This document shows positions 1 through 64,000 of a DNA stretch of 64,000 nucleotides, piece by piece; within the stretch, counting starts at the first letter, position 1; every line of letters starts with the position of its first letter. Position numbers and translations under genes: made by a program. The notes beneath the pieces are model-generated. The model made no database searches and had not been told where the DNA came from. It worked only from the letters and a program-made list of their open reading frames with translations. This DNA is from a virus (lineage: Duplodnaviria > Heunggongvirae > Uroviricota > Caudoviricetes). Location: the IMG/VR virus record IMGVR_UViG_3300031992_000020, one strand, 5' to 3'.

Positions 1-248
1 TATATATTAAGCGTGGTTATATAACCGCTGCTGAATTTGAAACATATCAAGCTAGATATCAATTATATAAAGATTTAGGCGGAAATGGTCATATGGAACC
101 TTGGAATGCAAAGATAATATCTCTTCCAAATGAACCTCCAAGATCGAATAATATTATATCTTCTGCTACGATAAAACCGCCTGTTACTCATGTATAATAA
201 AAAAATGGGGCGACTCTTAATTGAGTCGCCCCTTATTTTTTTTTACTC

Positions 249-644
249 TTACATAATTTTATTTACATTAACCTGCGCTTCAATCGCATTCTTAATGTAA
301 TTATTTAAATCACCAACTGCGGTGCTGAGATACTTACGAGCTTCTTCACTCAAAGATTTTAGAACAGCATCATAAGTCATCTTAAATGCAATTTGCTGTG
401 CTTCTGCATCAAACTTATCTTGTTCCTTTAAAGAATCAACATAAGTCTGATTGGTTGCAATAACAGTTTGCTGGATCGTATAGTTGAGCATATCAATATA
501 CTTCTTATAAGTATCATTATCAGTTTTCTGCTTGATTTCTTCTGCCTTGATATTCACAAACTGGCAAAAATACTTTACTACAAGAGCAAGCAGTGGAATA
601 ATAACAACCTTAAATAATTCACCAATAATTACTGGCCACTCCAT
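249..644 (-). CDS. hypothetical membrane protein (N-terminal TM helix)
   Basis: ORF track; hydrophobic N-terminus; TAA stop. Confidence 0.45.
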   Translation of the reverse strand: MEWPVIIGELFKVVIIPLLALVVKYFCQFVNIKAEEIKQKTDNDTYKKYIDMLNYTIQQTVIATNQTYVDSLKEQDKFDAEAQQIAFKMTYDAVLKSLSEEARKYLSTAVGDLNNYIKNAIEAQVNVNKIM

Positions 645-1111
645 AGTTTTACTCCCAATTTAATTCATTATTTGCGGATAAGTCGGCCGCATACCCTATA
701 CAAATAGCATCAGCTTCGTCTTGCGTGCAGTTCGCGCCAAATGTTCGTAGAACCCACTATTGAGCAATTTTCTTTTGAGCCTACCGTGTCTTCTCATTTC
801 CTTTTAAGAAATTGCATTTTGCACGCCACTCTGAAGGTGCAATAATTTCACATGGTATATGTAAATTTTGTGCAAGTTCAACTATTGCACCTTGAAGCCA
901 AGCTAATTTCTAAAATGTTGCAATATTATTTTGATTTTGAATATTTTCTATCACTAATTTATCTGGTGCATATTGATCCAATAATGACTCAATCCATAAA
1001 CAAATTTTATGAATCCTCACATGAATATCTGCATCATCTTGTTCATGTTTGCCATACTAAACCAATTTGCCATTTTCCCAGACTGAAAATCCACTGCACT
1101 ATGTTGCTTGA

Positions 1112-1720
1112 TCAAGTGCCAGTAGAACCAAATCCGCCAGTTCTTTCTCCGTTGGCAGCATCATCTGCAACAGTACCATATTGTAAGAACACACCTTGTC
1201 CTATGCAATCGCCTTTCTTGAGAACTACATCAAAAGGAAGAAGATTGATAATCTGGAAATAGATATGTCCTTCATTATCGGGATTATTATAATAATCTGC
1301 ATCAATAATCCCTACACCATTACCAAGAATTAGCCAATGTTTAAGCGGGAGGCTGGACCGCACACTTAGTTGTAGATACCAGTCATTTGGCATTTTTGCT
1401 TTTACTCCTGTTGGTACAAGAGTAATTTTATGATTATATTTCTTTACGAAGGTTGCAGCTGTTTCTAAGTCATATGGTAGACTCTTGATAAAATCATCAA
1501 AAGAACCATAGTAAGTAGAAAGATCTTTCGCAAGTTCATTCGCAAAGTCTGCTTCAATAGAAGAATAGTAACTTGGAATTACTGTGTCTTCTGCTACATA
1601 AAAATCATAACCAGCAGAACATTCTGTTTTACGAACTGGAAGAATAATATCTGGATCGTCTTGATACTTACTTATTTTTTCAAATTTTGCATCAATATTC
1701 ATATCGTACCTGCACACCAC
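1112..1720 (-). CDS. dut: dUTP diphosphatase (trimeric dUTPase family)
   Basis: GIIDADY and C-terminal GGFGSTG motifs typical of dUTPase. Confidence 0.6.
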   Translation of the reverse strand: MVCRYDMNIDAKFEKISKYQDDPDIILPVRKTECSAGYDFYVAEDTVIPSYYSSIEADFANELAKDLSTYYGSFDDFIKSLPYDLETAATFVKKYNHKITLVPTGVKAKMPNDWYLQLSVRSSLPLKHWLILGNGVGIIDADYYNNPDNEGHIYFQIINLLPFDVVLKKGDCIGQGVFLQYGTVADDAANGERTGGFGSTGT

Positions 1721-1922
1721 TTACGGGGTCTTTCTCTGCATTTACAATTTTTTTCACCTTAACGATCTGATATTCTTCTTCGGTCTTTTTATCAAACTTT
1801 GTCGTATACTGAAATGACTGAAGCTCATATTCAGCAGCTTTATTCATTTCATCACGCATTTCAAGTGCTTCATTTACAGTGCTAACTTTGTACCGCTCAG
1901 TTACATCCAATAAATACTTCAT
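1692..1922 (-). CDS. hypothetical protein
   Basis: ORF track, coding-like composition. Confidence 0.35.
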   Translation of the reverse strand: MKYLLDVTERYKVSTVNEALEMRDEMNKAAEYELQSFQYTTKFDKKTEEEYQIVKVKKIVNAEKDPVSGVQVRYEY

Positions 1923-1931
1923 AGTTTCTCC

Positions 1932-2261
1932 TTATTCATATTGCTCAATAGTTAAAGTGTTGTTATTGTACTCAGTAAGTACATATTGCTTAATAGCTGA
2001 CGCAAGGCCCATTGCCGCAGCGTTACAATAAAGATGTTCTACTCCCTCTTGTGCCATAAAACCACAAATAGCTTCAATCATAGTTGTTGCATTTTGAGTA
2101 GAGATTGTTGTTTCTTTTGGCTCTTTACCTTCTTCAACCAATACATAAAGGCTTTCACCAACTGGATTATAATCAAAATATGCCTGTGTCAATAATATAC
2201 AACTCCTTGCCCATATGGGAATAAATAAGCCACAGTTGGTTCTCCGTCCCACATTGCCCAA
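1932..2261 (-). CDS. hypothetical protein
   Basis: ORF track. Confidence 0.35.
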   Translation of the reverse strand: MGNVGRRTNCGLFIPIWARSCILLTQAYFDYNPVGESLYVLVEEGKEPKETTISTQNATTMIEAICGFMAQEGVEHLYCNAAAMGLASAIKQYVLTEYNNNTLTIEQYE

Positions 2262-2680
2262 ATTTCTACTGCTCCATTAGAATCTATATCAATTGCACGA
2301 AGATCATGATCGGCATAATAATTCATAAGAACGTCTTTGACCTCATGAATAAAAGATTCTGCATTCCCGGCGATATCAGTTTCACTAACTTCAAAGATAG
2401 TAAAATAATGATGCTCATGATTCAATAGTGCATAATGCGTTTCTTTTGGATCAAACCATTCAGTAACTTTTTCAAGCGCTTTATTCACATCCATGTTATT
2501 CATCTTTTTAAGACTTTTAACAATATCTTTATTCATTTGATACATTGTTATTTGCGCGATAGGTTGTTTAGCAGCAGGAGTATCTTTAATTTGATTTCTT
2601 AGATATTCCATATATTCAGCTTGTTCCATAAAAACATTATTCTCTTGCTCGGACATTTGGATAGCTCCTTCCTGACTCAT
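2189..2680 (-). CDS. hypothetical protein
   Basis: ORF track. Confidence 0.35.
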   Translation of the reverse strand: MSQEGAIQMSEQENNVFMEQAEYMEYLRNQIKDTPAAKQPIAQITMYQMNKDIVKSLKKMNNMDVNKALEKVTEWFDPKETHYALLNHEHHYFTIFEVSETDIAGNAESFIHEVKDVLMNYYADHDLRAIDIDSNGAVEIWAMWDGEPTVAYLFPYGQGVVYY

Positions 2681-3194
2681 TCTCTATTTTATTATACCAA
2701 ATATTTTTTTCATGGTCAAGAGTCCATATAGATTGATTAGAACTGCCACGATAAGGAAGAGAAATATCGCGCTTATCTTGTTCGAATGGGCCAGCAATAA
2801 TAGTATCAACAGAACGAAGAATTAAATTTAGATGCGGCTGAGTCTTGCCATATTCAATTAATTGATTCATTTCGTATCCAGTCCAGATCCAGATTTTAAT
2901 TTGCGGAAAAGTTTGCCGCACAGTCTTCACAACCATAGCTGTTAAAAACTGATTTTTAGGATTTAAAGGTTCGCCGCCTAATACTGCAAAATTTCTTGTG
3001 ATCCCATTCTTTTTAATTCCTTCAAGAATATGATCCATAGTTTCAGAAGTAAATTCTAAACCACCTTCAAAATCCCAGGTTTCAGGGTTGTGACAACCTG
3101 GACAATGGAAATCACAACCCTGCGTATAAAATGAAAGACATAATCCAGGTGCGGCGGCAGTATCATCGTAAATGATTCCAGCGTAGCGCATCAT
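2637..3194 (-). CDS. nrdG: anaerobic ribonucleotide reductase activating protein (radical SAM)
   Basis: CDFHCPGCHN radical-SAM cysteine motif; directly downstream of nrdD. Confidence 0.8.
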   Translation of the reverse strand: MMRYAGIIYDDTAAAPGLCLSFYTQGCDFHCPGCHNPETWDFEGGLEFTSETMDHILEGIKKNGITRNFAVLGGEPLNPKNQFLTAMVVKTVRQTFPQIKIWIWTGYEMNQLIEYGKTQPHLNLILRSVDTIIAGPFEQDKRDISLPYRGSSNQSIWTLDHEKNIWYNKIENESGRSYPNVRARE

Positions 3195-5440
3195 GATTCC
3201 ATCCTTCCTGTATGTTTAACTCTTTCTTCTGTTTCCTTTTGTTTGCCCCAGTTAAAGGCAGTTTTATAGTTTCCAGTAAGATAACCAGTTACTCTACGTA
3301 ATTGTTGAATATGCTGGCTGCCGCAAACAGGACACTTGTCATTAAATTCTCCGGTATAACCGCATTCAAGACAAGTATCATTCGGAACATTGATTGCGAA
3401 ATAAGGAATATCATGATCCATAGCATAGTTTACAATCTGTTCCATAGCATCGAGATTATTAATAATACCAGTTTCTAATTCAACATATGTGATACAACCT
3501 GCGCTACTATAACCGGTTAATTGAGATTCAATATCAATCTTTTCGAGAACGCCAACCTTTTCCCAAACCGGCACATGAATACTATTAGTGAAATATTCAT
3601 GATCAGACACATGAGGAATTATTCCATATCTATTGCGGAATTTCTTCATAGCTGTATAGCAAAGATTTTCAGCCGGCGTATAATATACACCAAAGTTTAA
3701 TTTATATTGCTGCTTATATTGAGCGCAACGATCTTTGAATAATTGCTCAATTTTTTTTGCGTACATCATGCCTTCTGGATGGCATTGATTGGTTCCTACA
3801 AGAATTTCCAGAGTTTCAGCAAGGCCAAGTTGCCCAATTACAATAGTGCCATGTTTAAGCGCAGAACGGATACCCTCTTCCGGCACATATCCAGCCATTG
3901 TATTATTTTCATACATAAACTGTGCGGAACGTGGATCTTGCTTGCAAATATATTCAAAGCGTTCAATGAGCATGTCTTTTGCTTCTTCGATCTTTTTATC
4001 AAGAATTGCCATAAAAATTTCGAAGAGCTCTTTTGATTCCCCGTCTGCGTCTCCGAGCGGGCCAGCCTCTACGGCATCTTTAGCCATCATCGCAAGAGTA
4101 GGAAGAATGATGGTTACAGGACAGATGTTTCCTCGACCATCTTTAAGCTGTCCCAATCCATTAATGTCAAATCCGTTAGCTGTTCTGCATCCCATTGTGC
4201 TAAAAAATGTCCGTGGATCTTTAGGGTCATATCCTTCATTTCCTGACCAGTCCACATTGGCATAGTTAGGATACAATCTCCTAGCAGTAGATTTGAGGGC
4301 TAATCTGTATAAGTCATAGTTTGGGTCTCCTGGTTCACGGTTGACTCCTTTCATACATTGGAAGATGCCGCAAGGGAAAATCGGTGTGCGATGAAGCTTA
4401 CCAACACCCTTGATAGATCCTTCAAGTAAAGCCTTAATTACCATTCTACCTTCTGGTAGAGTACAAGTTCCATAGTTAATAGAAGTAAATGGAAGTTGAT
4501 TGCCACTACGGGACTGTAATGTATTTAGGTTATGATACATTCCTTCAACAGCTTGCTGAAGTTCGCGTTCAGTCATATCTATTGCATAATTATAACATTT
4601 TTCACCATATGATTTAGCATCTGGCGAATCAATTCCTGGAACCTCATATTTAGGATCATATAATTTTACATCATAGTTATCTTTTCCAATAGTACCTTCT
4701 ATATACATTAAGCCATCACGCATATGCTTCCAGAAACTTTTTCTCACATAAGGTACCATTGTCCAGTCAAGATGGCTAGCGCTAACACCACCGAATTGCT
4801 GCAAACTTTGAAGTTGGAAAATAACAGCAATAAGTTGGAAAGCTGTGTTAATACTGCGCGCAGGTCTAACATCGGTCTGGCGAGTATTAAAGCCCTTAGC
4901 GAGTAAATCATCAAAAGGAATAGTCAAACAGTTATGCATGCCTACTGCATATGCATCAAGATCATGGATATAAATCATATTGTTTTCATGATTCTCTTTT
5001 GATTTCTCGCACATACAATAGTTAAGTGCATATTCTTTCATTATTGCAGAATCAGTCTCACCTTTGCGGCCGCCAAATGAATATTCATCCACATTGGCAT
5101 TTTGATTTTGCACATTTGTTGCTTCAATCTTGTCTTTAAGTCTTAAATAGAAATCATCACGTTGCTCACGAATAACTTCTTTCTTATAACGATAACGTAC
5201 ATACTTGCGTGCAGTCTTAGGATCATACTTCATAAGAAATTCTTCAACTTTATCTTGAATCTCTTCTACTGAAATATCATACGCTTCATTCTCTTCTTCC
5301 ATATATGTAACAATATCTTCTACATATGGCGGGAATGGCTTTTCAGGCGCATAGTCTGGATCCCAGTACGCACGAGCGATGGCTACTCGAATTTTATTAC
5401 CATCGAACTCAACTTTTCGTCCATCTCGTTTTGTAATCAA
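3191..5440 (-). CDS. nrdD: anaerobic ribonucleoside-triphosphate reductase
   Basis: 749 aa; C-terminal zinc ribbon CLECGY..CPVCG and glycyl-radical RVTGY motif. Confidence 0.9.
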   Translation of the reverse strand: MITKRDGRKVEFDGNKIRVAIARAYWDPDYAPEKPFPPYVEDIVTYMEEENEAYDISVEEIQDKVEEFLMKYDPKTARKYVRYRYKKEVIREQRDDFYLRLKDKIEATNVQNQNANVDEYSFGGRKGETDSAIMKEYALNYCMCEKSKENHENNMIYIHDLDAYAVGMHNCLTIPFDDLLAKGFNTRQTDVRPARSINTAFQLIAVIFQLQSLQQFGGVSASHLDWTMVPYVRKSFWKHMRDGLMYIEGTIGKDNYDVKLYDPKYEVPGIDSPDAKSYGEKCYNYAIDMTERELQQAVEGMYHNLNTLQSRSGNQLPFTSINYGTCTLPEGRMVIKALLEGSIKGVGKLHRTPIFPCGIFQCMKGVNREPGDPNYDLYRLALKSTARRLYPNYANVDWSGNEGYDPKDPRTFFSTMGCRTANGFDINGLGQLKDGRGNICPVTIILPTLAMMAKDAVEAGPLGDADGESKELFEIFMAILDKKIEEAKDMLIERFEYICKQDPRSAQFMYENNTMAGYVPEEGIRSALKHGTIVIGQLGLAETLEILVGTNQCHPEGMMYAKKIEQLFKDRCAQYKQQYKLNFGVYYTPAENLCYTAMKKFRNRYGIIPHVSDHEYFTNSIHVPVWEKVGVLEKIDIESQLTGYSSAGCITYVELETGIINNLDAMEQIVNYAMDHDIPYFAINVPNDTCLECGYTGEFNDKCPVCGSQHIQQLRRVTGYLTGNYKTAFNWGKQKETEERVKHTGRMES

Positions 5441-5495
5441 AATTTAACCCTCCTTATAAGGTTGTATAATATATTTGAAATCTGGCCTAAATATA

Positions 5496-6098
5496 TTAAT
5501 CAACCTTGACCTGGGACACATCATGTAGTATATGGTGGAAACAATTTATCATATCTTCATCTTTCTCATTCCACAAAACAGGAATGTCATCATTTTCCAA
5601 CCATTCAAAATCTTCTTCGTCAGCTTGGAACCTACGCACAATTTCATGCACATCTGGATCTTCTTCTCGATTTAAACTGCGTAATAATCTTGTTTTATCT
5701 TTACATTTTATATAATAAGGCAAAAGGATAACATCAGAATCATATTTCACAGTTTCCCGTAAACAATCATACCCTTCTGGATTCCATACCCCGACATTAA
5801 TTCCATCAGTCAATGCATCACGCATAGTTCCATAATGCCACTCATTAAAATAAGTAGCTTCTAACATTTCTCCATTAACTACTTTTTGCGCGAACTCATC
5901 GGGAGAAAGGAAGAAGTAATGTACTCCTTCCTTTTCATAATCCCGTTTCGGTCTAGTCGTACATGAAACAACGTTATGCCATCCTGGCTGACGAGATAGG
6001 AGATAAGCGATACTATCCTTGCCCGCAGCACTTTTCCCCACTAAACAAACAATAATTTTACGCGACATCTTCTTCGCTCTCTCCTTGTGCTCTTTCAC
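5496..6098 (-). CDS. guanylate kinase-like nucleoside monophosphate kinase
   Basis: P-loop GKSAAGKDS and TTRPKR..E..G..YFF guanylate-kinase motif. Confidence 0.55.
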   Translation of the reverse strand: MKEHKERAKKMSRKIIVCLVGKSAAGKDSIAYLLSRQPGWHNVVSCTTRPKRDYEKEGVHYFFLSPDEFAQKVVNGEMLEATYFNEWHYGTMRDALTDGINVGVWNPEGYDCLRETVKYDSDVILLPYYIKCKDKTRLLRSLNREEDPDVHEIVRRFQADEEDFEWLENDDIPVLWNEKDEDMINCFHHILHDVSQVKVD

Positions 6099-9000
6099 TT
6101 CTCAAAACTATGCTACCGTTATCCAGAATGTCATCAATTTTATAAATTTGATGACCAGGAGTTCCGTTGTATTTTTTGCTAACAAATTCAGTGCCACGGC
6201 GCATCCCAGTTACAACCAACAAACTACCACGCTTGAACCAAGAACGTTCAACTATTTGCTTTGTTCCATCTGGTCTACGCTGACTTATCTGTCTATCAAA
6301 CATTGCAAAGAACTCTTTCGTGAACTTAACTGTTACAACACTATTATCCGCAGTCAACAAAGTCACATTTGACTTCATTTTATCTTTCGCAATAACCGTA
6401 CCGCAAATACGATTCAATCTATAAATCGGAATATGCCCACGATATAGGCTCTCTACTATTGGCTCTTCCGGTAACACGTTATAATCACTAATACCATAAC
6501 GTCTTTTATTTACATTCGCAAGTTCATGTTGATGATCATAAAAACACATTACTTCCATTTCCCAACTGGAATAATTACCTGCCGCATATTTATTCCAATC
6601 ATCAACAAAAATCTTTTTATTCAATTGATAAAGCACTTCATCTTGATGGCCTTTCATCCATTCGCGCACTTTATCCATTTCATTCTGATAAATTTTATCC
6701 CAAATCTTTACATTTAATAACAGATTTCCATCTATTGGCACATCATATTTTCCATTTATAAAATTCAACGCTCTATCATCCAATACGAAGAAATCTCCAC
6801 GTTTACACTTGTCTTTCAGATACCTATTGAACTCAAATACCTTACGCTGTTCATTTAATTCATCTGGGATCATATTTCTTTGAATTAAGCCATTCATATT
6901 TTGCAACGTGACTCTCTTCTTACGATCACAAGTTGCATAAATATATGTTGCCATAATTTCTTTTCTTTCACCAAACTTATCAAAAGCTCCTGACTTAATC
7001 AAAGAAATCATTGGCTGTTTATTCAATCTTACTTTATTACAAAAGTCTGTAAAATTAAGATATGGACGATTCTTAATAATTTGCGCGATTACATCTTCAC
7101 CAACATTCAATAGACCTTTCATACCAAACATAATCGCATTTTCTTCAGCATTCGGTGTAAACCCATATTGAGAAATATTAATATCAATCGGCAATACTTT
7201 AATTCCACGACCTTTAATGTCATTAACCGCTTTCGCAATTTTTCCGTAATTTGTCTGTCCTTTTTCATCTGGATCAACAGCACCACTATTGACAATCAAA
7301 CATGCTGAATTCCAATATACCGGACTAAATTGTGTTGCCAATATAATTGTTTGAATACCAACAAAGCTATATGGCAAACTATGATTCAAGCTAAACGCAT
7401 ATCCAAGTTGTGGACGCACTGCGATATCCCAAATATAATCTGCATTCTGTCCAACTGCATCATATACTTTTTGTTTTAATTCTGGAATACGTTTTTGTTG
7501 TTTCTTCGCTACAATCTTACGAGCATCATTCGCATCTTTCAATGAAAACTTCGCAATATCTGGATCCATCAAAATCTGCATCATCTGCTCTTGAATTGCG
7601 CAACAACCATAATATGTATCACAATACTTATGCATCGCCGCAATCATTTTATCTGGCAATCCGCTTCGATGCATTTCAATATCAAATAACTGAATACCAC
7701 CATCACGAATACGAACATATCTATCCTGCTGACTTTCTGTGCCAGGTTCACTCATTAACCGAATCATTGCATTTGCCGCAGTCATTTCAAGAGGGTTGGT
7801 TGCTTTGATCATTTTTGCCATTGCTAATCCAACTCCACTATTGAACTGGAATACATCCAAAACATCACCTGCGGCAAGATGATCCCAAATTACATGATTA
7901 TTTGTATCAATATGCTCCGGATGAAGATATTTATCATATAATTCTCTTAAACTCAAATCTTCGACTTGCTTATCTGCTTTTAAAAGATTTAAACAAGTAA
8001 TAATCTTATCACAAACTTCTGTTACCAAGAAGTCATATTTTGTATCTCCCGCTGCTTCGGCCATATGAAGATCATAACAAGTTGTTAAATCTCCATCTTT
8101 ACCACGCATAATTGCCGCAGTATCATACAATGTTTCTGGATCATATAAAATTGTGCCAGATGCATGAATACCTCTGGACTTAACAATTCCTTCAATATTC
8201 AAAATAATATCTGCCAAGCCTGGATACTTTCCAACCTCAGCCATAACTGCTGGAACCGGACGCTTACCAGCTTCTTCATTTCCTTTTACACAATCTTCAA
8301 AAGTATACAAAATTCCACGAGGCTGAGGAATTAAAGAAGTTATATAGTTAGCTACGTCAACATCAATGCCATCTGGATATTCTTCACTTCTATACCCACG
8401 ACATGCTGTCTGAATTGCACTTCTTGTTGCTTCGGTTCCAAAAGTAACAACCTGAACCAATCCAAGCTCGCCACGTTCTTGTCTGATCTTTTCAAAAATC
8501 AATGGACGAATACTGGATGCCAAGTCAATATCAATATCGGGCAATTCTGCTCTTTCCATATTTAAGAATCTCCAATAAGGCAATCCCCATTTCATAGGAT
8601 CGAGCTGAGTAATGCCCAATAAATAATTACTCAAAAATCCTGTCGCAGATCCACGACCAGGGCCAACAATTGAACCACATTCCCAAAACAAATCAATGTA
8701 ATGTTTAAATGTATTGAAGTAAGCAAACAAACAAGTTCCTAAACGCTCACCAATATGTCTAATTACTTTTGCTTCGGTCTGGATTCTTTCAACATAATCT
8801 TCATGTTCTCCCCAGAATCCAATTTTTTCGTTCAATGCATCCCAAACATCATTAATCCATTGACGTTCTTGCGGCTCAGATGAAGTAAATAAATCACCAA
8901 GTAATTCATATACTCCATCTTTGCTAAAATCATCAGAATATGGATTATTATTGCCCCACCATGCAAATGCTTTTGGAGGGTCAATTTTAACAGTTGGGAT

Positions 9001-9918
9001 TCTTTGATTTTTCAATAGAGAATAATCTTGGATGCTATCTTTCATTATCATTGAACATTTAAACATCCAATCAATCCAATCATCATCAAAAGATGCTCTC
9101 AAATGTTCACGGCACTCATCTTCACTCATTAAATAAGCATATCTATAAAACGCGTCAGTCTCCCGCTCTCCATCCTTTGATTTTAAATATGCCTCATGCG
9201 CGAAACGTAATTCTTTACTTAAATAATGACTATCTGTGCCTGGAATCATTTTCAGATCCCAAAGTTGTGCATAATCCGCCAACATTTTATTTGCAGTTAT
9301 CTGATCTTCATATTCAGCTGGCGCGCACTCAATGTAAAAATCATCTTTTCCAAAAGTATCAATACAGAATTGAAGAAATTCATCAATTTTATTATCATTT
9401 TCTTTATCTTCAATTCCCGCACGAATAGATAAATTCTTCTGCAACAATCTTTTTGATAATTCGCCACCAAGACAAGCTGTGGTTCCAATTACATGACCTT
9501 TATAATCTTTCATTACATTGGCCAATTCACTTTTTAAAGTTGGCACTCTCTCTTGGAACCACTCATATTTATTATACCATGCAATTGAGCTTAAAATTCT
9601 CAGCGCTTTATGTCCTAATTCGTCTTTTGCGATCAAGATAAAATGATAATAAGGCTGACGTTGCTCTCTTGTATCTGTCAGATAAATTTCATTTCCCAGA
9701 GCCACTTTGAAGTCTGGATACTTTTCCTTAATCTCTTGGGCATATTTATTTACTTCAATGTGGCAACATAACGCTTCATGATCTGTAATTGCAATGCCAG
9801 AAAGACCTAATTGAATTGCTCGGTCAATTAGGTCTTTCGGTTTGTTTATAGAGTCAATCAACCGGATGTTGCTATACATGGTGTGGTTATGATCATTGAA
9901 AAAAGCCATGCGTAACAA
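6058..9918 (-). CDS. dnaE: DNA polymerase III alpha subunit (PHP domain plus polymerase core)
   Basis: 1286 aa; N-terminal PHP motifs; GPGRGSATGFL..YLLGIT finger motif. Confidence 0.9.
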   Translation of the reverse strand: MLRMAFFNDHNHTMYSNIRLIDSINKPKDLIDRAIQLGLSGIAITDHEALCCHIEVNKYAQEIKEKYPDFKVALGNEIYLTDTREQRQPYYHFILIAKDELGHKALRILSSIAWYNKYEWFQERVPTLKSELANVMKDYKGHVIGTTACLGGELSKRLLQKNLSIRAGIEDKENDNKIDEFLQFCIDTFGKDDFYIECAPAEYEDQITANKMLADYAQLWDLKMIPGTDSHYLSKELRFAHEAYLKSKDGERETDAFYRYAYLMSEDECREHLRASFDDDWIDWMFKCSMIMKDSIQDYSLLKNQRIPTVKIDPPKAFAWWGNNNPYSDDFSKDGVYELLGDLFTSSEPQERQWINDVWDALNEKIGFWGEHEDYVERIQTEAKVIRHIGERLGTCLFAYFNTFKHYIDLFWECGSIVGPGRGSATGFLSNYLLGITQLDPMKWGLPYWRFLNMERAELPDIDIDLASSIRPLIFEKIRQERGELGLVQVVTFGTEATRSAIQTACRGYRSEEYPDGIDVDVANYITSLIPQPRGILYTFEDCVKGNEEAGKRPVPAVMAEVGKYPGLADIILNIEGIVKSRGIHASGTILYDPETLYDTAAIMRGKDGDLTTCYDLHMAEAAGDTKYDFLVTEVCDKIITCLNLLKADKQVEDLSLRELYDKYLHPEHIDTNNHVIWDHLAAGDVLDVFQFNSGVGLAMAKMIKATNPLEMTAANAMIRLMSEPGTESQQDRYVRIRDGGIQLFDIEMHRSGLPDKMIAAMHKYCDTYYGCCAIQEQMMQILMDPDIAKFSLKDANDARKIVAKKQQKRIPELKQKVYDAVGQNADYIWDIAVRPQLGYAFSLNHSLPYSFVGIQTIILATQFSPVYWNSACLIVNSGAVDPDEKGQTNYGKIAKAVNDIKGRGIKVLPIDINISQYGFTPNAEENAIMFGMKGLLNVGEDVIAQIIKNRPYLNFTDFCNKVRLNKQPMISLIKSGAFDKFGERKEIMATYIYATCDRKKRVTLQNMNGLIQRNMIPDELNEQRKVFEFNRYLKDKCKRGDFFVLDDRALNFINGKYDVPIDGNLLLNVKIWDKIYQNEMDKVREWMKGHQDEVLYQLNKKIFVDDWNKYAAGNYSSWEMEVMCFYDHQHELANVNKRRYGISDYNVLPEEPIVESLYRGHIPIYRLNRICGTVIAKDKMKSNVTLLTADNSVVTVKFTKEFFAMFDRQISQRRPDGTKQIVERSWFKRGSLLVVTGMRRGTEFVSKKYNGTPGHQIYKIDDILDNGSIVLRSERAQGESEEDVA

Positions 9919-9940
9919 TTCCTTTCTTTCATTCTCTATA

Positions 9941-9970
9941 TATTATATCATTTATTTGTGAGTTTTTCAA
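9941..9970 (-). promoter_or_regulatory. sigma70-type promoter TTGAAA-17-TATAAT
   Basis: reverse complement reads TTGAAAAACTCACAAATAAATGATATAAT; upstream of dnaE. Confidence 0.6.
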
Positions 9971-11157
9971 ATATGGAAATTTTTTACGATAATTAATTTC
10001 TGTGCCGCACGTGTTGCAGCAGTATATAACCAACGTATGTGGTCTTCTCGGCTCTCGCCTTTAAGGTATTCTTCAAGAACAATAACTTTATTAAATTCAC
10101 TACCTTGTGATTTATGACAAGTTATTGCATATCCATAGTCAAACTCATGCGGATGAAACATCTTTGGAATTTTCTTCCAATTACTATTATATCCTCTTGT
10201 AATTGTTGTTTCACCCTCAGTTAACAATTTATAATCAATTTCGATGCCAGTAAAAGAACCAGCCCCATCATAGTCAGGAGTAAAATCAATAATCGGTGTG
10301 CGTTTCATATATGGGTTCATTTCTTTGGGATCTTCTGCATATCGAATATAAGTCATATGTCCGGTTAATCCATTAACCATTGCATCACCAGAAGAACTTA
10401 CAATATCCCAATCGTTGCGTAGACAAATTAATTTATCACCAACAATAGGTTCTTGCTGATATTTTTCTTTCCATATACCTTCGCGCATTCGACTATTAAT
10501 TATTCTACGAGTATCGTTCTTGCCGCAAATGATTTGATCTCCCCAATATAGAAAACCTGGTTTTAAAAGTTCTGTTCTATCAACTACTTTTACTTCTTGG
10601 CCAGAACGATATTCTAATGTTTTGCCATTACGAATATCCATTGTTAATTGAATAATTTCGCTTTCAGTGGCTTGCCGCATAACTTCATCAAGAAAAATAT
10701 GAGGATGTTCTAATACTCCATTGTTTTCTGCGGCAACTGGCGGTAACTGACCTGGATCACCAAGAGCAATAACATGGACACCATAAAAAAGAAGCTGATC
10801 CCACATTCGTTTAGGCAGCATAGAAATTTCATCGACTACAACTAGTTTATATGGAGCTAAACTTTCAACAGGAATATGAATGAATGTTCCATCGTCTCTT
10901 GGACGAGAATTATATAATAACTTATGTGCTGTCATTGCATTATGACAGCCTTTTGTTCGCAAAACTTGAGCAGCTTTACCTGTGTAGGCGATATATGTTA
11001 CAAAATGCGGATCTATATCAAGTGCGGCAATGATGAATCGTATTAGAGTCGACTTGCCAACTCCAGCAAATCCCGCTATGACTGTATAAGGTTCGTGGTT
11101 GTTATATCGTTCGATCGCTATCTTCAATCCCTGCTCCTGTTTCGCTGTCAGTATCAT
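9967..11157 (-). CDS. ATP-dependent DNA helicase (PIF1/RecD-like)
   Basis: Walker A GFAGVGKST; DEISML motif. Confidence 0.65.
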   Translation of the reverse strand: MILTAKQEQGLKIAIERYNNHEPYTVIAGFAGVGKSTLIRFIIAALDIDPHFVTYIAYTGKAAQVLRTKGCHNAMTAHKLLYNSRPRDDGTFIHIPVESLAPYKLVVVDEISMLPKRMWDQLLFYGVHVIALGDPGQLPPVAAENNGVLEHPHIFLDEVMRQATESEIIQLTMDIRNGKTLEYRSGQEVKVVDRTELLKPGFLYWGDQIICGKNDTRRIINSRMREGIWKEKYQQEPIVGDKLICLRNDWDIVSSSGDAMVNGLTGHMTYIRYAEDPKEMNPYMKRTPIIDFTPDYDGAGSFTGIEIDYKLLTEGETTITRGYNSNWKKIPKMFHPHEFDYGYAITCHKSQGSEFNKVIVLEEYLKGESREDHIRWLYTAATRAAQKLIIVKNFHI

Positions 11158-11377
11158 CTTTTTTCTCCAATAAATACGTAATCATATCTTTAATATCAGT
11201 TAACTGCTCTTTTGAGATTTCATTCAGCTGAAAAATATTCGGCATAAACACAAGACCATAATCGCATTTAAACTTCTTTAATGTTTCGCTAAAACTGTCG
11301 TATATATCTTTTAAAAGCTGAACATCAATTTCCCAAAGTGGATACTGTACTAAAAAGAACTTTTTCTCATTTTCCAT
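11102..11377 (-). CDS. hypothetical protein
   Basis: ORF track. Confidence 0.35.
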   Translation of the reverse strand: MENEKKFFLVQYPLWEIDVQLLKDIYDSFSETLKKFKCDYGLVFMPNIFQLNEISKEQLTDIKDMITYLLEKKDDTDSETGAGIEDSDRTI

Positions 11378-11406
11378 AATTATTATACCATATCCTTTTT
11401 ACTTTG

Positions 11407-13146
11407 TCAAAAATCCCATGAAGAAACAGACTCAAAGAAATAATCTATGAGCTTAATTTGTGGATATTCACCATTCCAATCATTTATTTCACACGTGCCA
11501 ACGATTGTAATGGTTTTATCTAATAAATTACTATATTCTTCTAAATTACTACCAAATTTGATAATTGAAGTTTGTTTTGGTTTTAAATCTATTCTTAATG
11601 TTCCCTTTTGCAATAAATTAACTGCAATAGGATCAGTTAATTTTATATGCTCGATTGCAATTATTGGCTCTGGAACACCTTGTCCCCAAATGTCTTTATA
11701 CCGAGCAATATCAATAATTGTCGAATCAAAATCATCTGCCATAGTCCAAACAAAATCAACTTCATAGGTTTTTTCGAAAACGACTTTTCCAAAATCTTCT
11801 CTGATTTTAACTTTAAACTTGTCCAAATTAGCAGGTGTAAAGGCAACACCGAAAGCCATAGCATGACCCTGAGCAAAAATGGCAAGACCGGTATTATCAA
11901 TATAATCACGCCAGTTATTGATGCCACCAGTGACAAACCCGCGCCCACTACCAGACCAAACTATTTCTCCTTCTTCGTTGGTGACTTCATTAAGTATAAG
12001 TGTAGGCTTATTGTAAGTAGCCATAATACTATTAGCCACCAGCCCAGTAATACCTCTAATAAGGTCATCATCTTGTACACCTTTATTTTGGATAATAATT
12101 AATGGTTCATCGGCCAAATGATATTTTTCAATCTTGACATACATTTCATCAAGTAATTTTTTCTTTTCATCATCTTGATGACGTTTAACATTTGATGCAT
12201 GCCGCACAGCTTGCACAACTCGTAACTCTTCATCATTTTTGCCAGCTCCACGCTTATCACTTGGTATCAATTGGCCAGCTTTCCAAGATAACATGGACTC
12301 AAATACTAATAATTTATCTTCATCGCTACCAACACGAGTCACCGCATTAATAAAAGGTACTATATACCATGCAACAGAATGAGGGTTATATTTTCCTTTC
12401 ATAGAAAATTCATTCTTATCCGCAAGATATACAAAAAATGGATTATTTACATATTTAAATCCTTCATTAATGTAATAGTTCGTTTCTGGACTGCGCATGT
12501 CCATCATGTCACCGGTTAATCCGAGGGCAACGAGGTCAAGAAAGATATTGCATTCTCCTGGTCGATTCCTAAGTCCGTCAATTGCTTGACAGCATTTGTA
12601 TACAACTCCAACACCTGATAAGTAGTGATTTCCATAGCTCTCTTGCTGGCTGTTGACAATGATAGCTCCTTGTCCTCTATCATTAGTTCCCGCGTCAAAT
12701 TCGTGATGATCGAGGACAACTGTGTCGATGCCCAGTCCACGCAATCTTTGATGGATTTCGCTTTCATTTGAACTGCTATCGGGAGCGATGACAAGGGTTG
12801 TTCCTTCTGGAATTGATTCTGTCGCAATTCCATGTAATTTCGCTTTATGTAATCCATATGTCCAATTCCTTTCTACTGTTGAAGGTGCAAATATATGTAA
12901 ATAATTCAATAGCAATGCGGCAGAAGTATAGCCATCACAATCACTATCAACTTGTACATATACTTTCTCTTGCCGCACAACAGCTTTTAGTATGCGTCTT
13001 GCTGCGGCATCTATATTATCTAATGTTTTATAATCACATTGATCACTTTCTTTTGGTTCAAGAAAGTTCCAATCTGTGCCTCTTAAATATAATACACGGG
13101 ATATAGGATCTAATCCTTCTCCACCTCTTTTTAACTTAATCTCCAT
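11407..13146 (-). CDS. RecJ-like DHH family ssDNA exonuclease
   Basis: DHH motif DSDCDGYTSAA plus DHHA1-like C-terminus. Confidence 0.65.
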   Translation of the reverse strand: MEIKLKRGGEGLDPISRVLYLRGTDWNFLEPKESDQCDYKTLDNIDAAARRILKAVVRQEKVYVQVDSDCDGYTSAALLLNYLHIFAPSTVERNWTYGLHKAKLHGIATESIPEGTTLVIAPDSSSNESEIHQRLRGLGIDTVVLDHHEFDAGTNDRGQGAIIVNSQQESYGNHYLSGVGVVYKCCQAIDGLRNRPGECNIFLDLVALGLTGDMMDMRSPETNYYINEGFKYVNNPFFVYLADKNEFSMKGKYNPHSVAWYIVPFINAVTRVGSDEDKLLVFESMLSWKAGQLIPSDKRGAGKNDEELRVVQAVRHASNVKRHQDDEKKKLLDEMYVKIEKYHLADEPLIIIQNKGVQDDDLIRGITGLVANSIMATYNKPTLILNEVTNEEGEIVWSGSGRGFVTGGINNWRDYIDNTGLAIFAQGHAMAFGVAFTPANLDKFKVKIREDFGKVVFEKTYEVDFVWTMADDFDSTIIDIARYKDIWGQGVPEPIIAIEHIKLTDPIAVNLLQKGTLRIDLKPKQTSIIKFGSNLEEYSNLLDKTITIVGTCEINDWNGEYPQIKLIDYFFESVSSWDF

Positions 13147-14250
13147 TTAAATCCCCATTCTGCTTTTATATAATTGTTTAAATATATCTGGCCCTTTATC
13201 TATTGGACTATCTTTATACCCCAGTTGATTTTTTATGTCTATAATAAAACTAATATTGACATAATTTGAATACTTCTGCGAAATTGCGTGTAAATTATTA
13301 CACCATTTGCCATATTCTTCATTACCAAGTTTTTCAAATTGTCGATCAAAAGCAATGATAATTTCTTTCGCTTGATATTCAATCAATTTGTTAATTTGCC
13401 AATAGCTAACAGCGCTGCCGCAACATGCCACAGATATATCGTTTGCAGATCCAAAATAACTTCTATAAAGCAGACAAGATTTTTCGCCTTCAAAAATAAT
13501 TGCTTTATTAAAAAGAGGAATATTCTTTTTGCTATTATTTAAGTTATAAAGGTTTAGCCCGAGAGGATGATTATACATTTGTCCATTCAAAACCATTGGA
13601 CGATACTTGCCATATAATGTCGCTTCTTCTTTGCCAAGAGATCTACCACGTAGACCGATAAATCTATCATTTTCATCAAAATGTGGAATAGTAATTTGGT
13701 CAGTTGAAGGGCAAAAACCAATATAAGCCTCTTTTAATATATCTTCGGTCATGCCTTCATCTATCCAATCACCAATACGTGGATAACATAGTCTATCAAG
13801 AATATGACAGTCATATGCTTTTAGCTCAATACGTTTTTGATCTTCTGGTAAGATTTTTATGCGCGAATATTTATCGAACACCCCGAGGTCTGGAAGTCCT
13901 CCAAACTCATCTTCTGCGTCAATATATTCTCCAGAGATACCGAATTTATTGGCCACATAACTGACTCCATTGTACAGTGACCACTTTTGTCCCTCAGTTT
14001 CACGGTTATGGACTCGACACACCAATTCAAATATGTCGAAAGTCGCGTCACATCCTGTATAGCATCGAAATAGTTTTGTATTTTCATAATAATATAATTT
14101 ATGACTCCCCTCGCCAGGATGATTATGACAAATGGTGCCCGCAATAAACCCAAAATTGGTTGGTTGCGGGTCACCACCAAGATCACGGACTAAATCTTCA
14201 ATTTGATCAGTTGTTAATTTTTCTTTGATCTCATCCTTATTTAGCCGCAT
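13147..14250 (-). CDS. DNA primase (zinc-binding, TOPRIM-like)
   Basis: Cys/His cluster CHNHPGEG..CYTGC; sits between helicase and exonuclease genes. Confidence 0.55.
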   Translation of the reverse strand: MRLNKDEIKEKLTTDQIEDLVRDLGGDPQPTNFGFIAGTICHNHPGEGSHKLYYYENTKLFRCYTGCDATFDIFELVCRVHNRETEGQKWSLYNGVSYVANKFGISGEYIDAEDEFGGLPDLGVFDKYSRIKILPEDQKRIELKAYDCHILDRLCYPRIGDWIDEGMTEDILKEAYIGFCPSTDQITIPHFDENDRFIGLRGRSLGKEEATLYGKYRPMVLNGQMYNHPLGLNLYNLNNSKKNIPLFNKAIIFEGEKSCLLYRSYFGSANDISVACCGSAVSYWQINKLIEYQAKEIIIAFDRQFEKLGNEEYGKWCNNLHAISQKYSNYVNISFIIDIKNQLGYKDSPIDKGPDIFKQLYKSRMGI

Positions 14251-14262
14251 GATTCATTCTCC

Positions 14263-14517
14263 TTAGTCGGTTAATACATCTTCAAGCATTGCCGGAGTTC
14301 TGGGCCCAGTAATAAGCTCATCCTCCAAAACAAGAGAGGTCACGTGACCCAGCAGTCCATAAGTCTGATTGATATAATCCATCGCATACTGGAACTTATC
14401 GCCTTTAACTTCTTTGGTCAGATCCTCGAAAGTGCGGCGAGGCATAATATATTCCAGCTCACGACCCCAAAACTTCTGTTCCTTGCTAACACTCTTGTTT
14501 CTCTTCTGCTTTGCCAT
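14263..14517 (-). CDS. hypothetical protein
   Basis: ORF track; ATGA start/stop overlap with dnaB. Confidence 0.4.
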   Translation of the reverse strand: MAKQKRNKSVSKEQKFWGRELEYIMPRRTFEDLTKEVKGDKFQYAMDYINQTYGLLGHVTSLVLEDELITGPRTPAMLEDVLTD

Positions 14518-16067
14518 TAAGTTTCGTCCTCCTCAAATGCACTAAAATCATTTATAATTACTTTAAGATCATCTATGCCGATCCATTCATATTGGAAATC
14601 TGTCATGAACATCGGCTTTATGCGGCAAGTGCCTAAATCGGCATCACACCACAATATAACACTTTTATATCTTCCTCGTCTATTCTTATAAATAGAAAGT
14701 TTAATTTTAGGAGTTGGAAATTGTGGATTTCTTTGCAGAATTGATTCCAAACTTCCTAAATCTTGCTCTTTTACCGGCAATAGGATTGAACCATAGTCAA
14801 TCTTATCTGCTATTGCTTTTGCGCCACGAAGTAAGTTTTGATCTGGTGTTTTACTATCTTGATAATCACCATTCAACTGAGTCGCGCTCATAATAAAAAC
14901 ATTATGCTTTACACAAATATCTTTTAATCTTGCGCTTAATAGGAACAAGATATTATCTTCACGAAGCGCAACCTTACCTGCTCTACGGCTAATCTCTTCC
15001 AAAATCTTAATTGATGTATGAATATAATCATGAAATATATACTGAATATCTTTATCTCTTAAATTTCTATGAATGGTATTTTCAACATCTTGAAGATTAA
15101 ATTCTGGAAGAACTTCAATATATAATGGACTATTTTTTATTACCTGTGCCGCACGCATTACTCGATCGCGTTCATCATTTTCATATCTTCCTGTCAAAAT
15201 ATGCTCTTCATTCACATTTGACAAAAAAGACAACATCATAGTTTGAATTTCAGACTTATCTTGTTCGGTTCCAATGAACAAAGTTGGAAATGCTTTACCA
15301 TTTTTTCTCCAACCAAATTGTTCATCATAGAACCAATCACATCCAATATAACACGCATCAGCAATCATACTTCTCGTTTTGCCAACTCCAGTTGGTGCAG
15401 AACGCAAGTAAAACTTTCCCAATCTAGCTCCGCGCGTAATTGTATTAATGTAGTTTCCATAGAGCTGAACGCCCACGTCAGGAACTGTTTCATATGAAGT
15501 AATAAGTTCTTCAATCCCATCACCTGCGGCAAAGCTTCCTGCTCCATCATCATTCTCAATAAATTTTTCTTTAATTACATCTATTTTTTCATCTATCTTT
15601 TGAACAATTTCAGCAGGAGTTACATTATCTAACCATTCTTCTTGGGCTTCTTTTTTCTTCGTATCAAGAATATTATCTGGATCATATAACCAAGAAAGAT
15701 CCATGCCCAAATTATCATACATACGCAGAACTGTCATTTTCCGCATACGCTTATAATAATAATCAAAAGTAGATCGTATTGCTACTTCACTTACTTTTTG
15801 AATGTATTCATTACCACGATTTAAGTCATAAATTGCTTTAACTTTTGGATGATTTTCAAGAAAATCATTAATTGCTTCTAACGTAAATCTTGTGGCTCCA
15901 TCCTCATGCAATTTAAATAATGTGCCAATTACTATTTTGTGAAATTCAGTTGGAAAATCATCTTCATGAATACTATATGTATCCTCAGCGTCCAATATTA
16001 ATGGATCATTATAAATACACCCAATTACTTGCACTATTGCTGTACTATCAACATATTTAGACGCCAT
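14517..16067 (-). CDS. dnaB: replicative DNA helicase (DnaB family)
   Basis: Walker A APTGVGKT; RecA-like C-terminal fold. Confidence 0.8.
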   Translation of the reverse strand: MASKYVDSTAIVQVIGCIYNDPLILDAEDTYSIHEDDFPTEFHKIVIGTLFKLHEDGATRFTLEAINDFLENHPKVKAIYDLNRGNEYIQKVSEVAIRSTFDYYYKRMRKMTVLRMYDNLGMDLSWLYDPDNILDTKKKEAQEEWLDNVTPAEIVQKIDEKIDVIKEKFIENDDGAGSFAAGDGIEELITSYETVPDVGVQLYGNYINTITRGARLGKFYLRSAPTGVGKTRSMIADACYIGCDWFYDEQFGWRKNGKAFPTLFIGTEQDKSEIQTMMLSFLSNVNEEHILTGRYENDERDRVMRAAQVIKNSPLYIEVLPEFNLQDVENTIHRNLRDKDIQYIFHDYIHTSIKILEEISRRAGKVALREDNILFLLSARLKDICVKHNVFIMSATQLNGDYQDSKTPDQNLLRGAKAIADKIDYGSILLPVKEQDLGSLESILQRNPQFPTPKIKLSIYKNRRGRYKSVILWCDADLGTCRIKPMFMTDFQYEWIGIDDLKVIINDFSAFEEDET

Positions 16068-16599
16068 TTACTTCCTCTACCTCTTCCTCTTCTATAAATG
16101 AAAACTTATGACTTTTCATTGGCTTTCGTTGAGGTGGTGGAATATGTATTTCAATTACATTTGGTTTCCATTGCTCAATCGGTTTTGCCTTATTCTGTTG
16201 AGATGCTACCCACATTGCTGTATAATAATTTTTTGCATCCTCATAAACATATGGCACAATACCTATGCCGCCATTTGCTTTCTCTATTGGATGTCCTTTT
16301 ACTTGATAAAAATACAACAATGTTTTATATATACCACTATATGTATAACCTTTATTTGTATGATAATCTTCCATTTGCTTATTTATTTTCGCAGAAATGG
16401 ATTCAATACCAAATAATTGCTTAATAAAATTCTCTAAGACTTGTTTGTCTCTTTCCTCTTGGGTTAATTCAGCATTATGACGATCGTAACACTCTTTATG
16501 TGCATATCGTATTTTATTTATTTGGACATATTCTTCTGTTTCTCTGTGAAAATATTTATTACAATATGGACATTTTACAGGTGCTAACTTTTTCGCCAT
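16057..16599 (-). CDS. hypothetical protein (N-terminal Cys4 zinc ribbon)
   Basis: CPYCNKYF...CYDRH; ORF track. Confidence 0.4.
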   Translation of the reverse strand: MAKKLAPVKCPYCNKYFHRETEEYVQINKIRYAHKECYDRHNAELTQEERDKQVLENFIKQLFGIESISAKINKQMEDYHTNKGYTYSGIYKTLLYFYQVKGHPIEKANGGIGIVPYVYEDAKNYYTAMWVASQQNKAKPIEQWKPNVIEIHIPPPQRKPMKSHKFSFIEEEEVEEVNGV

Positions 16600-16601
16600 T
16601 A

Positions 16602-16766
16602 TAATGTCGCCACCAAATCAAAAATATTCTTTATCGTAAGGAGAATCCAATATCCTACGATCCATGGCCAAGCATGTTTTGGCATCTTTTTAATTTGAAA
16701 TACTGAAACAACTGCTGCAATTATAATTAATCCAATAACACACCATTGTGAGGCTGTAAAAAACAT
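16602..16766 (-). CDS. small membrane protein (54 aa, two predicted TM helices)
   Basis: RBS TAAGGAGA then ATG; stop overlaps next start (TAATGG); below the 60-aa ORF-track cutoff. Confidence 0.35.
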
Positions 16767-16787
16767 TCTTTTTCTCCTTATGTAATT

Positions 16788-16816
16788 ATTATATCATAAA
16801 AAAGGATAAAAGTCAA
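16788..16816 (-). promoter_or_regulatory. sigma70-type promoter TTGACT-17-TATAAT
   Basis: reverse complement reads TTGACTTTTATCCTTTTTTATGATATAAT. Confidence 0.6.
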
Positions 16817-16840
16817 GCGAGCCATTTTGAGGCTCGCTTG
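16812..16840 (-). terminator. rho-independent terminator hairpin (caagcgagcc/ggctcgcttg) with T tract
   Basis: 10-bp inverted repeat right after the stop of the 16844..17830 gene; overlaps promoter -35. Confidence 0.6.
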
Positions 16841-16843
16841 ATC

Positions 16844-17830
16844 TTACTTGTTCAGAACTCGCAGTTCCTGAATAATCAACCAAACTTTTTCTGCATCAGC
16901 CTCAGTCGTTTCTTTGAACTGCTTACCAACCCCAAGATATTCAGTAATGATCTTGGAAATCTTCAATCTATTGCTTGGATCCTTTGCCATTAATTCTCCA
17001 AACAATACCTCAGCTTCTGCTTTCATTTCAGAGAATTTAGGCATTTCCAATTCATGTTCTTTGTATTCATTCTGCCGATCATTAGTTACATACTTATTAC
17101 CATGTTCGGCAGCTTCTTTATCAATAGCTTCTCCAATTGCATTAACAAGATTGTCATATGAGAAGACAATACTGTCTGGAATATACTTGAAACGTGAGCC
17201 CGCGACAAATCTAGGGGTGCCACGCAAGAATAATCTCGTTTCAGGCAATCCAGTTTCTTTACTTGTTACTTCATGAGAGAAACCAATAATATCACAAGTT
17301 CTTTCACAAATCTTACGACCACGTTTATCCAACGTAGGTTCAAGTTTACTATACTCTTCACCCTGTTCGTTCTTTTCAGTGCGCTCAGTGCTATGAGAAA
17401 TCAAAATAAGACCGTAATCCATCTGAATAATCTTACGTAGACAAGTATCAAATTCCTTTTCAACAAGACTATAACCTTTACCAAAAGGAAGATCACCGAT
17501 ATTATCTACACCATTATCATTACAGATATAATCTACGCAATAGTCATAAGCAATATCCGCAGTATCAATAACTACTGTCTGGAACATTTGCTTAGTTTCT
17601 TCTTCTTTCAATTCAACCAATAGTCTACGGAATTCATTCCAACTATTGATCGGCTGAGCCATAACTCCGGGGATGGCGCTGTAACCTTTCTCAAAAGCAA
17701 AGATTACAGCCCCAGGGAACTTCGCTGCGGTAGTCGTTTTGCCTGTCTTTGGTGTGCCATAGAAAAGCACGCTATACCCACGAAGGTCACGACTTACAAC
17801 ATGCGGTTTAAGACTAGTTAAAACGCCCAT
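16844..17830 (-). CDS. RecA-like/AAA ATPase (possible Sak4-type recombination mediator)
   Basis: Walker A GTPKTGKTT. Confidence 0.45.
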   Translation of the reverse strand: MGVLTSLKPHVVSRDLRGYSVLFYGTPKTGKTTTAAKFPGAVIFAFEKGYSAIPGVMAQPINSWNEFRRLLVELKEEETKQMFQTVVIDTADIAYDYCVDYICNDNGVDNIGDLPFGKGYSLVEKEFDTCLRKIIQMDYGLILISHSTERTEKNEQGEEYSKLEPTLDKRGRKICERTCDIIGFSHEVTSKETGLPETRLFLRGTPRFVAGSRFKYIPDSIVFSYDNLVNAIGEAIDKEAAEHGNKYVTNDRQNEYKEHELEMPKFSEMKAEAEVLFGELMAKDPSNRLKISKIITEYLGVGKQFKETTEADAEKVWLIIQELRVLNK

Positions 17831-17847
17831 TTATCGTGTCCTCCTTA

Positions 17848-18792
17848 TTAGAAATTGTAAGTATCATCTGCATTTGCGGGAACAGCCGCCGCAGAACTTC
17901 CACCCTTAGATGCTTCGTAATCAATACGACGCTGCTTCAAATCTGCCAAATGAAGCTCACGATCAGCCATCATCTTACTGAGTTCTGCCTTAGTAAGAGT
18001 GCTTTCATCATCAAAATCGTAAGGCTGCTTAGAGCAACCAGTAATAACAAACTCACGAGTCGTATTCTGACGCTCACGAACCTCATCTTCACCAAATGCA
18101 GATTCAGTTACAGTCTTGGTTACAACTGTCTTACTAAGCTGACGTCCCCAAACACAAGTGAATACAGGATTCTTAGCACTTGCGTCAAGATTCTGGAAAT
18201 ACTTCATACCACCGGCTCCGCGTACAACAAACTCAACCGGCATGAGTTCCTTACGATAATCCTGGAAGATCGCTCCCTTAACCTTAACGTGAGCATCAAT
18301 CTTTTTCTCAGGATCAGCTTCTACATCTTTCACATTCGTGATCAACATATCAGTCTTAAAAGTATTACGCTGCTTTTCATCCTCATTAAGAGAATTTACG
18401 ATATGAATAAATCCACCTTCATTACGAATAACGCTGGTAGGCTTTTCATCATTTACGGTGGGGAACCACTCATTCAGCTCAATCGCAGAATCACAACGAA
18501 GCTTCAAAGCCTTATCCGCGCCTACATTCAAAACAGTAGGATTCTCATCAATGATCTTCTTCAAGATCGGGAAACGACTATTCGCACTACCGCTCTTGGC
18601 GAATGTCGCAGTTTCATATGTATAATGGAGTCGTACCACATTTTCCATCTTGTCATCAGTTGCCAGCATAATCTCGCCGCTGATAAACTCAGTGCCAGGA
18701 GCCTTGGAATTTGCACCAGTCACTTTCTTTTCCAACTTATGGTCGTAAAGAATACCCTCAACATGCGATTCATTAATAAATTTCTTTTTCAT
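17848..18792 (-). CDS. hypothetical protein (possible ssDNA-binding or annealing protein)
   Basis: ORF track; position inside the replication module. Confidence 0.35.
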   Translation of the reverse strand: MKKKFINESHVEGILYDHKLEKKVTGANSKAPGTEFISGEIMLATDDKMENVVRLHYTYETATFAKSGSANSRFPILKKIIDENPTVLNVGADKALKLRCDSAIELNEWFPTVNDEKPTSVIRNEGGFIHIVNSLNEDEKQRNTFKTDMLITNVKDVEADPEKKIDAHVKVKGAIFQDYRKELMPVEFVVRGAGGMKYFQNLDASAKNPVFTCVWGRQLSKTVVTKTVTESAFGEDEVRERQNTTREFVITGCSKQPYDFDDESTLTKAELSKMMADRELHLADLKQRRIDYEASKGGSSAAAVPANADDTYNF

Positions 18793-18806
18793 TACTTGTT
18801 TTCTCC

Positions 18807-19141
18807 TTAAATTTCTACATTTTTTCCTTTTTCGGTAATCATATAAACTACTGGGTCTTTACCAACCTTTTCAACATAGCCATCTGTTACCAATTTACGC
18901 ATTGCGCCAGAAACACCTTTTGAAGTAATTCCCATATTATCCGCAATATCCCGAGCCTTATACATAGCTGTCGGTGCAGATTGTAGATACTTCAAAATTT
19001 TTCCGCCATTTTCTGTGAAAAGAGGTTTTTCAATACCATCTGTGTTCCTCAATGCGTCTACATACATTTTTACATTTTGCGGAACATCCTGATTTAGCGT
19101 CAGTTTGTCCCAATACTCAAGAAATTCCTGTTGTTTTGTCA
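18807..19141 (-). CDS. hypothetical protein
   Basis: RBS AGGAAAGGA upstream of MTKQQ start. Confidence 0.45.
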
Positions 19142-19174
19142 TGTGGTATGATCCTTTCCTCATTTTCTACATAT

Positions 19175-19203
19175 ATTATATCAAAATTTTTGGGAAATGT
19201 CAA
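19175..19203 (-). promoter_or_regulatory. perfect consensus sigma70 promoter TTGACA-17-TATAAT
   Basis: reverse complement reads TTGACATTTCCCAAAAATTTTGATATAAT. Confidence 0.65.
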
Positions 19204-19484
19204 TTCAATCCCTCATAGATAGCAGCAGGTAGTAAATCATAGAGCAACTGAGCGTACTTTTCATCTTCGGTTTCTAAATAAATCTCACGAATAGTATTTA
19301 GAGTATTTAGCCAATCATCAACCAGATCTTGAAGATATTCTGGCTGGTTGTATGGTTCATCATCATATACAACAGGATTGAATTCATATGGTTCTAATTC
19401 AAAAGGCTCTGCAAAAATCTGCATATTATGCTTATGAATTGATTCCATTGCCTGCTTTATTTCTTTTGCAGATGTAACACTCAT
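19200..19484 (-). CDS. hypothetical acidic protein
   Basis: ORF track. Confidence 0.4.
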   Translation of the reverse strand: MSVTSAKEIKQAMESIHKHNMQIFAEPFELEPYEFNPVVYDDEPYNQPEYLQDLVDDWLNTLNTIREIYLETEDEKYAQLLYDLLPAAIYEGLN

Positions 19485-20239
19485 TCTGTTACCTCATCAA
19501 TGAAAATCAATTCTTGCGCATAAGGCAATGTTCTCGCCCAAGAAATAAAGTTAGGCTTAGAAGCATCATCCTGTCCAGACCACTCATTTAGCTTATGGAA
19601 TCTGCGCTGACTCTTGGAGCATATAGAAAGTAGATTTTCATAATTCATCGTGACAGTACGCTTTTGTAGCCAGGCTTCGGGTAGCAGACGAACAAGCTCT
19701 TTCCAATATGCCTTTTGCCGCGCTGGATCTTCTGTTTTCAGAACCTGCTGCCGCAAATCTTCAAGCCATGTAATAAGTTTATCCCATCTCTCATCTATAT
19801 GCCAATGATCAACGAATCCACATGCTTTTCCAGCTTCAGTAACGTTAGATTGATCCGCCTTATCAACGGGTAGATCTGGATCCCAATCATCAATTTCAAA
19901 ACAATCAAGAGTGATAGGCTGTGATGTTAGCTTATGCATTGTACTTGTGCTATTAGCAACAGTACCAACTTTATATGTGTCAAACTCTTTCCACCAATAT
20001 AGTGGAGCAGTGATATCAACAGATACTATAATCTGGCGCATAAATTTACGATGTTCTGGCCCACTTTTGATAAGAGTCTGCATAAGTTTCATATCTCTTG
20101 GGCCGATATCCCAATAGCACTGCTTAGTTTCTGGATCGAATCCAGTTATACTGTCGCTTAAATGCCAACTATTTTTAGGGTTGCGCATGCCGCGGATTGC
20201 ATGCTCAAAGCCCCATACAGAAGTATATTCAAATTTCAT
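19481..20239 (-). CDS. ThyX-like FAD-dependent thymidylate synthase (tentative)
   Basis: HRKFMRQ..S motif resembles the ThyX RHR..S signature; lies in a nucleotide-metabolism context. Confidence 0.4.
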   Translation of the reverse strand: MKFEYTSVWGFEHAIRGMRNPKNSWHLSDSITGFDPETKQCYWDIGPRDMKLMQTLIKSGPEHRKFMRQIIVSVDITAPLYWWKEFDTYKVGTVANSTSTMHKLTSQPITLDCFEIDDWDPDLPVDKADQSNVTEAGKACGFVDHWHIDERWDKLITWLEDLRQQVLKTEDPARQKAYWKELVRLLPEAWLQKRTVTMNYENLLSICSKSQRRFHKLNEWSGQDDASKPNFISWARTLPYAQELIFIDEVTE

Positions 20240-20517
20240 TATATATGAATTGTTTCAGCGCCAATACTATTACTAGTAGCAATATTTGAAGAACTTGCAT
20301 CAATATCAATATGATCCGCGCTATTGCAAGTCAACGTTGCATTTGTGCCACAATAGGTAATTGACCATGGGCTCCAACTGCTTGGAGTAGTATAAGTATA
20401 AGTTTTATTATTTGCGCGATAGCCTTCCCAATAGGCTTCATCAAGAAGCTCCTTTAACTCTTTTGTAGTTAAAGTAATCTGATCCTTCTTGTCAGTTGTA
20501 AATACTTTAATCATCAT
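20239..20517 (-). CDS. hypothetical protein
   Basis: ORF track. Confidence 0.35.
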   Translation of the reverse strand: MMIKVFTTDKKDQITLTTKELKELLDEAYWEGYRANNKTYTYTTPSSWSPWSITYCGTNATLTCNSADHIDIDASSSNIATSNSIGAETIHI

Positions 20518-20531
20518 AAGAATTTACCTCA

Positions 20532-21515
20532 TTATTTAATACTGTAGCCATATTCTTTGGCTTTGTAAAAGTCTTGCCAATAATCTTCTCTCTCATTTAG
20601 CTTAGATTGATCACATTCCTCTATAACTTCGAATGTAAATTTTTCTAAACCTTCTTGATACATTGCAGGATATAATTTATTTTGTGTGCGAGGCTCCGCG
20701 TTTAACGCCCTCTTAATATGTTGCCGCCAGCGATCTGCAATATCAACTGCTTGTCCAACATAACACATTTGTGTTTCGATGTTTGTGATGCGGTAAATAC
20801 CAGTATGTCGTCCGTTGCCTATGACTCGACCCACGAGATCGGTATATGGCTTTTCATAGTAGACTTTCCAGATAACTTTTGCAATAGCTTCTCCGGCTTC
20901 TTGCGATATGCTTGGCACAATCTCTTCAAGTCTTCGTATGTCATTAAGTGTGTGTGGCCCCATTTGTAGAGAATGGAACTTAATGAAATTTTCTTCTTCT
21001 GCATGACGTTTTGCAACCTCAACTGCTGCGCTTGCGGCAGATTTTAATTCACTTAATTTTTTATCAAGTTCTTTCGCGGCATCCATTTTACGACGATTAG
21101 TGTCTTTAAATTGTTCCGCAAAATCTTCTTGCATTTGAATATATTCTTCTTGCCTTTTGTCGATCCAAACTTGACGTTCTGTCAGATATTTCTTTTTAAA
21201 TTCTTCTTCAGTTAATTCATATGACTATTTTAATTTTTCAACATTTTCAACTTGAGTGGCAATATCATCATTTAGTTCTTTCTTGCGTGTTGCCAATTCA
21301 TCAATTTTGAATCTATGCTCTACAATCTGGTTAGTTAATTCATTATCTTGTACAGTTAATTGTTCTAATTTTTCTTTATACTAATTAACTTCATACTAAG
21401 CTGTATTTATACTTGCTTGTAATCCATTATACTATTGAATATTTTTTTTGACTAAATAACCTGATATGATAGTAGCAATAATGCCAATGACAAGAAGAGC
21501 AATAATGATCCACAT
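20532..21515 (-). CDS. TM helix, coiled-coil and GIY-YIG nuclease domain protein; contains 4 in-frame TAG codons (predicted sense)
   Basis: RBS GGAGGACAAT then ATG at 21515; single open frame continues into track ORF 20532..21134 through TAGs at about 21432, 21396, 21381 and 21225; GIY-YIG motif YVGQ..R..H. Confidence 0.55.
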
Positions 21516-21535
21516 ATTGTCCTCCAGTCTAAAAT

Positions 21536-21566
21536 AGGGGATTGATAAAGCCTACCAATCCCCCAT
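21536..21566 (-). terminator. rho-independent terminator (GGGGATTG/CAATCCCC stem then T tract)
   Basis: lies downstream of the 21585..21860 gene. Confidence 0.5.
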
Positions 21567-21584
21567 TTATTATTTACTTTTTAA

Positions 21585-21860
21585 TTACTCAGCTTCTTCG
21601 GCATTTACGTCGATAGCACGGCCAGCATCGGTGAGCTTGAGGAACTTAACCTTCTTGTGGGTGCCATCATCCAGCTCGATCTCAGCTTCCTCACGGACAC
21701 CAAGGCTCTTGCGCTGAATCGCAGAAGTGAAGATACCATCAACACTACGCTTCTCAAGTCCCAGAGCATCAGCCACATCAGCGGCAGTCACGTTGTCAGA
21801 AGCACTCAAACCCTGCAGATAAGTAATAACCTTCTTAGTATTTTCTTTCATAGCAGCCAT
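21585..21860 (-). CDS. hypothetical small DNA-binding-like protein
   Basis: ORF track; RBS GGAGAAAAAAG. Confidence 0.4.
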   Translation of the reverse strand: MAAMKENTKKVITYLQGLSASDNVTAADVADALGLEKRSVDGIFTSAIQRKSLGVREEAEIELDDGTHKKVKFLKLTDAGRAIDVNAEEAE

Positions 21861-21961
21861 AATCTTTTTTCTCCTTTTGCGCTTAAAGCGTCTTTAAATA
21901 ATGTATTGTATATTTATAATAATCTGAAGGATTTGCCTATCAGTTATTATCTATACAGATT

Positions 21962-21972
21962 ATACCATAATT
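21962..21972 (-). promoter_or_regulatory. extended -10 promoter TATGGTATAAT
   Basis: TRTGnTATAAT match on the minus strand upstream of the 21585..21860 gene. Confidence 0.4.
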
Positions 21973-21983
21973 TTTTTTCAAGA

Positions 21984-22184
21984 TCAAATATTTTTTTCTT
22001 TTAAATAATCTTGAACAAGTGTGTCAAGGGCAATCATGTCTTGAAGTTCTAGGTCTGCGGCTTCTTGTGCCTGCATCATACGATCTTTCGCTGTGTTAAC
22101 TTCATCACGATCTTGACTGGTCTGGATGGTATATTCCAGATCCGCGATTTTCTTAGCTAATTGTTTTAGCTGTTTCTTAGTCAC
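21984..22184 (-). CDS. hypothetical coiled-coil protein (GTG start)
   Basis: ORF track. Confidence 0.35.
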   Translation of the reverse strand: MTKKQLKQLAKKIADLEYTIQTSQDRDEVNTAKDRMMQAQEAADLELQDMIALDTLVQDYLKEKNI

Positions 22185-22219
22185 GGTAAGATTTTTTCCT
22201 TTCTTTATCTTACATACAT

Positions 22220-22248
22220 ATTATATTAAAAATTTTTATAAAAATCAA
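22220..22248 (-). promoter_or_regulatory. sigma70-type promoter TTGATT-17-TATAAT
   Basis: reverse complement reads TTGATTTTTATAAAAATTTTTAATATAAT. Confidence 0.6.
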
Positions 22249-22260
22249 CTAGTTTACGCA

Positions 22261-23439
22261 TCAACCGAATATAGAAGCTAATGTACACTCTGATGGGTTT
22301 TTATCATCACGAACGCGTTTAAAATGAAAATGTCTGAGTGTATGTGCTGTTCTATCTTTCTCCATTCCCGCAAGTTCACATACCTTGCCAACATATGATT
22401 TAAGATTGGCTTTATCGTCATCAGTTAATCCAGATGAAACTGTTCCAATAGAAATGAGTTTTCCTTCTGAATCATATGCGCCGATGCGAATTGCCGTATC
22501 CCAACCATAATACCATGCTTTTGTTACTGGTTTAGTTTCATATCCAGGTCCGCGCACTCGCTCAATCTGTCCAACAGGACATTTCTCATATAGTTTTGTA
22601 AAAGGACCAGAAGGCTCTTCTTCTGTATGAAAAATTGCCCAATATGGCCATTGATCAACATCTGGACCAATACCATTTTTACCAAGATCTAATTTTCCAT
22701 CATAAAGCATTGTCGCAGGTTCTGTACCAATAATTACAGCATCACAAGTATCTGTCTTTTTAATTTTGATGGTATCCCACGCTGGTCGCTTGCCAGGTGT
22801 ATATGGAGCAGTCCTCTTTTTAAGTACCATTCCCTCTTCACCTGCGGCAAGTGCAGCAGCCACAGCCTCTTGAATATTATCATCAACTCTTTCAGCAAGT
22901 TCTACAAGAGGAGCGCCTTCTTCCCAAACAGCATGAAATGAATATTTATAATAAACCAATTTCAAAAGATCATAACGTACATCTGCTCTTACTTTTGTTA
23001 AATCATGTCCATTGTAATAAATCATATCATGAACATAATAATGTAGATGCCCATATTCCCCATTTTGTCTTTCAATAGCTAATTCTGGAAGAGCACCCAT
23101 AATTGGTGTTACATCTTTACTTCTTTTACCAGGATAATAAATTTCACCAATAATAACAGTACCATTCGGCACTCCTTCAAGAGCTATAATAATTTCAGGT
23201 ACATTTGCAGATTTTTCAGTTAAAGTGCCTGTGAGCTTAGACACATTTCGGCTCCAAAGATACATATTGCCATCCATATCTTTTTCAAATTGATACCAAT
23301 ATCCATCTTTTTTCAACTGCGCGAAATACTCACCAGAAGCACAAATAGAGGGAAAGAGTGATTCTTTTCCCTCTGGGATTTTATTTATTTTCATTGGTTC
23401 TATACAAAGTGGTGTAGCCATATTATACCCTCGTCGCAC
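22261..23439 (-). CDS. ATP-dependent DNA ligase
   Basis: KxDG adenylation motif (LKKDGYW). Confidence 0.75.
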   Translation of the reverse strand: MRRGYNMATPLCIEPMKINKIPEGKESLFPSICASGEYFAQLKKDGYWYQFEKDMDGNMYLWSRNVSKLTGTLTEKSANVPEIIIALEGVPNGTVIIGEIYYPGKRSKDVTPIMGALPELAIERQNGEYGHLHYYVHDMIYYNGHDLTKVRADVRYDLLKLVYYKYSFHAVWEEGAPLVELAERVDDNIQEAVAAALAAGEEGMVLKKRTAPYTPGKRPAWDTIKIKKTDTCDAVIIGTEPATMLYDGKLDLGKNGIGPDVDQWPYWAIFHTEEEPSGPFTKLYEKCPVGQIERVRGPGYETKPVTKAWYYGWDTAIRIGAYDSEGKLISIGTVSSGLTDDDKANLKSYVGKVCELAGMEKDRTAHTLRHFHFKRVRDDKNPSECTLASIFG

Positions 23440-25864
23440 TTATTAAATTATTGTCTTTAATTAACTTAATCGTTGAACTTGTCCTGGATCCAAGAGTAAT
23501 GTCATCTGTACTTACACATATAGATCCAGTGCTGCCGCTAAGTAACAAGCTTCCAGAGCCTTCACCGAGGTATACTCCCGTGCAGATCTTGCCTGAATGA
23601 GTAATTTTAAGACCTTTGCCAGCTCTGTTCTGTTTAGTGAATTCATTGACCATAATTCTCTTCCCTGTTCCGTCGCTACAACCAATGAAAATCTGCCCGT
23701 TGGCATTGTTGATATTATTCGTCCCTGTCGATCCGAGATTGAATCCCACGGCTGCTTCATCGTCACTCGCAAGTTTGATTCCTTGAACGCCGACAGAAGT
23801 TCTTCCAGTAGCTCCAACTGTTGCTCCATCAAAACGAATACCCATGCCTTCCTTTGTTAATATAACAATATCACTATTGTCTCCAACCCAAACACTTATA
23901 ATTGCATCGCCTTCGCGCAAATTGAGCGCTTGAACACCGGCTTTACGTTTCGTTCCAATATATTCAGACAGGTTTGTCTTTTTAACTAAACCGCGTTTAG
24001 TGATAAACCAGACGAACTTTCCAGCATTTTCTGTTCTTGCAACTGAGGCGACTGCGGCCACTTGTTCCGTAGGTTCCATCTCCACTAACGTAGAAATCGC
24101 TACTCCACGTGTAGTTTGTGTTCCTTCTGGAATTGTATCTACACCAACTCTGTAAACTTTACCTTTGTTTGTAAAGGCTAACAATACATCCACTGTATTA
24201 GTTTCAATAGTAGCTAATGTGATATCATCTTGAGTTTTTACTCCTTTTCCGTTACGCTTTTGTACCTTAAAATTCTTTTTTGGCACACGCTTCACATTAC
24301 CGGCCTCTGTAACGACTACGACAACATCTTCCGGCACGATCTGAGCAATTTCTTTTTCTTCTTTTGTAACTTCAATGTGAGTAACTTTTGTTCTTCGCTC
24401 ATCAGCGAATTTATTAGCGAAAGCCTGCAATTCAGAGATTAGATCATTTTTGAAGATAGTTTCATCATTTAAACGTTTTACAATTAATGCTCTTTCTTCA
24501 TCTTTGTCTTTTCTCTCTTGTTCAATAGCCAACTTTTCCATATTGGCTAATCTGCTTAAAGTCATTCCAAGAATTGCATCTGCCTGTTCAATAGTGAAAT
24601 TGTATCTTTTCATTAACGCAGTATGCGCGGCAATCTTATCCTTGGATCCTTTAATTAATTTAATTACATTATCAATATCATCAAGAGCAGTACATAATCC
24701 ATCTAAAATATGGAGTCTTTGCTCTAATTTTCTTAATTCAAAATTATTTCTGCGGCGATATACTTCTTCTTGATGCAAAGCATAATACTTAATAATATCA
24801 ACTAAGGTAAGCTGTTTCGGCACTTTGTTTACCAGAGCAACCATGTTAACACTGAATGACGTTTCCAAATCAGTTAATTCATATAGCCTATTGGCTATTA
24901 CATCTGCGTTAACACCTTTTTCCAGTTCCACAATGAACCGTATTCCTTCTTTATTTGACGCGTCAAGTATCTCTCTAATTCCATCCAACTTTTTGGATTC
25001 ACAGAGCTCGTCAATTGATCCAGCCAACTCTTCCTTAGAGACTTTATAGGGTATTGAAGTAAATACCAATCTATCACGTTTATCGGCAGTTTGTTCGACG
25101 ATATATTCTCCGCGTAAGCGTACACGTCCCTTGCCAGTCTTATAGATGCCTGCGAGTTCCTTCTGGTTGATAATACAACCACCCGTTGGGAAGTCCGGCG
25201 CCTGAATGATATCTGCAAGCGCCGCATTGTCCGTCGCAGTTCCCCTAATGTATGCGGTGATTGCATCCATGACTGATCTAAGATTATGAGGGGCAAAATT
25301 GCATGCCATTGCGACAGCAATCCCAGTTGTTCCATTGCACAAGAGATTTGGGAATAATCCTGGAAGATATACTGGCTCATTTGAAGTTTCGTCGAAGTTT
25401 GGGATCCAATCAACTGTGTCTTTTTTGATTCCATCAAGTGTAGCCTCACTTATTTTGCTCAATCTACATTCAGTATATCTCATTGCGGCAGGCGGGTCTC
25501 CATCTCGGCTACCATTGTTACCATGGAATTCAATAAGCGGATATCGCATATTCCATGGCTGACTTGCGCCGACTAATGCGCCATATATCGAACTATCACC
25601 ATGCGGATGGTACTTGCCCATTGTGTCACCAACAGGCCGCGCGCACTTTACATAATTTTTATCGCTTTTATAGCCACTTTCAGCCATACACCAAAGGATT
25701 CGCCGCATAACAGGCTTTAATCCATCTTCTACTGCGGGAATTGCTCGATCTGTGATTACTGAAAGTGAATAATCAAGAAAGGATTGTTCAACCTCTTGGA
25801 CTATTGGGGCTTGAATAATATTATCCACAGTTACACGCCTTTCTAATCCTTTTGATTGTTTCAT
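23423..25864 (-). CDS. type II DNA topoisomerase, GyrA/ParC-like subunit
   Basis: YHPHGD active-site region; 813 aa. Confidence 0.85.
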   Translation of the reverse strand: MKQSKGLERRVTVDNIIQAPIVQEVEQSFLDYSLSVITDRAIPAVEDGLKPVMRRILWCMAESGYKSDKNYVKCARPVGDTMGKYHPHGDSSIYGALVGASQPWNMRYPLIEFHGNNGSRDGDPPAAMRYTECRLSKISEATLDGIKKDTVDWIPNFDETSNEPVYLPGLFPNLLCNGTTGIAVAMACNFAPHNLRSVMDAITAYIRGTATDNAALADIIQAPDFPTGGCIINQKELAGIYKTGKGRVRLRGEYIVEQTADKRDRLVFTSIPYKVSKEELAGSIDELCESKKLDGIREILDASNKEGIRFIVELEKGVNADVIANRLYELTDLETSFSVNMVALVNKVPKQLTLVDIIKYYALHQEEVYRRRNNFELRKLEQRLHILDGLCTALDDIDNVIKLIKGSKDKIAAHTALMKRYNFTIEQADAILGMTLSRLANMEKLAIEQERKDKDEERALIVKRLNDETIFKNDLISELQAFANKFADERRTKVTHIEVTKEEKEIAQIVPEDVVVVVTEAGNVKRVPKKNFKVQKRNGKGVKTQDDITLATIETNTVDVLLAFTNKGKVYRVGVDTIPEGTQTTRGVAISTLVEMEPTEQVAAVASVARTENAGKFVWFITKRGLVKKTNLSEYIGTKRKAGVQALNLREGDAIISVWVGDNSDIVILTKEGMGIRFDGATVGATGRTSVGVQGIKLASDDEAAVGFNLGSTGTNNINNANGQIFIGCSDGTGKRIMVNEFTKQNRAGKGLKITHSGKICTGVYLGEGSGSLLLSGSTGSICVSTDDITLGSRTSSTIKLIKDNNLISATRV

Positions 25865-26396
25865 CTACTGGATATTTCTTCATAGAATAATCCAAAAGGA
25901 TTTCACTTAATTCTATATTTATTTTATCATTTATTTCATCAATTTTCAACTCGTGATCATTTTTATCTATAATAATTGCTCCTGTTGCTAATTTATCAGC
26001 AATTTCATTATATGTATGACCACTATGACCCTTAACTTTTTCAATAGATACATAAGGATTTTTGAAAAATGGAATCAATAGCTCCCAAAGCTCTTTATTA
26101 GCCACAGGCTCTTTCTTACTATTGATCCATCCATTATTTTCCCAATTAATATACCATTTATCATTATAGCAGTTTACCAAATATGCGCTATCACTATAAA
26201 TAACACAAACTGCGGAAGGTTCATATTCACTCCAAAATTTGAGCGCTTCATATGCTGCTCTGAGTTCCATTCGTTGATTGGTTGCATTTGGCTCTGTGCC
26301 TTGCAGCCGCATAATTTCTTCACCATAATGTATGCCAATAACGCCCCAACCACTACGACTTTTCGTTGCAGAGCCATCTGTGTAAAACTCAATCAT
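25821..26396 (-). CDS. rnh: ribonuclease H
   Basis: RNase HI-like acidic catalytic residues (DGS..G...E..E..A). Confidence 0.75.
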   Translation of the reverse strand: MIEFYTDGSATKSRSGWGVIGIHYGEEIMRLQGTEPNATNQRMELRAAYEALKFWSEYEPSAVCVIYSDSAYLVNCYNDKWYINWENNGWINSKKEPVANKELWELLIPFFKNPYVSIEKVKGHSGHTYNEIADKLATGAIIIDKNDHELKIDEINDKINIELSEILLDYSMKKYPVDETIKRIRKACNCG

Positions 26397-28324
26397 ACGT
26401 CAATATTCGCTCTAAAAGCGTTCTCCTCAATAAATTTTTTACGCATAGTTGCTGATTCGCCCATTAATGCGTTAAATGTATTACTTGCAGCAACCACATC
26501 TTCCATTGTAATTCGTTTTAATGTTCTAGACGCTGGCGCCATCGTTGACTCTGCTAACTCATCAACTGACTGCTCGCCCAAACCTTTAAAACGACGAAGT
26601 TCATAATTACTGCCAGGATTGTTTTTACGGTATTCAGCAAGAGCAGCATCATCTTTAATATAGAATGAGTTTTTACCCTTGATAATTCTATATAGCGGAG
26701 GCACTGCCGCATAAATATATCCTTTTTCAATCAACTCTGGGCAAAATTTCCATATAAATGTTAAGAACAAACAACGAATATGTTCACCATCAACATCAGC
26801 ATCGCTCATGATGATGATTTTGCCATAACGAAGTTTAGATTCATCCAAAATAACCTTATTGTTTTGAATTTGCAATCCAAAACCAACAATCATAGATTTA
26901 ATTTCTTCGTTGGCCATTGCCTTTGATAAATCCGCTTTAAGGACATTAAGAATCTTACCTCTGATAGGAAGGATCGCCTGGGTATCTCGATTGCGAGCTT
27001 CTTTTGCCGAGCCAGCTGCTGAATCTCCTTCGACGATAAAGACTTCGCAATCACTACGTTTCCTATTTGAACAATCCGCCAATTTCCCAGGTAATGTAAT
27101 GCGATTAGCCTTTCCTGCGACACTCCGAACAGTTTCCTTAGCTTTACGGGCTTTGTCACGAGCTGTTCTTGCGAGGACAGCTTTTCCAATAATTGCTTTT
27201 GCATCTTTCTCATGTGCATTAAGCCAGTCAGCGATGGATTGTGAGCAAAGTCGCTGAACAACAGTTCTTCCTTCTGCACTTGTTAAAACTCCTTTTGTCT
27301 GTCCACTAAATACTGGATCGGGCATCGTTAAACTTAAAACAAGAATTAATCCTTCTTTTAAATCTTCACCTGTGAAGTTTTCATCTTTTTCTTTCAATAA
27401 ACCTTTTGCTCTTGCATATACATTAATCGCTTGTGTAAAAGCTGTGCGGAAGCCAGTTAAGTGAGTGCCTCCTGTGTTCGGTATACTATTTGTAAAGATA
27501 CGATATGTATCACTAAATTGATCGGTATATTGGAGGGCTACCCGTACTCTCATTCTATTTTCAATATTCTCTGCATAGAATGGAATAGTTAATTTATTCT
27601 TTCCTTTTGTTAATGAATCAAGATAATCAAGAAGTCCATTCTCGCTGAAAATCTCTTCTGTCTCTTGGCCATTGGAAAGAGTAAAATGCAATCCCGGAGA
27701 CAAATATGCTAATTCCCAAAGTTGTTTGCGGATTCGGTTATAATCTGCATTTAAATCAACGTCTTTAAATATCGTTTCATCAGGAATAAATTGCACAATT
27801 GTTCCATGTTCAATTTTATCAGTTGCATATTTTTTAGGGTCTCGCGCACGAACTTCAAACTTTACAAGTTCGCCTTTTGCAAATAAAGCATATGCACGCT
27901 TATTATCTCTAAAACTTTCAACTGAAAAAAGACTTGACAATGCATTGGTCGCTTTTGCGCCAACACCATTCATACCACCAGAAGTATTATACCCACTATT
28001 GCCATCGCTATCGAACTTAGCGCCAGTATGCAACTTAGTATAAATATTAACCAGGACTTCTTCGCCCTCATCATTCTTACCAAAGGGGACTCCTCGGCCA
28101 TTGTCAGCCACGATAACCCGAGGCCCATCAAGACTAACAGATATCCGATCACAAGCACCAACCAAGTACTCGTCAACTGCATTAGAAATAATTTCTAGCG
28201 TAATCTGCCACACACCTTCGGCATCGACAGCGCCAATATACATTCCAGGGCGAGTACGGATGGCTTCCATACCTTCAAGTGTTTTTATGTCTTTAACGCC
28301 ATAATCTAATTCTGGAATAGCCAT
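26393..28324 (-). CDS. type II DNA topoisomerase, GyrB/ParE-like ATPase subunit
   Basis: GHKL ATPase and TOPRIM motif EGDSAGG. Confidence 0.85.
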   Translation of the reverse strand: MAIPELDYGVKDIKTLEGMEAIRTRPGMYIGAVDAEGVWQITLEIISNAVDEYLVGACDRISVSLDGPRVIVADNGRGVPFGKNDEGEEVLVNIYTKLHTGAKFDSDGNSGYNTSGGMNGVGAKATNALSSLFSVESFRDNKRAYALFAKGELVKFEVRARDPKKYATDKIEHGTIVQFIPDETIFKDVDLNADYNRIRKQLWELAYLSPGLHFTLSNGQETEEIFSENGLLDYLDSLTKGKNKLTIPFYAENIENRMRVRVALQYTDQFSDTYRIFTNSIPNTGGTHLTGFRTAFTQAINVYARAKGLLKEKDENFTGEDLKEGLILVLSLTMPDPVFSGQTKGVLTSAEGRTVVQRLCSQSIADWLNAHEKDAKAIIGKAVLARTARDKARKAKETVRSVAGKANRITLPGKLADCSNRKRSDCEVFIVEGDSAAGSAKEARNRDTQAILPIRGKILNVLKADLSKAMANEEIKSMIVGFGLQIQNNKVILDESKLRYGKIIIMSDADVDGEHIRCLFLTFIWKFCPELIEKGYIYAAVPPLYRIIKGKNSFYIKDDAALAEYRKNNPGSNYELRRFKGLGEQSVDELAESTMAPASRTLKRITMEDVVAASNTFNALMGESATMRKKFIEENAFRANIDV

Positions 28325-28356
28325 CTTTTCATCCTTTCTCTACTTTTTCTATATAT

Positions 28357-28384
28357 ATTATAACATATTTTTTTTATTTTGCAA
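28357..28384 (-). promoter_or_regulatory. sigma70-type promoter TTGCAA-16-TATAAT
   Basis: reverse complement reads TTGCAAAATAAAAAAAATATGTTATAAT. Confidence 0.5.
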
Positions 28385-28412
28385 AGTTCTTGTTAACAAC
28401 AGCAAAAGGAAA

Positions 28413-28432
28413 GGGAGAGTTTTAACTCTCCC
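28413..28432 (-). terminator. terminator hairpin GGGAGAGTTTTAACTCTCCC
   Basis: palindrome followed by a T-rich tract downstream of the phoH2 stop. Confidence 0.55.
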
Positions 28433-29693
28433 CATGGATTTTCGCTGCAAGTTGAGCTACCTCGCTACGTTCAGATTTTTGAAGTTCAATAGATCCGAAC
28501 AGAGGATCACCTTTTAAGCTATGCAATAGTGAAGCAATACCACTGTTCTTTCGGAAAATATCAGAGTCTGTTTGTGATTCATCACCCAAAAACCAAACCT
28601 CACTATCCTTTTCTGCGCGAGATATAATTAATTTAACATTATCAGTTGTAAGATTCTCGGCTTCATCTACAAATATAATGCTATGTTGAAAATTACGTCC
28701 GCGCAAATACCCTAAATGTATCGGCTCAATTTCATCATTCTCTATTGCTTGGATAAGAGCTTCTGGACCTCCCAAGTGATCCGCCAGCGGCATTAACCAA
28801 GGCATTAGTTTATCATCTTGCTCACCCGGCAACGCGCCAAGTCTCTATGACCCGGCAACTTCAACGTTATTTCTTACATATACGATTTTATCAAAAGTGT
28901 GCCATTTGACATAATTCATTGCATGAACTAAAGCTAAAAATGTTTTACCAGAACCAAATTGTCCTCTTACTACTTTGACAGGAATCTTTCTGTTTTGTAG
29001 TAAGTCAAATAACATTTTCTATTGATCATTTAATGGTTTTACTTGACCAAAATAATCACTGTTTTGATTCTTGTATTTAATTACTTCATTTTTACTTCCA
29101 TCCCATTTAACTAAATCAACAATTTCGTCGTTTAACTTTAAAGCCGCATATTCATTAATCTCTAAGCCAATAGTATTGGTCTCAGGATGCTCATAATAAT
29201 TGGCTAATGCCTGTTCATCGGATCCAAAGTCAATTTCTTTGTATCCTTTCCAAAGTCCTTCTCTGTGCGCTGTATCTTTATAATAAATAGGATTTATAAC
29301 ATCTATAAATTTGCACGCAAGAAAATATTGAGAAGAATCCGATGTAATAAATTCAACCCTTTCCTTAATCTTGCGTGCAGTAATCACAGCTTCACAAATT
29401 AATATACTATCATTATTATCTTGCAAGTCTGGAGAATGTGTTAATAATTTGTTAATAACTCTCCAATTACTTTTTGGCTCTTGCCATAGATCCTAATGAT
29501 CCATTAAATAGCGAATTAAAACGCGTGCTTTATATTTGATTGCTTCATCCTTTTGAAAGGATGTTTTGATATTTTCTAATTCTGAAAAAACAATTGTACT
29601 AATATAATTTACATCTTCGGTATTTAACTTATAACCAGCTAATAAAGCACTTGTATCAAAGAACTTAACTGTTTGCTTCAATGCTTTCATCAC
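28422..29693 (-). CDS. PhoH2-like protein (N-terminal PIN domain plus PhoH ATPase) in one reading frame with 3 in-frame TAG codons
   Basis: track ORFs 29493..29693, 29019..29426 and 28422..28832, plus a start-less PhoH N-terminus with Walker A GQFGSGKT, are all in one frame joined by TAG at 29493-95, 29019-21 and 28845-47. Confidence 0.6.
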
Positions 29694-30294
29694 CCTTACT
29701 ATTTGTTACACCTATGATTTCATCAACGAATCCATATTCCAGCATATCGTTGGCATCAAAGAACCATTGCTTGCGCTCATGCTCTTTGTATTCTTCTTCG
29801 GTCACTTTAGTATGGGATGTAATAAACTCACGTACTTTATTATCGACTCTTTTGTTAAAATACATTGCATCTTCAACAGAAAGAGATTCTCCGCTAAATG
29901 CAGTGCTTCCAGCATGAAGCAAGGCATATGAATATGGATAACATTTACGAGTAACATTTGGATTGTGCGCACCTGCCGCAAGGATAATTGTGCCCATGCT
30001 AGCCGCATAACCAAGAACAATAACGTTTAATGGTTTCGTATATTGATCTATAATATTACACAAAATGAATCCATCACTGATTGATCCTCCTATTGTTGCC
30101 AATATTAATGTAACAGGATCATTGCTGCTATCCTTCTCAAAATCCATCAAAGGAATAACAACACGCTCGATTATATTTTCATCCACCTCTTGATTAAAGA
30201 TGATGGTGCGATTTTCAAGCAATTGTGTAAAATATTGATAAGAGGCAGGATCAATAGACTATACATTCAATAGTGCAGTTAAATCTTCTAACAT
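29665..30294 (-). CDS. clpP: ClpP-family serine protease with one in-frame TAG (30259-30261)
   Basis: strong RBS AAGGAGG then ATG at 30294; frame continues through TAG into the ClpP core. Confidence 0.65.
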
Positions 30295-30304
30295 AAGTTC
30301 CTCC

Positions 30305-30718
30305 TTACAACGCCAAAACTTCTTTTGGAAGATGTTGGCGTAATTGTAGCCATTCATCAACAGTACCAGTAATAACTTGAATATTAGGCGCATACCGTTC
30401 CTTAAATTGCAAGATTGCTGGGAGTTCAGAATCTCCACAATCTTCCGGTAGTGAACGAATCCTATTGTTTTCCCATTCTATAATAAATGCACGGGATAGC
30501 CAGAATTCAGTTCCTCTGAATGGCATATCTTTAATCCAAGGATATACTGACGGCCAATGTATCCAAACGTGATCTTTTACAATATGATTAAAGAATACTT
30601 CCCAACGATCCTCATGGCAAAGTCCATGTCTAATAAAATTATTAGTTAGAATTTGCTCGTGATTCTCTAAGTTTGGTATAAAGTCTGTCTTTTTCTGAGA
30701 TAGTTGTTCGAAGATCAT
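30305..30718 (-). CDS. hypothetical protein
   Basis: ORF track. Confidence 0.35.
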   Translation of the reverse strand: MIFEQLSQKKTDFIPNLENHEQILTNNFIRHGLCHEDRWEVFFNHIVKDHVWIHWPSVYPWIKDMPFRGTEFWLSRAFIIEWENNRIRSLPEDCGDSELPAILQFKERYAPNIQVITGTVDEWLQLRQHLPKEVLAL

Positions 30719-31076
30719 TTCTTGTACTCCTTATTAAGTATTTCATTTCATCAATATCACGTTGCACATACTGTATCTGCTTTCGCAAATAATAGCACTC
30801 ACTAGAAGAACAATCGCCGCAGTTTTGTTCAAAAATATTATAAAGATGTTTTAGAGTTTTTAATTGAATTTTATATTCGTCTCTTCGATCACACATTTCC
30901 CGTAGCATAGAACGCGTATAAGCGTAATGCTGACCAGTTAATTTGTTTTCAAAATCGTAATCATGCGGGTGGCATTGAGCCGTGCCGATGTAGAGTTTAT
31001 TATGCACCAGCCGTCGGCATGTCGTTCGGTGCAGCTCTGGGTCATAATCAAATGTGATTTTGGGATCAGTAATCAT
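30642..31076 (-). CDS. hypothetical protein
   Basis: ORF track. Confidence 0.35.
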   Translation of the reverse strand: MITDPKITFDYDPELHRTTCRRLVHNKLYIGTAQCHPHDYDFENKLTGQHYAYTRSMLREMCDRRDEYKIQLKTLKHLYNIFEQNCGDCSSSECYYLRKQIQYVQRDIDEMKYLIRSTRNDLRTTISEKDRLYTKLRESRANSN

Positions 31077-31223
31077 AATAAATCTCCTTTTGCTTCACTA
31101 TATGTATATTATAAAATAATTTTTCACATAAGTCAACCCATTTGCTCGAAAAAATTGCTGGGGCGATCGCGGGGCCAGAAATGATCGTGAACGCTGGTCA
31201 CTTAAAAATAGGTACAACAAAAA

Positions 31224-31252
31224 GAGCCTATCAGTTTTGATAGGCTCTTTGA
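31224..31252 (-). terminator. rho-independent terminator (AGAGCCTATCA/TGATAGGCTCT then T tract)
   Basis: 11-bp stem just downstream of the SPFH gene stop. Confidence 0.65.
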
Positions 31253-31265
31253 CATTTATATTCAA

Positions 31266-32714
31266 TTACTGTGCGGCCTTAGTCCCAAGATAGCTTCCAA
31301 TGATCTGAGCAACGTCAAGTCCAGTCGCTTCCTTGATACCATCAATTACCTGCTGCGAAGTGGCAGTTACACCACTGATAAGCTGAGTCTGAGCACCTTC
31401 ACCATACAGAACGATCTTATCGACGTTTTCCATAGGTTTAGCCGCAGCCGCAATAGCTTCAGGCAGCATCTGGAAATACATTTCCAAAACAGATGCTTCG
31501 CCCATCTTTTTCTGCGCTTCGGCTTTCTTGTCAATACCCTTAGCTTCTGCAAGGCCCTTCGCGCGAATACCTTCGGCCTCAGCATTATACTTAGCCGCAA
31601 TACCAGCAGCTTCGGCTTCGGCTGCATACTTTTCAGCATCAGCCTGTGCTTTACGAGCTTCAGCAGCCAACAATGCCGCAGCTTTTTCTGCTTCTGCACG
31701 CTTCAACTGTTCATAAGCCTTAGCTTCGGCTTCCTTCTGGCGCTTAGCCAAGTCAGCTTCTGCGGCACGCTGTGCCTTATACAAATCAGCATCAGCCTGC
31801 TTACGGACAATAGCATCAAGTTCCTTCTCTTTCAGAGCGATCTCTTGATTTTTCAGTTCAACTTCACGCTCAGCCTGAGCGATCTGCGCATTAGTCTTAG
31901 TAACATCCAGAGCTTTCTGCTGATCAGCCTTCTGAATATCATAAGCCATATCTGCGGCAGCCTGTTTTACCTGCGCCTGTGCTTTCAGTTCTGCGGTCTT
32001 CATATCGAGAGCAGTATTCTGTTCTGCAATCTGAGTAGCAGCAGCAACCTGAGCTTCATTAGCTTCACGCTTGTTCTTGGCCTGCTCGATCGCAACGTCG
32101 CGCTGTGCATTAGATTTAGCAATTGCCGCATTTTTCTTGATCTGCTCGACATTATCAATACCGAGATCATCAATTACGCCGTTCTCATCGCGGAAATTCT
32201 GAACGTTGAAAGAAACAAGCTCCAAGCCCAATCTCCGTAGATCAGGTACTGCATTCTCTTGTACCTTTTCAGAGAAAGCTTTACGATTGCTTACCATTTC
32301 AGTAAGTTTCATCGTACCAGTGATTTCACGCAAGTTACCTTCCAGCAAGTCGTTAATCCGTGCCGCGATTTCTTCACGCCCAACATTCAAGAAGTTTTGT
32401 GCGGCAACTTGAATTAAATCTGGATCTTGACTTACCTGTACAGATACCGTAGAATCAATCTTAACATTAATAAATTCCGCGGTTGGTACTGACGAACTGG
32501 TTTTTACATCAATTTGAAATGCGCCAAGATACAATTTATCCAAGCGTTCAAAGAAAGGAAGTTTAAAACCAGCCTTGCCGATGAGAATTCTTGGTTGCTT
32601 GTGCATACCAGAAATAATATACGCCATATCGGGCGGAGCTTTGGTATATGCAGAAAGCCCAAAACCAAGAATTAGTAACAGTAAAGCACCAACTATAATG
32701 TAAGTTACTAGCAT
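31266..32714 (-). CDS. SPFH/band-7 (flotillin-like) membrane protein
   Basis: N-terminal TM helix, SPFH core, long Ala/Glu/Lys-rich coiled coil. Confidence 0.7.
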   Translation of the reverse strand: MLVTYIIVGALLLLILGFGLSAYTKAPPDMAYIISGMHKQPRILIGKAGFKLPFFERLDKLYLGAFQIDVKTSSSVPTAEFINVKIDSTVSVQVSQDPDLIQVAAQNFLNVGREEIAARINDLLEGNLREITGTMKLTEMVSNRKAFSEKVQENAVPDLRRLGLELVSFNVQNFRDENGVIDDLGIDNVEQIKKNAAIAKSNAQRDVAIEQAKNKREANEAQVAAATQIAEQNTALDMKTAELKAQAQVKQAAADMAYDIQKADQQKALDVTKTNAQIAQAEREVELKNQEIALKEKELDAIVRKQADADLYKAQRAAEADLAKRQKEAEAKAYEQLKRAEAEKAAALLAAEARKAQADAEKYAAEAEAAGIAAKYNAEAEGIRAKGLAEAKGIDKKAEAQKKMGEASVLEMYFQMLPEAIAAAAKPMENVDKIVLYGEGAQTQLISGVTATSQQVIDGIKEATGLDVAQIIGSYLGTKAAQ

Positions 32715-32732
32715 ATTTACTTTTTTCTCCTT

Positions 32733-33335
32733 TTACTCTTGCGGGTAGACATTATAGATACCAGTAGGAGCAATAGGAAGTCTACCCAAAGCATCCCATC
32801 TGTTCCTTATATCTGTAATTACCTCGTCGATATGCACAGGCGTACTATTATGTGAGTCCATACCGACGTGGTACATAAAAGGGTTGTCAGCAAACAACCA
32901 ATTTCCTTTTTGATGCGTGTGTCCATGGAGATTGATTACATGTCTGCTGAAATGTTTATCATCATGGTTGGCAGTCAGGACAGGATAATGGCATAGAAAC
33001 AGCGAAAGTTTGCCGAACTTTATAAGTTCGCTGGTATGTACATTAGTGTCAGCCAATTTCCCTGTCGCGGCGATGTCGCGCAACTTATTATCGGTGTCGT
33101 GATTCCCTCGGATTAGGTGAATCGTCCCATTTAGGCGCTGAAGAATACTAACATCATAGTGACTCATCAGCACGTCACCCAGATGATAAACTGTGTCATT
33201 CGGTTTTACTACGCTATTCCAGCGTTCTATAATTGCCTCGTTCATCTCATCAAAAGATTCAAAACCACGAGGCTTATAAAGGAAGTCTTGGACATGATAG
33301 AAATGAGTGTCCGATGTAAACCAAATCTCACTCAC
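32733..33335 (-). CDS. metallophosphoesterase
   Basis: calcineurin-like motifs GD..D..GNHD. Confidence 0.55.
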   Translation of the reverse strand: MSEIWFTSDTHFYHVQDFLYKPRGFESFDEMNEAIIERWNSVVKPNDTVYHLGDVLMSHYDVSILQRLNGTIHLIRGNHDTDNKLRDIAATGKLADTNVHTSELIKFGKLSLFLCHYPVLTANHDDKHFSRHVINLHGHTHQKGNWLFADNPFMYHVGMDSHNSTPVHIDEVITDIRNRWDALGRLPIAPTGIYNVYPQE

Positions 33336-33801
33336 GAATAATCCAAACCCCCTTTACATTCTCAAATTCTCCAATATAAGGAGTAGATAAAGACTTATAC
33401 ATATTCTGTATAGTCGGTGCAGTTACAAATGCGCGGCCTTCCCGCAGACTATCGCGGCGAATACATTCATTAATAGGAGTATCCATCATAATGAATATAA
33501 TATCATACTTGTCTGCGGTCACCTGTCTCTTCGCTAAGGCACGAACCAACTTGTGGCGAGCCCCATGAGAAAGATGAGTAGCATCAGCAACCATATCGTG
33601 ACCGTTGAGCAAACCATCAGCGAGGATATCAACGAACTTGTCATAAACTTCATCCTCATGAGCAAAAATGTATTCGTTGTCCTTGACGATAGAGAGCCGC
33701 ACAATATCACGAGAAATATAATTCACATTGTGAAGATGAGCCTTTGCAAAAGTAGACTTACCACTTCCTGGAACTCCTACCATCACATACAACGTAGACA
33801 T
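33328..33801 (-). CDS. P-loop kinase (polynucleotide-kinase-like)
   Basis: Walker A GVPGSGKST. Confidence 0.45.
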   Translation of the reverse strand: MSTLYVMVGVPGSGKSTFAKAHLHNVNYISRDIVRLSIVKDNEYIFAHEDEVYDKFVDILADGLLNGHDMVADATHLSHGARHKLVRALAKRQVTADKYDIIFIMMDTPINECIRRDSLREGRAFVTAPTIQNMYKSLSTPYIGEFENVKGVWIIRE

Positions 33802-33802
33802 T

Positions 33803-34099
33803 TTACTTCAATCCTTTCAGATAATTTTGATATTTAGGATGCTGGCGTTCATATTCCAGCTCTTCTTCGGCCTCTTGTTTATATTTACCTTCTGCAAAGT
33901 CTGCCAGAAATTGTGCTTTTTCAAGTTCATTTCGACATTCAATATGATTTACGGTGTGCTTACAATGCCAACAATACATCAATTTTCTATGAAAAGCTCC
34001 ATGCTGATTTGATTGCTGGCGAGTCAATGGAATCCCTTTTTCACCGCAGTTAATGCAATAAAAATCATGAGTCGTAAAACTGTTAGCTCTTTTTCCCAT
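33803..34099 (-). CDS. hypothetical zinc-ribbon protein
   Basis: CINCG..CWHC. Confidence 0.35.
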   Translation of the reverse strand: MGKRANSFTTHDFYCINCGEKGIPLTRQQSNQHGAFHRKLMYCWHCKHTVNHIECRNELEKAQFLADFAEGKYKQEAEEELEYERQHPKYQNYLKGLK

Positions 34100-34100
34100 T

Positions 34101-34220
34101 TTACCGCACCCCCAGCTTTGTCTTAATATAAGACCAAGCGGACGACCATGCCCCAGGATACGTTACATAATGCTGACCAAGAATCAAAACAGTTAATGCT
34201 ACAAAAGTTACCCAGCTCAT
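34101..34220 (-). CDS. small hydrophobic protein (39 aa)
   Basis: RBS GGAGGG then ATG; stop overlaps next start (TAAAATG). Confidence 0.3.
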   Translation of the reverse strand: MSWVTFVALTVLILGQHYVTYPGAWSSAWSYIKTKLGVR

Positions 34221-34247
34221 AATATCCCTCCTTCATTTTCTATAAAT

Positions 34248-34276
34248 ATTATATCATATAATTTTAAAATTTTCAA
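34248..34276 (-). promoter_or_regulatory. sigma70-type promoter TTGAAA-17-TATAAT
   Basis: reverse complement reads TTGAAAATTTTAAAATTATATGATATAAT. Confidence 0.6.
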
Positions 34277-35141
34277 ATCCGATTTCTACGGCACGCTTGC
34301 TGTCCTGCATATGCACATCTCGGTCATAGAATCCGGTCACATTCATAGTCAGACAGTTTAACACATATCCACGACCATAAAATGTCATTCCAGTATCCAT
34401 ACCAATGTGCCAACCACTTGTGTCGCCATCTTTATAAGTAGAGCGATAAGCAACAGGCCGCATGTTGCGTTCATGCTGGAATTCAGCAGGAGTGGAATCA
34501 CTTAGATAACAAGTAGGAGTATGCCCAAATACAATAATTTTATCTTCTGGCCAACAGGCATTTAATAAAGAACGATCCCAAATCATTTCATTGTAATCAT
34601 CTTTATCAATTAAATCTCCATTATATTCGCAGTCATTCACACGCTGCCATGCTTCATATGATCCACCTGCATGGCTAAAACATATAGGAGCTTGAAATTG
34701 TGAATCTAACTGAAAAGTAACGACAGTTTCATTTTCTAACCGATTAATAAATTCTGTACTTGCTCCATCAATTAACCAATCTTTTAGAGTGGATCGACCT
34801 CCATTATATAAATGAAGTCCAGTATAATGAAGCCAGTGGCACCAACCAATAATTTCATTAGCTTCGTCAATAGTATGAGTTTTATTAGCTACTTCTGGAT
34901 ACTGACTGATAATTTCACGAGCCGCATGAATAAATATATCTTCATGATTGCCGCGAATATAAACCATCTGCGGATCATCAAGAATGGCTTCCATAATATC
35001 CATGCCAAACGGACCGCGATCACAAGCATCGCCGCCATAAATAATCATACACTCTGGATCTTGTTTTAAGCACCAATCGCGCATAGTTTGAAACAAATCA
35101 AGTTGACCATGCACATCAGTAAAATAAAAAATATCGTGCAT
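34254..35141 (-). CDS. Ser/Thr-phosphatase-like metallophosphatase
   Basis: GD..D..GNHE motifs. Confidence 0.55.
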   Translation of the reverse strand: MHDIFYFTDVHGQLDLFQTMRDWCLKQDPECMIIYGGDACDRGPFGMDIMEAILDDPQMVYIRGNHEDIFIHAAREIISQYPEVANKTHTIDEANEIIGWCHWLHYTGLHLYNGGRSTLKDWLIDGASTEFINRLENETVVTFQLDSQFQAPICFSHAGGSYEAWQRVNDCEYNGDLIDKDDYNEMIWDRSLLNACWPEDKIIVFGHTPTCYLSDSTPAEFQHERNMRPVAYRSTYKDGDTSGWHIGMDTGMTFYGRGYVLNCLTMNVTGFYDRDVHMQDSKRAVEIGFENFKII

Positions 35142-35326
35142 TATTATTCACCCCTAACTTTCATCTTTTTCCTCTGTTGTTTCAGATATAATTCGTGCAT
35201 ATATCGCATATGCTCTTCCCACTCTTGATCTACATCACGATGCGGGTTATTTGCGCACAAAAGAGCATATAGCATCATACAAAAGGCACAAAACATAATA
35301 ACACCAACTATGATTATAATAGCCAT

Positions 35327-35620
35327 TTACCACACATCCTCACTGAACAGTTCTCTTACTGCCCATCCACGCTTATACTCTTCTGCGGGAAGCTGGTTAG
35401 CGTCCCATGCTTCTTTATATGCCTGAGTTCTAGTGTAAAACTTATCTTCTCGATCAAGGAATCCTTGTTCAAGAGTGAGGAAATCGGCAATTTTATATCC
35501 AAGATCATGCAAGATCTGAAAAGCATCACAATGCCGATGACAAGGAATAATAACTATCTTGTTTTGTTTAAGGTCTTTAATCTTAACTGCGGCACGTACC
35601 ATTTTTGGCATACTTATCAC
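35327..35620 (-). CDS. hypothetical protein
   Basis: ORF track. Confidence 0.35.
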   Translation of the reverse strand: MISMPKMVRAAVKIKDLKQNKIVIIPCHRHCDAFQILHDLGYKIADFLTLEQGFLDREDKFYTRTQAYKEAWDANQLPAEEYKRGWAVRELFSEDVW

Positions 35621-35814
35621 TCCTCACACAAATATTCCGGATCTGGTTCAACCCCAGCTTCTTTGCAAATTTCCTTATAATATTCATCACACCAGGCTTC
35701 CATCAAAGAGTAATCATAATCAATATCAACGTCGCCCTCTTCTCGTGCGCGCTGGCATGCCATCTCATAAGCCTGGTCATAAAATCCGGCGTGCAGTTCC
35801 TTCATGTTCTCCAT
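35617..35814 (-). CDS. hypothetical protein
   Basis: RBS AAGGGAGG then ATG (MENMKE..). Confidence 0.4.
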   Translation of the reverse strand: MENMKELHAGFYDQAYEMACQRAREEGDVDIDYDYSLMEAWCDEYYKEICKEAGVEPDPEYLCEE

Positions 35815-35843
35815 AATAATTCCTCCCTTCACTTTCTATAATT

Positions 35844-35872
35844 ATTATATCATTTTATTTTAAATTTTTCAA
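35844..35872 (-). promoter_or_regulatory. sigma70-type promoter TTGAAA-17-TATAAT
   Basis: reverse complement reads TTGAAAAATTTAAAATAAAATGATATAAT. Confidence 0.6.
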
Positions 35873-35882
35873 ATAGAAAAGG

Positions 35883-35903
35883 GGAGAGGTTAAACCTCTC
35901 CTC
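35883..35903 (-). terminator. terminator hairpin GGAGAGGTTTAAACCTCTCC
   Basis: palindrome then T-rich tract, immediately upstream of the promoter. Confidence 0.55.
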
Positions 35904-35965
35904 CAAGATTACGAATTTTTCGTTTCAATTTCTTAACAATTTTAAAATTATGCGGGCCACGTGTA

Positions 35966-36295
35966 TCAAGCAATGCTGCCCTCGACTTCAAGACTTCCAT
36001 CCTCGTTGATTTCGACAGGGTCATTATTATCCTCCTCAATTCGAGCTGCTTCTGCAAGCAACATTTTATCCAAAGTAGGCAAAGGAATCGGCAAATATAT
36101 CCCAGGCGGGACCAATTTAGTAAGTTCTTCACCTTCGCGCACAACAGCATTACAACGTTCACAAATCAGAACAGTATCTTTTTCTCCTCTTGCTGTCGTG
36201 ATAAAACGAGCAAGACTCCGACACTCCGGGCAAGTCGAAGCCTGCTTGTCCTTTTTAATTCGTCTATCATAAATACGACGCTGTTCTCTATTCAT
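35966..36295 (-). CDS. hypothetical zinc-ribbon protein
   Basis: CPECR..CERC. Confidence 0.35.
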   Translation of the reverse strand: MNREQRRIYDRRIKKDKQASTCPECRSLARFITTARGEKDTVLICERCNAVVREGEELTKLVPPGIYLPIPLPTLDKMLLAEAARIEEDNNDPVEINEDGSLEVEGSIA

Positions 36296-36762
36296 TATTC
36301 TACCTCATCTAAAGTTTTTGCAGTATTCAATAGGATCTGCTTTAATTGGTCAGTCATTTTAAAACGTGCGGCATTTACTTCAATAGAAGTTAAGAGATTA
36401 CCATTGTGCTGACGTTCACTTGCGGCTTTCCAATCAGCAAGCATTTCGACCAGATCAATTAAATTCATATCATTGATTCCATTTGCAAAATGCTCAGGAT
36501 GATGACGATATGTAGCATAATGATGATCCAGCGCCGGTTTCAGACCAGTTAGGCACTGTTTGTATTCTTCGCTATTGTATTCAGTGGTAGCAAGTTTAGG
36601 AGTATATTCAGCAAAAAGCTCTACTTCCGGGGATTCCAGCTTGGCGGCGTCATGATTGACGCCGCGGCTGGTCAATTTATCAGTGAAAAACCGAATATAT
36701 TTTCGGACTTTTTCAATATGTTTCTGTGTTTCAACACGACATTCATCAAGCGTCATCGTCAA
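36295..36762 (-). CDS. hypothetical protein
   Basis: ORF track. Confidence 0.35.
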   Translation of the reverse strand: MTMTLDECRVETQKHIEKVRKYIRFFTDKLTSRGVNHDAAKLESPEVELFAEYTPKLATTEYNSEEYKQCLTGLKPALDHHYATYRHHPEHFANGINDMNLIDLVEMLADWKAASERQHNGNLLTSIEVNAARFKMTDQLKQILLNTAKTLDEVE

Positions 36763-38149
36763 GTACCTCCTGGGCTTCTTCGATGTCAGGCGCAGTTGCT
36801 TCGTCCTTTGCGATACCTTCCAGTACCTTGAAAGAGAAGTTCTTGTGCTTGTATACAGCGAAGTTAGAACGGTTAAGGATACGGGCTACTACGCCTTCGC
36901 GCACATGGGTCTTACCAATAGGATCAGGCCCATCGAAATACTTCTCTACCTTACGGAGAACATATTCGCCGGCATTTACTTCGCATGGAGACCCAACATC
37001 GTCTGGAAGCTGAATCATATCAGGAATTATGAAGGTTTCAAACTCCATAACAGTATGTACACCCATCTGCTCACAACGTTCCTTGATCTGAGTAGGAGAA
37101 TATTCTACCACATCACCATCTTCGTTGACCATAGTCATACGATAGACATATACGTCACAACAAGGCTCAAAGTAAGCCAGAGTTCCGGTCTCATCGTAAT
37201 AAGCACCATCGTAACCATTGCTTGCATCGCATCCATAAGAGAAAGTAGTAGTAGATCCATACTGCTTTACGAACTCAGGATCCTTTACCTTGCTGTTAGC
37301 AACCTGAGACATAATAGGCGCACCCTTAGGCCCCTGGAAACCAACAATCTCGTAATAAACTACTTCACCCTTGCGGAGCTTGTTTTCAAACTTAGCCGCC
37401 ATAGCCATACGGAAATTATCAGAATCATAGAATCCACCAGAACGCTTTCCATCCAGGACAACACGACGAGTTCCAGTGATGTATCCATACTCCTTATAGT
37501 CCTTACCATGACGATGGAACAGTTTATCGAGCCAGGTCTGCTTGGTATGAACCAAAGGCAGATATCCAGTACGACCAGAAGTACCATGCATTTTCAAAGT
37601 AAGCTGAACAGTGTCGCCAGGCTTGAATGCATTCATGTTATAGGCAAGCTGTGCAGTATCAACATGCTCATAGAAAGTAGGAGCAATGTTAGCTTTTGCC
37701 TTCTTAGCAGTCTTAGATCCAGGCGCGCCAGGAGTGCGAGACTTATGAGGGATATACTTCTGACAGATCAATTCACCATTCAGAGTATCAATAGTGTCTC
37801 CAACCTTCAAATCAGAAATCTTGCAGAAATCAGCCAAACAGGTGAGAGGCATATAAAGACCATCGGACTTCTCGCCACGGAGCTTCAATGCCTTGATATT
37901 GCGCTTCTCAGGGTCCAGATATCCGCCAGCCTGCTTGCCATTTTCATCCTTGCGGCGAACCAGATCATTTACCGCGCAAAAGCGCTCAGAAAGCTGACCA
38001 TCAACAGGGAAATATACGCCAATATCCCCGATCTTGGTGTCAAGACCAACAATAGTGTCATTACCGAAGAAAGTAGCAATTTGAAGACGATCAGCATTAG
38101 AGTGCTTGCGCAGATGCTCAACTCTTACAACAAAACCAGTATATGCCAT
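36746..38149 (-). CDS. hypothetical protein, possible nucleotidyltransferase/RNA-ligase-like with a tRNA-binding-like N-terminus
   Basis: 467 aa; KMHGTS motif I-like; weak evidence. Confidence 0.3.
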   Translation of the reverse strand: MAYTGFVVRVEHLRKHSNADRLQIATFFGNDTIVGLDTKIGDIGVYFPVDGQLSERFCAVNDLVRRKDENGKQAGGYLDPEKRNIKALKLRGEKSDGLYMPLTCLADFCKISDLKVGDTIDTLNGELICQKYIPHKSRTPGAPGSKTAKKAKANIAPTFYEHVDTAQLAYNMNAFKPGDTVQLTLKMHGTSGRTGYLPLVHTKQTWLDKLFHRHGKDYKEYGYITGTRRVVLDGKRSGGFYDSDNFRMAMAAKFENKLRKGEVVYYEIVGFQGPKGAPIMSQVANSKVKDPEFVKQYGSTTTFSYGCDASNGYDGAYYDETGTLAYFEPCCDVYVYRMTMVNEDGDVVEYSPTQIKERCEQMGVHTVMEFETFIIPDMIQLPDDVGSPCEVNAGEYVLRKVEKYFDGPDPIGKTHVREGVVARILNRSNFAVYKHKNFSFKVLEGIAKDEATAPDIEEAQEVLDDDA

Positions 38150-38178
38150 ATATTATCCCTCCTTAATATAAGTTTTTT

Positions 38179-38514
38179 TTATAAAGGCATATCTTCTTCA
38201 TCAATTATAAAACCTAAGTCAGTAAGTGTATTAAACTGTGCTTGTGTTAAACGATTTTCTACATAATATACGCTCGTAGGATCAGAACGGCATGTGCGTT
38301 CTTTACCATATTTACCAATTACATGGTCATAATAAATCTTTACACGGCCGGACGATTCGGCGGACCACTCATCCAATCCCCAAAGATCCATAGCAAGATC
38401 ACCATGACCACAATAATCGCAATGATAATGCGTACCATCATAATCAATCCACCCCGTTGCATCAGTGGTTTTTAAATAATCGGGTAAAACCACATCATCA
38501 AGATCTATCATCAT
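38179..38514 (-). CDS. hypothetical protein
   Basis: ORF track. Confidence 0.35.
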   Translation of the reverse strand: MMIDLDDVVLPDYLKTTDATGWIDYDGTHYHCDYCGHGDLAMDLWGLDEWSAESSGRVKIYYDHVIGKYGKERTCRSDPTSVYYVENRLTQAQFNTLTDLGFIIDEEDMPL

Positions 38515-38590
38515 AGCTTATCAATCAGTCCCCGCACGCTAAAACCTAACGTGAAGAAAGAAATACACAAAGAAATAATTTGTATAGTAG

Positions 38591-38878
38591 TCATTCTGGA
38601 TATTTACCCTCCCAGATAAAAAATTCAGTGTGAGAACCTACGTCAATGCGGGTCCGACCATCTTTCTGTTGCCAAACGCGAGTGTAATACCGTTTGAACA
38701 GATTTACCTTAGACATATCAAACTCTTCACCATATCGGTCCATAGATGCAGCAATCTTGCGAGAATTACAATTCTCAATGAAATCATCAATAGTCTCATT
38801 CACATCTTGCCAAGTATGGCAATCAGCAATCAATCTTTCATTGCCTTCTGAATTTTCAAACCAAAGTTTCATGGCCAT
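38591..38878 (-). CDS. hypothetical protein
   Basis: RBS GAGGGG then ATG (MAMKLW..). Confidence 0.4.
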   Translation of the reverse strand: MAMKLWFENSEGNERLIADCHTWQDVNETIDDFIENCNSRKIAASMDRYGEEFDMSKVNLFKRYYTRVWQQKDGRTRIDVGSHTEFFIWEGKYPE

Positions 38879-38897
38879 CCCCTCACTTTCTATATAT

Positions 38898-38926
38898 ATT
38901 ATATAATAAATTTTTATAATAATCAA
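38898..38926 (-). promoter_or_regulatory. sigma70-type promoter TTGATT-17-TATAAT
   Basis: reverse complement reads TTGATTATTATAAAAATTTATTATATAAT. Confidence 0.6.
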
Positions 38927-39219
38927 TTAAGGCATATTGGAGGTTGCCCAAAAGGCCAATCACCTATCTCATTCTGCCAATCTCTACGCGGCGAATCAAC
39001 ATAATAAGGGATAGCAGGCTGATATGCTGGGAACTGATAGGGCTCTTGCTTTTTAAAATACCCAATGGGGCTAGCAAGAGGTACGAACATATAGACGTAA
39101 GAGCCAGCAACAGACATTGGCGCATTCTTCACCCATTTCTTCGCCTCTTGCTCACTGCTGCATAGGATTTGAGGAACAAACTCATTCGTTCCGAGTGGTT
39201 GAAAACAAATTAGCCACAT
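38923..39219 (-). CDS. hypothetical protein
   Basis: ORF track. Confidence 0.35.
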   Translation of the reverse strand: MWLICFQPLGTNEFVPQILCSSEQEAKKWVKNAPMSVAGSYVYMFVPLASPIGYFKKQEPYQFPAYQPAIPYYVDSPRRDWQNEIGDWPFGQPPICLN

Positions 39220-40025
39220 ACTTCATTCTCTCCTAACGTTACATATACCATTTTGCATAGCTGCCGCATATAAAAGTCAACATTAAATACTTCTTTATCA
39301 GTATAATGATCTCTGACATAAGGATATGCTACTTTCTCCATCCAAGTTACCAAGTCCCGCATATAAGTAAGTGCAACATCACGCGGCATAGGATGTTCTT
39401 TAATATCAAGAAGCATTGTCCGCATATCACTTACATCTGTTGCTTCGTCAAAAGGCCGATTAAACATAAAAAACCGAATAAAAGATTCCTTGATGCGGAA
39501 AGCATTCATCAAACTCTTGGGATTATATTCACATTCAGGCCGATAACCAAGAGATTCGCTTGTGCTCGTAAAAGCACGCTCAATAGCCTGATGCAAATAA
39601 CCCAACCAAGTCTGTCCTGCACGATACATATTGTGGCGGCTGAGATTATCACGTATATTCATTAGCTCTTCATAAAGCCATTCCCAACCAGGAGCAATAT
39701 CAACATACTCGGTATAAAGAGTTTCAAGGAAATTGATATTACATTTAATCCACTGCTTGCACATAGAAGGAAATGCTTTTACTTCTGCATGAGATCCATC
39801 GGGCATTTCAATAGTAGTATTGTATTTTTCAATATCTCCCCAAGTCCAATCATTAAGTTCTGGAATAATTACGCTTTTAGTATCAACATCGCTGTTTTCA
39901 TTGTCGAGGCCATAGTTCTGTGATCCAAAAAGCGCAGTCATTACTCTGATGCCGCCATGCTTAGAACACCACTCGTCAACACTCTCGGCATGTTCAAATA
40001 CTTTACGAAGTGCTTCTTCGCGCAT
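39210..40025 (-). CDS. nucleotidyltransferase-domain protein
   Basis: GSQNYG..SDVD motif. Confidence 0.45.
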   Translation of the reverse strand: MREEALRKVFEHAESVDEWCSKHGGIRVMTALFGSQNYGLDNENSDVDTKSVIIPELNDWTWGDIEKYNTTIEMPDGSHAEVKAFPSMCKQWIKCNINFLETLYTEYVDIAPGWEWLYEELMNIRDNLSRHNMYRAGQTWLGYLHQAIERAFTSTSESLGYRPECEYNPKSLMNAFRIKESFIRFFMFNRPFDEATDVSDMRTMLLDIKEHPMPRDVALTYMRDLVTWMEKVAYPYVRDHYTDKEVFNVDFYMRQLCKMVYVTLGENEVCG

Positions 40026-40037
40026 AACTAATCCTCC

Positions 40038-40850
40038 TTAAATTCTTCTCAAAATAAACTGTGCATGAGTGTTTGCATCAGGTTCAAAGAACCCGAACTC
40101 TTTTTCCCATTTGTCCATGAGATAAGGCAGCTGGTAATGATTTTCAAAGATCGGAATATAATGAACATTTAATGCATCCTGGAACATTTTGAGATTCCAA
40201 GAATAATAATCTTCGTCCAATTCTTCATGCCAACCATTATCAACCCACTGATACTTCATAAGGAAATGCGTCAAGCCTTTCCAAGACATAATAGTACCAT
40301 GCTTATCTTCAAAATCTTCAATATATTTTTCATCAATATGGCCGATATCAATAATATTATTTATCTCTTGGACACGAAGATACGGATATTTAAGTCCGCT
40401 ATTCCAATACCAATACATATCTCTGATAGTAATATATTTGGGTTTAATGTTATTAATCAGAATTTGTAAAGCACTTATCTCATTAAAAGAGAATACTTCA
40501 TGCAAAACCGATGAAAAATTAATTGCAACTTCATCGGGAGCGAATCTGCTGATGTATCTCAACATTTCATTTAATTCATTGCGATAAAAATATTTGATAT
40601 TATACTGATCTGTCAAAAAGGGCGCTGCTTTATAACTTTTTGCCTTTTTAATCATTACTTCATCAGAATCATAGCCAATAAAAGTCATATTTCTGAAATG
40701 AGGAGCAATAAATCGAAGAAGTGACCCATCCGCGCACCCAAAGTCAATAACGCATTTGACTCCTGGGATCTTATCCATGAAAAACATTTTGTCGATCAAG
40801 GATTTAGCCATTTCTTCGTTATAAATACGATAATCTCTTACATCAGACAT
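40038..40850 (-). CDS. SAM-dependent methyltransferase
   Basis: VIDFGCADGS motif I. Confidence 0.55.
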   Translation of the reverse strand: MSDVRDYRIYNEEMAKSLIDKMFFMDKIPGVKCVIDFGCADGSLLRFIAPHFRNMTFIGYDSDEVMIKKAKSYKAAPFLTDQYNIKYFYRNELNEMLRYISRFAPDEVAINFSSVLHEVFSFNEISALQILINNIKPKYITIRDMYWYWNSGLKYPYLRVQEINNIIDIGHIDEKYIEDFEDKHGTIMSWKGLTHFLMKYQWVDNGWHEELDEDYYSWNLKMFQDALNVHYIPIFENHYQLPYLMDKWEKEFGFFEPDANTHAQFILRRI

Positions 40851-41084
40851 TTAATTATTGTCCTCCTCTATATCTATTATTGGCGCCCATACTTCAAATA
40901 TAGCATCATCAGGCACGGTATCATCAATCATTTTAATTAATGAATCTCCTGTTGCGAGCAATATAATTCCTTCTGGCTCTTCTTTATATCTTGCCACAAT
41001 TCGTTCTTCGCCATTTAACATTCCCATTGCCATTGCTTGTGGTATCAATTCTTTGGTTAAATTTTGCACTTTACACCATTTCAT
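40851..41084 (-). CDS. hypothetical protein
   Basis: RBS GAGGAG then ATG. Confidence 0.35.
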   Translation of the reverse strand: MKWCKVQNLTKELIPQAMAMGMLNGEERIVARYKEEPEGIILLATGDSLIKMIDDTVPDDAIFEVWAPIIDIEEDNN

Positions 41085-41110
41085 ATGGTATCTCCTCACT
41101 TTCTATATAT

Positions 41111-41139
41111 ATTATATAATAAATTCTTAAAATTTTCAA
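41111..41139 (-). promoter_or_regulatory. sigma70-type promoter TTGAAA-17-TATAAT
   Basis: reverse complement reads TTGAAAATTTTAAGAATTTATTATATAAT. Confidence 0.6.
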
Positions 41140-41147
41140 ATAGCTAA

Positions 41148-41870
41148 TTATTTAACTAAATATTTAGATGAAAATATATCATCTAATGTAATATCGTCAC
41201 GCTTATAATATGGTATTCTTATTAAATCAATATTATTTTCTAATGCCCATTGATTTTTTTCTTGATCATGTATTTTAATTGTTTCTGTTAAATTTTTAAA
41301 ATATCCAAAACATTGTCCATCGTGCTGTGGTCCATCAAATTCAATTAATCTTGTTACTTTATTGTCTGTTAATATAGCAAAATCATAACGACGATGTTGA
41401 TTATTTATTATTACGTCATATTCTTTAATATAATTAATATTAGCTTCTTGTAATAGTTTGCTTATATTAATTTCTCCAACTGAATGCGCACAACCGCAAG
41501 ACGTTTTTGCGTTTAATTTTAAATTACGCGCAGAAGCTAAGGTCATATTACCACAGTCACATTGACATAACCATACTACTGATCCATTACTTCGCTGTTC
41601 TGTTGCTTTAATAGGGGTTAATAATCCAAATTTCATATTACTTAAATCTTCAATTTTACGACCGCCTGCTTTATTATTAATACCTTCTTTTCGTAAACAT
41701 CCACAAGATTTAGTTGAATTTTTTAATAAATATTTTGCTGCGACAACTTTTTGATTACCACAATCACACTAGCATAGCCAATGTGCTCCTTTTTCATCTG
41801 ATGGAACATAAGAAAGCACTGTAAGTCGACCAAAACGTTGTCCTGTTAAATCTTTAATTCTTTTATCCAT
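41148..41870 (-). CDS. tandem CxC..CGC zinc-ribbon nuclease-like protein with one in-frame TAG (41769-41771)
   Basis: RBS AAAGGAGAA then ATG at 41870; the W-L-C-(Q)-C-D-C-G-N..S-C-G-C module occurs on both sides of the TAG in one frame. Confidence 0.5.
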
Positions 41871-41938
41871 TGCAATTCTCCTTTTTATAAATTGCAAATA
41901 AAATAAATACCTTTGATTTTTTCTGCCCATATAAAAAA

Positions 41939-41968
41939 AATCAAGGGAGCCATATAATGACTCCCTTG
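41939..41968 (-). terminator. terminator hairpin (caagggag/ctcccttg) plus T tract
   Basis: downstream of the TROVE/vWA gene stop. Confidence 0.5.
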
Positions 41969-41976
41969 AATAGTTA

Positions 41977-43482
41977 TTAAGCGTGGATGCAAGCGTAACG
42001 CTCTGAATCAATCGCTTCCAGCATCAGATCCCAACCGGTCTTTCCGGTCAAGATGCTCTGGAAGATGGAAGGACTGAAACCAGAGACATAGCTCACATAG
42101 TGGTTGCCAATCATAGGAATGTTGGCCTGGCGGGCATCAACGTTCCAATAGATCAGCTTAGGCATCTTCAAGCCATGGCTATTGAACTTGCGCTCAATGG
42201 TTTCCATGACAGACTCGGCATTTGCGGTGCACATGCCGCCGTTGCGATGCCAGTAGTTACCGGTTGCAGAGTCGAACTCCATGTCGCTGATAACGATCAT
42301 GTACTCAGGCAATGCGGCACCAGTGCGGAGCGCGGTATCCAGCACCATATCGAAAGCGACTTCGATATTAGTGTTCTCGCAAAGGTTGGTGCGCACAATG
42401 CGATATACCTTGTCGCAGAAGTCTACACCAGCAGTCTCAATCAGCTGAGGACGAGAGCTGAAACTGATGTAGTGATTGTGCCAAGGACCCTGGTTACGCT
42501 CTGCGCAGTACATACCAAGTGCCGTAGCAACATTGATAGGAGTACCGCTCATGGAGCCAGAGGTGTCGATCATGCAAAGAGCATCCAGCTTTGCACCCTT
42601 GAAATAATCGGTCAGATTATCCCAATACTTGTTGATCATAAGACGATCAACATTGTCCATATCTACATGGGTATTGCCCCAGTAGTTAGGACGCATAAGG
42701 TCGATTGCCTTCTCAACAACCTCATAAGGATAAAGCGTTCCCGCATTTACCTTAGTATTTTCGTCCTTAGCGAACTTCTCATACTTCGCCTTGATGATAT
42801 CGCGGCGAGCGAAGGCGTTCTTATAGATAAGACCAGCCTTGGAAGGGATCTTATCGAACTCGATTTCGTCCCAACGGTTAGCGGACATAAGAACTTCCAG
42901 AACATTGATGCGCGCACGCATAATGGACAGAGTCTTACGATACTCCTTATGGGACATACCGAGATACTGACGAGTGATATTGGCCAGACGAGCGGTCTCA
43001 GCAGAACTTGCGTTCTCAGACTTCAACCACTTTGCCAACAGAGAAGGGGTCTTGCACTCGATGTCCAGAGCAAGCTGACGCTTGATCAGAGCAAGGGCAT
43101 CATTCATCAGAGGAGTCCCTTCCAGAGCGTAGAGGTCATCCCAACGACCGAACTCAGGGAAGAATTCGATGTTCTTGCGGATGGACTCACGGGTAGACTT
43201 CTCCGTTGCGGCCCAATGCACAACAGTGCGGAAAAAACGACGCTCTCCCTGACCTCCGCGCACGTCACGGATATAGAAAAGCATCTTCATAGCCAGCTCT
43301 GCGTTCTCGGCAAAAGCCTTCTTGAACATAAGGATAACATCCTCATCAGAGCGGTTACGCATAGCCGCACCCATAGCAAACATATCCAACAGGTCACTGT
43401 TGGTAGTCTTATGCGTAATGCCATCATTCTCGGTCAGAGTGTAGTTGGTAGCGGCCTTCATTCCATTAAGTAAACTATTCAT
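41977..43482 (-). CDS. TROVE plus vWA domain protein (Ro60/Rsr-like, DUF2828-type)
   Basis: C-terminal MIDAS DTSGSMSG; N-terminal TROVE-like region. Confidence 0.55.
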   Translation of the reverse strand: MNSLLNGMKAATNYTLTENDGITHKTTNSDLLDMFAMGAAMRNRSDEDVILMFKKAFAENAELAMKMLFYIRDVRGGQGERRFFRTVVHWAATEKSTRESIRKNIEFFPEFGRWDDLYALEGTPLMNDALALIKRQLALDIECKTPSLLAKWLKSENASSAETARLANITRQYLGMSHKEYRKTLSIMRARINVLEVLMSANRWDEIEFDKIPSKAGLIYKNAFARRDIIKAKYEKFAKDENTKVNAGTLYPYEVVEKAIDLMRPNYWGNTHVDMDNVDRLMINKYWDNLTDYFKGAKLDALCMIDTSGSMSGTPINVATALGMYCAERNQGPWHNHYISFSSRPQLIETAGVDFCDKVYRIVRTNLCENTNIEVAFDMVLDTALRTGAALPEYMIVISDMEFDSATGNYWHRNGGMCTANAESVMETIERKFNSHGLKMPKLIYWNVDARQANIPMIGNHYVSYVSGFSPSIFQSILTGKTGWDLMLEAIDSERYACIHA

Positions 43483-43551
43483 TCCTTTTTCTCTCCTTTT
43501 GTTTTTGTGTTATAGGCTTGGACAAGCCTATTCATTTCTTATTACATATAT

Positions 43552-43580
43552 ATTATATAAAAAATTTTTATAAAAATCAA
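43552..43580 (-). promoter_or_regulatory. sigma70-type promoter TTGATT-17-TATAAT
   Basis: reverse complement reads TTGATTTTTATAAAAATTTTTTATATAAT. Confidence 0.6.
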
Positions 43581-43592
43581 GATAAAAAAATA

Positions 43593-43616
43593 AGGGGAGA
43601 TGTTTAACATCTCCCC
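43593..43616 (-). terminator. terminator hairpin GGGGAGATGTTTAACATCTCCCC
   Basis: palindrome then T tract, upstream of the promoter. Confidence 0.55.
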
Positions 43617-43700
43617 TGTGAATTAAATTACTTCTAAAAATTTAGCCATCATATAACCAGTTTTTCTTCCCCATTTTACTTTGCACCATTCTTCACCCGG

Positions 43701-44333
43701 CTAAATGATTTCAATGACTGTGCCAAGAGGGACACGATCAATCAATGCGCCTTTAAGACTTGGAGTTCTACGCAAATTAACTGTTTTTCCAGAAGGTGCA
43801 ACTAAACGTGCTTGCGTGCCGGAAGATGGTGTATTAGGAGTTTCGTCTGTTGATCCATCATATGCGCCGGCATTGACGAGCGGACGGATCCGCGCCGCAT
43901 AATTCCATTTTCCGATCTTTGTATCGGTAGTCATTCTGGAACTCATATGACGAATTTGGAGTGGATTAAGTGAATATACAATACCTGCATGATAATAATC
44001 ACGCAAGTCTCCATTATAATATGCGCCGCCCTTTCTGTAACGTGCTGGAAGGGCATATCCACTAGTGTCAGGTTCGCAGGCTTTGAGAACCATATCACCA
44101 ACTTCTAAGTCAGCTATGCTGTGAACAGGATGCAAGTTTACTGCTTCTTTGCGTGCAGCCCAATTGGATCCATGGATGCCGGTCCATTTCAGACCAATGC
44201 GGCGAATAGTGCCGATTATGTATCCAATGCAATCGCAATAGCCATCTGAACAGTCTCCGGGTTCGCGGCGTTTTGGGTTAGAATTATAAAGCTATAATGC
44301 TTTATTTAAAAACTTTTGAAGTAGTGCAGTCAT
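43701..44333 (-). CDS. NlpC/P60-like cell-wall hydrolase with one in-frame TAG (44292-44294)
   Basis: RBS GGAGTGAGCC then ATG; frame continues through TAG into track ORF 43701..44135; Cys motif DCSDGYC. Confidence 0.5.
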
Positions 44334-44658
44334 TATGGCTCACTCCTTTTGAAGTATATAAAAAAAAGAACCGGATTATATATTATCCGATTCTTCTTCT
44401 TCGGTATTTAATTCTTGCTCAATAAATTCAAGAATTCGATCAACATATTCTGGATGGTTGTATATCCATTGTGCAAGAGTGAATCGTTTTTCATCTCGAT
44501 CCCAGAAATTTGCTAATCCATTTTTTGTTATATAATCTACGTTGCTCATGACAACGCCTTCTGCACTTTTTCATACCACTTGTATGGTACATCAGAAAGG
44601 CTCATCTTGCCCTGACGAATACGTTTCACAAAGAAAGCTACCATTTTTTCATCCATAA

Positions 44659-45339
44659 TTATTGTGCCTCCTCAACTGTGCCTTCTGCGGCGATCGGTTC
44701 ATCCGCGTTTTCTTCTGGCTCAGGATCATCAATAGAACGCATACCTTCATAGATTGACTGATCAACCTGTCCCGCATCCGCAGATGTAGGTACAACCATA
44801 CTATGTTCGGTATCTTCACTTGGAGTTTCATCCTGGATACCAAGTCTGCGGCAAAGGTCATTAATACGATCTTCCAACATAACAAGAGGACCATCTAATG
44901 ACATAATGCTGTCTAACGTGTCTACGTTTTTCTGGATAATCTTGGCGTGCGCATCAATTACATCAGCCATACTGTTCCAACGCTCTTTTGCTGACTCAAA
45001 TTCAGAAAACATTGCGGACAGAGCTAAGATCGCATCAGCGCCGCTATCAATATCTTCTTGCAGAGCATCCTCTACATTCTTTTCGATTTTGGAGGTAATA
45101 AACTCAATTTCAATCTGGCGCGGCTGTCCTTCATATTTAGTAACCCGCATGGAAGAAATGCCTTTGTTGTAATAGCGCTGAGTCTCTTCGTCTCCTTCGA
45201 AAACACTAATAACACTTACTGTGTCGCCAGGCGACATAGCAGCTTCTGCATCAGCAATGCTCATATCTCCCTAAATAGTGAGCATGCTTCCGCTCCATTG
45301 TACATCTTCATACAAAGTATCATTAACTTTTACATTCAT
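44659..45339 (-). CDS. hypothetical (structural?) protein with one in-frame TAG (45271-45273)
   Basis: ATG at 45339 with RBS AAAGGA; the frame runs into track ORF 44659..45264 through the TAG. Confidence 0.45.
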
Positions 45340-45783
45340 AATTACTCAATGTCCTTTCAAAGAATTAAGGGCTCCAATCGTCTCACACTCTTATGACGAC
45401 TGAAGCCCTCCAATAACGAATACAAAATAGAAAGGAAGGAACGCCATGGATAGATGACCAGTCTATCCAATTCTATTTTATATCAGTCGTATAAAAGAGG
45501 ATGGCTTTACGAGATCGTAACCGTTATTGGTTACCTCAAAGATATACGATTGATATAAGCAATTTAATTATGTATAATATATATAGTATATAATATGTAT
45601 AATTATAATTATAATTGCTGTTTAACGATCTCCTACTTTTCAATTACAAGTTACCTACTTTTACAAGGGGCCGCGGGCTTGTAATTTACTTCGTAGAGCC
45701 TTTTGCTTTTACAATTTCATGCTTGTAAATCTATCTTCTAAAAGAAATATTTGCTGTAATTCCTTGGCCCATCTTATGTATAT

Positions 45784-45812
45784 ATTATATAAAAAATTTT
45801 TTAAAAAGTCAA
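45784..45812 (-). promoter_or_regulatory. sigma70-type promoter TTGACT-17-TATAAT
   Basis: reverse complement reads TTGACTTTTTAAAAAATTTTTTATATAAT; it points into about 440 nt of non-coding DNA. Confidence 0.55.
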
Positions 45813-45818
45813 ATGCGG

Positions 45819-46220
45819 TTAACCGTTTGTATCGATCGTATAGTCGTACTCATCAGGTACTTCTGGCTCCGATGGTTCTTCGGGTGTATCGGGTTTCGCA
45901 GGTTTATCAGGATCTTCCGGTTCTGGTTCTGGCTCAGGTTCTGGATAATCAACCCAAATGTGAATAGGTGGTGGATATTTATCAGCTGGGATATCCCATT
46001 CTGGCCATGCAGGATATTTAATGTGTGTTATTGGTTCATCAACAACGACGTCCGCAAATGCTCGTTCGCCTAAATGATTTTCTGCCATATAAGCTTGATC
46101 ACTTGCAGTATCTATGTCTTTTACTACTCTTCTTTGAAGGTATGTAACTGTTTCACCAGAAGTATCGAGGTCGAATCCTATGGTTTCATATCTATGTGAA
46201 GGGCGAATATAATCAGGCAT
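45819..46220 (-). CDS. hypothetical Pro/Glu-rich protein
   Basis: ORF track. Confidence 0.35.
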   Translation of the reverse strand: MPDYIRPSHRYETIGFDLDTSGETVTYLQRRVVKDIDTASDQAYMAENHLGERAFADVVVDEPITHIKYPAWPEWDIPADKYPPPIHIWVDYPEPEPEPEPEDPDKPAKPDTPEEPSEPEVPDEYDYTIDTNG

Positions 46221-46229
46221 ATAATCACC

Positions 46230-47259
46230 TCATATATACTTATTGTGTGCAGTTTGTATTTCTGTGTCATCTAATTTTGTATAAATTAATGTGGTATTTA
46301 TTTGTTTGTGTCCTAATAATCTTTGTACTTGCTCAATAGGCATGCCGTTATGTAAGGCTTGGGTGGCTGTGGTGTGCCGAAATACGTGTGGTGTAATTTT
46401 ATGGTTTGGATCTATGTTTGCGCGAAGGGCTAAATTTTTTACTAATTTTTGGATGGCGCGTGGAGTAGTTTGAGCTGATTTAGTTTTATGAGCTGGTGCA
46501 AATATATATTCACTATTTATTGTTCGTAATGCTAAATATTTACGTAGGCTAACTTCTGCTTCGGCATTTAAATATACGTTTCTTGAATAACCACCTTTAC
46601 CATGCTCTATAAACACGGATTTATTATTCCAATCAATATTTTTTAATTTTGCATTACACATTTCAGACACTCTGCATCCTGTGCTATATAAAAAATCTAT
46701 AATTGCTTTTTCACGGATATTTTTGCAAGCTTCTCGTAGATATTCTAATTCTAACGAAGATAATGGCTCTCGCGCGACAGCATCACTTTTAATTGGTTTT
46801 ATATTCTTTGCTGGATTTCTTGTGATTAAATTTTCTGATACGCACCATTCATAGAAAGAATTTATTACACGTCGCATTGTATCTAATGTTACATTTTTAA
46901 CTCCACGAGATTGCTTATAATTATATAAATAAACTCGAATATCATTAGTTGTTACGTTAGTAAATGGCTTTCCTATTGATGATAAAAAATTTCCTAATGT
47001 TAGTTTGTATAATGATAAAGTGCCAGGTGATTTTTCTTCGATAGCTTTTGATGCAATAAATAATTTTAAAACCTATGGGTATCCTTCTTGTAGAATAATT
47101 AATTCTAATTCTTTCTTTTCGATGCTATATTTTTGAGCAATTTCATCGAGATGATGTAAAATATCTTCTATTTCTCTAATATTTAAATTAGGCAATTTGT
47201 TTCTTAGTTCAATTAAAAATTCAGTTTTAAAGATTTCATAACTATCCATGTTTAAGCAC
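46230..47259 (-). CDS. tyrosine recombinase (Xer/Rci-like) with one in-frame TAG (47073-47075)
   Basis: C-terminal catalytic R..HxxR..Y; an N-terminal SAM-like core-binding domain is only present if read through the TAG linking track ORFs 47073..47276 and 46230..46877; RBS AAGGTGG. Confidence 0.65.
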
Positions 47260-47327
47260 CACCTTATTTTATACAAAGATTAAATGACGAAGTTCATCAT
47301 CTAATGTTTATATAAAATTACGTTATA

Positions 47328-47656
47328 TTTTAGATGGTACGTTAAACAATAATTTAAATGCTAAAATACCAATCAAATGGAATAGAGATACTCAAGCAAA
47401 TCGTAGGTCATATTTAAACTTTGATAATGTATATACTACATCTGATTGTAGTATTAATGGAGTATATTGGTACTCAGATGATGCTTCTTATATAAGCAAT
47501 GCTCCAACAGGAATAGTGAAAACAACAAGTGGCTCTATTTATGCTATTGATACTGCTTGGGGAAAAATTCAAATCTGTTTTAATTATAATTCTTTAAATT
47601 TCTTTATTAGAAATTATCCGTATCAAACAACTTGGAAAAAAATATCACTAGAATAA
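47328..47656 (+). other. start-less tail-fibre C-terminal cassette (open frame, TAA end)
   Basis: about 110 stop-free codons in AT-rich DNA on the plus strand with no ATG/GTG/TTG and no RBS. Confidence 0.4.
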
Positions 47657-47712
47657 TTATATCATATATGAGCGCATCTACTACGTCACTAGCAATAGAG
47701 ATTTGGATAATA

Positions 47713-48046
47713 CGCACTAGCTAAATATATGCTATTTATTTATCATATATGTTCCATACTTTATCATAACATGATAAGACATATACTTTATTAGATCCTA
47801 CACAAGAATATAAAAACCATGCATAATGTGGATCATTTGAACCAGGTTCATATGTATATCCTATGGCAAAACCAAAACCTGCGCGTGTTAAACGATAACA
47901 ATATATAGCTTCGCTTTTAGTTGATATTGAACTTAAATATTTTCCTAGCTCAGCATTAACCGTTGAGACAGAGCTAGCAGGATATCCTGTAATACAAGGA
48001 ATATACTAATAATGCTCACTTATAGTTAGTTTATTATTGTAAATAA
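47713..48046 (-). other. start-less tail-fibre C-terminal cassette (one in-frame TAG)
   Basis: open frame with no start codon, head-to-head with the plus-strand cassette at about 48040. Confidence 0.35.
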
Positions 48047-48372
48047 GTTTATATAATTTGATTTTATCAAATATTTACAATAATAAAGTTAATAAAAGCA
48101 TAGCTTTTTATGATCACGGTCTTATTGGAGAAAGCCAGAATGCTAATAATATTATAGAGCCTGGCATATATCAATAGGTTAATGCTGTAGTACCGAGTAA
48201 TTGGCCTACAGGAGCATATAATAGTATATTATTAGTCTTAAGTTTAAGAGATGGTACTGATAAAATTTAGTATGTATTTAGTATGAATGCTCACGCAATT
48301 TATCAAAGATCTAATTATGCTGGTACGGGTTGGACTGATTGGCATATATAGACTGCTGGAACTATATATTAA
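48038..48372 (+). other. start-less tail-fibre C-terminal cassette (three in-frame TAG, TAA end)
   Basis: open frame with no start codon on the plus strand. Confidence 0.4.
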
Positions 48373-48373
48373 T

Positions 48374-48716
48374 ATCCAGTAGGAATAGCATAAGCACCTA
48401 CAACGGTATATTTACCAACCGGTAAACTTGAATTCATGTGAAAATTACCAGAAGCTATTCGACAAGTATAATGAACCGTAAAATCTCCAGTGATTGAACA
48501 TATTGTCATACTTGGATCTGTTCCAGCTTCACGAGGAAAACCATTTAATATAAAACCAGTTTGTACAGTCGTAGTTTGAAATTCAACACATACAGCACAA
48601 ATTTGTCAAAACCTTGCCCATCCGCCTTTAAGAACATTAACATTTCCATTAGATGCAGTTGCTTGGCGTAAAGGCGGTATTAAATTATTTAAATTAAAGT
48701 TTAATGTATAAACCAT
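48374..48716 (-). other. tail-fibre cassette or second fibre ORF
   Basis: open frame after an in-frame TGA, ends with TAA; cassette-like. Confidence 0.3.
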
Positions 48717-49357
48717 CCAACATCAGCTCTGCACGTAAGAGTTGTTCCACTGTCCTAAAAAGCCCAAACGTAAATTTTTTCATTAGCTGTAACATTAATT
48801 ATATCGCCATAAGATAATCTTGTTGCATCAGCAGTGGTGGCATTCACTGTTTCATAAACTGCAATTGATCCAGTAGTATTTGATCCATAACCTATACCGC
48901 AAATACGTCTACCGTTTCCATTCTATCCAAAAGTTTCTAATACTTCCATTACTATAACACCTGCTTTTGTACAAGTAAAACTATGTATTATAGTCCATGT
49001 TGAATTAGCTACGTTTGTATTTGTTGCGCTACGAGAGGAAATAGCATGATTAGAAGTCGCCTTATTATTGTTTAGCGCATTAACGGCAGCACTGGTTGCT
49101 AATGTATCATTCGTATTTGAGTTTATCGCAGAACTTGTAGGGATATCGCTCCAAGTTGGTGCACCATTAGCCACACCCTTTAAGAACTTATATGTCCCAG
49201 CAGTAGAGCATACCGGCACGTGAGTCTTGTTACTGTTATGCGTAGTAATCGCGCTAGTAATCTATCCACTTGTCCAAGTTTTAATTCTACTAAAAGATTG
49301 ATGTAAAGCAGGCCCACTTACAAAAGATTTTACATCTTCATAAGCATTATTTGCCAT
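48701..49357 (-). CDS. tail-fibre-like protein (Ser/Thr/Asn-rich), constant N-terminal gene with 3 in-frame TAG
   Basis: RBS AGAGGAGAATG..ATG at 49357; TAGs at about 49262-64, 48923-25 and 48755-57; TAA stop. Confidence 0.55.
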
Positions 49358-49395
49358 ATTTTCATTCTCCTCTCTTAATAATTTATCATATATAT

Positions 49396-49424
49396 ATTAT
49401 ACGCTAAATTTTTTGAACTGTAAA
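49396..49424 (-). promoter_or_regulatory. sigma70-type promoter TTTACA-17-TATAAT
   Basis: reverse complement reads TTTACAGTTCAAAAAATTTAGCGTATAAT, upstream of the fibre gene. Confidence 0.5.
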
Positions 49425-49431
49425 GAAAATA

Positions 49432-49460
49432 AGCGAGGCAATTTAAATTATTACCTCGCT
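49432..49460 (-). terminator. terminator hairpin (gcgagg/cctcgc) plus T tract
   Basis: downstream of the 49484..50038 gene stop. Confidence 0.5.
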
Positions 49461-49483
49461 AATATTTACTTATTTAATAGTTC

Positions 49484-50038
49484 TCACTCCTGAGACTTAA
49501 TGTAGTAAGTTGTATTCTCTACAACAGTCTGGTCGTCAGAAAGAACATATTGTCCCTCGTTCTCAGCATCTGCTTCATACCAACCCTTGCTTACAGGACC
49601 TTCGCCCTCTTCAAGAGCTGCAATCTGTTCTGGGGTTACTGCGGTATAAGTTGGCTGTGCGGGAGTCTCTGGACCTGGATTATCACTTTGACCAGGATCA
49701 TCAGTTGGTTCTTGTTCTTCTGCTGGATCCTCTACCCAGACGAAAGTATAAGTTGTGCCCTTGGCATCTTTTACTACTTCATAACCAGCAGCAGCGATGT
49801 CTGCTTCGATGATAGCAATAGCGTTTGTGAGATATTCGCCAGTCAATCTGGTAATAGAACCGCTCAAACGATAGACCAACTTATTATTGCCCTTGCCTGC
49901 GGCAGTATCAATAGCAGTAGACATAGAAACTAATTCCTTTTTAGCAGCAATTTCTGCTAACTTTGCTTGACGATCACGATAAGCCTGCATTACATTTGCG
50001 GCATTGGTTTTCGCAAGTAAAATATTCATTTCCGCCAT
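49484..50038 (-). CDS. hypothetical virion-associated protein
   Basis: ORF track. Confidence 0.4.
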   Translation of the reverse strand: MAEMNILLAKTNAANVMQAYRDRQAKLAEIAAKKELVSMSTAIDTAAGKGNNKLVYRLSGSITRLTGEYLTNAIAIIEADIAAAGYEVVKDAKGTTYTFVWVEDPAEEQEPTDDPGQSDNPGPETPAQPTYTAVTPEQIAALEEGEGPVSKGWYEADAENEGQYVLSDDQTVVENTTYYIKSQE

Positions 50039-50168
50039 CTTTGAATCATCCTTTCTAAAGAATAGTGAGAACTCTGTTCTCTAAATTTTTATAAAAAAAG
50101 AAGACGATGACTTAACTATCATCGTCCAAAAATTGGCTCATGCTCTTATAACATTTAATTTATTACAT

Positions 50169-50477
50169 TCAGCTTTTTTCTTTATCGGTACTTTTTCCTT
50201 TGCGAGGAACAGTTTCTTTTAAAAATTGCTTACGCAAATTTCGTGCTGAATTTTTATTTCTTGATTTAAATGTTGGCAATTGACTATCACAATTAGGGCA
50301 TATCAAACGTAAGTTGTCTTTTGTAGAATTAGCAGCATTTCCATCAATATGATCTAATACAAAATGTAATTCTTGATTATTCCATATATCAGGTATACCA
50401 CAAATAGCACATTTATGTTCTTGTTGATCTAAAATGTATTCACGAATAACGCCACGTATAGTTGTGTCAACAGACAT
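50169..50477 (-). CDS. HNH endonuclease
   Basis: CAICG..HHIDG..N..CPNCD motifs. Confidence 0.55.
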   Translation of the reverse strand: MSVDTTIRGVIREYILDQQEHKCAICGIPDIWNNQELHFVLDHIDGNAANSTKDNLRLICPNCDSQLPTFKSRNKNSARNLRKQFLKETVPRKGKSTDKEKS

Positions 50478-50630
50478 TCCTGTATTTCCAGAATTTAACC
50501 ATGTATTAAGTTTTTCTTCTCTTCTTTGTAGAACAATGCAAGTAGAACAGTAACCAGACTAATTCTTTTTACATAATTCTTTTCCGCATCTTTTACAATT
50601 CATAAATATCCTCAATATAACAAAAAAATG

Positions 50631-50715
50631 CGGTAAGGGTGGGATTCGAACCCACGGGGCATAGGCCACAACTGATTTCAAGTCAGTGCCGTTATAACCA
50701 CTTCGGTACCTTACC
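50631..50715 (-). tRNA. tRNA-Ser(TGA)
   Basis: acceptor GGTAAGG/CCTTACC, loop CTTGAAA, long variable arm, T arm GGGTTCGAATCCC. Confidence 0.8.
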
Positions 50716-50724
50716 AAATCAAGA

Positions 50725-50810
50725 TGGCATTTTAGTCCGGAGTCGAACCGGAATCTTCGCATTGTCATCTGCGCTATACTAGCCTTTTGTACTACTCCTG
50801 CTAAACATTG
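50725..50810 (-). ncRNA. tRNA-like element: valid T arm, acceptor 3-prime strand and CCA but no pairing 5-prime half; 8-nt anticodon-like loop
   Basis: TCCGGTTCGACTCCGGA CTAAAAT G CCA; the expected 5-prime strand ATTTTAG is absent. Confidence 0.35.
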
Positions 50811-50995
50811 CTGTAATGAGCGGGTTTTCCATCTTTAGATCAGCTTGTCCCGATTGTAAACGACTGACAAACCGCACTGGGTTTGGGGCATTTTTGCACG
50901 TCTGCATTATCCTCTGATCCGCCTGGGGTGGATTTTTATTTTGCGAAGTCCACCTTCCCGCAAGTTAGTTTTATCGCAGAAACTAACAAACGACC

Positions 50996-51071
50996 TGGAG
51001 CCGCCGAAGGGACTCGAACCCTTAACCTATTGATTACAAGTCAATTGCGCTACCAGTTGCGCCACGACGGC
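50996..51071 (-). tRNA. tRNA-Thr(TGT)
   Basis: acceptor GCCGTCG/CGGCGGC, loop CTTGTAA, CCA encoded. Confidence 0.8.
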
Positions 51072-51157
51072 ATAAGCAAGACCCATTACATAAAAGCATA
51101 GAATGGTTGCTAATTGTTCAAATTCGCTGTTAGGGTCTTTCTTTATCTTACATATAT

Positions 51158-51186
51158 ATTATATAATAATTTTTTATAAAAGTCAA
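51158..51186 (-). promoter_or_regulatory. sigma70-type promoter TTGACT-17-TATAAT heading a tRNA cluster
   Basis: reverse complement reads TTGACTTTTATAAAAAATTATTATATAAT. Confidence 0.55.
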
Positions 51187-54057
51187 TCAGTCAAAGCAAT
51201 CTCCAACCTGATTAATCATAACCTCTACACCAAGAGGAGTATCATAATCAGTTATAATGTACATCGGAGTGCCGGGCAGCTTAGGTTGCGGCTGATCTGG
51301 CGGAATAATAGGTCTTTCATATGGACGATTTATAAATGTCATAACATTACCTTGTTGTGTCTGACTTTCCATATGATAGCCAAGCACAGTATATTCTCGC
51401 CATTCGTATTGTATTTCAGTACCATCGTCATTATATTGAGGTACTTCAACAGTAACAAACCAATCATTGTCCGCGCTCAACTTTACGCTCTTGATATGCA
51501 CACCATCTGCAAACAATTTTACATGTATAGCACTTGGCCGCAAAAGATCATAACCCTCATCATTCCATATCTTGCGAATACCTATCACCGTTGTAGGAAC
51601 GTCTTCTGGAATATCAATTATAGTCGTAGGTACAGGAGTTACTGATGGAATTGGATCCGGAGTAAGCGTTGGACGTGGTGTGCGCACAGGCTCCGGCGTT
51701 GGGCTAGGCGTAGCAGTTGGTGTAACGACTGGCTTGGGCGTCGGGGTGCTTGTTGGCGCAGGAGTAATTCTGGTATTTTCAAAATGAAGAGTGTAAATAT
51801 CCTTATCAAAAATACCATTCTCATTTGCTGGCACATGGATAACTGCAACATTTGCCGCGCGTTCTTCGCCAGGCGCGGGTGTTACAGTTGTCAAAGCTGA
51901 ATCATCTGAAATATAAATATTAGATATGAAATAATTATCATGTGAATCAATTTCAGTGATTGTATAATCGCCTGGGATAATCTTACCAAATCCTCTGTGA
52001 TTATCATAAATCACAAATTTATCTATTTCAGAATTGGCATTGAACTCTACTTTTGCTTCTACACCATCTGGGAAACTTGGTCCTGTGATAATAAATCTAA
52101 AATCAACAGGAACATTATCGTACTCTTTCAAATGTTTTTCAATTCTAAATCCACCAATAGGAGGAGTTGCTGTGGGCGCAGGTGTATATGTAGGGGTTGG
52201 CCGCACAGTTGGAGTAATTGTAGGAGTAGCCGTAGGCGTTGGGCTAGGAGTTACTGAAATAGTAGGAGTTGGTGTACTCGTAGGAGTCGGACTTGGAGTT
52301 ATTGTAGGTGTCACCGTAGGAGTAGGTGACGGAGTTATAGTTGGAGTAGGACTCGGTGTAACCGTAGGTGTAGGTGTTGGAGTTGGGGTTACAGTAGGAG
52401 TCGGACTTGGAGTAGGAGTAATTGTCGGTGTAGGACTTGGAGTTGCTGTTGGAGTAGGGCTAGGTGTTGGAGTTGGTGTAGGTGTTGGAGTTGGTGTAGG
52501 TGTAATTGTCGGAGTTGGACTTGGAGTTGGTGTAGGAGTAGGTGTTGGCGTTGCTGTTGGGGTAGGTGATGGAGTAGGAGTTACAGAATATTCAACTGCG
52601 GGTAATGGGAAATCTTGGATTTTATTATCTTGTGGAGTATATAAAGTCGCAGTTGTATTTGTCAAAAGTGGAATACCACCTTGTGATCCATTAAAATCAT
52701 ATGTGCCATATTCACCAGCAACAGTTTGTGGATTACTTAATTTAATGCTATAATGTAATTCCACAGAATCACAGAGCAATAGATTAGTATTAATAATCCA
52801 CTTAAATGAATCGTTTTCTTCTTCACCGTAATATATTAATGTAAATAAATCGCCAAAATGGAATGTGATATTATCACTAGTCGTAGCATTAATACGTTCG
52901 CCATTCCAAATTACATACATTCTACTTGCGTCTGGAATAAAATCCATATCATATTCATTACCGAGATTATCAATTCCAGAACCCATATAGTCCTTTACAT
53001 AGCTTCCAGTAGTAACATATGATATTTCTTTACCAATATTGCTTAATGAAAAGCTTCTGCCGCAATTCAAATATTGCATAAAAGATTGGGCATATTGGCT
53101 TGTTCTATAAGAGAAATCACCGCTATCAACATAAACTGCATAGCAATTATAACCATGCTGTTGCGCAGTTGCATAAGAAAGCATTGCATAATATAATGCT
53201 TTATCGGAAGACACAGCATGAGTAGATAGATTTCCTCTAATGTAACTGGTAGCACCATTATAGTAGTTACGAGGATCCCATCCCCACGTCTGTTCAAACA
53301 AATCTTGATCACGATTAATGGCTTGCGCCACTTCTACAAAATAATCATACCAACTTGCTGGTGCGGCGTAGGTACCATATTTGAATAAATATGTATCTGG
53401 TCCAGCGACTATATTACCATCATGCTCTTGGACTACGACAGTCTCTCCTGCTGTTTTAGTCCCACTTAAACCAAGTTGATTGTTCTTTTGATATACGTGA
53501 GTATCACCATCGCTAAGTATAATTAAATACTTATTAGATGCAGGTACTCCAGCATGATTGTCAAGCATATAAGTGCCTGTCAAGATACCTGAATTCAGAT
53601 TTGTGCCGCGATGGGTATATTGAGAAGGATGGTTCTTTGCTATCACAGTACCATCCAGTTGCCGATAAATTTTGGACTTACCATAAAAATATACTATTCC
53701 GACATTAATGTCATCTCTAGTATCAGCTGCAGACATATATTGCTGTAATAAATGCTCTGCCGCATTATCAATAGACAAGGAAGCATCTACTACAAATACA
53801 ATATCATATACATCAACACTAGTGGTAGGTATTTTCAACATGATGTTTGACTCATAGTTTTCATCCAAATTAGTAGCCGTTTTAGAAACGGCTACTTTAT
53901 TTAGATTCACAGATGAAATAGTAGGTACATATACCTCGCCACTATCTATTGTTATTTCTGGAGTATATTCATCGCTTTCTATCGCTGTCTCAGCAATACC
54001 AGCAAATGGCATCATTGCAAGTGCTATTGCTAACAATATTGCTAAAAATCTTTTCAT
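51187..54057 (-). CDS. secreted vWA-domain protein with a long Pro/Thr-rich repeat linker (adhesin or cell-wall-binding-like)
   Basis: signal peptide [20 protein letters not shown]; MIDAS VVDASLS; (TP/SP)n tract. Confidence 0.55.
51640..52570 (-). repeat. coding tandem repeat encoding (T/S)P-(T/A)P units
   Basis: ggtgtaggtgttggagttgg-type periodic repeats inside the 956-aa ORF. Confidence 0.7.
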
Positions 54058-54074
54058 AATATATTACCCCATAA

Positions 54075-54464
54075 TTATTCGCTAATTGTTACGGTAACTC
54101 TAAATGTCCAATCTACGTTGTCTGCGTTTAGGTCAAAGCTATAAGTTTCTCCGCTACCAACGGATTCCCAGTCGCCGCCGCCCTTTTTGGCCTGCCAATT
54201 ATAAGATACACTATAACTTGACAAGTCATAATATTCTGGGTGCTCTGTGGTAATATTAGCAGTAAGAGTTATTGTGGTGCCAACAGCCAAAGTCTGACCG
54301 GCCTGCGCGCAACTAATTGATACTGCCCAACCTGGATCCGGCAAAGAGATCGTGATATTAGGGTCAAATTCTGAGCTTGTCGCAGAACCTTCTGCCAAAC
54401 CCATAGGTGCAAAAGTGAAGCATAACATAAGTGCTGTGAGAAATGCAAAAAGTCTTTTCATAAA
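54075..54464 (-). CDS. secreted hypothetical protein
   Basis: signal peptide MKRLFAFLTALMLCFTFAPMGLA. Confidence 0.4.
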   Translation of the reverse strand, partial: FMKRLFAFLTALMLCFTFAPMGLAEGSATSSEFDPNITISLPDPGWAVSISCAQAGQTLAVGTTITLTANITTEHPEYYDLSSYSVSYNWQAKKGGGDWESVGSGETYSFDLNADNVDWTFRVTVTISE

Positions 54465-54514
54465 CGTAAATCTCCTTTCTAAAATAAAAATAGACTTTAT
54501 TGATATAAAGTCTA

Positions 54515-54955
54515 TTACTTGTATAATTGATATTTCTTTGAAATTTTCCATGCGGTTTCATCGTCCAACGGGCGGAAACCTATACAAGTAAGAGTGCGGC
54601 CAGTGCCATCATCATCGACCATCTCTGGTTTCAATTCTGTAAGACACGCGTCCCATATGAGGAAAAAGTCTACACCTTCCCGCAACCCAAGCTCTTCGGC
54701 TATTGTTTTGACTTTAAGTAATTGTTTTAAGTTTTTAGCTTCGCAAACGGTTTTTGTAAATATGCCGTTAAACCAATCTTCATAAACATCTTTTTGGATT
54801 GTAAGCCCAACATAATAGTCATTGCTTAGACCCATTTTCTGCCCATTACCGCGAATTGCGCGTGATATAAACGCGATTGATGCATGGGCAACCTGCGCCG
54901 CAAGTTTTCCAGGTGACATTTGAAGATCTTTGCGAGCTATAATAAGTTGACGCAT
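54515..54955 (-). CDS. PTH2-family peptidyl-tRNA hydrolase
   Basis: GKLAAQVAHAS motif typical of Pth2; RBS AAGGAG. Confidence 0.5.
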   Translation of the reverse strand: MRQLIIARKDLQMSPGKLAAQVAHASIAFISRAIRGNGQKMGLSNDYYVGLTIQKDVYEDWFNGIFTKTVCEAKNLKQLLKVKTIAEELGLREGVDFFLIWDACLTELKPEMVDDDGTGRTLTCIGFRPLDDETAWKISKKYQLYK

Positions 54956-55021
54956 AAACTAGACTCCTTTCTATGGAGCGAATTAATAAAGTCGCAATAA
55001 TATAATTTGCTGCATGAGCCT

Positions 55022-55070
55022 AATAGCAGTCCCTGTTGGGATCGAACCAACACATACGGAGTCAATTAAG
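55022..55070 (-). pseudogene. tRNA-Gln 3-prime fragment (anticodon-loop remnant to acceptor 3-prime strand), no CCA
   Basis: TTGACTCC..GTTGGTTCGATCCCAAC AGGGACT resembles the 3-prime two-thirds of the adjacent tRNA-Gln; no 5-prime partner. Confidence 0.35.
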
Positions 55071-55144
55071 CTGGGGTGGTTGGATTCGAACCAACGATGC
55101 AGGAGTCAAAGTCCTGTGCCTTCGACCAACTTGGCGACACCCCA
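55071..55144 (-). tRNA. tRNA-Gln(TTG)
   Basis: acceptor TGGGGTG/CACCCCA, loop CTTTGAC. Confidence 0.8.
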
Positions 55145-55570
55145 TTATTTTAGAAACTCATCAATTGTGATTCCTTCTTCTTTTTCAAGGAAATGAAATA
55201 CACGATGGTAATTAGCACATAAGCATACACATTTATCAATTTCAGATAAGGCACGCTCTAAACTATATTTAGCTGCGATCATTCGTGCAACTGTGGTATC
55301 TTTTTGACTTGGATCTAAATGATGAAAATCTAAAGCTGTTGGATATTCATTATATCCACATTTAGCACAAGATAAATCCTATTTAATTTCTCCTATTGCT
55401 TGTCGTTTTTCTTTATATTTTTCTTTCATATAATTACTATGACAAGTTTTACATTCAGAACGCCTAGTTCCTTTTGCTTTATCACGCCAAGCAAAATCAT
55501 CTATAGATTTTTCTATACCACATTTTGTACATATTTTAGTTTCCATTAAATCAACTCCTTGCGCTACCAT
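55145..55570 (-). CDS. HNH homing endonuclease with one in-frame TAG (55379-55381)
   Basis: an N-terminal zinc finger and C-terminal HNH motifs (CAKCG..HHLD..N..H) lie in one frame separated only by TAG; TAA stop abuts tRNA-Gln. Confidence 0.6.
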
Positions 55571-55717
55571 TACGCTAAGGGACTATAAATGCGGATGAGG
55601 ATTTGCACCTCACATGATACGCCCCATTAATTCCCGTTCCCAATGCGTATCTATCCATAGCACAGCTACTGAAGAGCACCTTCAACTCTAGCGTCTACCT
55701 ATTCCGCCACCGCAAAG
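55568..55717 (-). ncRNA. 150-nt tRNA-like structured RNA (class-II-like 5-prime acceptor/D arm, internal hairpins, non-canonical T loop TGCAAAT)
   Basis: 5-prime GCGGTGG..GCGGAATAGGTAGACGC; 3-prime TGAGGTGCAAATCCTCA TCCGCAT; acceptor pairs at only 5 of 7 positions. Confidence 0.3.
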
Positions 55718-55804
55718 CGACACTAGCACGGCTCGAACGTGCATACCCTTTTACAAGTAACCTCGACTTAGCAGGTCGGTGCGTTACCATTCCGCCATAG
55801 TGTC
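55718..55804 (-). tRNA. tRNA-Ser(GCT)
   Basis: acceptor GACACTA/TAGTGTC, loop CTGCTAA, long variable arm. Confidence 0.75.
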
Positions 55805-56009
55805 ATTTATCTCTTATAAAATTTCCTACATCAGCTAATGTTTCTTGAATAGAAATTGTTAAATTGCCATCAACTGCATATTTAAAATGAATTTTTGTAT
55901 AGGTTGTATTATCATCTAATTTACTTTCTGTTACTCCTGCAATATTATCTACCGGAATAAGATGAATTACATCGGGATATTGTTTATTATGAACAACAAT
56001 ACTTTTCAT
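55803..56009 (-). CDS. hypothetical protein
   Basis: ORF track. Confidence 0.3.
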   Translation of the reverse strand: MKSIVVHNKQYPDVIHLIPVDNIAGVTESKLDDNTTYTKIHFKYAVDGNLTISIQETLADVGNFIRDK

Positions 56010-56119
56010 TTATAATTCTCCTCTTTTTTAATACATCCAATAAGAAAACGCCGCGGAAGAGTTGCGGATACTACTTGGCCTCTTTCTAACAGGTCTTTTT
56101 TAATACCCAAACGGGATAC

Positions 56120-56247
56120 CAACGCGGCAAACTCGACACCAAATATTCTTACGCTCTACCTATTGAGCTACTTGCGCAATGCACAAGATCGGACTTGAAC
56201 CGACTACATTAAGATCCTATCTTAAATTTGCTGCTGGTGTCGAAGAT
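56120..56247 (-). ncRNA. apparently circularly permuted or split tRNA: 3-prime half (T arm plus acceptor strand CTTGTGC) is followed after ATT by the complementary 5-prime half (GCGCAAG plus D arm)
   Basis: acceptor strands pair at 7 of 7 (one G-U); anticodon-stem strands TAAGA/TCTTA are also complementary; order is inverted relative to a normal tRNA. Confidence 0.4.
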
Positions 56248-56322
56248 GGTCGGAGTGGTGAGACTCGAACTCACGACATCCAGTTCCCAAAACTGGCGCG
56301 CTACCAACTGCGCTACACCCCG
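56247..56322 (-). tRNA. tRNA-Pro(TGG)
   Basis: acceptor CGGGGTG/CACTCCG, loop TTTGGGA, CCA encoded. Confidence 0.8.
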
Positions 56323-56406
56323 ATATACAAGAGGCTTTTGCATATTTTCTCGTCTAAAATATTTTATATACATTGCTGTATGCCTCTTTCTTTATCTTAC
56401 ATATAT

Positions 56407-56435
56407 ATTATATAATATTTTTTTATAAAAATCAA
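56407..56435 (-). promoter_or_regulatory. sigma70-type promoter TTGATT-17-TATAAT heading a tRNA cluster
   Basis: reverse complement reads TTGATTTTTATAAAAAAATATTATATAAT. Confidence 0.55.
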
Positions 56436-57466
56436 TCTAAGTATTTATAAACCCAATCTTTAAATGTAATTGTTTCGATAAACTTAATATAAATATATCC
56501 TTCTGTTCTATATGCCGCAAATTCATTTAATTGTTCCGGATCATTATATATAAATTCAATAAAATCTTCTGTTGACATATTAAAATTTTGTTTAAACCTA
56601 ACAAAATATAATTTTAATAAATCATAATAGTTTTGCGGGATAGACGGACAATTATTTTTAGGATATGTTAAACCCATAAAATCAAAATAAATTCTAAAAA
56701 ACATTGGCACGATACTTATCTTGAAAAAGTTATAAAGTTCATCTGTCATAATGTTTTCTTGTTGAGCTTTTTCAAAATAGTCTAATGCAATACCTAATGT
56801 TGATTTCATATAATCAGGCAATGATTTAAAGAAATAACCATTTTTATGTTTATTGTCAGATAATGATCCTTCATGTTCAAGCCAATTATAAGTTAATAAT
56901 TTTAATTCATGTGATATTAAGCCATATTGAGTTAAAACGCATTGTACTTTTAAAGTAAAATTAACATCTTCATCATAATTTACTTCATCATATGAAATAT
57001 TATATTTATTCAAAAAAGATTTTTCATAAAATTTACCATGAGTACCTTGCACAGGACGATCAAAAAAATTAGTTATAACCCCATTTGGTTGAATCATTCT
57101 TGTTGAAGTAATGATATAATTTTGAGTTTGATTAGTTTTGATAATTCGTTTTATTTTATCAAAAGTATTGTCCTCAAAATAATCATCTTGATCTATAAAA
57201 GTTATCCACTCGCCTGATGCTTCTTCAAGTCCATGCTGTCTACCTGCACGAGGAAAGCCATAGTGTCTATCATTTTTAATAATTTTAATATTTAAATCAT
57301 TAAAATTTGAAATTAAATCATTATAAAGATTCTCGGAACAATTAGAACAATCATCAGATAAAATAATTTCAATATCATCAACACAATAATTTGTGTTAAT
57401 ACTGGCTAATAATTTAAGTAAACAATCGCCAGGATTATAAGTTGGCACTATTATAGAAAAGAGCAT
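56432..57466 (-). CDS. family 2 glycosyltransferase
   Basis: IIVPTYN..DDCS GT2-like motifs. Confidence 0.65.
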   Translation of the reverse strand: MLFSIIVPTYNPGDCLLKLLASINTNYCVDDIEIILSDDCSNCSENLYNDLISNFNDLNIKIIKNDRHYGFPRAGRQHGLEEASGEWITFIDQDDYFEDNTFDKIKRIIKTNQTQNYIITSTRMIQPNGVITNFFDRPVQGTHGKFYEKSFLNKYNISYDEVNYDEDVNFTLKVQCVLTQYGLISHELKLLTYNWLEHEGSLSDNKHKNGYFFKSLPDYMKSTLGIALDYFEKAQQENIMTDELYNFFKISIVPMFFRIYFDFMGLTYPKNNCPSIPQNYYDLLKLYFVRFKQNFNMSTEDFIEFIYNDPEQLNEFAAYRTEGYIYIKFIETITFKDWVYKYLD

Positions 57467-57508
57467 TATATTTACTCCTTATTTATATTGGCAGCCTGCC
57501 TGGGAAGA

Positions 57509-58152
57509 TTAATTTATAAATATCCATTTAAATCCATAGGCGGTACCTTCTCTTTTCACACTACGAGAGATAGTAACAGATATGCTTTTAATATTACTTT
57601 TTGATAAATTATTATCTATTATATATCTCGCAGCATCTTTTAATGATGTAAAACTTATAGCTTGATTAGTATTATTATTTATTCCTAAAACCTGTTTTCC
57701 ATATTTTCGTTTATTAGTTTGTTGAAATGTTTTAGGAACAATATTATAATTAGTTAAAGCATGTTTAACTGTTTTAATATCAACTTTACATGCTTTAGCT
57801 GTGTCTGTTAAAGATTGTAATTTAAGATATGTATTTTTAATTAAATTATAATCTTTATATTGTGTTCCATCTCCACCATAAGTTGCATTATAACCATATT
57901 TAAAGCTTCGATAAAACTCAATCCAATATTTTTCACGATCTGAGGCTTCTTCAACTTTACATTCTTCTAATTGTGATATAACAAAATTTTCTATACCGTA
58001 TTTATTAAAAGCTGCATATAATGGACGATGACATTCTTCAGATTTTTTGCTATCCAATATATGCCTTTTCCATCGTTCCTCAATAGTTGCGACTGTTTTA
58101 CCGATATAAACTTTATGGTTTAGTTTATTCTCTATTTTATAGATGTATGCCA
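57509..58152 (-). CDS. GIY-YIG homing endonuclease
   Basis: YIYKIENKLNHKVYIGKT motif; RBS GGAG; immediately downstream of the suppressor tRNA. Confidence 0.6.
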
Positions 58153-58179
58153 TAACTAAATAGCTCCATTCTTTATATT

Positions 58180-58269
58180 CGGCCCTCCAGGGATTCGAAC
58201 CCTGACTACCTCCTTCAGAGGGATATAACGGTTTTAGAGACCGGTGTTCTACCATTGAACTAGAGGGCT
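58180..58269 (-). tRNA. suppressor tRNA, anticodon CTA (reads UAG); class II with long variable arm and G73, so a Ser-type scaffold is predicted
   Basis: loop CTCTAAA flanked by stem CGGT/ACCG; D stem GTTC/GAAC; variable arm about 22 nt (CCCTC..GAGGG); T arm CAGGGTTCGAATCCCTG; acceptor AGCCCTC/GAGGGCC (A1-C72 mismatch). Confidence 0.75.
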
Positions 58270-58379
58270 ATAATTCTCTTCTTTATTTATTTCAAAAATA
58301 TTATAGCATATTTTTTTTACCTTGTCCAGTCACTTTATTTAGGATTGCGCGCATATGACCAATTTGGATTAAAAAATTG

Positions 58380-58575
58380 CTGGGCTGGGTTTTGATCGGG
58401 TGCACGGGCATCTGCGGCCGGACCAGATTATGCCATTAAAATGCCCGGCCTGATCAGTCCCTCGGCCGGGCTTTGTGGCCCCTCGTGTTGCATTACGCAC
58501 GGTGACCATGGTTCTATTTATATTGCGCCTTCCCTTTCCGGATTAGTGCGAGACTGACACCAGTCGGCGCCGGGG
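58380..58575 (-). ncRNA. GC-rich (about 60%) highly structured non-coding island next to tRNA-Met
   Basis: multiple nested inverted repeats (GGGCAT..ATGCCC, GGCCGG..CCGGCC); no credible ORF; contrasts with the AT-rich genome. Confidence 0.3.
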
Positions 58576-58578
58576 TAA

Positions 58579-58655
58579 TGGTGCCTGCGGGTGGATTCGA
58601 ACCACCGACCTACGGGGTATGAGTCCGTTGCTCTGACCACCTGAGCTACACAGGC
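58579..58655 (-). tRNA. tRNA-Met(CAT)
   Basis: acceptor GCCTGTG/CGCAGGC, loop CTCATAC, CCA encoded. Confidence 0.75.
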
Positions 58656-58698
58656 ATGAAGGGCAGACACATCCGCCCGACAAAATCAATCGCCGCAA

Positions 58699-59238
58699 TT
58701 ACGGCCACTCACCAAGAGGCATACCAAGATTAGCACGCTCAACATTGGTATTGAAGAACACGCCTTGAACGGCAGGACCAGTGAGAAGTTCATCAGCAAT
58801 AGTCTCATAAAGAGTGCTGATCACGCCATGACAATCATTTAGATTATCAGCTGGGAACTGTACCACACAGTTGTTGAATACGACATAAGTCGTTCCAATC
58901 CACTGATAACCTTCCTCAGCTGGGCAAACAGAATAAGCATATGCGGGATTCTTCTCAAAAGCGGTATTAAACAATTCAACCTTACTCTTGAAAGCACGAT
59001 TGGAAGGAGTGCCGTCAACCATAACTTTGAGCTTTACATTACCAAAACAAATCTCTTCAGGAAGGATTTGCTGGAGTGCGGCGACCTTATCACCATTATT
59101 GCAAGCAAATACAATAGAAGGAGTGGAGCCACCAAAGTCACAGTTGCACGCGATCTGCGGATCGCCATCAAACAGTGCCTCGAACTTGCGAATCACAATA
59201 GTCCAAGGCGGAAGGATCTTGAGTCTTGCGTCAGCCAT
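58699..59238 (-). CDS. hypothetical protein
   Basis: ORF track; RBS AAAGGAGAAAC. Confidence 0.4.
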   Translation of the reverse strand: MADARLKILPPWTIVIRKFEALFDGDPQIACNCDFGGSTPSIVFACNNGDKVAALQQILPEEICFGNVKLKVMVDGTPSNRAFKSKVELFNTAFEKNPAYAYSVCPAEEGYQWIGTTYVVFNNCVVQFPADNLNDCHGVISTLYETIADELLTGPAVQGVFFNTNVERANLGMPLGEWP

Positions 59239-59284
59239 TATTGTTTCTCCTTTTTAGATCTAAAAATACAAGACCCGTTTATAA

Positions 59285-59345
59285 TCGCGCTTCTACCACT
59301 GAGCGACCCCGGCATGTGCCGGAAGTTGGATTCGAACCAACGCTT
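59285..59345 (-). ncRNA. second permuted-like module: T arm plus acceptor strand TTCCGGC, then CAT, then complementary 5-prime half GCCGGGG plus D-arm-like GCTCAGTGGTAGA
   Basis: acceptor strands pair (two G-U); D arm imperfect. Confidence 0.3.
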
Positions 59346-59390
59346 TACGGGATTTACAGTCCAAAAAAATATTGCTGACAGGTCTTTGAG

Positions 59391-59461
59391 AGCGGCTAAC
59401 GGGGTTCGAACCCGTGACCCAACCTTGGCAAGGTCGTATGTTACCACTACACCATAGCCGC
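59391..59461 (-). tRNA. tRNA-Gly(GCC)
   Basis: acceptor GCGGCTA/TAGCCGC, loop TTGCCAA. Confidence 0.75.
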
Positions 59462-59467
59462 ATATTC

Positions 59468-59554
59468 TGGGTGGAAGGACAGGACTTGAACCTGCACGCT
59501 CTTTCGAGCACGTGGGCCACAACCACGCGTGTCTACCATTTCACCACCGACCAC
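59468..59554 (-). tRNA. atypical class-II tRNA-like gene with anticodon GTG, C73 and CCA; acceptor has two central mismatches
   Basis: anticodon arm CGTGG TTGTGGC CCACG; variable hairpin GCTC GAAA GAGC; T arm GCAGGTTCAAGTCCTGT. Confidence 0.35.
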
Positions 59555-59559
59555 ATGCC

Positions 59560-59641
59560 TAGACCGCTTAATTGCATATGGGAATCGAACCCATGTTCTC
59601 GGTTTGTTATACCAATGTCTTATCCACTTGACAAATGCGAA
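59560..59641 (-). tRNA. tRNA-like, anticodon loop ATAACAA (AAC, Val-type, A34); 5-prime acceptor strand appears interrupted
   Basis: D arm GTC AAGTGGATAA GAC; T arm ATGGGTTCGATTCCCAT; acceptor 3-prime strand ATGCAAT only pairs if a 13-nt insertion in the 5-prime strand is ignored. Confidence 0.3.
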
Positions 59642-59705
59642 GCCTTGCGGCAATTGCTGAAACGGTCTATTGTATTTAAGTCATTCTCCGACTCTGAAGC
59701 ATTTT

Positions 59706-59780
59706 TGGTACCGGCACAGGGAATCGAACCCTGGTAACGAGTTTAGAAGACTCGGGCTCTATCCGTTGAGCTATACCGGC
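59706..59780 (-). tRNA. tRNA-Arg(TCT)
   Basis: acceptor GCCGGTA/TGCCGGT (G-U at both ends), loop CTTCTAA, CCA encoded. Confidence 0.75.
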
Positions 59781-59864
59781 AAATAATCAAGACTCTATTA
59801 AGGCTACTTTTTGTTTACAACACAAAATGATGCTTTAATAATTTGCTGTGTGAGTCTTAATCAG

Positions 59865-59947
59865 TGCGGAATGAGGGACTCGAACCCTCACGTCATTAAG
59901 ACACATGATCCTTAGTCATGCCTGTCTACCAGTTCCAGCAATTCCGC
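59865..59947 (-). tRNA. tRNA-Leu(AAG), class II, A34
   Basis: acceptor GCGGAAT/ATTCCGC; anticodon arm CATGA CTAAGGA TCATG; long variable arm. Confidence 0.65.
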
Positions 59948-60024
59948 ATAAAGTGGGGTCGTTAGACCCCTAATATTATACCCACGGGCTCCTGCTATGC
60001 AGTCACTGCTCTTGCGTGGGTGAG

Positions 60025-60096
60025 TACCCCCTCAGGGATTCGAACCCTGGTCGTTCGGTTCGTAGCCGAATACTCTGTCCGTTGAGCTAAAGGGGC
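60025..60096 (-). tRNA. tRNA-Arg(ACG)
   Basis: loop CTACGAA, stem TTCGG/CCGAA. Confidence 0.75.
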
Positions 60097-60291
60097 ATAA
60101 AAGATGACCACTCGCGTCCCACCGCCCTGTTCTACTTGCTTATTGGTTAAATGATTTCGTTACTTAATCTGTTCTTCGGTTGTTCTACTTTCGCTTGCGT
60201 TCATCAGTAGCCTTCACAGATAGTCCATACCTCACTAAATCTCCCAAATCGTCTAAGTAGTTATGCGCCTAAGCCTTGTCCGTCATCCTAC

Positions 60292-60367
60292 TGGTACTCC
60301 ACAAGGGATTCGAACCCTCACTGTATGCGTTCTAAGCGCATCGCCTCTGCCGTTGGGCTAATGGAGC
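60292..60367 (-). tRNA. class-I tRNA with anticodon TAG (Leu CUA codon), A73, CCA encoded
   Basis: anticodon arm ATGCG CTTAGAA CGCAT; short variable arm is unusual for Leu. Confidence 0.55.
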
Positions 60368-60453
60368 ATAAAATAGATGGTGAGACTGTATTAGGAAGGA
60401 GGTATCAACATGAAAGGAGGTTATGTGGAAAAGGGGGTGTCTCACCATCAAAG

Positions 60454-60537
60454 TGCCCAAGGTGGGATTCGAACCCACAATGTATCAATGTAGACGATTT
60501 TGAGTCGCCCCTGTCTCGCCAGTTGCAGCACTCGGGC
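60454..60537 (-). tRNA. tRNA-Leu(CAA)
   Basis: loop CTCAAAA, class II. Confidence 0.7.
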
Positions 60538-60540
60538 ACA

Positions 60541-60626
60541 TGGTGCGGGTAGCCGGATTTGAACCGGCACGGGACTAGCCCAGCGGTTTTTAAGACCGCA
60601 GCGTCTACCGATTCCGCCATACCCGC
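60541..60626 (-). tRNA. tRNA-Leu(TAA)
   Basis: acceptor GCGGGTA/TACCCGC, loop CTTAAAA, long variable arm, CCA encoded. Confidence 0.8.
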
Positions 60627-60638
60627 AAGTTTGAGGAA

Positions 60639-60917
60639 TCAATCCTCAAAAGAGGGAATTTCTTTTGAATGACGCCACGGATATTCTTTATAGTATTCGG
60701 GATTGACAATCTCGCCCAGTTCGCTATCAGCCATGATGGAATCTTCACCAGTAGGCTCAATCTGGAGTTTGATGATATTATCTTCACCAAAATACTCAGC
60801 CAAACGCTTTGTCGCTTTCGCCAGATTTTTTGCACAGACAATACCTGCATCACGGAATGTCATTTCTTCAGAAGGTTCACAAGATATAATTTTATAACGA
60901 AACAGCATCTTTCTCAA
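60639..60917 (-). CDS. hypothetical protein
   Basis: ORF track. Confidence 0.3.
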   Translation of the reverse strand: MRKMLFRYKIISCEPSEEMTFRDAGIVCAKNLAKATKRLAEYFGEDNIIKLQIEPTGEDSIMADSELGEIVNPEYYKEYPWRHSKEIPSFED

Positions 60918-60942
60918 TCCCCTTTCTTTATCTTACATATAT

Positions 60943-60971
60943 ATTATATAATATATTTTTAAGTTTTTCAA
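60943..60971 (-). promoter_or_regulatory. sigma70-type promoter TTGAAA-17-TATAAT
   Basis: reverse complement reads TTGAAAAACTTAAAAATATATTATATAAT. Confidence 0.55.
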
Positions 60972-60973
60972 AT

Positions 60974-61061
60974 TGGCGATCGGAGAAGGATTCGAACCTT
61001 CGGACCCTCGCGGGTCAGTGGTTTTCTAGACCACCGCCATAGTCCACTCGGCCATCCGACC
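60974..61061 (-). tRNA. tRNA-Ser(AGA), A34
   Basis: acceptor GGTCGGA/TCCGATC; anticodon arm GTGGT CTAGAAA ACCAC; long variable arm; CCA encoded. Confidence 0.65.
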
Positions 61062-61064
61062 ATA

Positions 61065-61152
61065 TGGCGATCTCGGGTGGATTCGAACCACCGGACCCCG
61101 GAGGGTCAACGCCTTAGCAGGGCGCCGCATTCAACCACTCTGCCACGAGACC
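61065..61152 (-). tRNA. tRNA-Ser(GCT), second copy
   Basis: acceptor GGTCTCG/CGAGATC, loop CTGCTAA, CCA encoded. Confidence 0.75.
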
Positions 61153-61247
61153 ATTACTAGACACGCTTATCTTCCCGGAGCCGACCCGGTGCTTTGTTGC
61201 TTCCAAAATGCTAGAATGAAGAAAAATTGCTGACGTGTCTCGGCAAG

Positions 61248-61318
61248 AGCCTTCTATTGGAATCGAACCAATATTCATGCTTTACGAAAGCATTGTTCTG
61301 CCACTAAACTAAGAAGGC
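61248..61318 (-). tRNA. tRNA-Thr(CGT)
   Basis: acceptor GCCTTCT/AGAAGGC, loop TTCGTAA. Confidence 0.7.
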
Positions 61319-61320
61319 AA

Positions 61321-61345
61321 AAGGCGGTTAGCTAGACCGCCGATT
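61321..61345. terminator. bidirectional terminator hairpin ggcggt..accgcc with T tracts on both strands
   Basis: 6-bp GC stem just after the stop of the 61348..61665 gene. Confidence 0.5.
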
Positions 61346-61347
61346 TT

Positions 61348-61665
61348 TTAGAAACCCCAAAAAGTCTTAAAGAAGTTTCTGAATGGATCATAATTGCCAA
61401 GCACCATATCCGCATCTTTCAGCGAAGTATGGAAGGTGCCATAATCCTTGCAGAATGCCTGCAACTTATCATTGGCTTCCTTCTGTGCTTCAAGAGCAAA
61501 TTTAAGAGCTTCTTCAACTTCTTTGGCACGCTCTTCACGTTTAGCCTTTTTCTCTGCTTCTGCAGCTTCACGAGCCTTGCGTACAGACAACACCTTCTCT
61601 TCAGCGGTGTTGAGTTCTTCAATCGTGTCATATGCCTTATTGGTTACTTCAGATAAATACTTCAT
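61348..61665 (-). CDS. hypothetical coiled-coil protein
   Basis: ORF track. Confidence 0.4.
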   Translation of the reverse strand: MKYLSEVTNKAYDTIEELNTAEEKVLSVRKAREAAEAEKKAKREERAKEVEEALKFALEAQKEANDKLQAFCKDYGTFHTSLKDADMVLGNYDPFRNFFKTFWGF

Positions 61666-61773
61666 AATTTCCTAATCTCCTTTATGAATATTCATCTTAT
61701 ACCGGTATAAAATTTGCTCCTATTGTACGCGATTTCAGGCAGGAGTGACCTGGGTTCTATTGCTCCCCAGCAT

Positions 61774-61847
61774 TGGAGCGCCATGTGGGAATTGAACCCA
61801 CACATACTGCTTGGAAGGCAGTCATACTACCATTATACGAATGGCGC
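61774..61847 (-). tRNA. tRNA-Gly(TCC)
   Basis: acceptor GCGCCAT/ATGGCGC, loop CTTCCAA, CCA encoded. Confidence 0.75.
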
Positions 61848-61849
61848 AC

Positions 61850-62090
61850 GTGGCGTAAAACCCCAAACTAGCCATCATCGCGTCCGGCCGGACCGCATGT
61901 TTTCTGCCTTGAACGGACCGCGCCGTAGGCAAGGAAGAGGGACCCAGGGCATTGCACCCAGCCCATGGTAGTTTTTAGACTTGCTGGTCATGGTAGGGGA
62001 TCTTTTATTATTCCTTTGGTACCCAGGCATCCCGCATTGTACCAAGATCGTGCTCATTAAACACAACCCTCGGGCCTTAAACCCATGTGG
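61850..62090 (-). ncRNA. GC-rich structured non-coding island
   Basis: about 240 nt, GC-rich, no credible ORF, between tRNA-Ile and tRNA-Gly. Confidence 0.25.
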
Positions 62091-62164
62091 TCGGGTATTC
62101 TGGAATCGAACCAGAAGCCTCTCGCTTATCAGGCGAGTGCGCTAACCTATTGCGCCAATACCCG
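62091..62164 (-). tRNA. tRNA-Ile(GAT)
   Basis: acceptor CGGGTAT/ATACCCG, loop CTGATAA. Confidence 0.75.
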
Positions 62165-62373
62165 GAAGCTTCCCCTGTGTCACACTATATATCGTAACGC
62201 ACCACAGGGAGTACGGCCACATTTAATAACGTATACATTCTAACGTGGTGTATCACTCTTTGGGCATCATTTGGCCCTTGACATCATCCCTTGCCGGCTA
62301 TCGTTTCACCAACAGGGGCGTGATACTAACCGCCACCTTTCCGTGCCTTGTAGCCACAGCCATATCAGGTGGA

Positions 62374-62571
62374 TTAGTTATTTTTAATTTGATTGATATA
62401 GTCTTTCATAAAAGGAAGAAATAATTCATCTTCTGCATAAAAAGCATCTTTATCAGAGTTCCATGCGCTTAGAATATTATCTATTAGCTGTCCAAAACGC
62501 CAGTCTGGCACTTGATGCCAAATTGCTTTGAGTGCATCACAAAACTCATCAATGCGATTTGGATCTCTCAT
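62374..62571 (-). CDS. hypothetical protein
   Basis: RBS AGGAAAGGAAG then ATG (MRDPNR..). Confidence 0.35.
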   Translation of the reverse strand: MRDPNRIDEFCDALKAIWHQVPDWRFGQLIDNILSAWNSDKDAFYAEDELFLPFMKDYINQIKNN

Positions 62572-62606
62572 AGTTTTACTTCCTTTCCTGTTGCTATATA
62601 ATTTGG

Positions 62607-62679
62607 TGCCAGAGATTGGAGTCGAACCAATCAATAGCTGATTTTCAGTCAGCGGACTTCACCGGTTGTCTACTCTGGC
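62607..62679 (-). tRNA. tRNA-Phe(GAA)
   Basis: acceptor GCCAGAG/CTCTGGC, loop CTGAAAA. Confidence 0.8.
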
Positions 62680-62700
62680 ATAACAAGACGGACTTATAAA

Positions 62701-62757
62701 CGTGCTCTACCAACTGAGCTACTTCCCCATAGTGGGGAAGATTGGATTCGAACCAAT
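62701..62757 (-). ncRNA. third permuted-like tRNA module: T arm plus acceptor strand CTTCCCC, then ACTAT, then canonical 5-prime half GGGGAAG TA GCTCAGTTGGTAGAGC
   Basis: acceptor strands pair 7 of 7 Watson-Crick; the 5-prime half lies downstream of the 3-prime half; flanking 7-bp complement AAGACGG/CCGTCTT. Confidence 0.4.
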
Positions 62758-62807
62758 GCACCGTGCTCCTCAATGCAAAAAGAATAATTGCTGACCCGTC
62801 TTTAAAA

Positions 62808-62883
62808 TGGCGGTCCCAGTAGGGTTCGAACCTACGACCTTCTGATTAACAGTCAGCTGCTCTACCACCCGAGCTCTAGGACC
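62808..62883 (-). tRNA. tRNA-Asn(GTT)
   Basis: loop CTGTTAA, CCA encoded. Confidence 0.75.
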
Positions 62884-62886
62884 AAA

Positions 62887-62964
62887 TGGCGATGCATACG
62901 GGACTTGAACCCGTGATCTCCAGCGTGACAGGCTGGCGCTTTGAACCAACTAAGCTAATGCACC
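62887..62964 (-). tRNA. tRNA-Asp(GTC)
   Basis: acceptor GGTGCAT/ATGCATC, loop CTGTCAC, CCA encoded. Confidence 0.75.
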
Positions 62965-63195
62965 ATGTAATGGGCCATATTTAGGTGCGGCCCAAGCACC
63001 GCGTGTATGAGTTTTACTTCTTCATACCGAAGGGAGCTTGTTTTCAACTCGACTCTTGTTGGCACAAGTCTAAGCCTCACCCCTGCCGTCGTCGCTCACG
63101 AGACGCACTATTACAAGCTCCCTTAGGCGGTAATAGTGCCGCTGGACCTCAACCAGCCGGTCATATCCTGTCAATTCAGGCTTTATGGGGTTGAA
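62965..63195 (-). ncRNA. GC-rich structured non-coding island (12-bp stem aagggagcttgt/acaagctccctt enclosing about 75 nt)
   Basis: no ORF; long-range inverted repeats. Confidence 0.3.
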
Positions 63196-63270
63196 TGGTA
63201 CCCTGTGCGAGAGTTGAACTCGCGTCTACAGCTTGAAGGGCTGTCGGCCTAACCGTTAGCCTAAAAGGGC
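63196..63270 (-). tRNA. tRNA-Glu(TTC), C33 in the loop
   Basis: loop CCTTCAA; one acceptor mismatch; CCA encoded. Confidence 0.6.
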
Positions 63271-63299
63271 ATATAAGGCGATAGACTATTGCGAACTTG

Positions 63300-63790
63300 C
63301 GGCCTATCAGCGCGACACCTTTAATTTCTACTGCGCAGGTCATGTATCTGCGCTGGTTTGCATTTCAGTTACCTTACGCCGCGGTTATCTCCGCGGAGCC
63401 ACTCAGCCAGATTTGCGCTGGCTTCACGCACCTTGCGAGTGGAATAATCGGCCTACACTGTGTGACGGGAGCAGTTGATGAAGCTGCTTTGAGTTTCCAG
63501 TTTAGGGAGCTACCCTAAGAGCTGTCCAGGACTACCTATCCATTTCCTAAGCCTTCCCGTTTTTCAGCCAACGCACGTTTGAGGACTTGCCTGACTACCA
63601 AGTCTGCAGCAGTTAGCCCCTGCTTGCCGAGACCGCTTACTTTATATACCGCGAACGATGTGCGGTTACCCTTTTTAAAGGTGGCACAGCCCACCGCCCA
63701 CTCTCTTATCTGTTATGGGCTCAGTATACGCTTTTCGGGTGGCCGCCCTCAAGCGAGGCTAGACTCTAAGTGCATCAGGGTTTACAATAC
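63300..63790 (-). ncRNA. large GC-rich non-coding island, roughly 500 nt
   Basis: GC-rich, no convincing ORF on either strand, embedded in the tRNA array. Confidence 0.25.
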
Positions 63791-63833
63791 CGCGCACCCG
63801 CCATCGCCGGGAGTCGAACCCGGGCAGTGCCTT
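63790..63833 (-). pseudogene. tRNA 3-prime fragment (T arm CCGGGTTCGACTCCCGG plus acceptor strand), no proper 5-prime half
   Basis: no D or anticodon arms upstream. Confidence 0.3.
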
Positions 63834-63904
63834 CACCTTTTCGCCCTCACCAGATATTCGCGCTGGCGTTTCCCACGGCACCTAATATTCGGGTGGTGCT
63901 ACCC

Positions 63905-63980
63905 TGGGTGCGGGAGTAGGATTCGAACCTACGACCTTCAGCTTATGAGGCTGACGAGCTACCAACTGCTCCATCCCGCA
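63905..63980 (-). tRNA. tRNA-Met(CAT), second copy (elongator or Ile2-like)
   Basis: acceptor TGCGGGA/TCCCGCA, loop CTCATAA, CCA encoded. Confidence 0.75.
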
Positions 63981-64000
63981 ATATAAGCGACCTCAGCACT

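Follow-up and report, generated by a model that had tools for sequence, protein, structure and literature searches.

In-frame TAG codons are read as sense rather than stop in this phage, which encodes a suppressor tRNA of its own. Stop codon usage, homologue alignment columns and a tRNA(CUA) gene all support this reassignment, the central claim of an earlier sequence-only reading of the same DNA. Judged from the alignments, the residue inserted is very probably glutamine, as in genetic code 15. The window, meaning the whole stretch of 64,000 nucleotides that was analysed, belongs to a large phage (at least ~120 kb), apparently from the rumen. The phage is a lightly recoded member of the already known code-15 phages, and the suppressor tRNA with an extra arm is its sole unusual detail.

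Gene calling gave 69 models for the window, every one of them on the minus strand. When each model was extended to the first TAA or TGA, 45/69 ended in TAA, 24/69 in TGA and none in TAG, as the sequence-only reading had stated. Were TAG to make up 10% of stops, the chance of finding no TAG stop in 68 genes would be ~8e-4. On the adjoining contig 17/17 complete called genes end in TAA or TGA. Calling genes with TAG as a sense codon raised the coding fraction of the window from 78.6% to 81.8%, which is a gain in coding density, albeit a small one.

Between positions 20532 and 55570, 18 in-frame TAGs were found in 10 genes, matching the earlier count of at least 10 genes, with two ambiguous sites (45273 and 50561). 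The TAGs reach beyond that range. Including the RuvC gene with its five, the window contains 23 in-frame TAGs in 11 genes, the same two sites being ambiguous. Just past window position 1, fibre-like and unannotated genes on the opposite strand also contain TAGs; the fibre-like genes adjoining the window have 1–3 each. The 23 TAGs represent ~3.8% of Gln-type codons, so recoding is light (~4% of Gln codons).

Table 1. TAG-bearing genes, tRNA genes and the TAG-free block. TAG positions are given as the first base of the codon, in window coordinates.
Feature	Coordinates	Strand	TAG codons (positions)	Evidence or features
RuvC-type resolvase, 170 aa	649..1161	-	(1101, 1059, 912, 783, 759)	
Replication/nucleotide-metabolism block	1112..28324	-	TAG-free	Pfam; public calls on L015; codon counts
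GIY-YIG membrane/coiled-coil protein, 327 aa	20532..21515	-	28, 40, 45, 97 (21434, 21398, 21383, 21227)	Pfam GIY-YIG, residues 239-321
PhoH2 (PIN + PhoH ATPase), 422 aa	28422..29690	-	66, 224, 282 (29495, 29021, 28847)	Pfam PhoH, residues 217-412, spans two TAGs
ClpP-family protease, 209 aa	29665..30294	-	12 (30261)	Pfam CLP_protease
Zn-ribbon/HNH-type homing nuclease, 240 aa	41148..41870	-	34 (41771)	PHROG 374, residues 3-64, spans TAG
Putative cell-wall hydrolase, C-terminal SH3, 236 aa	43623..44333	-	14, 211 (44294, 43703)	Pfam SH3_3, residues 184-233, spans second TAG
Protein with no assigned function, 226 aa	44659..45339	-	23 (45273), ambiguous	ORF continuity only; no Pfam or PHROG match
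Tyrosine recombinase (XerC/D-like), 339 aa	46230..47249	-	59 (47075)	Pfam Phage_integrase and SAM_4 (residues 63-141)
Ser/Thr/Asn-rich fibre-like protein, 218 aa	48701..49357	-	32, 145, 201 (49264, 48925, 48757)	ORF continuity and coding score only; no Pfam or PHROGs match
Small HNH endonuclease	50169..50603	-	(50561), ambiguous	
tRNA-Gln(UUG), ordinary	55070..55144	-		U1-A72, G2-C71, G3-C70, G73 (acceptor-end comparison)
HNH endonuclease, 133 aa	55145..55546	-	56 (55381)	PHROG 2255, residues 2-124, single stretch spanning TAG
Suppressor tRNA, anticodon CUA, 90 nt	58180..58269	-		ARAGORN; Rfam tRNA, 55.4 bits

Domain matches and homologues were used to follow the proteins through their TAGs. 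The PIN and PhoH domains are indeed joined into one PhoH2 through three TAGs, and homologues align on both sides of them. The GIY-YIG protein, described as spanning four TAGs, aligns with its counterpart in the relative L001 as one HSP over residues 1-327 (67% identity). L001 has sense codons at the four TAG sites of the window and a TAG of its own at the window's Q249. ClpP regains its N-terminus as proposed: its relatives align from the first residue (residues 1-206, 88% identity) and continue through the TAG; their codon 12 is ACA, and they have a TAG at the window's Q20. In the recombinase the first start codon past the TAG is codon 125, so without read-through most of the core-binding domain would be lost, as the sequence-only reading proposed; 111/119 homologues possess 40 aa or more of N-terminal arm. 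Read-through of the zinc-ribbon nuclease and recovery of the HNH half of the 133-aa endonuclease are both borne out by the PHROG matches that span their TAGs. The SH3-bearing hydrolase has 95 homologues that are continuous through both TAG columns.

The sequence-only reading had also named an NlpC/P60 hydrolase, a structural protein and a tail fibre; these are TAG-bearing ORFs as described, but Pfam and PHROGs did not confirm the labels. In the 226-aa gene an ATG at 45264, with GGGAG upstream, directly follows the TAG and may be the start, which leaves TAG 45273 ambiguous. TAG 50561 lies 14 codons past a weak start and is probably upstream of the true start of the small HNH gene at 50477.

Several alignment columns point to glutamine. 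PhoH2 columns 224 and 232, both TAG columns, are Gln in 120/120 full-length homologues. Most of the 25 closest homologues have Gln at column 282, where the window TAG at 28847 faces CAA in a relative; column 66 is Gln or Arg. The two uninterrupted homologues closest to the recombinase have Gln at column 59. RuvC codon 21 is Gln in 15/17 closest homologues and codon 84 in 90/119; in the public gene calls for a contig of 99.98% identity, the 170-aa RuvC product (PF02075) has Gln at all five TAGs. An internal repeat in the Zn-ribbon nuclease pairs HWLC-TAG-CDCGN with VWLCQCDCGN, setting the TAG against Q. Strain-level polymorphisms at TAG are solely CAG to TAG and CAA to TAG exchanges, in either direction. 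In relatives with ~87% protein identity, 6/7 relative-specific TAGs face a Gln of the window. Two database products, P0121 and P0241, are proteins of this phage and were already called with TAG as Q. Where a column varies, it contains a mixture of polar residues, and those opposite TAG include E, K, D, T, H, Y and V besides Q.

The distribution of TAG is uneven. Fourteen replication and nucleotide-metabolism enzymes (NrdD, NrdG, dUTPase, guanylate kinase, Pol III alpha, SF1 helicase, RecJ, a Toprim protein, DnaB, AAA_24, ligase, GyrA, RNase H and GyrB) have 0 TAG against 210 Gln codons, the corresponding counts in the remaining genes being 23 and 378 (Fisher p = 6e-5). The only interruption of the TAG-free block is the GIY-YIG gene. 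It had been claimed that replication and housekeeping genes are affected as well as late genes. The replication part of that claim is not supported, yet PhoH2, ClpP, RuvC, the recombinase and homing endonucleases are recoded. With timing classes deduced from gene function only, this pattern fits the published model in which early genes keep the standard code and later genes are recoded.

A suppressor tRNA had been said to accompany the recoding, and the tRNA(CUA) gene was found by ARAGORN, Rfam and covariation. Its product has a canonical 7/4/5/5 cloverleaf with an extra arm of ~20 nt (CCUCU-GAA-GGAGG), an A1.C72 mismatch, G2-C71 and G73; the window copy also has C3-G70 and A38. The MFE fold is a five-arm cloverleaf. 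Thirteen covarying pairs were detected in 9 homologues and 0/500 shuffles reached the observed score; the tRNA is under structural selection. Among ~20 variants no G-C pair occurs at 1:72, the combinations being A.C, A-U, U-A, U.U and G.U; only two variants lack G73, and G10 and U35 are invariant. Most variants have C3-G70, with G3-C70 only in some relatives (L009, L011, L020, L024, L027 and L029). Four variants have the tRNA-Gln-like acceptor stem UGGGGCG...CGCCCUA-G. The closest tRNA of the phage is tRNA-Trp(CCA), which has an identical D arm and an anticodon loop that differs only by C35->U35.

The identity set of E. coli GlnRS comprises a weak or opened 1:72 pair, G73, G10, U35, G2-C71, G3-C70 and U38. 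The tRNA(CUA) has the weak 1:72 pair, G73, G10 and U35; the window copy lacks G3-C70, U38 and the class I body with a 4-5 nt variable loop of tRNA-Gln. Many Firmicutes have no GlnRS. The extra arm together with G73 and G2-C71 could attract SerRS, which counts against Gln. The long extra arm is unlike canonical tRNA-Gln, but the earlier description of this molecule as a non-Gln suppressor is unsupported: the codon evidence indicates Gln, and the never-G-C 1:72 pair, G73 and U35 are the traits through which Trp-derived amber suppressors become substrates of GlnRS. From its sequence features the tRNA appears to function like a Gln suppressor, yet it is no canonical tRNA-Gln.

Two other classes were considered and rejected. 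ARAGORN labels the gene Pyl, a label that reflects the anticodon only. In a tRNA-Pyl the variable loop is 3 nt, the D loop is shortened and the anticodon stem is 6 bp, and pylS/pylBCD genes accompany it; here the extra arm is long, the D loop has the normal 7 nt, the anticodon stem has 5 positions with a C27.U43 mismatch, and no Pyl genes were found among the scanned window proteins. A class II suppressor of the tRNA-Ser type (supD-like) would have a long variable arm, G1-C72/G2-C71, a 3-bp D stem and an enlarged D loop, with Ser at the recoded positions. This tRNA does have the long arm, but G-C never occurs at 1:72, the D arm consists of a 4-bp stem and a 7-nt loop, and Ser dominates none of the TAG columns.

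These features suggest how the code might operate. A tRNA-Trp-like body whose CCA anticodon changed to CUA would have followed a classical route to a GlnRS substrate, and host GlnRS may charge it with Gln through the weak 1:72 pair, G73, G10 and U35. Since the extra arm would face away from a synthetase of class I, it need not block charging. Homing endonucleases, PhoH2, ClpP, RuvC, the recombinase, the wall hydrolase, and fibre-like and unannotated genes would then yield a useful product only in the presence of the suppressor tRNA, in competition with host RF1. The TAG-free replication enzymes would be translatable from the first moment of infection.

The possibility that the affected genes are decaying pseudogenes, or the TAGs sequencing or assembly errors, is negligible. 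Several of the genes are selfish homing endonucleases, which often decay, and some TAG-bearing proteins have no known family; but the same TAGs occur in four independent assemblies and recur at conserved positions in the 87%-identity relatives, and TAG never terminates a gene. The affected genes contain no frameshift and no in-frame TAA or TGA, and their domain matches and homologue alignments continue through the TAGs, so this explanation is effectively already refuted. Decoding of TAG as a different residue is very unlikely. Trp would suit the Trp-like body with A1 and G73 and the kinship with tRNA-Trp(CCA), and at PhoH2 column 131 the two homologues closest to one relative have Trp where that relative has TAG; Ser would suit G73, G2-C71 and the class II-like extra arm. 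Against both, neither residue dominates any TAG column, Gln is invariant in two TAG columns and is the residue of the nearest homologues in several others, and between strains TAG exchanges with CAA/CAG, not TGG/TCG. The D arm (4-bp stem, 7-nt loop) is also unlike that of the bacterial class II tRNAs of the same phage, and C35->U35 abolishes recognition by TrpRS in E. coli (PMC2965240).

A further alternative, possible though on balance unlikely, is that TAG has a dual meaning. Host RF1 would mostly terminate at TAG, with partial read-through, and the TAGs would mainly attenuate accessory or potentially toxic genes such as the homing nucleases, PIN-PhoH2, the protease and the resolvase. The sparseness of recoding, the concentration of TAGs in nucleases and other dosage-sensitive genes and their absence from long, highly needed enzymes agree with this, as does the outcome of a scan of ~45 window proteins, in which no release factor (RF2 included), aminoacyl-tRNA synthetase, RF1 inhibitor or other RF1-directed function was found. 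However, TAG is wholly absent as a terminator, which is expected only if efficient read-through makes it a poor stop. Genes with 3-5 TAGs (PhoH2, RuvC, GIY-YIG) would yield near-zero product unless each read-through were efficient, and invariant Gln positions in catalytic domains are encoded by TAG. It is highly improbable that the host itself reads TAG as sense and the phage mirrors it. There is no host link either way, the extra-arm tRNA pattern being absent from 185,579 reference genomes. Exclusion of TAG from the replication enzymes would be unneeded in a uniformly recoded, host-matched genome, the phage brings its own tRNA(CUA), and in close uninterrupted homologues of affected genes (88% and 83% identity) Gln is encoded by ordinary codons. 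No bacterium is known to read TAG as Gln, and code-25 hosts reassign TGA.

Reassignment of TAG to Gln by the phage itself places it beside gut and rumen phages that use code 15, namely the crAss-like, Lak, Garnet, Amethyst, Sapphire, Agate and Topaz clades (Borges et al., 10.1101/2021.08.26.457843); in crAss-like phages recoding has been validated by proteomics (PMC9523058). Shared properties are TAG at Gln positions and never as a stop, a phage tRNA(CUA), DNA-replication genes in standard code with later or accessory genes recoded (10.1101/2021.08.26.457843), large genomes from cattle or gut samples, and a degree of recoding that varies among close relatives. Unlike the survey phages, this one has a coding-fraction gain under the 5% and 10% thresholds of the survey, and it has a TAG in its recombinase, while the integrases of published temperate recoded phages are free of TAG (10.1101/2021.08.26.457843). 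The extra arm of the suppressor tRNA also sets it apart from code-15 phages. No terminase was found within the window.

E. coli su+7, as cited in PMC2965240, is a tRNA-Trp(CUA) amber suppressor charged by GlnRS. The phage tRNA shares with su+7 the CUA anticodon, a body with A1 or a weak 1:72 pair and G73, and an anticodon loop only C35->U35 away from the tRNA-Trp type, here the phage's own; it differs in the extra-arm insertion and the usual A1.C72 mismatch. By analogy with su+7 and with supE, the E. coli tRNA-Gln(CUA), Gln insertion at UAG would be expected. Class II tRNAs (bacterial Ser, Leu and Tyr) include the suppressors supD, supP and supF. The long variable-arm stem-loop resembles theirs, and G73 with G2-C71 is as in tRNA-Ser; the class I-like D arm and the never-G-C 1:72 pair do not, and the TAG columns are not Ser, Leu or Tyr. 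No similarity beyond generic positions was found to the phage's own Ser, Leu and Tyr tRNAs.

Four related phages have an insert of 175-297 nt in their tRNA(CUA) gene, placed after U35; the 5' exon ends in U and the insert in G. Rfam Intron_gpI matched two of the four inserts (50.5 and 46 bits); the two shortest (175-176 nt) had no Rfam match. Group I introns are known from tRNA anticodon loops, as in cyanobacterial and plastid tRNA-Leu(UAA). The inserts are putative introns of this type; the window copy is intron-free.

The anticodon arm and the 20-nt extra arm are nearly invariant in at least 20 phage contigs, while compensatory changes accompany the drift of the acceptor, D and T stems. That this is a novel lineage, a Trp/Gln-like tRNA(CUA) with the near-invariant extra arm as a dedicated determinant and, in some relatives, a group I intron at U35/A36, is a speculative and rather improbable reading. 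Were the arm such a determinant, its possible roles would include binding of a phage factor, anti-determinant action that wards off TrpRS or host anticodon nucleases, and help in competing with RF1; with intron splicing it could, if this were true, time the code switch. The extra arm forms a small CCUC/GAGG helix that resembles a Shine-Dalgarno/anti-Shine-Dalgarno duplex.

Gene models were built with a codon-score model trained on long ORFs, with only TAA and TGA allowed as stops. The window has a G+C content of 38%, and every convincing gene lies on the minus strand. TAA is terminal in 45 of the 69 gene models and TGA in 24, while 0/69 end in TAG, as the sequence-only reading had proposed. 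The probability of zero TAG stops is ~8e-4, assuming that TAG accounts for 10% of stops. That reading also held that at least 10 genes between 20532 and 55570 contain in-frame TAGs, and the same 10 genes were recovered here with 18 TAGs over 20.5-55.6 kb. There are four TAGs in a GIY-YIG protein, three each in PhoH2 and a 218-aa fibre-like protein, two in an SH3-bearing hydrolase, and one each in a ClpP-like protease, a Zn-ribbon/HNH nuclease, a 226-aa protein, a tyrosine recombinase and two HNH genes. The sites at 45273 and 50561 are ambiguous because a plausible start codon follows each TAG. The limits of the range proved too narrow, since RuvC is also affected, as are opposite-strand fibre-like and unannotated genes just past window position 1, which have 1-3 TAGs apiece in the public gene call on the 106-kb ENA contig L015. 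All of these genes terminate in TAA or TGA.

Domain matches continue across the TAGs. The Pfam PhoH match extends over two of them and the SH3_3 match over one, and the TAGs at 55381 and 41771 lie inside PHROG HNH matches. The claim that the recombinase regains its N-terminal domain by read-through was borne out, as the standard code permits a restart only at codon 125, with loss of most of the core-binding domain. TAG makes up 3.8% of Gln-type codons overall, and treating it as sense raises the coding fraction of the window from 78.6% to 81.8%.

Coordinates of the features discussed, in the window unless a related phage contig is named
Feature	Coordinates	Strand	Remarks
RuvC resolvase	649-1161	-	five in-frame TAGs; public gene call on L015
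Spurious 136-aa ORF	852-1262	+	overlaps RuvC; chosen instead by standard-code callers (contigs L016, L018)
Metallophosphatase	32733-33335	-	just under Pfam cut-off
AAA_33 kinase	33328-33801	-	
Metallophosphatase	34254-35141	-	
RNA-ligase-like protein	36746-38149	-	weak Pfam match, E = 3e-4 to 7e-4, below cut-off
941-aa protein	51187-54012	-	internal repeats and Cna_B domain; between tRNA genes
Peptidyl-tRNA hydrolase, PTH2 type	54515-54955	-	Pfam E = 2e-21; within tRNA-array region
Y-RNA-like (YrlA) match	56121-56234	-	beside tRNA-Pro; sub-threshold, 36 bits vs gathering score 69
Free-standing GIY-YIG homing endonuclease	57509-58153	-	starts 26 nt downstream of suppressor tRNA
tRNA(CUA)	58180-58269	-	intronless
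Extra arm of tRNA(CUA)	58213-58235		UAUAUCCCUCUGAAGGAGGUAGU; almost invariant in at least 17 contigs
tRNA-His(GUG)	59468-59553	-	86 nt, 4-bp extra arm
Split tRNA(CUA) gene	L020:7584-7850		
Split tRNA(CUA) gene	L025:461-760		Intron_gpI, 50.5 bits
Split tRNA(CUA) gene	L027:4365-4750		Intron_gpI, 46 bits
Split tRNA(CUA) gene	L028:5562-5830		
cow-rumen-3 RNA match	L020:7110-7174		sub-threshold, 72 vs 86.7 bits
YrlA match	L020:10390-10494		similar, sub-threshold
ROOL RNA, end	L027:1-168		cut off by locus start; 98.1 bits vs 99.1 gathering score
cow-rumen-4 RNA	L027:7943-8066		above gathering score (73.1 vs 48.5 bits)

Errors and gene decay do not account for the TAGs. Assembly error is poorly supported: L015 matches window 1-10644 at 99.98% identity, three additional assemblies of other samples match L015 at 98.4-100%, and identical TAGs occur throughout, with CAG<->TAG and CAA<->TAG as the only TAG polymorphisms among the four. 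Pseudogenisation of the TAG-bearing genes is likewise poorly supported, as all of them are free of frameshifts and of in-frame TAA and TGA codons. In IMG/VR relatives with ~87% protein identity, PhoH2 has seven TAGs, two of them at the window's own codons. A megablast search with 24 kb of sequence gave no match among 50,697 phage records, and no relative of the recombinase was found in IMG/VR. Relatives found through the 941-aa protein yielded no extra TAG pairs for 41-57 kb because they are mosaic across that region. The 941-aa protein itself is 84-93% identical to its relatives over the first 505-567 residues, and its repeat region varies in length. In the 98.4%-identical strain L016, NrdD is called as two pieces; ~160 bp of this gene (L016:5894-6057 vs window about 4588-4745) does not align to the window and could reflect a short insertion, an intron or local divergence.

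Homologue alignments point to glutamine as the amino acid probably inserted at TAG. PhoH2 was aligned with 120 uninterrupted homologues (40-88% identity). The column at codon 224, a window TAG, is Gln in 120/120, and that at codon 232, a TAG in a relative, is likewise invariant Gln. Codon 282 corresponds to Gln in the majority of the 25 closest homologues, and codon 66 to Gln or Arg. Window Gln stands opposite 6/7 relative-specific TAGs, and the window TAG at 28847 stands opposite CAA in a relative. For RuvC, Gln occupies the column of codon 84 in 90/119 homologues and that of codon 21 in 15/17 of the closest; codons 127 and 135 fall in Q/A/E columns and codon 35 in a variable one. Opposite the recombinase TAG, the two closest homologues without an interruption (83% and 75% identity) have Gln, and the N-terminal arm upstream of it is present in 111/119. 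An internal repeat of the Zn-ribbon nuclease reads HWLC-TAG-CDCGN in one copy and VWLCQCDCGN in the other. In the protein database, RuvC (P0121) and the recombinase (P0241) of the same phage already carry Gln at TAG, the public gene-calling pipeline having applied a TAG->Gln code. Poorly conserved sites have mixed polar residues opposite TAG, and neither TAG column of the SH3 hydrolase is conserved enough to indicate the amino acid.

The sequence-only reading stated that replication genes are affected as well as late genes. This holds for PhoH2, ClpP, RuvC, the recombinase and several homing endonucleases, but not for the core machinery. The set examined, 14 replication and nucleotide-metabolism enzymes defined by function from Pfam and public calls, comprises dUTPase, NrdG, NrdD, guanylate kinase, Pol III alpha, an SF1 helicase, RecJ, a Toprim protein, DnaB, AAA_24, ligase, GyrA, RNase H and GyrB. 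Together they contain 0 TAG against 210 Gln codons, compared with 23 TAG against 378 Gln codons in all other genes (Fisher p = 6e-5). Homing-type nucleases are scattered in the window (at least five, GIY-YIG x2 and HNH x3), and most bear TAG.

Recoded gut and cattle phages have the same arrangement, their structural and lysis genes being recoded and their replication genes often not; the code switch in them is ascribed to suppressor tRNAs (10.1101/2021.08.26.457843). The TAG in the window's recombinase is a departure, as integrases of published temperate recoded phages are TAG-free (10.1101/2021.08.26.457843). The TAG->Gln phages, to which this phage belongs, are an established class, with proteomic validation for crAss-like phages (PMC9523058). 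The window's gain in coding fraction falls short of the 5% and 10% coding-density thresholds of a published screen for recoding (10.1101/2021.08.26.457843). Lightly recoded phages could escape such screens because the gain is only ~3 points. ROOL and cow-rumen RNA matches in relatives point to a rumen origin of the phage group. The set of phages using code 15 (TAG = Gln) gains a rumen-type large phage. For annotation, the standard code splits or loses at least 11 window genes, including PhoH2, RuvC, ClpP and the recombinase.

One of 26 tRNA genes at 50.6-64 kb has the anticodon CUA; ARAGORN labels it Pyl on the anticodon alone. It folds as a normal 7/4/5/5 cloverleaf with an extra arm of ~20 nt. 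Compensatory changes affect 13 base pairs across nine homologues on IMG/VR contigs of 23-193 kb, a covariation score reached by 0/500 shuffles; the nine do not vary in the anticodon arm or over most of the extra arm. A wider scan found 17 contigs with the same extra arm, and the anticodon is CUA in all 20 variants with a readable 5' half. Across ~20 variants the 1:72 pair is A.C, A-U, U-A, U.U or G.U and never G-C, and G73 is present in all except two. In four variants the acceptor stem is UGGGGCG...CGCCCUA-G, a near match to UGGGGUG...CACCCCA-G of the phage's tRNA-Gln. Once the extra arm is removed the closest phage tRNA is tRNA-Trp(CCA), which has the same D arm, A1-U72 and G73, and an anticodon loop differing only by C35->U35. 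What is unusual is this suppressor tRNA family: its body is Trp/Gln-like, its 1:72 pair is obligatorily weak, and its extra arm, with stem CCUC/GAGG, is near-invariant; a non-exhaustive literature search found no published description of such a tRNA. Within the arm an anti-SD-like CCUC is paired with an SD-like GGAGG; this could be coincidence or functional mimicry.

The tRNA(CUA) gene of four related phages is interrupted behind U35 by inserts of 175-297 nt, each ending in G. Rfam matches two of the inserts to group I introns, and the arrangement resembles such an intron placed in a suppressor tRNA's anticodon loop. In the window Rfam at gathering threshold reported tRNAs only, with no ribozyme or intron beside the suppressor. 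The extra-arm pattern was not found in GTDB reference genomes, so the tRNA gives no clue to the host. tRNA-His(GUG), another tRNA of a class I isotype, likewise has an added variable arm, which suggests that insertions of this kind are tolerated or favoured in the phage lineage.

The suppressor had been described as a non-Gln tRNA, which is apt for its shape but has no support as regards its function. Class I synthetases such as GlnRS contact the acceptor stem from the minor-groove side with the variable region toward solvent, and therefore the extra arm need not block GlnRS charging. The tRNA can be likened to the classical su+7, with a Trp-like body and C35->U35, and E. coli tRNA-Trp amber suppressors lose recognition by TrpRS and are charged by GlnRS (PMC2965240). 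The conserved suppressor, with its extra arm and weak 1:72 pair, is a natural test case of a non-canonical tRNA body becoming a Gln adaptor.

The best-supported account combines a phage tRNA(CUA), host Gln charging and read-through. The phage would supply the tRNA, a host enzyme, most likely GlnRS, would load it with Gln, and TAG-bearing genes would be read through in competition with RF1, the TAG-free replication genes being translated from the start of infection. The data show how codons are used, that TAG corresponds to Gln, and that the tRNA is conserved; the charging enzyme, the efficiency of read-through and the timing we infer. Pfam/PHROG scans of ~45 proteins of the window, itself part of the genome, detected no release factor, aaRS or amidotransferase. 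The distribution of TAG supports a model of host-readable replication genes, with other genes awaiting the suppressor tRNA.

Inefficient read-through, with TAGs chiefly damping dosage-sensitive genes, is partly compatible with these data, but is disfavoured by the complete absence of TAG terminators and by genes with 3-5 TAGs. Decoding of TAG as Ser or Trp is poorly supported. A Ser identity, considered because of the tRNA's shape, was rejected in view of its D arm, its 1:72 pair and the alignment columns, none of which favours Ser; for Trp, one TAG of a relative is matched by Trp in its two closest homologues. Recoding of the host itself is also poorly supported.

The peptidyl-tRNA hydrolase might handle peptidyl-tRNA drop-off and could have a bearing on the suppression of stop codons. 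The cluster at 32733-38149 (-) resembles a tRNA/RNA repair kit and would suggest defence against host anticodon nucleases. The YrlA-like match could come from a tRNA-like module and not from a genuine YrlA.

What the first reader, a model, noticed from the sequence alone, without database searches (positions are those of the whole stretch)
28422..29693. Canonical PIN plus PhoH (PhoH2) fusion architecture restored only by reading through three TAG codons
The PIN domain (FFDTSALLAGY), a linker, the PhoH Walker A (GQFGSGKT) and the PhoH C-terminus are in one frame. The frame is interrupted only by TAG at 29493, 29019 and 28845. The TAG at 28845 falls in the conserved VEAGEKLGFLPG region of PhoH. 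This is strong internal evidence that TAG is translated rather than marking pseudogenes.
Basis: partly seen in the sequence, partly recalled or inferred. Interest (0 to 1): 0.6.

Follow-up and report, generated by a model that had tools for sequence, protein, structure and literature searches.

The report
Intact phage PhoH2 gene, TAG-as-glutamine code
The three TAG "stops" inside this phage RNA helicase-nuclease gene are almost certainly read as glutamine by a suppressor tRNA the phage carries itself, a real example of a stop-codon recoding already known in gut phages.

Summary
The minus-strand frame 28422-29690 has exactly three in-frame stops, all TAG (codons 66, 224, 282). Read through, it gives one 422-aa PIN+PhoH (PhoH2-type) protein.

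- Homology is unbroken across every TAG.
- dN/dS is 0.03-0.16 in all four inter-TAG segments against the four closest relatives (up to 0.31 against the most distant, L002), so this is not a pseudogene.
- Relatives 82-89% identical carry 2-7 TAGs at partly different positions, and these swap mainly with CAA/CAG.
- Codon 224 is Gln in all six standard-code homologues compared.
- The window encodes a tRNA with anticodon CUA (58180-58269).
- All 42 curated genes end in TAA or TGA.

TAG is unevenly spread. The replication genes between 3.2 and 28.3 kb have none in 6640 codons. PhoH2, ClpP, a RuvC-like resolvase and several nucleases do carry TAGs. This matches the published "standard-code early genes, recoded later genes" picture.

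This is a new member of a known kind (genetic code 15 phages). A recoded "PhoH family ribonuclease" has already been reported in Phassvirus genomes.

One side observation may be new. The suppressor tRNA belongs to a widespread phage family with a Gln-like acceptor end and a conserved long extra arm.

The parts
28422..29690 (-). PhoH2-type gene (PIN + PhoH). It has 422 codons plus a TAA stop and three in-frame TAG codons. Its start overlaps the end of the upstream ClpP-like gene by 26 nt.
   Evidence: dN/dS is 0.03-0.16 in all four segments against the four closest relatives (0.05-0.31 against L002).
29493..29495 (-). TAG codon 66, in the PIN domain (MDH-x-DLW). The column is variable. Relatives have TAG, CAA or AGA here.
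29019..29021 (-). TAG codon 224 (LNDQ-x-KMLFDLLQ), at the start of the PhoH domain. This position is Gln in all standard-code homologues compared.
   Evidence: Gln in 6 of 6, including Clostridium, Enterococcus, Bacillus, Geobacillus and Fusobacterium phages; relatives have TAG or CAG.
28845..28847 (-). TAG codon 282 (VEVAGS-x-RLGALPG). All six related loci examined have CAA or CAG here.
29301..29669 (-). PIN-like endoribonuclease domain (about aa 8-130), with acidic residues D12, E37, D94 and D118.
28455..29042 (-). PhoH P-loop ATPase domain (aa 217-412). Walker A GQFGSGKT lies at 28941-28964. Walker B VDEAEN lies at 28653-28670.
29665..30294 (-). ClpP-like protease gene immediately upstream. 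It has one in-frame TAG at 30259-30261 (codon 12).
   Evidence: Every relative also has one TAG in this gene.
28412..28433 (-). Terminator-like hairpin (9 bp, followed by a T-rich tail) that overlaps the PhoH2 stop codon. It would mark the end of the putative hyp144-ClpP-PhoH2 transcription unit.
   Evidence: consensus scan only
31108..31136 (-). Sigma-70-like promoter match (TTGACT-17-TATAAT, 11 of 12), upstream of the first gene of the unit and after a 13-bp terminator-like hairpin at 31221-31250.
   Evidence: consensus scan only
28357..28384 (-). Promoter-like site with an extended -10 (TTGCAA-16-TG-TATAAT) between PhoH2 and the TAG-free gyrB-like topoisomerase II gene.
   Evidence: consensus scan only
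58180..58269 (-). Amber suppressor tRNA with anticodon CUA. It has an A1:C72 mismatch, G73, and an extra arm of about 23 nt (TATATCCCTCTGAAGGAGGTAGT).
   Evidence: ARAGORN. Rfam tRNA 55.4 bits. Family covariation.
3191..28324 (-). Span that holds the TAG-free replication and nucleotide-metabolism genes: NrdD, guanylate kinase, DNA polymerase, Dda-like helicase, RecJ, primase, DnaB, Sak4, ligase, topoisomerase II subunits (GyrA/GyrB-like) and RNase H. Together they have 0 TAG in 6640 codons. The span also contains a TAG-bearing GIY-YIG gene (20532-21566).
   Evidence: The gyrA-like, gyrB-like, ligase and RNase H genes are also TAG-free in every relative.

Best explanation
The window comes from a large (probably about 170-190 kb) uncultured tailed phage that uses genetic code 15, in which TAG is read as glutamine.

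The frame 28422-29690 is an intact, selected gene for a PhoH2-type protein. It has an N-terminal PIN endoribonuclease domain fused to a PhoH P-loop ATPase (RNA-helicase-like) domain. Its three TAG codons are decoded by the phage's own tRNA with anticodon CUA (58180-58269). That tRNA has a glutaminyl-tRNA-like acceptor end (unpaired 1:72, G73), so host GlnRS most likely charges it.

Shown here:
- gene integrity and domain architecture;
- TAG exchanging with Gln codons in relatives;
- the presence and conservation of the suppressor tRNA;
- the restriction of TAG to a subset of genes.

Inferred:
- The replication genes are TAG-free, while ClpP, PhoH2, the RuvC-like resolvase and several nucleases carry TAGs. 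Full-length PhoH2 can therefore only be made once the suppressor tRNA has accumulated in the infected standard-code host. Translation of this operon would thus be delayed to the middle or late phase even if it is transcribed from a host-type promoter.
- By analogy with characterised PhoH2 proteins, the protein unwinds and cleaves RNA during infection.
For: Gene integrity:
- Three TAGs are the only in-frame stops.
- PhoH (1.1e-37) and phrog_2765 (3.5e-76) each match as one stretch across the TAGs.
- Full-length homologues reach 88% identity.
- dN/dS is 0.03-0.16 in each of the four inter-TAG segments against four relatives, and 0.05-0.31 against a fifth.

TAG means Gln:
- Five sequenced relatives at 82-89% identity carry 2-7 TAGs at partly different positions. 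A 69%-identical relative carries none.
- Of the 10 PhoH columns that hold TAG in any relative, 7 otherwise hold mainly CAA or CAG.
- Over 13 gene families, Gln is an alternative in 11 of 16 informative TAG columns. The next most frequent is Lys, in 3.
- Codon 224 is Gln in 6 of 6 standard-code homologues, including five cultured phages.
- An HNH gene has TAG in one copy of an internal repeat (WLC-x-CDCGN), while the other copy reads WLCQCDCGN.

Decoding machinery:
- The tRNA with anticodon CUA scores 55.4 bits on the Rfam tRNA model.
- 21 family members show compensatory changes in every acceptor and T-arm pair and in 3 of 4 D-arm pairs.
- All 21 have G73, and none has a G-C pair at 1:72.

Genome-level pattern:
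- All 42 curated genes stop at TAA or TGA.
- There are 0 TAGs in 6640 replication-gene codons, against 23 TAGs in 8254 other codons. The Fisher test of TAG against CAA+CAG gives p = 8.6e-6.
- The same split between TAG-free and TAG-bearing genes is seen in relatives.

Precedent:
- The TAG-to-Gln code in gut phages has been proposed and confirmed by mass spectrometry (bioRxiv 10.1101/2021.08.26.457843; PMC9523058).
- A recoded "PhoH family ribonuclease" and a recoded Clp protease are listed for Phassvirus genomes (PMC10607447, Table 2).
Against: - There is no direct protein evidence for this phage.
- The suppressor tRNA has a long, class-II-like extra arm that is not a feature of known tRNA-Gln. 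Its 3:70 pair is C-G rather than G-C. Charging by GlnRS is therefore inferred, not shown.
- Three of the ten PhoH TAG columns alternate with non-Gln codons: AGA, TGG/GTT/GAG, and AAG/AAA/CCC. These columns are variable, so they do not contradict Gln, but they do not support it either.
- TAG is one transition away from CAG, so some TAG/CAG alternation would be expected whatever TAG encodes.
- The database proteins P0001-P0003 were themselves called with code 15. Their Q residues at TAG sites are therefore circular evidence. Only DNA-level and standard-code comparisons were used for the Gln assignment.
- The temporal-gating step rests on gene content and consensus promoter and terminator matches only. 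The structural and lysis module, where published models expect the most TAGs, lies outside the window.
- No release factor or aminoacyl-tRNA synthetase gene was found in the window.
Confidence: 0.88

Rival explanations
1. TAG is translated through the phage tRNA with anticodon CUA, but as an amino acid other than Gln. The long extra arm would fit a class-II tRNA, so Ser, Leu or Tyr are candidates. In bacteria SerRS recognises a long variable arm together with G73 and ignores the anticodon.
For: - The tRNA has an extra arm of about 23 nt with a 4-bp helix. It is conserved in 21 of 21 aligned family members, and all have G73.
- The window's ordinary tRNA-Gln(UUG) has a normal short variable loop.
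Against: - Codon 224 is an invariant Gln in standard-code homologues.
- Gln codons are the main alternative at TAG columns. Ser appears in only 2 of 16 informative columns, Tyr in 1 and Leu in none.
- The 1:72 pair is never G-C. tRNA-Ser and tRNA-Leu normally have G1-C72, whereas a weak or broken 1:72 pair plus G73 is the GlnRS signature (from established knowledge of E. coli tRNA identity sets).
- The D stem has 4 bp, as in class-I tRNAs.
- Several family members have the full tRNA-Gln-like acceptor end, UGGGG...CCCCA-G.
Confidence: 0.07
2. The gene is intact and TAG means Gln, but the TAGs have no regulatory role. They are neutral CAG-to-TAG drift, tolerated wherever the suppressor is present. 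The TAG-free state of the replication genes would reflect stronger constraint or codon-usage differences, not timing.
For: - TAG positions turn over quickly between relatives. PhoH has 0 to 7 TAGs, at different sites.
- TAG-bearing genes also use fewer G-ending codons in general. AAG makes up 0.20 of AAA+AAG in them against 0.35 elsewhere, and TTG makes up 0.18 of TTA+TTG against 0.45. The two gene classes therefore differ in composition.
- Many non-replication genes also lack TAG.
Against: - There are 0 TAGs among 208 Gln-type codons (CAA+CAG+TAG) in the replication genes, against 23 of 313 elsewhere (p = 8.6e-6).
- The ligase, GyrA-like, RNase H and GyrB-like genes are TAG-free in every relative examined, while ClpP carries one TAG in every relative.
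- Published surveys find the same partition in several independent recoded phage clades (bioRxiv 10.1101/2021.08.26.457843).
Confidence: 0.3
3. The frame is a decaying pseudogene of a PhoH2 gene, disabled by three nonsense mutations. The standard-code fragments, if anything, would be the real products.
For: - Under the standard code the frame breaks into ORFs of 66, 135, 56 and 136 aa.
- Public annotation pipelines have deposited such fragments: 84-aa and 147-aa "PhoH-like ATPase" entries in the cluster of a related full-length protein.
Against: - The only stops are TAG. There are no frameshifts, TAA or TGA.
- dN/dS is 0.03-0.16 downstream of each TAG.
- Independent assemblies of relatives carry different TAG sets in the same intact frame.
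- Other conserved genes in the window also carry TAGs: RuvC-like (5), GIY-YIG (5), ClpP (1) and a tyrosine recombinase (1).
- A suppressor tRNA is encoded in the window.
Confidence: 0.02
4. The tRNA is a pyrrolysine tRNA, as ARAGORN labels it, and TAG encodes pyrrolysine.
For: ARAGORN prints "tRNA-Pyl" for the CUA anticodon.
Against: - The label follows from the anticodon alone.
- tRNA-Pyl has a very short variable loop and a compact D loop (established knowledge). This tRNA has an extra arm of about 23 nt and a canonical GG-containing D loop and T loop.
- No match suggesting pylS or pylBCD was seen among the window ORFs scanned against PHROGs or Pfam.
- TAG columns alternate with Gln, not Lys.
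Confidence: 0.01

Closest known systems
TAG-to-Gln (genetic code 15) recoded gut phages: crAss-like, Lak, Garnet, Amethyst and related clades (Borges et al., bioRxiv 10.1101/2021.08.26.457843; Peters et al., PMC9523058)
   Same: - In-frame TAG in conserved genes, aligned with Gln.
- A phage-encoded tRNA with anticodon CUA.
- Replication genes kept in the standard code while other genes carry TAG.
- Close relatives that differ in how strongly they are recoded.
   Different: - No near-identical DNA was found in the phage collection, so this looks like a different lineage.
- The nearest protein relatives sit on uncultured contigs of about 130-190 kb.
- No RF2 gene was seen in the window.
- The structural and lysis module is not in the window, so the hallmark enrichment of TAG in late genes could not be checked.
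Phassvirus group (phAss-1, ctckW2, ct6IQ4; PMC10607447)
   Same: - Large gut phages with many tRNA genes, including tRNA-SUP-CTA, and TAG read as Gln.
- A "PhoH family ribonuclease" and an "ATP-dependent Clp protease" are among the ORFs whose TAG content differs between sister genomes. That is the pattern found here.
- They are related to Enterococcus phage EF1, which is also a distant PhoH2 hit here.
   Different: - Their genomes are about 133-136 kb.
- No phage record reaches 60% protein identity to this PhoH2. The best match is 33.8%. It is therefore not the same genus.
PhoH2 proteins (PIN_4 + PhoH; mycobacterial PhoH2, Andrews & Arcus 2015 and 2020, cited via PMC5499597 and PMC7824862), and phage versions such as the Bacillus phage Kirov "PhoH2 superfamily RNA helicase-ribonuclease"
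   Same: - Same two-domain order and a similar length (about 410-430 aa).
- The four PIN acidic residues are conserved.
- Walker A (GxxGxGKT) and Walker B (DEAxN) are present.
   Different: - Only about 25-30% identical to cultured-phage PhoH2.
- The Pfam PIN_4 score of this protein is below the gathering threshold.
- The gene needs TAG read-through.
- No biochemical data exist for any phage PhoH2, and its role in infection is described as enigmatic (PMC7824862).
Classical amber suppressors derived from tRNA-Gln (E. coli supE type)
   Same: CUA anticodon, G73, a weak or unpaired 1:72 pair, and inferred insertion of Gln at UAG.
   Different: It carries a conserved extra arm of about 20-24 nt with a YUGAAG loop, which canonical tRNA-Gln lacks. 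It is encoded by a phage, inside a 26-gene tRNA array.

Membership tests
PhoH2 (PIN + PhoH fusion) | C-terminal PhoH P-loop ATPase domain with Walker A and Walker B motifs | tested here: met
PhoH2 (PIN + PhoH fusion) | N-terminal PIN (PIN_4 group) domain with conserved acidic catalytic residues | tested here: met
PhoH2 (PIN + PhoH fusion) | Both domains in one polypeptide | tested here: met
   Both domains lie in a single frame, and phrog_2765 matches aa 10-417 as one stretch. This holds only if the three TAGs are read through. That is supported by dN/dS and by the tRNA with anticodon CUA.
PhoH2 (PIN + PhoH fusion) | ATP-dependent RNA unwinding coupled to RNA cleavage | not testable with these tools
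   Biochemical property, known only for mycobacterial and Thermobispora PhoH2 (cited in PMC7824862).
Genetic code 15 (TAG = Gln) phage | In-frame TAG in conserved genes, with homology continuing on both sides | tested here: met
   PhoH2 has 3, RuvC-like 5, GIY-YIG 5, ClpP 1, HNH genes 1 each, and the tyrosine recombinase 1.
Genetic code 15 (TAG = Gln) phage | TAG positions correspond to Gln in homologues | tested here: met
   Codon 224 is Gln in 6 of 6 standard-code homologues. Gln is an alternative in 11 of 16 informative TAG columns at the DNA level.
Genetic code 15 (TAG = Gln) phage | Suppressor tRNA with anticodon CUA | tested here: met
   Window 58180-58269 (-), Rfam tRNA 55.4 bits. The tRNA belongs to a conserved family with covariation.
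Genetic code 15 (TAG = Gln) phage | TAG not used as a terminator | tested here: met
   All 42 curated genes end in TAA or TGA. For the 31 TAG-free genes this is an observation, not a consequence of how the genes were called. It applies only to this 64-kb window.
Genetic code 15 (TAG = Gln) phage | Gln detected at TAG positions in the protein | not testable with these tools
   This needs metaproteomics, as in PMC9523058.
Pyrrolysine decoding system | tRNA-Pyl architecture (very short variable loop, small D loop) plus pylS and pylBCD genes | tested here: not met
   The tRNA has an extra arm of about 23 nt and a canonical D loop. No Pyl genes were seen among the window ORFs scanned. The ARAGORN "Pyl" label reflects the anticodon only.

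The most novel reading that the evidence does not exclude
The tRNA that decodes these TAGs may represent an undescribed structural class of phage amber suppressor.

- It has a tRNA-Gln-like acceptor end (1:72 weak or mismatched, G73 invariant).
- It also has a conserved class-II-like extra arm of about 20-24 nt: a 4-bp CCUC/GAGG-type helix capped by a nearly invariant YUGAAG loop.
- The arm is found in 22 of 27 otherwise unrelated IMG/VR contigs of about 10-193 kb that share only this tRNA's anticodon arm.

The arm could be a handle for a dedicated factor. Candidates are a modification enzyme, a phage protein, or discrimination against host nucleases or release-factor competition. Such a factor could make the code switch conditional.

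I found no description of this arm in the papers I could search, but that search was narrow.
Probability: 0.2. Interest if true: 0.6.

Novelty: new member of a known kind. Interest (0 to 1): 0.3.

Why it matters
- **Annotation.** Standard-code annotation breaks this gene, and several others in the window, into meaningless fragments. Such fragments are already deposited in public databases. Recognising code 15 restores a complete PhoH2, ClpP, RuvC-like resolvase and others.
- **Biology.** This adds a further lineage of large, tRNA-rich, probably gut-associated phages to the recoded set. The split between TAG-free and TAG-bearing genes is conserved among the relatives examined, while the exact TAG sites turn over quickly. 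That is useful material for testing the idea that recoding times translation.
- **A test case.** PhoH2 and ClpP sit next to TAG-free replication genes, apparently behind a host-type promoter. That makes them a convenient case for asking whether TAG gating, rather than transcription, sets their timing.
- **Limits.** None of this overturns current understanding.

Tried and rejected
- **Megablast against phage records.** A search with 6 kb around the gene found nothing, so there is no close sequenced phage.
- **Database protein alignment as evidence for Gln.** Alignment A1 looked like strong support. It is partly circular, because the closest database proteins were themselves predicted with TAG read as Q ("translates_to_query: no"; checked). 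I replaced it with codon-level DNA comparisons and standard-code cultured-phage homologues.
- **CAG depletion in TAG-bearing genes.** CAG makes up 0.13 of CAA+CAG in these genes against 0.42 elsewhere. I considered this as evidence that TAG replaced CAG. I rejected it as specific evidence because AAG and TTG are depleted to a similar degree.
- **Extending the tRNA extra-arm helix.** Pairing beyond 4 bp was not consistent across the family (inspection).
- **Host inference from genome contigs.** The scan gave only 40-43% relatives in MAG bins of mixed taxonomy (Clostridia, Prevotella, Phoenicibacter), which is not informative.
- **Code-change machinery.** No release factor or aminoacyl-tRNA synthetase was found in the window.
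Full report
**1. The observation**

On the minus strand, the frame from ATG 29690 (GTG at 29693) to TAA 28422-28424 contains 422 sense positions. It is interrupted only by three TAG codons, at 29493-29495 (codon 66), 29019-29021 (codon 224) and 28845-28847 (codon 282). There is no TAA, TGA or frameshift. Under the standard code the frame splits into ORFs of 66, 135, 56 and 136 aa.

The continuity is far beyond chance:
- Pfam PhoH matches aa 217-412 as one stretch (1.1e-37), across two TAGs.
- PHROG 2765 ("PhoH-like") matches aa 10-417 as one stretch (3.5e-76), across all three.
- tblastn finds 24 phage records that align to 80% or more of the length in a single piece.

**2. Is it a live gene or a pseudogene?**

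I fetched the DNA of seven related loci: L001-L007, with PhoH proteins 68-89% identical and DNA 74-83% identical over the aligned regions. A Nei-Gojobori calculation on each of the four inter-TAG segments separately gives the following:
- dN/dS is 0.03-0.16 against the four closest relatives.
- dN/dS is 0.05-0.31 against the most distant one, L002.
- dS is about 0.7-1.5 or higher.

The segments downstream of each TAG are constrained as strongly as the first one. That is incompatible with a gene truncated at codon 66.

**3. What does TAG encode?**

One caveat first. The closest database proteins (P0001-P0003) were predicted with TAG read as Q ("translates_to_query: no"; verified). The Q residues at TAG columns in alignment A1 are therefore partly circular. 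I used DNA instead.

In the codon alignment of the PhoH genes:
- The relatives carry 7, 7, 5, 2, 2 and 0 TAGs, at partly different positions.
- Ten columns hold TAG in at least one genome.
- In seven of these columns the other genomes hold mainly CAA or CAG.
- The window's third TAG is CAA or CAG in all six other loci.
- Three of L001's TAGs are CAA or CAG in the window.

Extending the census to 13 gene families shared with these loci gives 19 TAG columns, of which 16 are informative. Gln is an alternative in 11 of the 16. The next most frequent is Lys, in 3.

Independent of any recoded genome, codon 224 aligns with Gln in 6 of 6 homologues translated with the standard code. Five of these come from cultured Clostridium, Enterococcus, Bacillus, Geobacillus and Fusobacterium phages.

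One more piece of evidence comes from an HNH nuclease gene in the window. It has TAG in one copy of an internal repeat (WLC-x-CDCGN), while the second copy reads WLCQCDCGN.

TAG read as Gln is therefore well supported. It remains an inference from comparative data, not from protein evidence.

**4. The decoding machinery**

The window holds 26 tRNA genes at 50.6-64 kb, all on the minus strand. One of them has anticodon CUA, at 58180-58269 (Rfam tRNA 55.4 bits against a threshold of 29). ARAGORN's "Pyl" label only reflects the anticodon.

Features of this tRNA:
- an A1:C72 mismatch and G73;
- a normal 4-bp D stem and a normal T arm;
- an extra arm of about 23 nt, which is unusual.

Searching IMG/VR for its 18-nt anticodon arm returned 27 contigs of about 6-193 kb, most otherwise unrelated to the window. 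Of these, 22 carry the same kind of extra arm. In an alignment of 21 distinct members:
- The cloverleaf is 93% paired.
- 16 of 25 pairs show compensatory changes. None of 500 shuffles reaches any of the five observed measures.
- G73 is invariant.
- Pair 1:72 is never G-C. It is mismatched in 11 members and is U-A, A-U or G·U in the rest.
- Several members have the full tRNA-Gln-type acceptor end, UGGGG...CCCCA-G.

A weak 1:72 pair plus G73 plus U35 is the classical GlnRS identity set. That statement rests on established knowledge of E. coli tRNA-Gln and was not tested here.

The extra-arm helix (CCUC/GAGG type) is 94% paired, with one covarying pair. Its loop, YUGAAG, is almost invariant. What the arm does is unexplained.

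I saw no release factor or aminoacyl-tRNA synthetase gene in the window.

**5. Genome context**

PHROG and Pfam scans show the following layout:
- Between 3.2 and 28.3 kb lie the replication and nucleotide-metabolism genes: NrdD, guanylate kinase, DNA polymerase, Dda-like helicase, RecJ, primase, DnaB, Sak4, ATP-dependent ligase, the two topoisomerase II subunits (GyrA/GyrB-like) and RNase H.
- A mixed region follows, with ClpP-PhoH2, an SPFH/flotillin-like protein, phosphatases, a tyrosine recombinase and homing endonucleases.
- The tRNA array comes last.

In 42 curated genes:
- Every terminator is TAA or TGA.
- The replication genes have 0 TAGs in 6640 codons (208 CAA+CAG codons).
- The other genes have 23 TAGs in 8254 codons (290 CAA+CAG codons). 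The Fisher test gives p = 8.6e-6.

The TAG-bearing genes are:

| Gene | Coordinates | TAGs |
|---|---|---|
| RuvC-like resolvase | 649-1179 | 5 |
| GIY-YIG protein | 20532-21566 | 5 |
| PhoH2 | 28422-29690 | 3 |
| Hypothetical protein | 48701-49357 | 3 |
| SH3-like protein | 43623-44333 | 2 |
| ClpP | 29665-30294 | 1 |
| HNH genes (two) | 41148-41870; 55145-55570 | 1 each |
| Tyrosine recombinase | 46230-47249 | 1 |
| Hypothetical protein | 44659-45339 | 1 |

The split is conserved. The ligase, GyrA-like, RNase H and GyrB-like genes are TAG-free in every relative. ClpP has one TAG in every relative. PhoH has 0 to 7.

Consensus scans place these sites:
- a strong sigma-70-like promoter at 31108-31136 (-), after a terminator-like hairpin;
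- a terminator-like hairpin at 28412-28433 (-), overlapping the PhoH2 stop;
- an extended -10 promoter-like site at 28357-28384 (-), in front of the gyrB-like gene.

PhoH2 therefore looks like the last gene of a short hyp144-(small ORF)-ClpP-PhoH2 unit, separate from the TAG-free replication unit that follows. These sites are pattern matches only.

**6. Domain architecture and family membership**

- **PIN domain.**
  - It is sub-threshold in this protein alone (PIN_4 19.0 bits against 21.9).
  - 28 of 35 family members match PIN_4.
  - The four acidic residues D12, E37, D94 and D118 are invariant in all alignments.
  - The window protein itself could not be modelled, because the tool refuses a Q-substituted sequence.

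Such fusions are known in bacteria and phages and act as RNA helicase/RNases in mycobacteria (PMC5499597; PMC7824862). Their role in phage infection is unknown.

**7. Mechanism, with shown and inferred steps**

Shown:
- The gene is intact and under selection.
- TAG is interchangeable with Gln codons.
- A conserved tRNA with anticodon CUA is encoded in cis.
- TAG is absent from the replication genes and never needed as a terminator in this window.

Inferred:
- Host GlnRS charges the tRNA.
- The host uses the standard code.
- Full-length ClpP and PhoH2 appear only after the suppressor tRNA has accumulated. Translation of this unit would then be gated to a later phase than the neighbouring replication genes. 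This is the model proposed for recoded phages in bioRxiv 10.1101/2021.08.26.457843.
- PhoH2 unwinds and cleaves RNA.

The main open alternative concerns function. The TAGs may be neutral CAG-to-TAG drift in genes where the suppressor is available. TAG sites do turn over quickly, and TAG-bearing genes are generally poorer in G-ending codons.

**8. Comparison with what is known, and novelty**

TAG-to-Gln recoding with phage-encoded suppressor tRNAs is established for crAss-like, Lak and several other gut phage clades. It has been verified by mass spectrometry (PMC9523058). The Phassvirus paper (PMC10607447, Table 2) lists a "PhoH family ribonuclease" and an "ATP-dependent Clp protease" among ORFs whose TAG content differs between sister genomes. 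That is the same pattern as here.

The present phage is not close to any deposited phage. There is no megablast hit, and the best tblastn identity is 33.8%. Its relatives are uncultured contigs of about 130-190 kb.

Verdict: a new member of a known kind.

The one element I could not find described is the long-arm, Gln-type suppressor tRNA family (searches found nothing, but the search was limited). I flag it as the most novel reading still open.

Noticed in passing
window 58180-58269 (-); loci L008-L034: The amber suppressor tRNA carries a conserved extra arm of about 20-24 nt (CCUC/GAGG-type 4-bp helix, nearly invariant YUGAAG loop) on a tRNA-Gln-like body (1:72 weak or mismatched, G73). The same arm is present in 22 of 27 IMG/VR contigs that share only the anticodon arm. 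The window's normal tRNA-Gln(UUG) (55071-55144) lacks it. Its function is unknown, and I found no description in the papers searched.
   Followed up: partly
window 59471-59553 (-): The tRNA called His (anticodon GTG) also has a long variable arm (83-86 nt in total) and the lowest Rfam tRNA score in the array (39.1 bits). Its D arm looks like that of a tRNA-Leu. Its identity is doubtful.
   Followed up: no
window 3191-28324 compared with the rest; L002, L005, L006, L007: The replication and nucleotide-metabolism genes contain no TAG in 6640 codons, and all 42 curated genes stop at TAA or TGA. The ligase, GyrA-like, RNase H and GyrB-like genes are TAG-free in every relative, while ClpP has one TAG in every relative.
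   Followed up: yes
window 649-1179 (-) and 20532-21566 (-): The two most heavily recoded genes in the window have 5 TAGs each. One is a RuvC-like Holliday-junction resolvase (176 aa). The other is a 344-aa protein with a C-terminal GIY-YIG nuclease domain, in which all five TAGs lie in the first third of the protein, within the N-terminal part (predicted membrane helix and coiled coil).
   Followed up: partly
window 41148-41870 (-): An HNH endonuclease has an internal repeat in which one copy reads WLC-TAG-CDCGN and the other reads WLCQCDCGN. This is within-gene evidence that TAG means Gln.
   Followed up: partly
window 50169-50629, 55145-55570, 57509-58153 (all -): Homing-endonuclease genes (two HNH, one GIY-YIG) are interspersed in the tRNA array. 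The GIY-YIG gene starts 27 nt after the 3' end of the suppressor tRNA.
   Followed up: no
window 41977-43482 (-), 36656-38266 (+), 17836-18810 (+): Three genes have much higher GC3 (0.52-0.59) than the rest of the window (about 0.2-0.35). The first matches DUF2828/DUF7788 and PHROG "RNA-binding protein". Two are on the opposite strand to almost all other genes. They may be recent acquisitions.
   Followed up: no
protein cluster of P0011: JGI/IMG entries of 84 and 147 aa, named "hypothetical protein" and "PhoH-like ATPase", cluster with a full-length 430-aa relative. They are most likely fragments produced by standard-code gene calling of TAG-interrupted PhoH2 genes. I did not check them at the DNA level.
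   Followed up: partly
window, TAG-bearing genes compared with TAG-free genes: CAG is strongly depleted in TAG-bearing genes: 12 CAG against 78 CAA, compared with 168 against 233 elsewhere. AAG and TTG are depleted too, so this cannot be read as specific CAG-to-TAG replacement.
   Followed up: yes
window 46230-47249 (-): A tyrosine recombinase (XerD/integrase-like, PHROG 1, 2.9e-60) with one in-frame TAG sits in a genome that otherwise looks like a large lytic phage. It could mean a temperate lifestyle or a dimer-resolution function.
   Followed up: no

What the first reader, a model, noticed from the sequence alone, without database searches (positions are those of the whole stretch)
46230..49424. 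Candidate shufflon-like invertible tail-fibre locus: start-less C-terminal cassettes on both strands beside a tyrosine recombinase
A minus-strand tail-fibre gene (49357 to 48701) has a promoter, a strong RBS and an ATG. Downstream lie four long open frames that lack any start codon or RBS and read like receptor-binding C-termini. Two are on the opposite strand (47328-47656 and 48038-48372). Two are on the same strand (47713-48046 and 48374-48716). Two of them meet head-to-head at about 48040. An AAGTTTATATAA-like motif recurs at cassette 5-prime boundaries (47300, 48040) and, degenerate, at the end of the constant gene (48700). The adjacent recombinase (46230-47259) is Xer/Rci-like, and Rci-type tyrosine recombinases drive shufflon inversions. 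This layout would allow host-range or phase variation by DNA inversion.
Basis: inference. Interest (0 to 1): 0.8.

Follow-up and report, generated by a model that had tools for sequence, protein, structure and literature searches.

The report
Phage tail-fibre shufflon with Xer-like invertase
A large phage that reads the TAG stop codon as an amino acid carries a small fibre gene whose tail end can apparently be swapped, by DNA inversion, for any of three or four silent alternative endings stored next to a recombinase; the design is already known from a few other phages, and no inversion was actually seen here.

Summary
The start-less cassettes and the adjacent tyrosine recombinase are real, and the shufflon reading is well supported by architecture and comparison. 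Three details were wrong.

- **Recoding:** The phage recodes TAG, and a suppressor tRNA(CUA) lies at 58179-58270. This explains the apparent stops in the recombinase, the fibre gene and cassettes B and C.
- **Joint:** The constant/variable joint lies inside the "constant" gene at 49064-49071, not at its end. Residues 1-98 are constant. The last 120 residues are a fifth, currently expressed cassette (E).
- **Crossover site:** It is not AAGTTTATATAA. It is the 8-bp core ACAATAAT within TWWACAATAATWWR. The core sits in frame (L/Y-N-N-N) at the 5' end of cassettes E, C, B and A. D has a degenerate copy plus an in-frame TGA.

Simulated inversions give in-frame fibres of 218, 193, 198 and 196 aa.

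Related strains keep the same N-terminus and flanks but carry unrelated cassettes, and homology ends exactly at the core. More distant phages and Clostridia MAG contigs (recombinase 38-83% identical) repeat the fibre, inverted-site cassettes and recombinase layout.

The recombinase is Xer-like, and no Rci reference was available for comparison. No alternative orientation of these cassettes was found: three other assemblies match the window. The closest known system is the Rin shufflon of Bifidobacterium prophages. This is a new member of a known kind.

The parts
46230..47249 (-). Xer-like tyrosine recombinase (339 aa, one in-frame TAG), the putative invertase
   Evidence: Pfam PF00589 5.5e-39 plus SAM-like N-domain. 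NCBIfam XerA type 224 bits against a cut-off of 220. PDB XerA 5hxy 8.7e-29, with the R, K, H-x-x-R, H and Y motifs aligned.
47261..47323 (.).
   Evidence: Inverted repeat I2, 31-nt arms, 81% complementary. The flank is conserved in L001 and L016, with perfect 12-bp arms in L016.
47343..47356 (+). Site A (core ACAATAAT at 47346-47353), at the fixed recombinase-proximal flank
   Evidence: Homology with L001 and L016 ends at 47357/47358. Logan contig L015 ends exactly at 47353.
47354..47656 (+). Silent cassette A (about 100 aa, no start codon, no TAG, ends TAA)
   Evidence: Open frame. Codon score +0.23 in its own frame only. The simulated const-A fusion is 198 aa.
47736..48032 (-). Silent cassette B (about 98 aa, one TAG, no start codon)
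   Evidence: The const-B fusion is 196 aa after two simulated inversions.
48030..48043 (-). Site B (core at 48033-48040)
48044..48073 (.).
   Evidence: Inverted repeat I3 48019-48045 / 48072-98, 85%. The junction is 88% identical to two junctions in L005.
48074..48087 (+). Site C (core at 48077-48084)
48085..48372 (+). Silent cassette C (about 95 aa, three TAGs)
   Evidence: Weak PHROG hits to tail and minor-tail proteins, 3.8e-5 to 7e-3. The const-C fusion is 193 aa.
48369..48689 (-). Cassette D, probably decayed: in-frame TGA at 48606-48608, same strand as the expressed gene
   Evidence: Its 5' end is paralogous to A's 5' end (inverted repeat I1, 33 nt, 79%). The const-D fusion truncates at 126 aa.
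48690..48703 (-). Degenerate site D (TAAACTTTAATTTA; core ACTTTAAT has 2 mismatches), in direct orientation to the constant-gene site and overlapping the fibre stop codon
48701..49063 (-). Cassette E, the currently expressed variable C-terminus (120 aa, two TAGs, stop TAA at 48701-48703)
   Evidence: Homology with L001, L005 and L010 stops at 49064.
49061..49074 (-). Constant-gene site (core at 49064-49071), encoding L-N-N-N at the constant/variable joint
   Evidence: Four different continuations follow this core in related contigs.
49072..49357 (-). Constant N-terminal part of the fibre-like gene (residues 1 to about 95, one TAG)
   Evidence: 96-99.6% identical in L001, L005 and L010. Weak PHROG tail-fibre hits, E=0.0057 for this protein and E=3.7e-4 for the L001 allele.
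49396..49424 (-). Promoter of the fibre gene (TTTACA-17-TATAAT), of the phage's recurrent promoter type
58179..58270 (-). Suppressor tRNA(CUA), needed to translate the recombinase, the fibre gene and cassettes B, C and E (context, outside the finding)
   Evidence: ARAGORN. Rfam tRNA 55.4 bits. Sequence.

Best explanation
This is a multi-cassette site-specific inversion system (a shufflon) that changes the C-terminal, presumably receptor-binding, part of a small phage fibre protein.

**Layout.** One promoter, ribosome-binding site and ATG (49357) drive a constant 98-residue N-terminus. It ends in the peptide A-L-N-N-N, encoded over the 8-bp core ACAATAAT. Downstream lies the expressed cassette E. 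After it come the decayed cassette D and three intact silent cassettes, C, B and A. Each silent cassette lacks a promoter and a start codon, and each is preceded in frame by the same core. C and A are in inverted orientation relative to the constant-gene core. B becomes inverted after one flip.

**Proposed mechanism.** The adjacent Xer-like tyrosine recombinase (46230-47249) is inferred to synapse two inverted cores and exchange strands within them. That would flip the DNA between them and fuse another cassette in frame to the constant N-terminus, giving products of 193-218 aa.

**Recoding.** The recombinase, the fibre gene and several cassettes contain TAG codons. All of them can be translated only when the phage's suppressor tRNA(CUA) is active.

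**Shown:** the anatomy, in-frame cores, coding character of the silent cassettes, intact catalytic motifs, module boundaries at the core between strains, and conservation of the layout with homologous recombinases.

**Inferred:** that inversion occurs, that this recombinase does it, that exchange is within the 8-bp core, and that the protein is a receptor-binding fibre.
For: 1. **Cores.** Four exact TWWACAATAATWWR sites occur in the window, all within 2 kb. They are the only matches in 64 kb, against 0.10 expected. Each lies in the reading frame of a long open frame, at its 5' end. The orientations are (-)(+)(-)(+), as inversion requires.
2. **Fusions.** Simulated inversions at the core give uninterrupted fusions of 193, 198 and 196 aa, against the native 218 aa.
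3. **Coding character.** The silent cassettes have positive codon-usage scores only in their own frame, similar to the constant part and the recombinase. Open frames of this length are rare in shuffles (3 of 2000).
4. **Simple relative.** L001 is 97.6-98.5% identical in the flanks. It has the same N-terminus, a different expressed C-terminus and one 272-codon start-less opposite-strand cassette. These are bounded by a perfect 18-bp inverted repeat GCGCTAAACAATAATTTA.
5. **Other strains.** L005 and L010 share the N-terminus with yet other cassettes. Homology always stops at 49064, the 3' edge of the core.
6. **Assembly branch.** The Logan contigs L015 and L009 from one run overlap by k-1 = 30 nt. 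L015 ends exactly at the last base of the A core.
7. **Distant relatives.** The pattern recurs with recombinases 83% (L016), 75% (L017), 61% (L018) and 54% (L019) identical, and in Clostridia MAG contigs at 38-44% (L028, L054, L023). In each, a fibre gene carries ..L-N-x-N/K.. at the joint, alternating start-less cassettes carry inverted copies of YTAAAC-type cores, and the recombinase is adjacent. A lysis module follows in L019 and L028.
8. **Enzyme.** The recombinase has the conserved R, K, H-x-x-R, H and Y motifs aligned to XerA.
9. **Second lineage.** P0124 and P0125 share an N-terminus and diverge right after ..STLNTN.
10. **Precedent.** The design matches the published Rin shufflon, including a directly oriented site just after the expressed gene (PMC6109161).
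Against: - No alternative arrangement of these particular cassettes was found.
- L006, L008 and L009 come from three other assemblies. They show the window's order at 99.97-100% identity. L008 and L009 span the whole locus; L006 covers it only as far as cassette B.
- The k=31 contig L009 passes unbroken through the constant, D, C and B sites. Inverted molecules were therefore below detection in that run.
- The graph branch at site A is better explained by a co-occurring strain with another cassette than by inversion.
- Protein searches found no constant-to-A, B, C or D fusion products.
- Cassette D is defective, so some decay has occurred.
- 'Tail fibre' rests on weak hits (E 4e-4 to 6e-3), and the gene is not inside an obvious tail module within this window.
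- Recombinases 33% identical sit between tail and lysis genes of cultured Clostridia phages without evident inverted repeats, and are annotated as integrases.
Confidence: 0.8

Rival explanations
1. Frozen or decaying shufflon. The locus was built by, and once used, site-specific inversion. It no longer switches in this phage lineage or does so extremely rarely, and cassette E is effectively fixed.
For: Three other assemblies show the window's arrangement, and a k=31 contig has no graph branches at four sites. Cassette D has a mutated core and an in-frame TGA.
Against: Cassettes A, B and C remain open and look coding. The four cores are identical. The recombinase is intact with catalytic motifs. 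Consensus assemblies cannot see minority orientations. In Mu and P1 one orientation also dominates lytic stocks (established knowledge).
Confidence: 0.13
2. Graveyard of fibre C-termini. The cassettes are leftovers of horizontal replacement of the fibre C-terminus by homologous recombination between co-infecting strains. The recombinase would be an ordinary integrase or resolvase unrelated to them.
For: Strains carry entirely different cassettes behind an identical N-terminus. Recombinases 33% identical in cultured phages are annotated as integrases and show no obvious inverted repeats.
Against: Leftovers would not stay open for about 100 codons on the opposite strand, would not each keep an in-frame inverted copy of the junction core, and would not recur in the same alternating pattern next to homologous recombinases across 38-83% divergence. 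Between lineages the core differs along with the recombinase: ACAATAAT, ACACTAAT, ACGACATT.
Confidence: 0.04
3. Ordinary small independent genes with unusual start codons, for example fibre chaperones or accessory proteins.
For: D has an ATG overlapping the upstream stop, and one gene caller called it as a 115-aa gene. C has an in-frame TTG near its 5' end.
Against: A and B have no ATG, GTG or TTG start in frame near their 5' ends and no ribosome-binding site. All cassettes begin with the same in-frame core as the internal joint of the fibre gene. D's frame contains TGA.
Confidence: 0.03

Closest known systems
Rin shufflon of Bifidobacterium prophages Bb423phi1, Bl157phi1 and Bl30698phi1 (Mavrich et al. 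2018, PMC6109161)
   Same: It has a constant N-terminal coding part of the receptor-binding protein and several cassettes of about 95-100 residues that are mutually dissimilar. A short (11-bp) asymmetric repeat lies upstream of each cassette. A XerD-like, armless tyrosine recombinase flanks the cassettes on the far side. A directly oriented site sits immediately after the expressed gene's 3' end.
   Different: The site sequence differs (TTCCCTAACCC against TWWACAATAAT). The host phylum and phage type differ: temperate actinobacterial siphophage against a TAG-recoded phage with 26 tRNAs, probably from a 165-kb contig. Inversions were observed for Rin in reads, but not here. Sequence relatedness of the two recombinases was not tested.
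Tail-fibre shufflon of BV01-like Phocaeicola vulgatus phages (PMC13596623, 2026 preprint)
   Same: It is a window of about 1.7 kb overlapping the distal end of a tail-fibre gene and flanked by a recombinase. Directional 10-bp motifs separate non-homologous cassettes.
   Different: The motif differs (TGGGAGAACT), as does the host phylum. All configurations were detected in reads there, but not here.
Mu Gin, P1 Cin and p15B Min tail-fibre inversion systems
   Same: DNA inversion swaps the C-terminal part of a tail fibre behind a constant N-terminal part. p15B has multiple cassettes and crossover sites (established knowledge; summarised).
   Different: Those systems use serine invertases with an enhancer and Fis. 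Here the enzyme is a tyrosine recombinase.
R64/IncI1 plasmid shufflon (Rci, sfx sites, pilV)
   Same: This is multiple inversion by a tyrosine recombinase at short asymmetric sites with a conserved core of about 7 bp. It selects one of several C-termini for a constant N-terminus (established knowledge).
   Different: The target there is a conjugative pilus adhesin, not a phage fibre. The recombinase here scores as XerA/XerC/XerD type. No Rci reference could be retrieved for a direct comparison.

Membership tests
Phage-encoded tyrosine-recombinase fibre/RBP shufflon (Rin type) | Constant N-terminal coding segment with a crossover site inside the expressed ORF | tested here: met
   The core lies at 49064-49071 inside the 218-aa gene. 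The N-terminus is conserved, and the C-terminus is replaced at exactly this point in L001, L005 and L010.
Phage-encoded tyrosine-recombinase fibre/RBP shufflon (Rin type) | Several promoter-less, start-less C-terminal cassettes in both orientations, each preceded in frame by the same short repeat | tested here: met
   Cassettes A(+), B(-) and C(+) carry the exact core; D(-) carries a degenerate core. In-frame fusions are predicted.
Phage-encoded tyrosine-recombinase fibre/RBP shufflon (Rin type) | Adjacent tyrosine recombinase of the simple (Xer-like, no arm-binding domain) type | tested here: met
   PF00589 plus a SAM-like core-binding domain. NCBIfam XerA type is above its cut-off. The closest PDB relatives are XerA, XerC and XerD.
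Phage-encoded tyrosine-recombinase fibre/RBP shufflon (Rin type) | The repeat is rare elsewhere in the genome | tested here: met
   There are 4 matches, all in the locus, in 64 kb, against 0.10 expected. The pattern was derived from these sites, so the test is partly circular. Independent support comes from the 18-bp perfect inverted repeat in L001.
Phage-encoded tyrosine-recombinase fibre/RBP shufflon (Rin type) | Alternative orientations of the same cassettes observed in reads or between genomes | tested here: inconclusive
   Only one arrangement is seen in the window, L006, L008 and L009.
Phage-encoded tyrosine-recombinase fibre/RBP shufflon (Rin type) | The target protein is a tail fibre or receptor-binding protein | tested here: inconclusive
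   PHROG tail-fibre hits are weak, E 4e-4 to 6e-3. In relative L019 the small fibre gene follows a PF03406 tail-fibre gene, and in L028 the site lies in an 846-aa tail fibre. The structure prediction for cassette A failed (pLDDT 45).
Phage-encoded tyrosine-recombinase fibre/RBP shufflon (Rin type) | Recombinase orthologous to Rin | not tested
R64-type shufflon (Rci/sfx) | Rci-family recombinase | not testable with these tools
   The best family matches are XerA, XerC and XerD. The R64 record could not be retrieved for a direct comparison.
R64-type shufflon (Rci/sfx) | The target is the pilV adhesin of a conjugative thin pilus | tested here: not met
   The context is a phage: tRNA array, replication genes, lysin, and no pil genes.
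Serine-invertase fibre switches (Gin/Cin/Min) | Serine recombinase (resolvase/invertase fold) | tested here: not met
   The only recombinase in the locus is PF00589 tyrosine type.

The most novel reading that the evidence does not exclude
This would be a fibre shufflon in a stop-codon-recoded, possibly strictly lytic, large phage. The invertase gene and most cassettes contain TAG codons. If TAG decoding is confined to late infection, as proposed for such phages but not tested here, invertase synthesis and fibre switching would also be confined to that phase. A single burst would then release progeny with different fibre tips. The window would belong to a wide, so far undescribed family of Clostridia-phage shufflons whose YTAAAC-type core always encodes the L-N-x-N/K joint of the fibre.
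Probability: 0.25. Interest if true: 0.65.

Novelty: new member of a known kind. Interest (0 to 1): 0.45.

Why it matters
Inversion-driven switching of fibre tips lets a phage hedge its bets on host range, and only a handful of tyrosine-recombinase versions have been described (Rin, BV01-like).

This locus and its relatives suggest the design is also common in uncultured gut or rumen-type phages of Clostridia, including TAG-recoded ones. That environment is inferred from the names of related MAG records, not from sample metadata.

The conserved core gives a simple sequence handle (YTAAAC.. at an L-N-x-N joint next to a Xer-like recombinase). It can be used to find such loci and to avoid mis-annotating the recombinase as a lysogeny integrase or the silent cassettes as non-coding DNA.

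It also explains why assemblies of these phages break at this spot. Cassette content differs between co-occurring strains exactly at the core.

Tried and rejected
- **blastn of the locus against 50,697 phage records:** no match.
- **IMG/VR scans with the recombinase and the fibre protein:** no relatives.
- **Head-to-head junction pattern in IMG/VR:** one hit, in a giant-virus MAG. It was not examined and was set aside as a probable chance AT-rich palindrome.
- **The single metagenome DNA scan, with the left-flank 24-mer:** it returned only the L001 contig.
- **Exact-protein look-ups of fragments of cassettes A and D:** nothing on record.
- **Word-index search with A+B+C+D concatenated:** no hit at E<=0.01. 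No constant-cassette fusion or homologue of the silent cassettes is therefore known.
- **Full HMMER search with the constant fragment:** only 5 proteins.
- **All-against-all BLASTP of 12 cassettes from three strains:** essentially unrelated. Shuffling could therefore not be shown by shared cassettes in different positions.
- **AlphaFold2 on cassette A without an alignment:** pLDDT 45, so no fold search was run.
- **R64 record for a direct Rci comparison:** not in the collection.
rejected. It lies 26-39 nt 5' of the true core, in fixed flanks, and is absent from the head-to-head junction of L016.
- **The graph branch at site A as evidence for inversion:** rejected. The same contig set shows no branch at the partner sites.
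- **Cultured phages phiCp-D and TPELB_ph1:** their 33%-identical recombinases sit between tail and lysis genes, but no convincing inverted repeats were found.
Full report
**1. What is in the sequence**

The window is phage DNA with 26 tRNA genes. One of them is a suppressor tRNA with anticodon CUA at 58179-58270.

Under the standard code, the recombinase and the fibre-like gene are broken by stops, and every one of those stops is TAG. With TAG read as sense:
- the recombinase is an intact 339-aa protein (46230-47249, minus strand);
- the fibre-like gene is an intact 218-aa protein (49357-48701, minus strand, ending in TAA).

In alignments of recombinase homologues, TAG positions mostly face Gln (5 of 6 by inspection). 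TAG-containing genes in the window include the lysin, the recombinase and the fibre gene. The large replication genes between 3 and 28 kb have none.

| Cassette | Strand | Coordinates | Codons |
|---|---|---|---|
| A | + | 47288-47656 | 122 |
| B | - | 47736-48074 | 112 |
| C | + | 48043-48372 | 109 |
| D | - | 48369-48716 | interrupted by TGA at 48606-48608 |

A and B have no ATG, GTG or TTG start in frame near their 5' ends. D has an ATG at 48716 that overlaps the fibre stop.

Three open stretches of at least 100 codons in this 30% GC region were reached in only 3 of 2000 shuffles. A codon-usage score trained on 18 long genes of the window is positive for every cassette in its own frame, at +0.21 to +0.38 bits per codon. 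That is similar to the constant part of the fibre gene (+0.24) and the recombinase (+0.22). For A, B, C, E and the long part of D, the score is negative in the other five frames.

**2. The real repeat and the real joint**

A related contig, L001, matches the window at 98.5% (51015-49064) and 97.6% (47357-46221). The 1.2 kb between those blocks is unrelated. L001 contains:
- a fibre gene with the same first 98 residues (...TLATSAAVNALNNN) and then a different C-terminus;
- a single 272-codon start-less frame on the opposite strand;
- then the recombinase.

The two points where homology to the window ends carry a perfect 18-bp inverted repeat, GCGCTAAACAATAATTTA.

Returning to the window with this sequence, the same element sits in frame at five places:

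| Position | Sequence | Location |
|---|---|---|
| Inside the fibre gene | CTAAACAATAATAAG | 49075-49061, minus |
| 5' end of D | TTAAACTTTAATTTA (degenerate) | 48704-48690, minus |
| 5' end of C | ATTTACAATAATAAA | 48073-48087, plus |
| 5' end of B | same as C | 48044-48030, minus |
| 5' end of A | TTAAACAATAATTTA | 47342-47356, plus |

The pattern TWWACAATAATWWR occurs four times in the 64-kb window, all in this locus, against 0.10 expected. The invariant core is ACAATAAT.

The constant/variable joint is therefore in the middle of the 'constant' gene.

**3. Does the layout work as an inversion switch?**

The orientations, reading from the constant site leftwards, are: constant site (-), D (-), C (+), B (-), A (+). 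Without D this is the canonical shufflon pattern of two-cassette segments bounded by inverted sites.

Simulated inversions at the 8-bp core gave these in-frame products:

| Fusion | Length | Note |
|---|---|---|
| constant-E (native) | 218 aa | present state |
| constant-C | 193 aa | one inversion |
| constant-A | 198 aa | one inversion |
| constant-B | 196 aa | two inversions |
| constant-D | 126 aa | truncated by TGA |

D also has two mismatches in the core. It lies in direct orientation immediately after the expressed gene, so I read it as a decaying cassette.

The fibre gene has a good promoter (TTTACA-17-TATAAT, 49424-49396), of the same type as a promoter-like element repeated at least six times in the window. 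None of the weaker consensus matches inside the cassette region lies upstream of a cassette 5' end, and the number of matches found (15) is below the shuffle mean of 21.

**4. The recombinase**

- It has PF00589 plus a SAM-like core-binding domain.
- It scores above the NCBIfam cut-off for the XerA-type model, at 224 against 220 bits. It scores far below the cut-offs for the XerC, XerD and FimB/E-type invertase models.
- Its closest solved relatives are XerA, XerC-like and XerD. The alignment shows the catalytic Arg, Lys, His-x-x-Arg, His and Tyr, and these are invariant across 16 homologues.
- It is therefore an armless Xer-like enzyme, as described for Rin. No Rci reference was available for a direct comparison.

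**5. Comparative evidence**

*(a) Strains.* L005 and L010 share the constant N-terminus at 96-99.6% identity but continue after the core with other sequences. Four different continuations are now known. L005 has at least four silent cassettes, with two head-to-head junctions 88% identical to the window's. The 12 cassettes of the window, L001 and L005 are essentially unrelated to each other.

*(b) Assembly graph.* In run SRR9006730, contig L015 (47353-42832) ends exactly on the last base of the A core. It overlaps L009 (50889-47324) by 30 nt, which is k-1 if these contigs were built at k=31 (my understanding of the Logan assemblies, not stated by the tool). The graph therefore branches right after the core. 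L009 itself is unbroken at the other four sites. The branch is therefore best explained by a second strain with another cassette, not by inversion.

*(c) More distant relatives.*
- L016 (recombinase 83% identical) has a long fibre gene with ...YTTLNNK|FANY, an expressed cassette, a head-to-head pair with ATACAATAATAAA on both arms, and a recombinase-proximal cassette with GCGTTAAACAATAAG.
- L017 (75%) has a cassette with GCGCTAAACAGTAAT next to the recombinase.
- L018 (61%) has a 17-nt, 94% complementary inverted repeat with the shared core ACACTAATATAAGT.
- L019 (54%, also TAG-recoded) has a PF03406 tail fibre, a 442-aa protein, a 165-aa small fibre and five alternating start-less cassettes. 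Its inverted repeats of 48, 24 and 23 nt share the core ACGACATT. The recombinase, holin and SH3 lysin follow.

*(d) Reference genomes.* Contigs of Lachnospiraceae, Oscillospiraceae and Clostridiales MAGs carry recombinases 38-44% identical. These are flanked by two to four inverted copies of CTAAACTCAAATTT, CGTTAAACAGCAAA or TAAACAGTAATTTA. Each copy is in frame at ...L-N-S-N/K... of a fibre gene or a start-less cassette. A holin-like gene and a lysin follow in L028.

*(e) A second fibre lineage.* P0124 and P0125 share an N-terminus and diverge right after ...STLNTN.

The association of this recombinase family with YTAAAC-type cores at the L-N-x-N joint of a fibre is therefore conserved over large distances. 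The core sequence differs between lineages together with the recombinase.

**6. What is missing**

No contig shows the window's own cassettes in another order. L006, L008 and L009, from three other assemblies, are colinear with the window at 99.97-100% identity. L008 and L009 span the whole locus, while L006 reaches only to cassette B. No constant-to-A, B, C or D fusion protein exists in the protein collections. Raw reads could not be examined.

Inversion is therefore inferred, not shown. If it occurs it is infrequent, or one state is favoured in the sampled populations.

The fibre assignment is also weak for this particular protein (PHROG tail fibre E=0.0057; 3.7e-4 for the L001 allele). It is supported mainly by synteny in relatives. 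A single-sequence structure prediction of cassette A failed.

**7. Comparison with known systems**

The closest described system is the Rin shufflon of Bifidobacterium prophages. Its published features are (PMC6109161):
- a constant part (Rc) and variable cassettes (Rv) of about 95-100 residues, only 6-30% identical to each other;
- 11-bp rix sites;
- a XerD-like armless tyrosine invertase at the far end;
- a directly oriented site right after the expressed gene.

A similar tail-fibre shufflon was recently reported in BV01-like Phocaeicola phages (PMC13596623). Programmed inversions in prophage tail-fibre genes are known to be common (PMC9881135). Mu Gin, P1 Cin and p15B Min do the same job with serine invertases. 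The R64 shufflon uses the tyrosine recombinase Rci on a pilus adhesin.

The present locus works like these systems and meets the architectural criteria of the Rin type. Orthology to Rin or Rci was not tested.

**8. Verdict**

Three corrections apply: TAG recoding, the true site and joint, and five cassettes with one decayed. The enzyme is Xer-like rather than Rci-like.

It is a new member of a known kind. Its modest novelty lies in its setting, a TAG-recoded phage with many tRNAs. A contig of 165,652 nt carries the identical fibre fragment. It also points to a broad, apparently undescribed family in Clostridia phages.

Confidence that it is a functional or recently functional shufflon is about 0.8. 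Interest is 0.45.

Noticed in passing
window 58179-58270 (-), and TAG codons window-wide: Suppressor tRNA(CUA), 92 nt with a long extra arm. In-frame TAGs occur in the lysin, recombinase, fibre gene, 649-1320 and 20532-21566, but in none of the large replication genes between 3 and 28 kb. TAG positions in the recombinase mostly face Gln in homologues, consistent with TAG-to-Gln recoding of late genes.
   Followed up: partly
window 45771-45812, 51136-51188, 56385-56437, 22196-22248, 60922-60961, 43547-43580 (all minus strand): A recurrent promoter-like element of about 50 nt, TTGAYTTTTATAAAAAWTTTTTATATAATATATATGTAAGATAAAGAAAGG, with a -35 box, 17-nt spacer, -10 box and conserved leader. The fibre gene's own promoter (49424-49396) is of the same type.
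   Followed up: partly
window 47261-47323; L016 about 1925-1965: A palindrome lies between the recombinase start and site A, with perfect 12-bp arms (ATTAAATGATGA/TCATCATTTAAT) in L016. It may be an operator or promoter for the recombinase. Several independent contigs end nearby: 47216 (L008), 47228 (L004) and 47268 (L002, L003). The L008 end fits a k=141 overlap to a branch about 2 nt after the A core. The others are unexplained.
   Followed up: partly
window 51187-54057 (-): A 956-aa secreted protein with a signal peptide and long Pro/Thr-rich linkers. By eye it looks like a vWA-like N-terminal region followed by a Gram-positive surface-protein-like C-terminal part. That is unusual cargo for a phage. 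It has no TAG codons.
   Followed up: no
window 36746-38149, 41977-43482, 54515-54955: RNA-repair and translation-related genes near the tRNA array: an RNA ligase (phrog_968, 7e-68), a Ro/TROVE-like RNA-binding protein (phrog_850, 7e-122) and a PTH2 peptidyl-tRNA hydrolase (Pfam mark on L008).
   Followed up: no
L028 5341-7487 (Lachnospiraceae MAG contig CANREG010000001.1): In this relative the recombinase gene itself lies between two inverted sites (5900-5890 and 6928-6938). Two near-duplicate two-cassette segments flank it, so the recombinase gene may itself be invertible.
   Followed up: no
L103 (Clostridium phage phiCp-D) and L104 (Terrisporobacter phage TPELB_ph1): Cultured Clostridia phages carry a 33%-identical Xer-like 'integrase' in the same position, between the last tail gene and the holin. 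TPELB_ph1 also has a second integrase elsewhere. No clear inverted repeats were found, so the role of the Xer-like gene there is open.
   Followed up: partly
L019 15526-16089: The 54%-recombinase relative also encodes a protein with an Mtd_N domain (PF18454), the target-protein type of diversity-generating retroelements. It lies several kb downstream of its shufflon.
   Followed up: no
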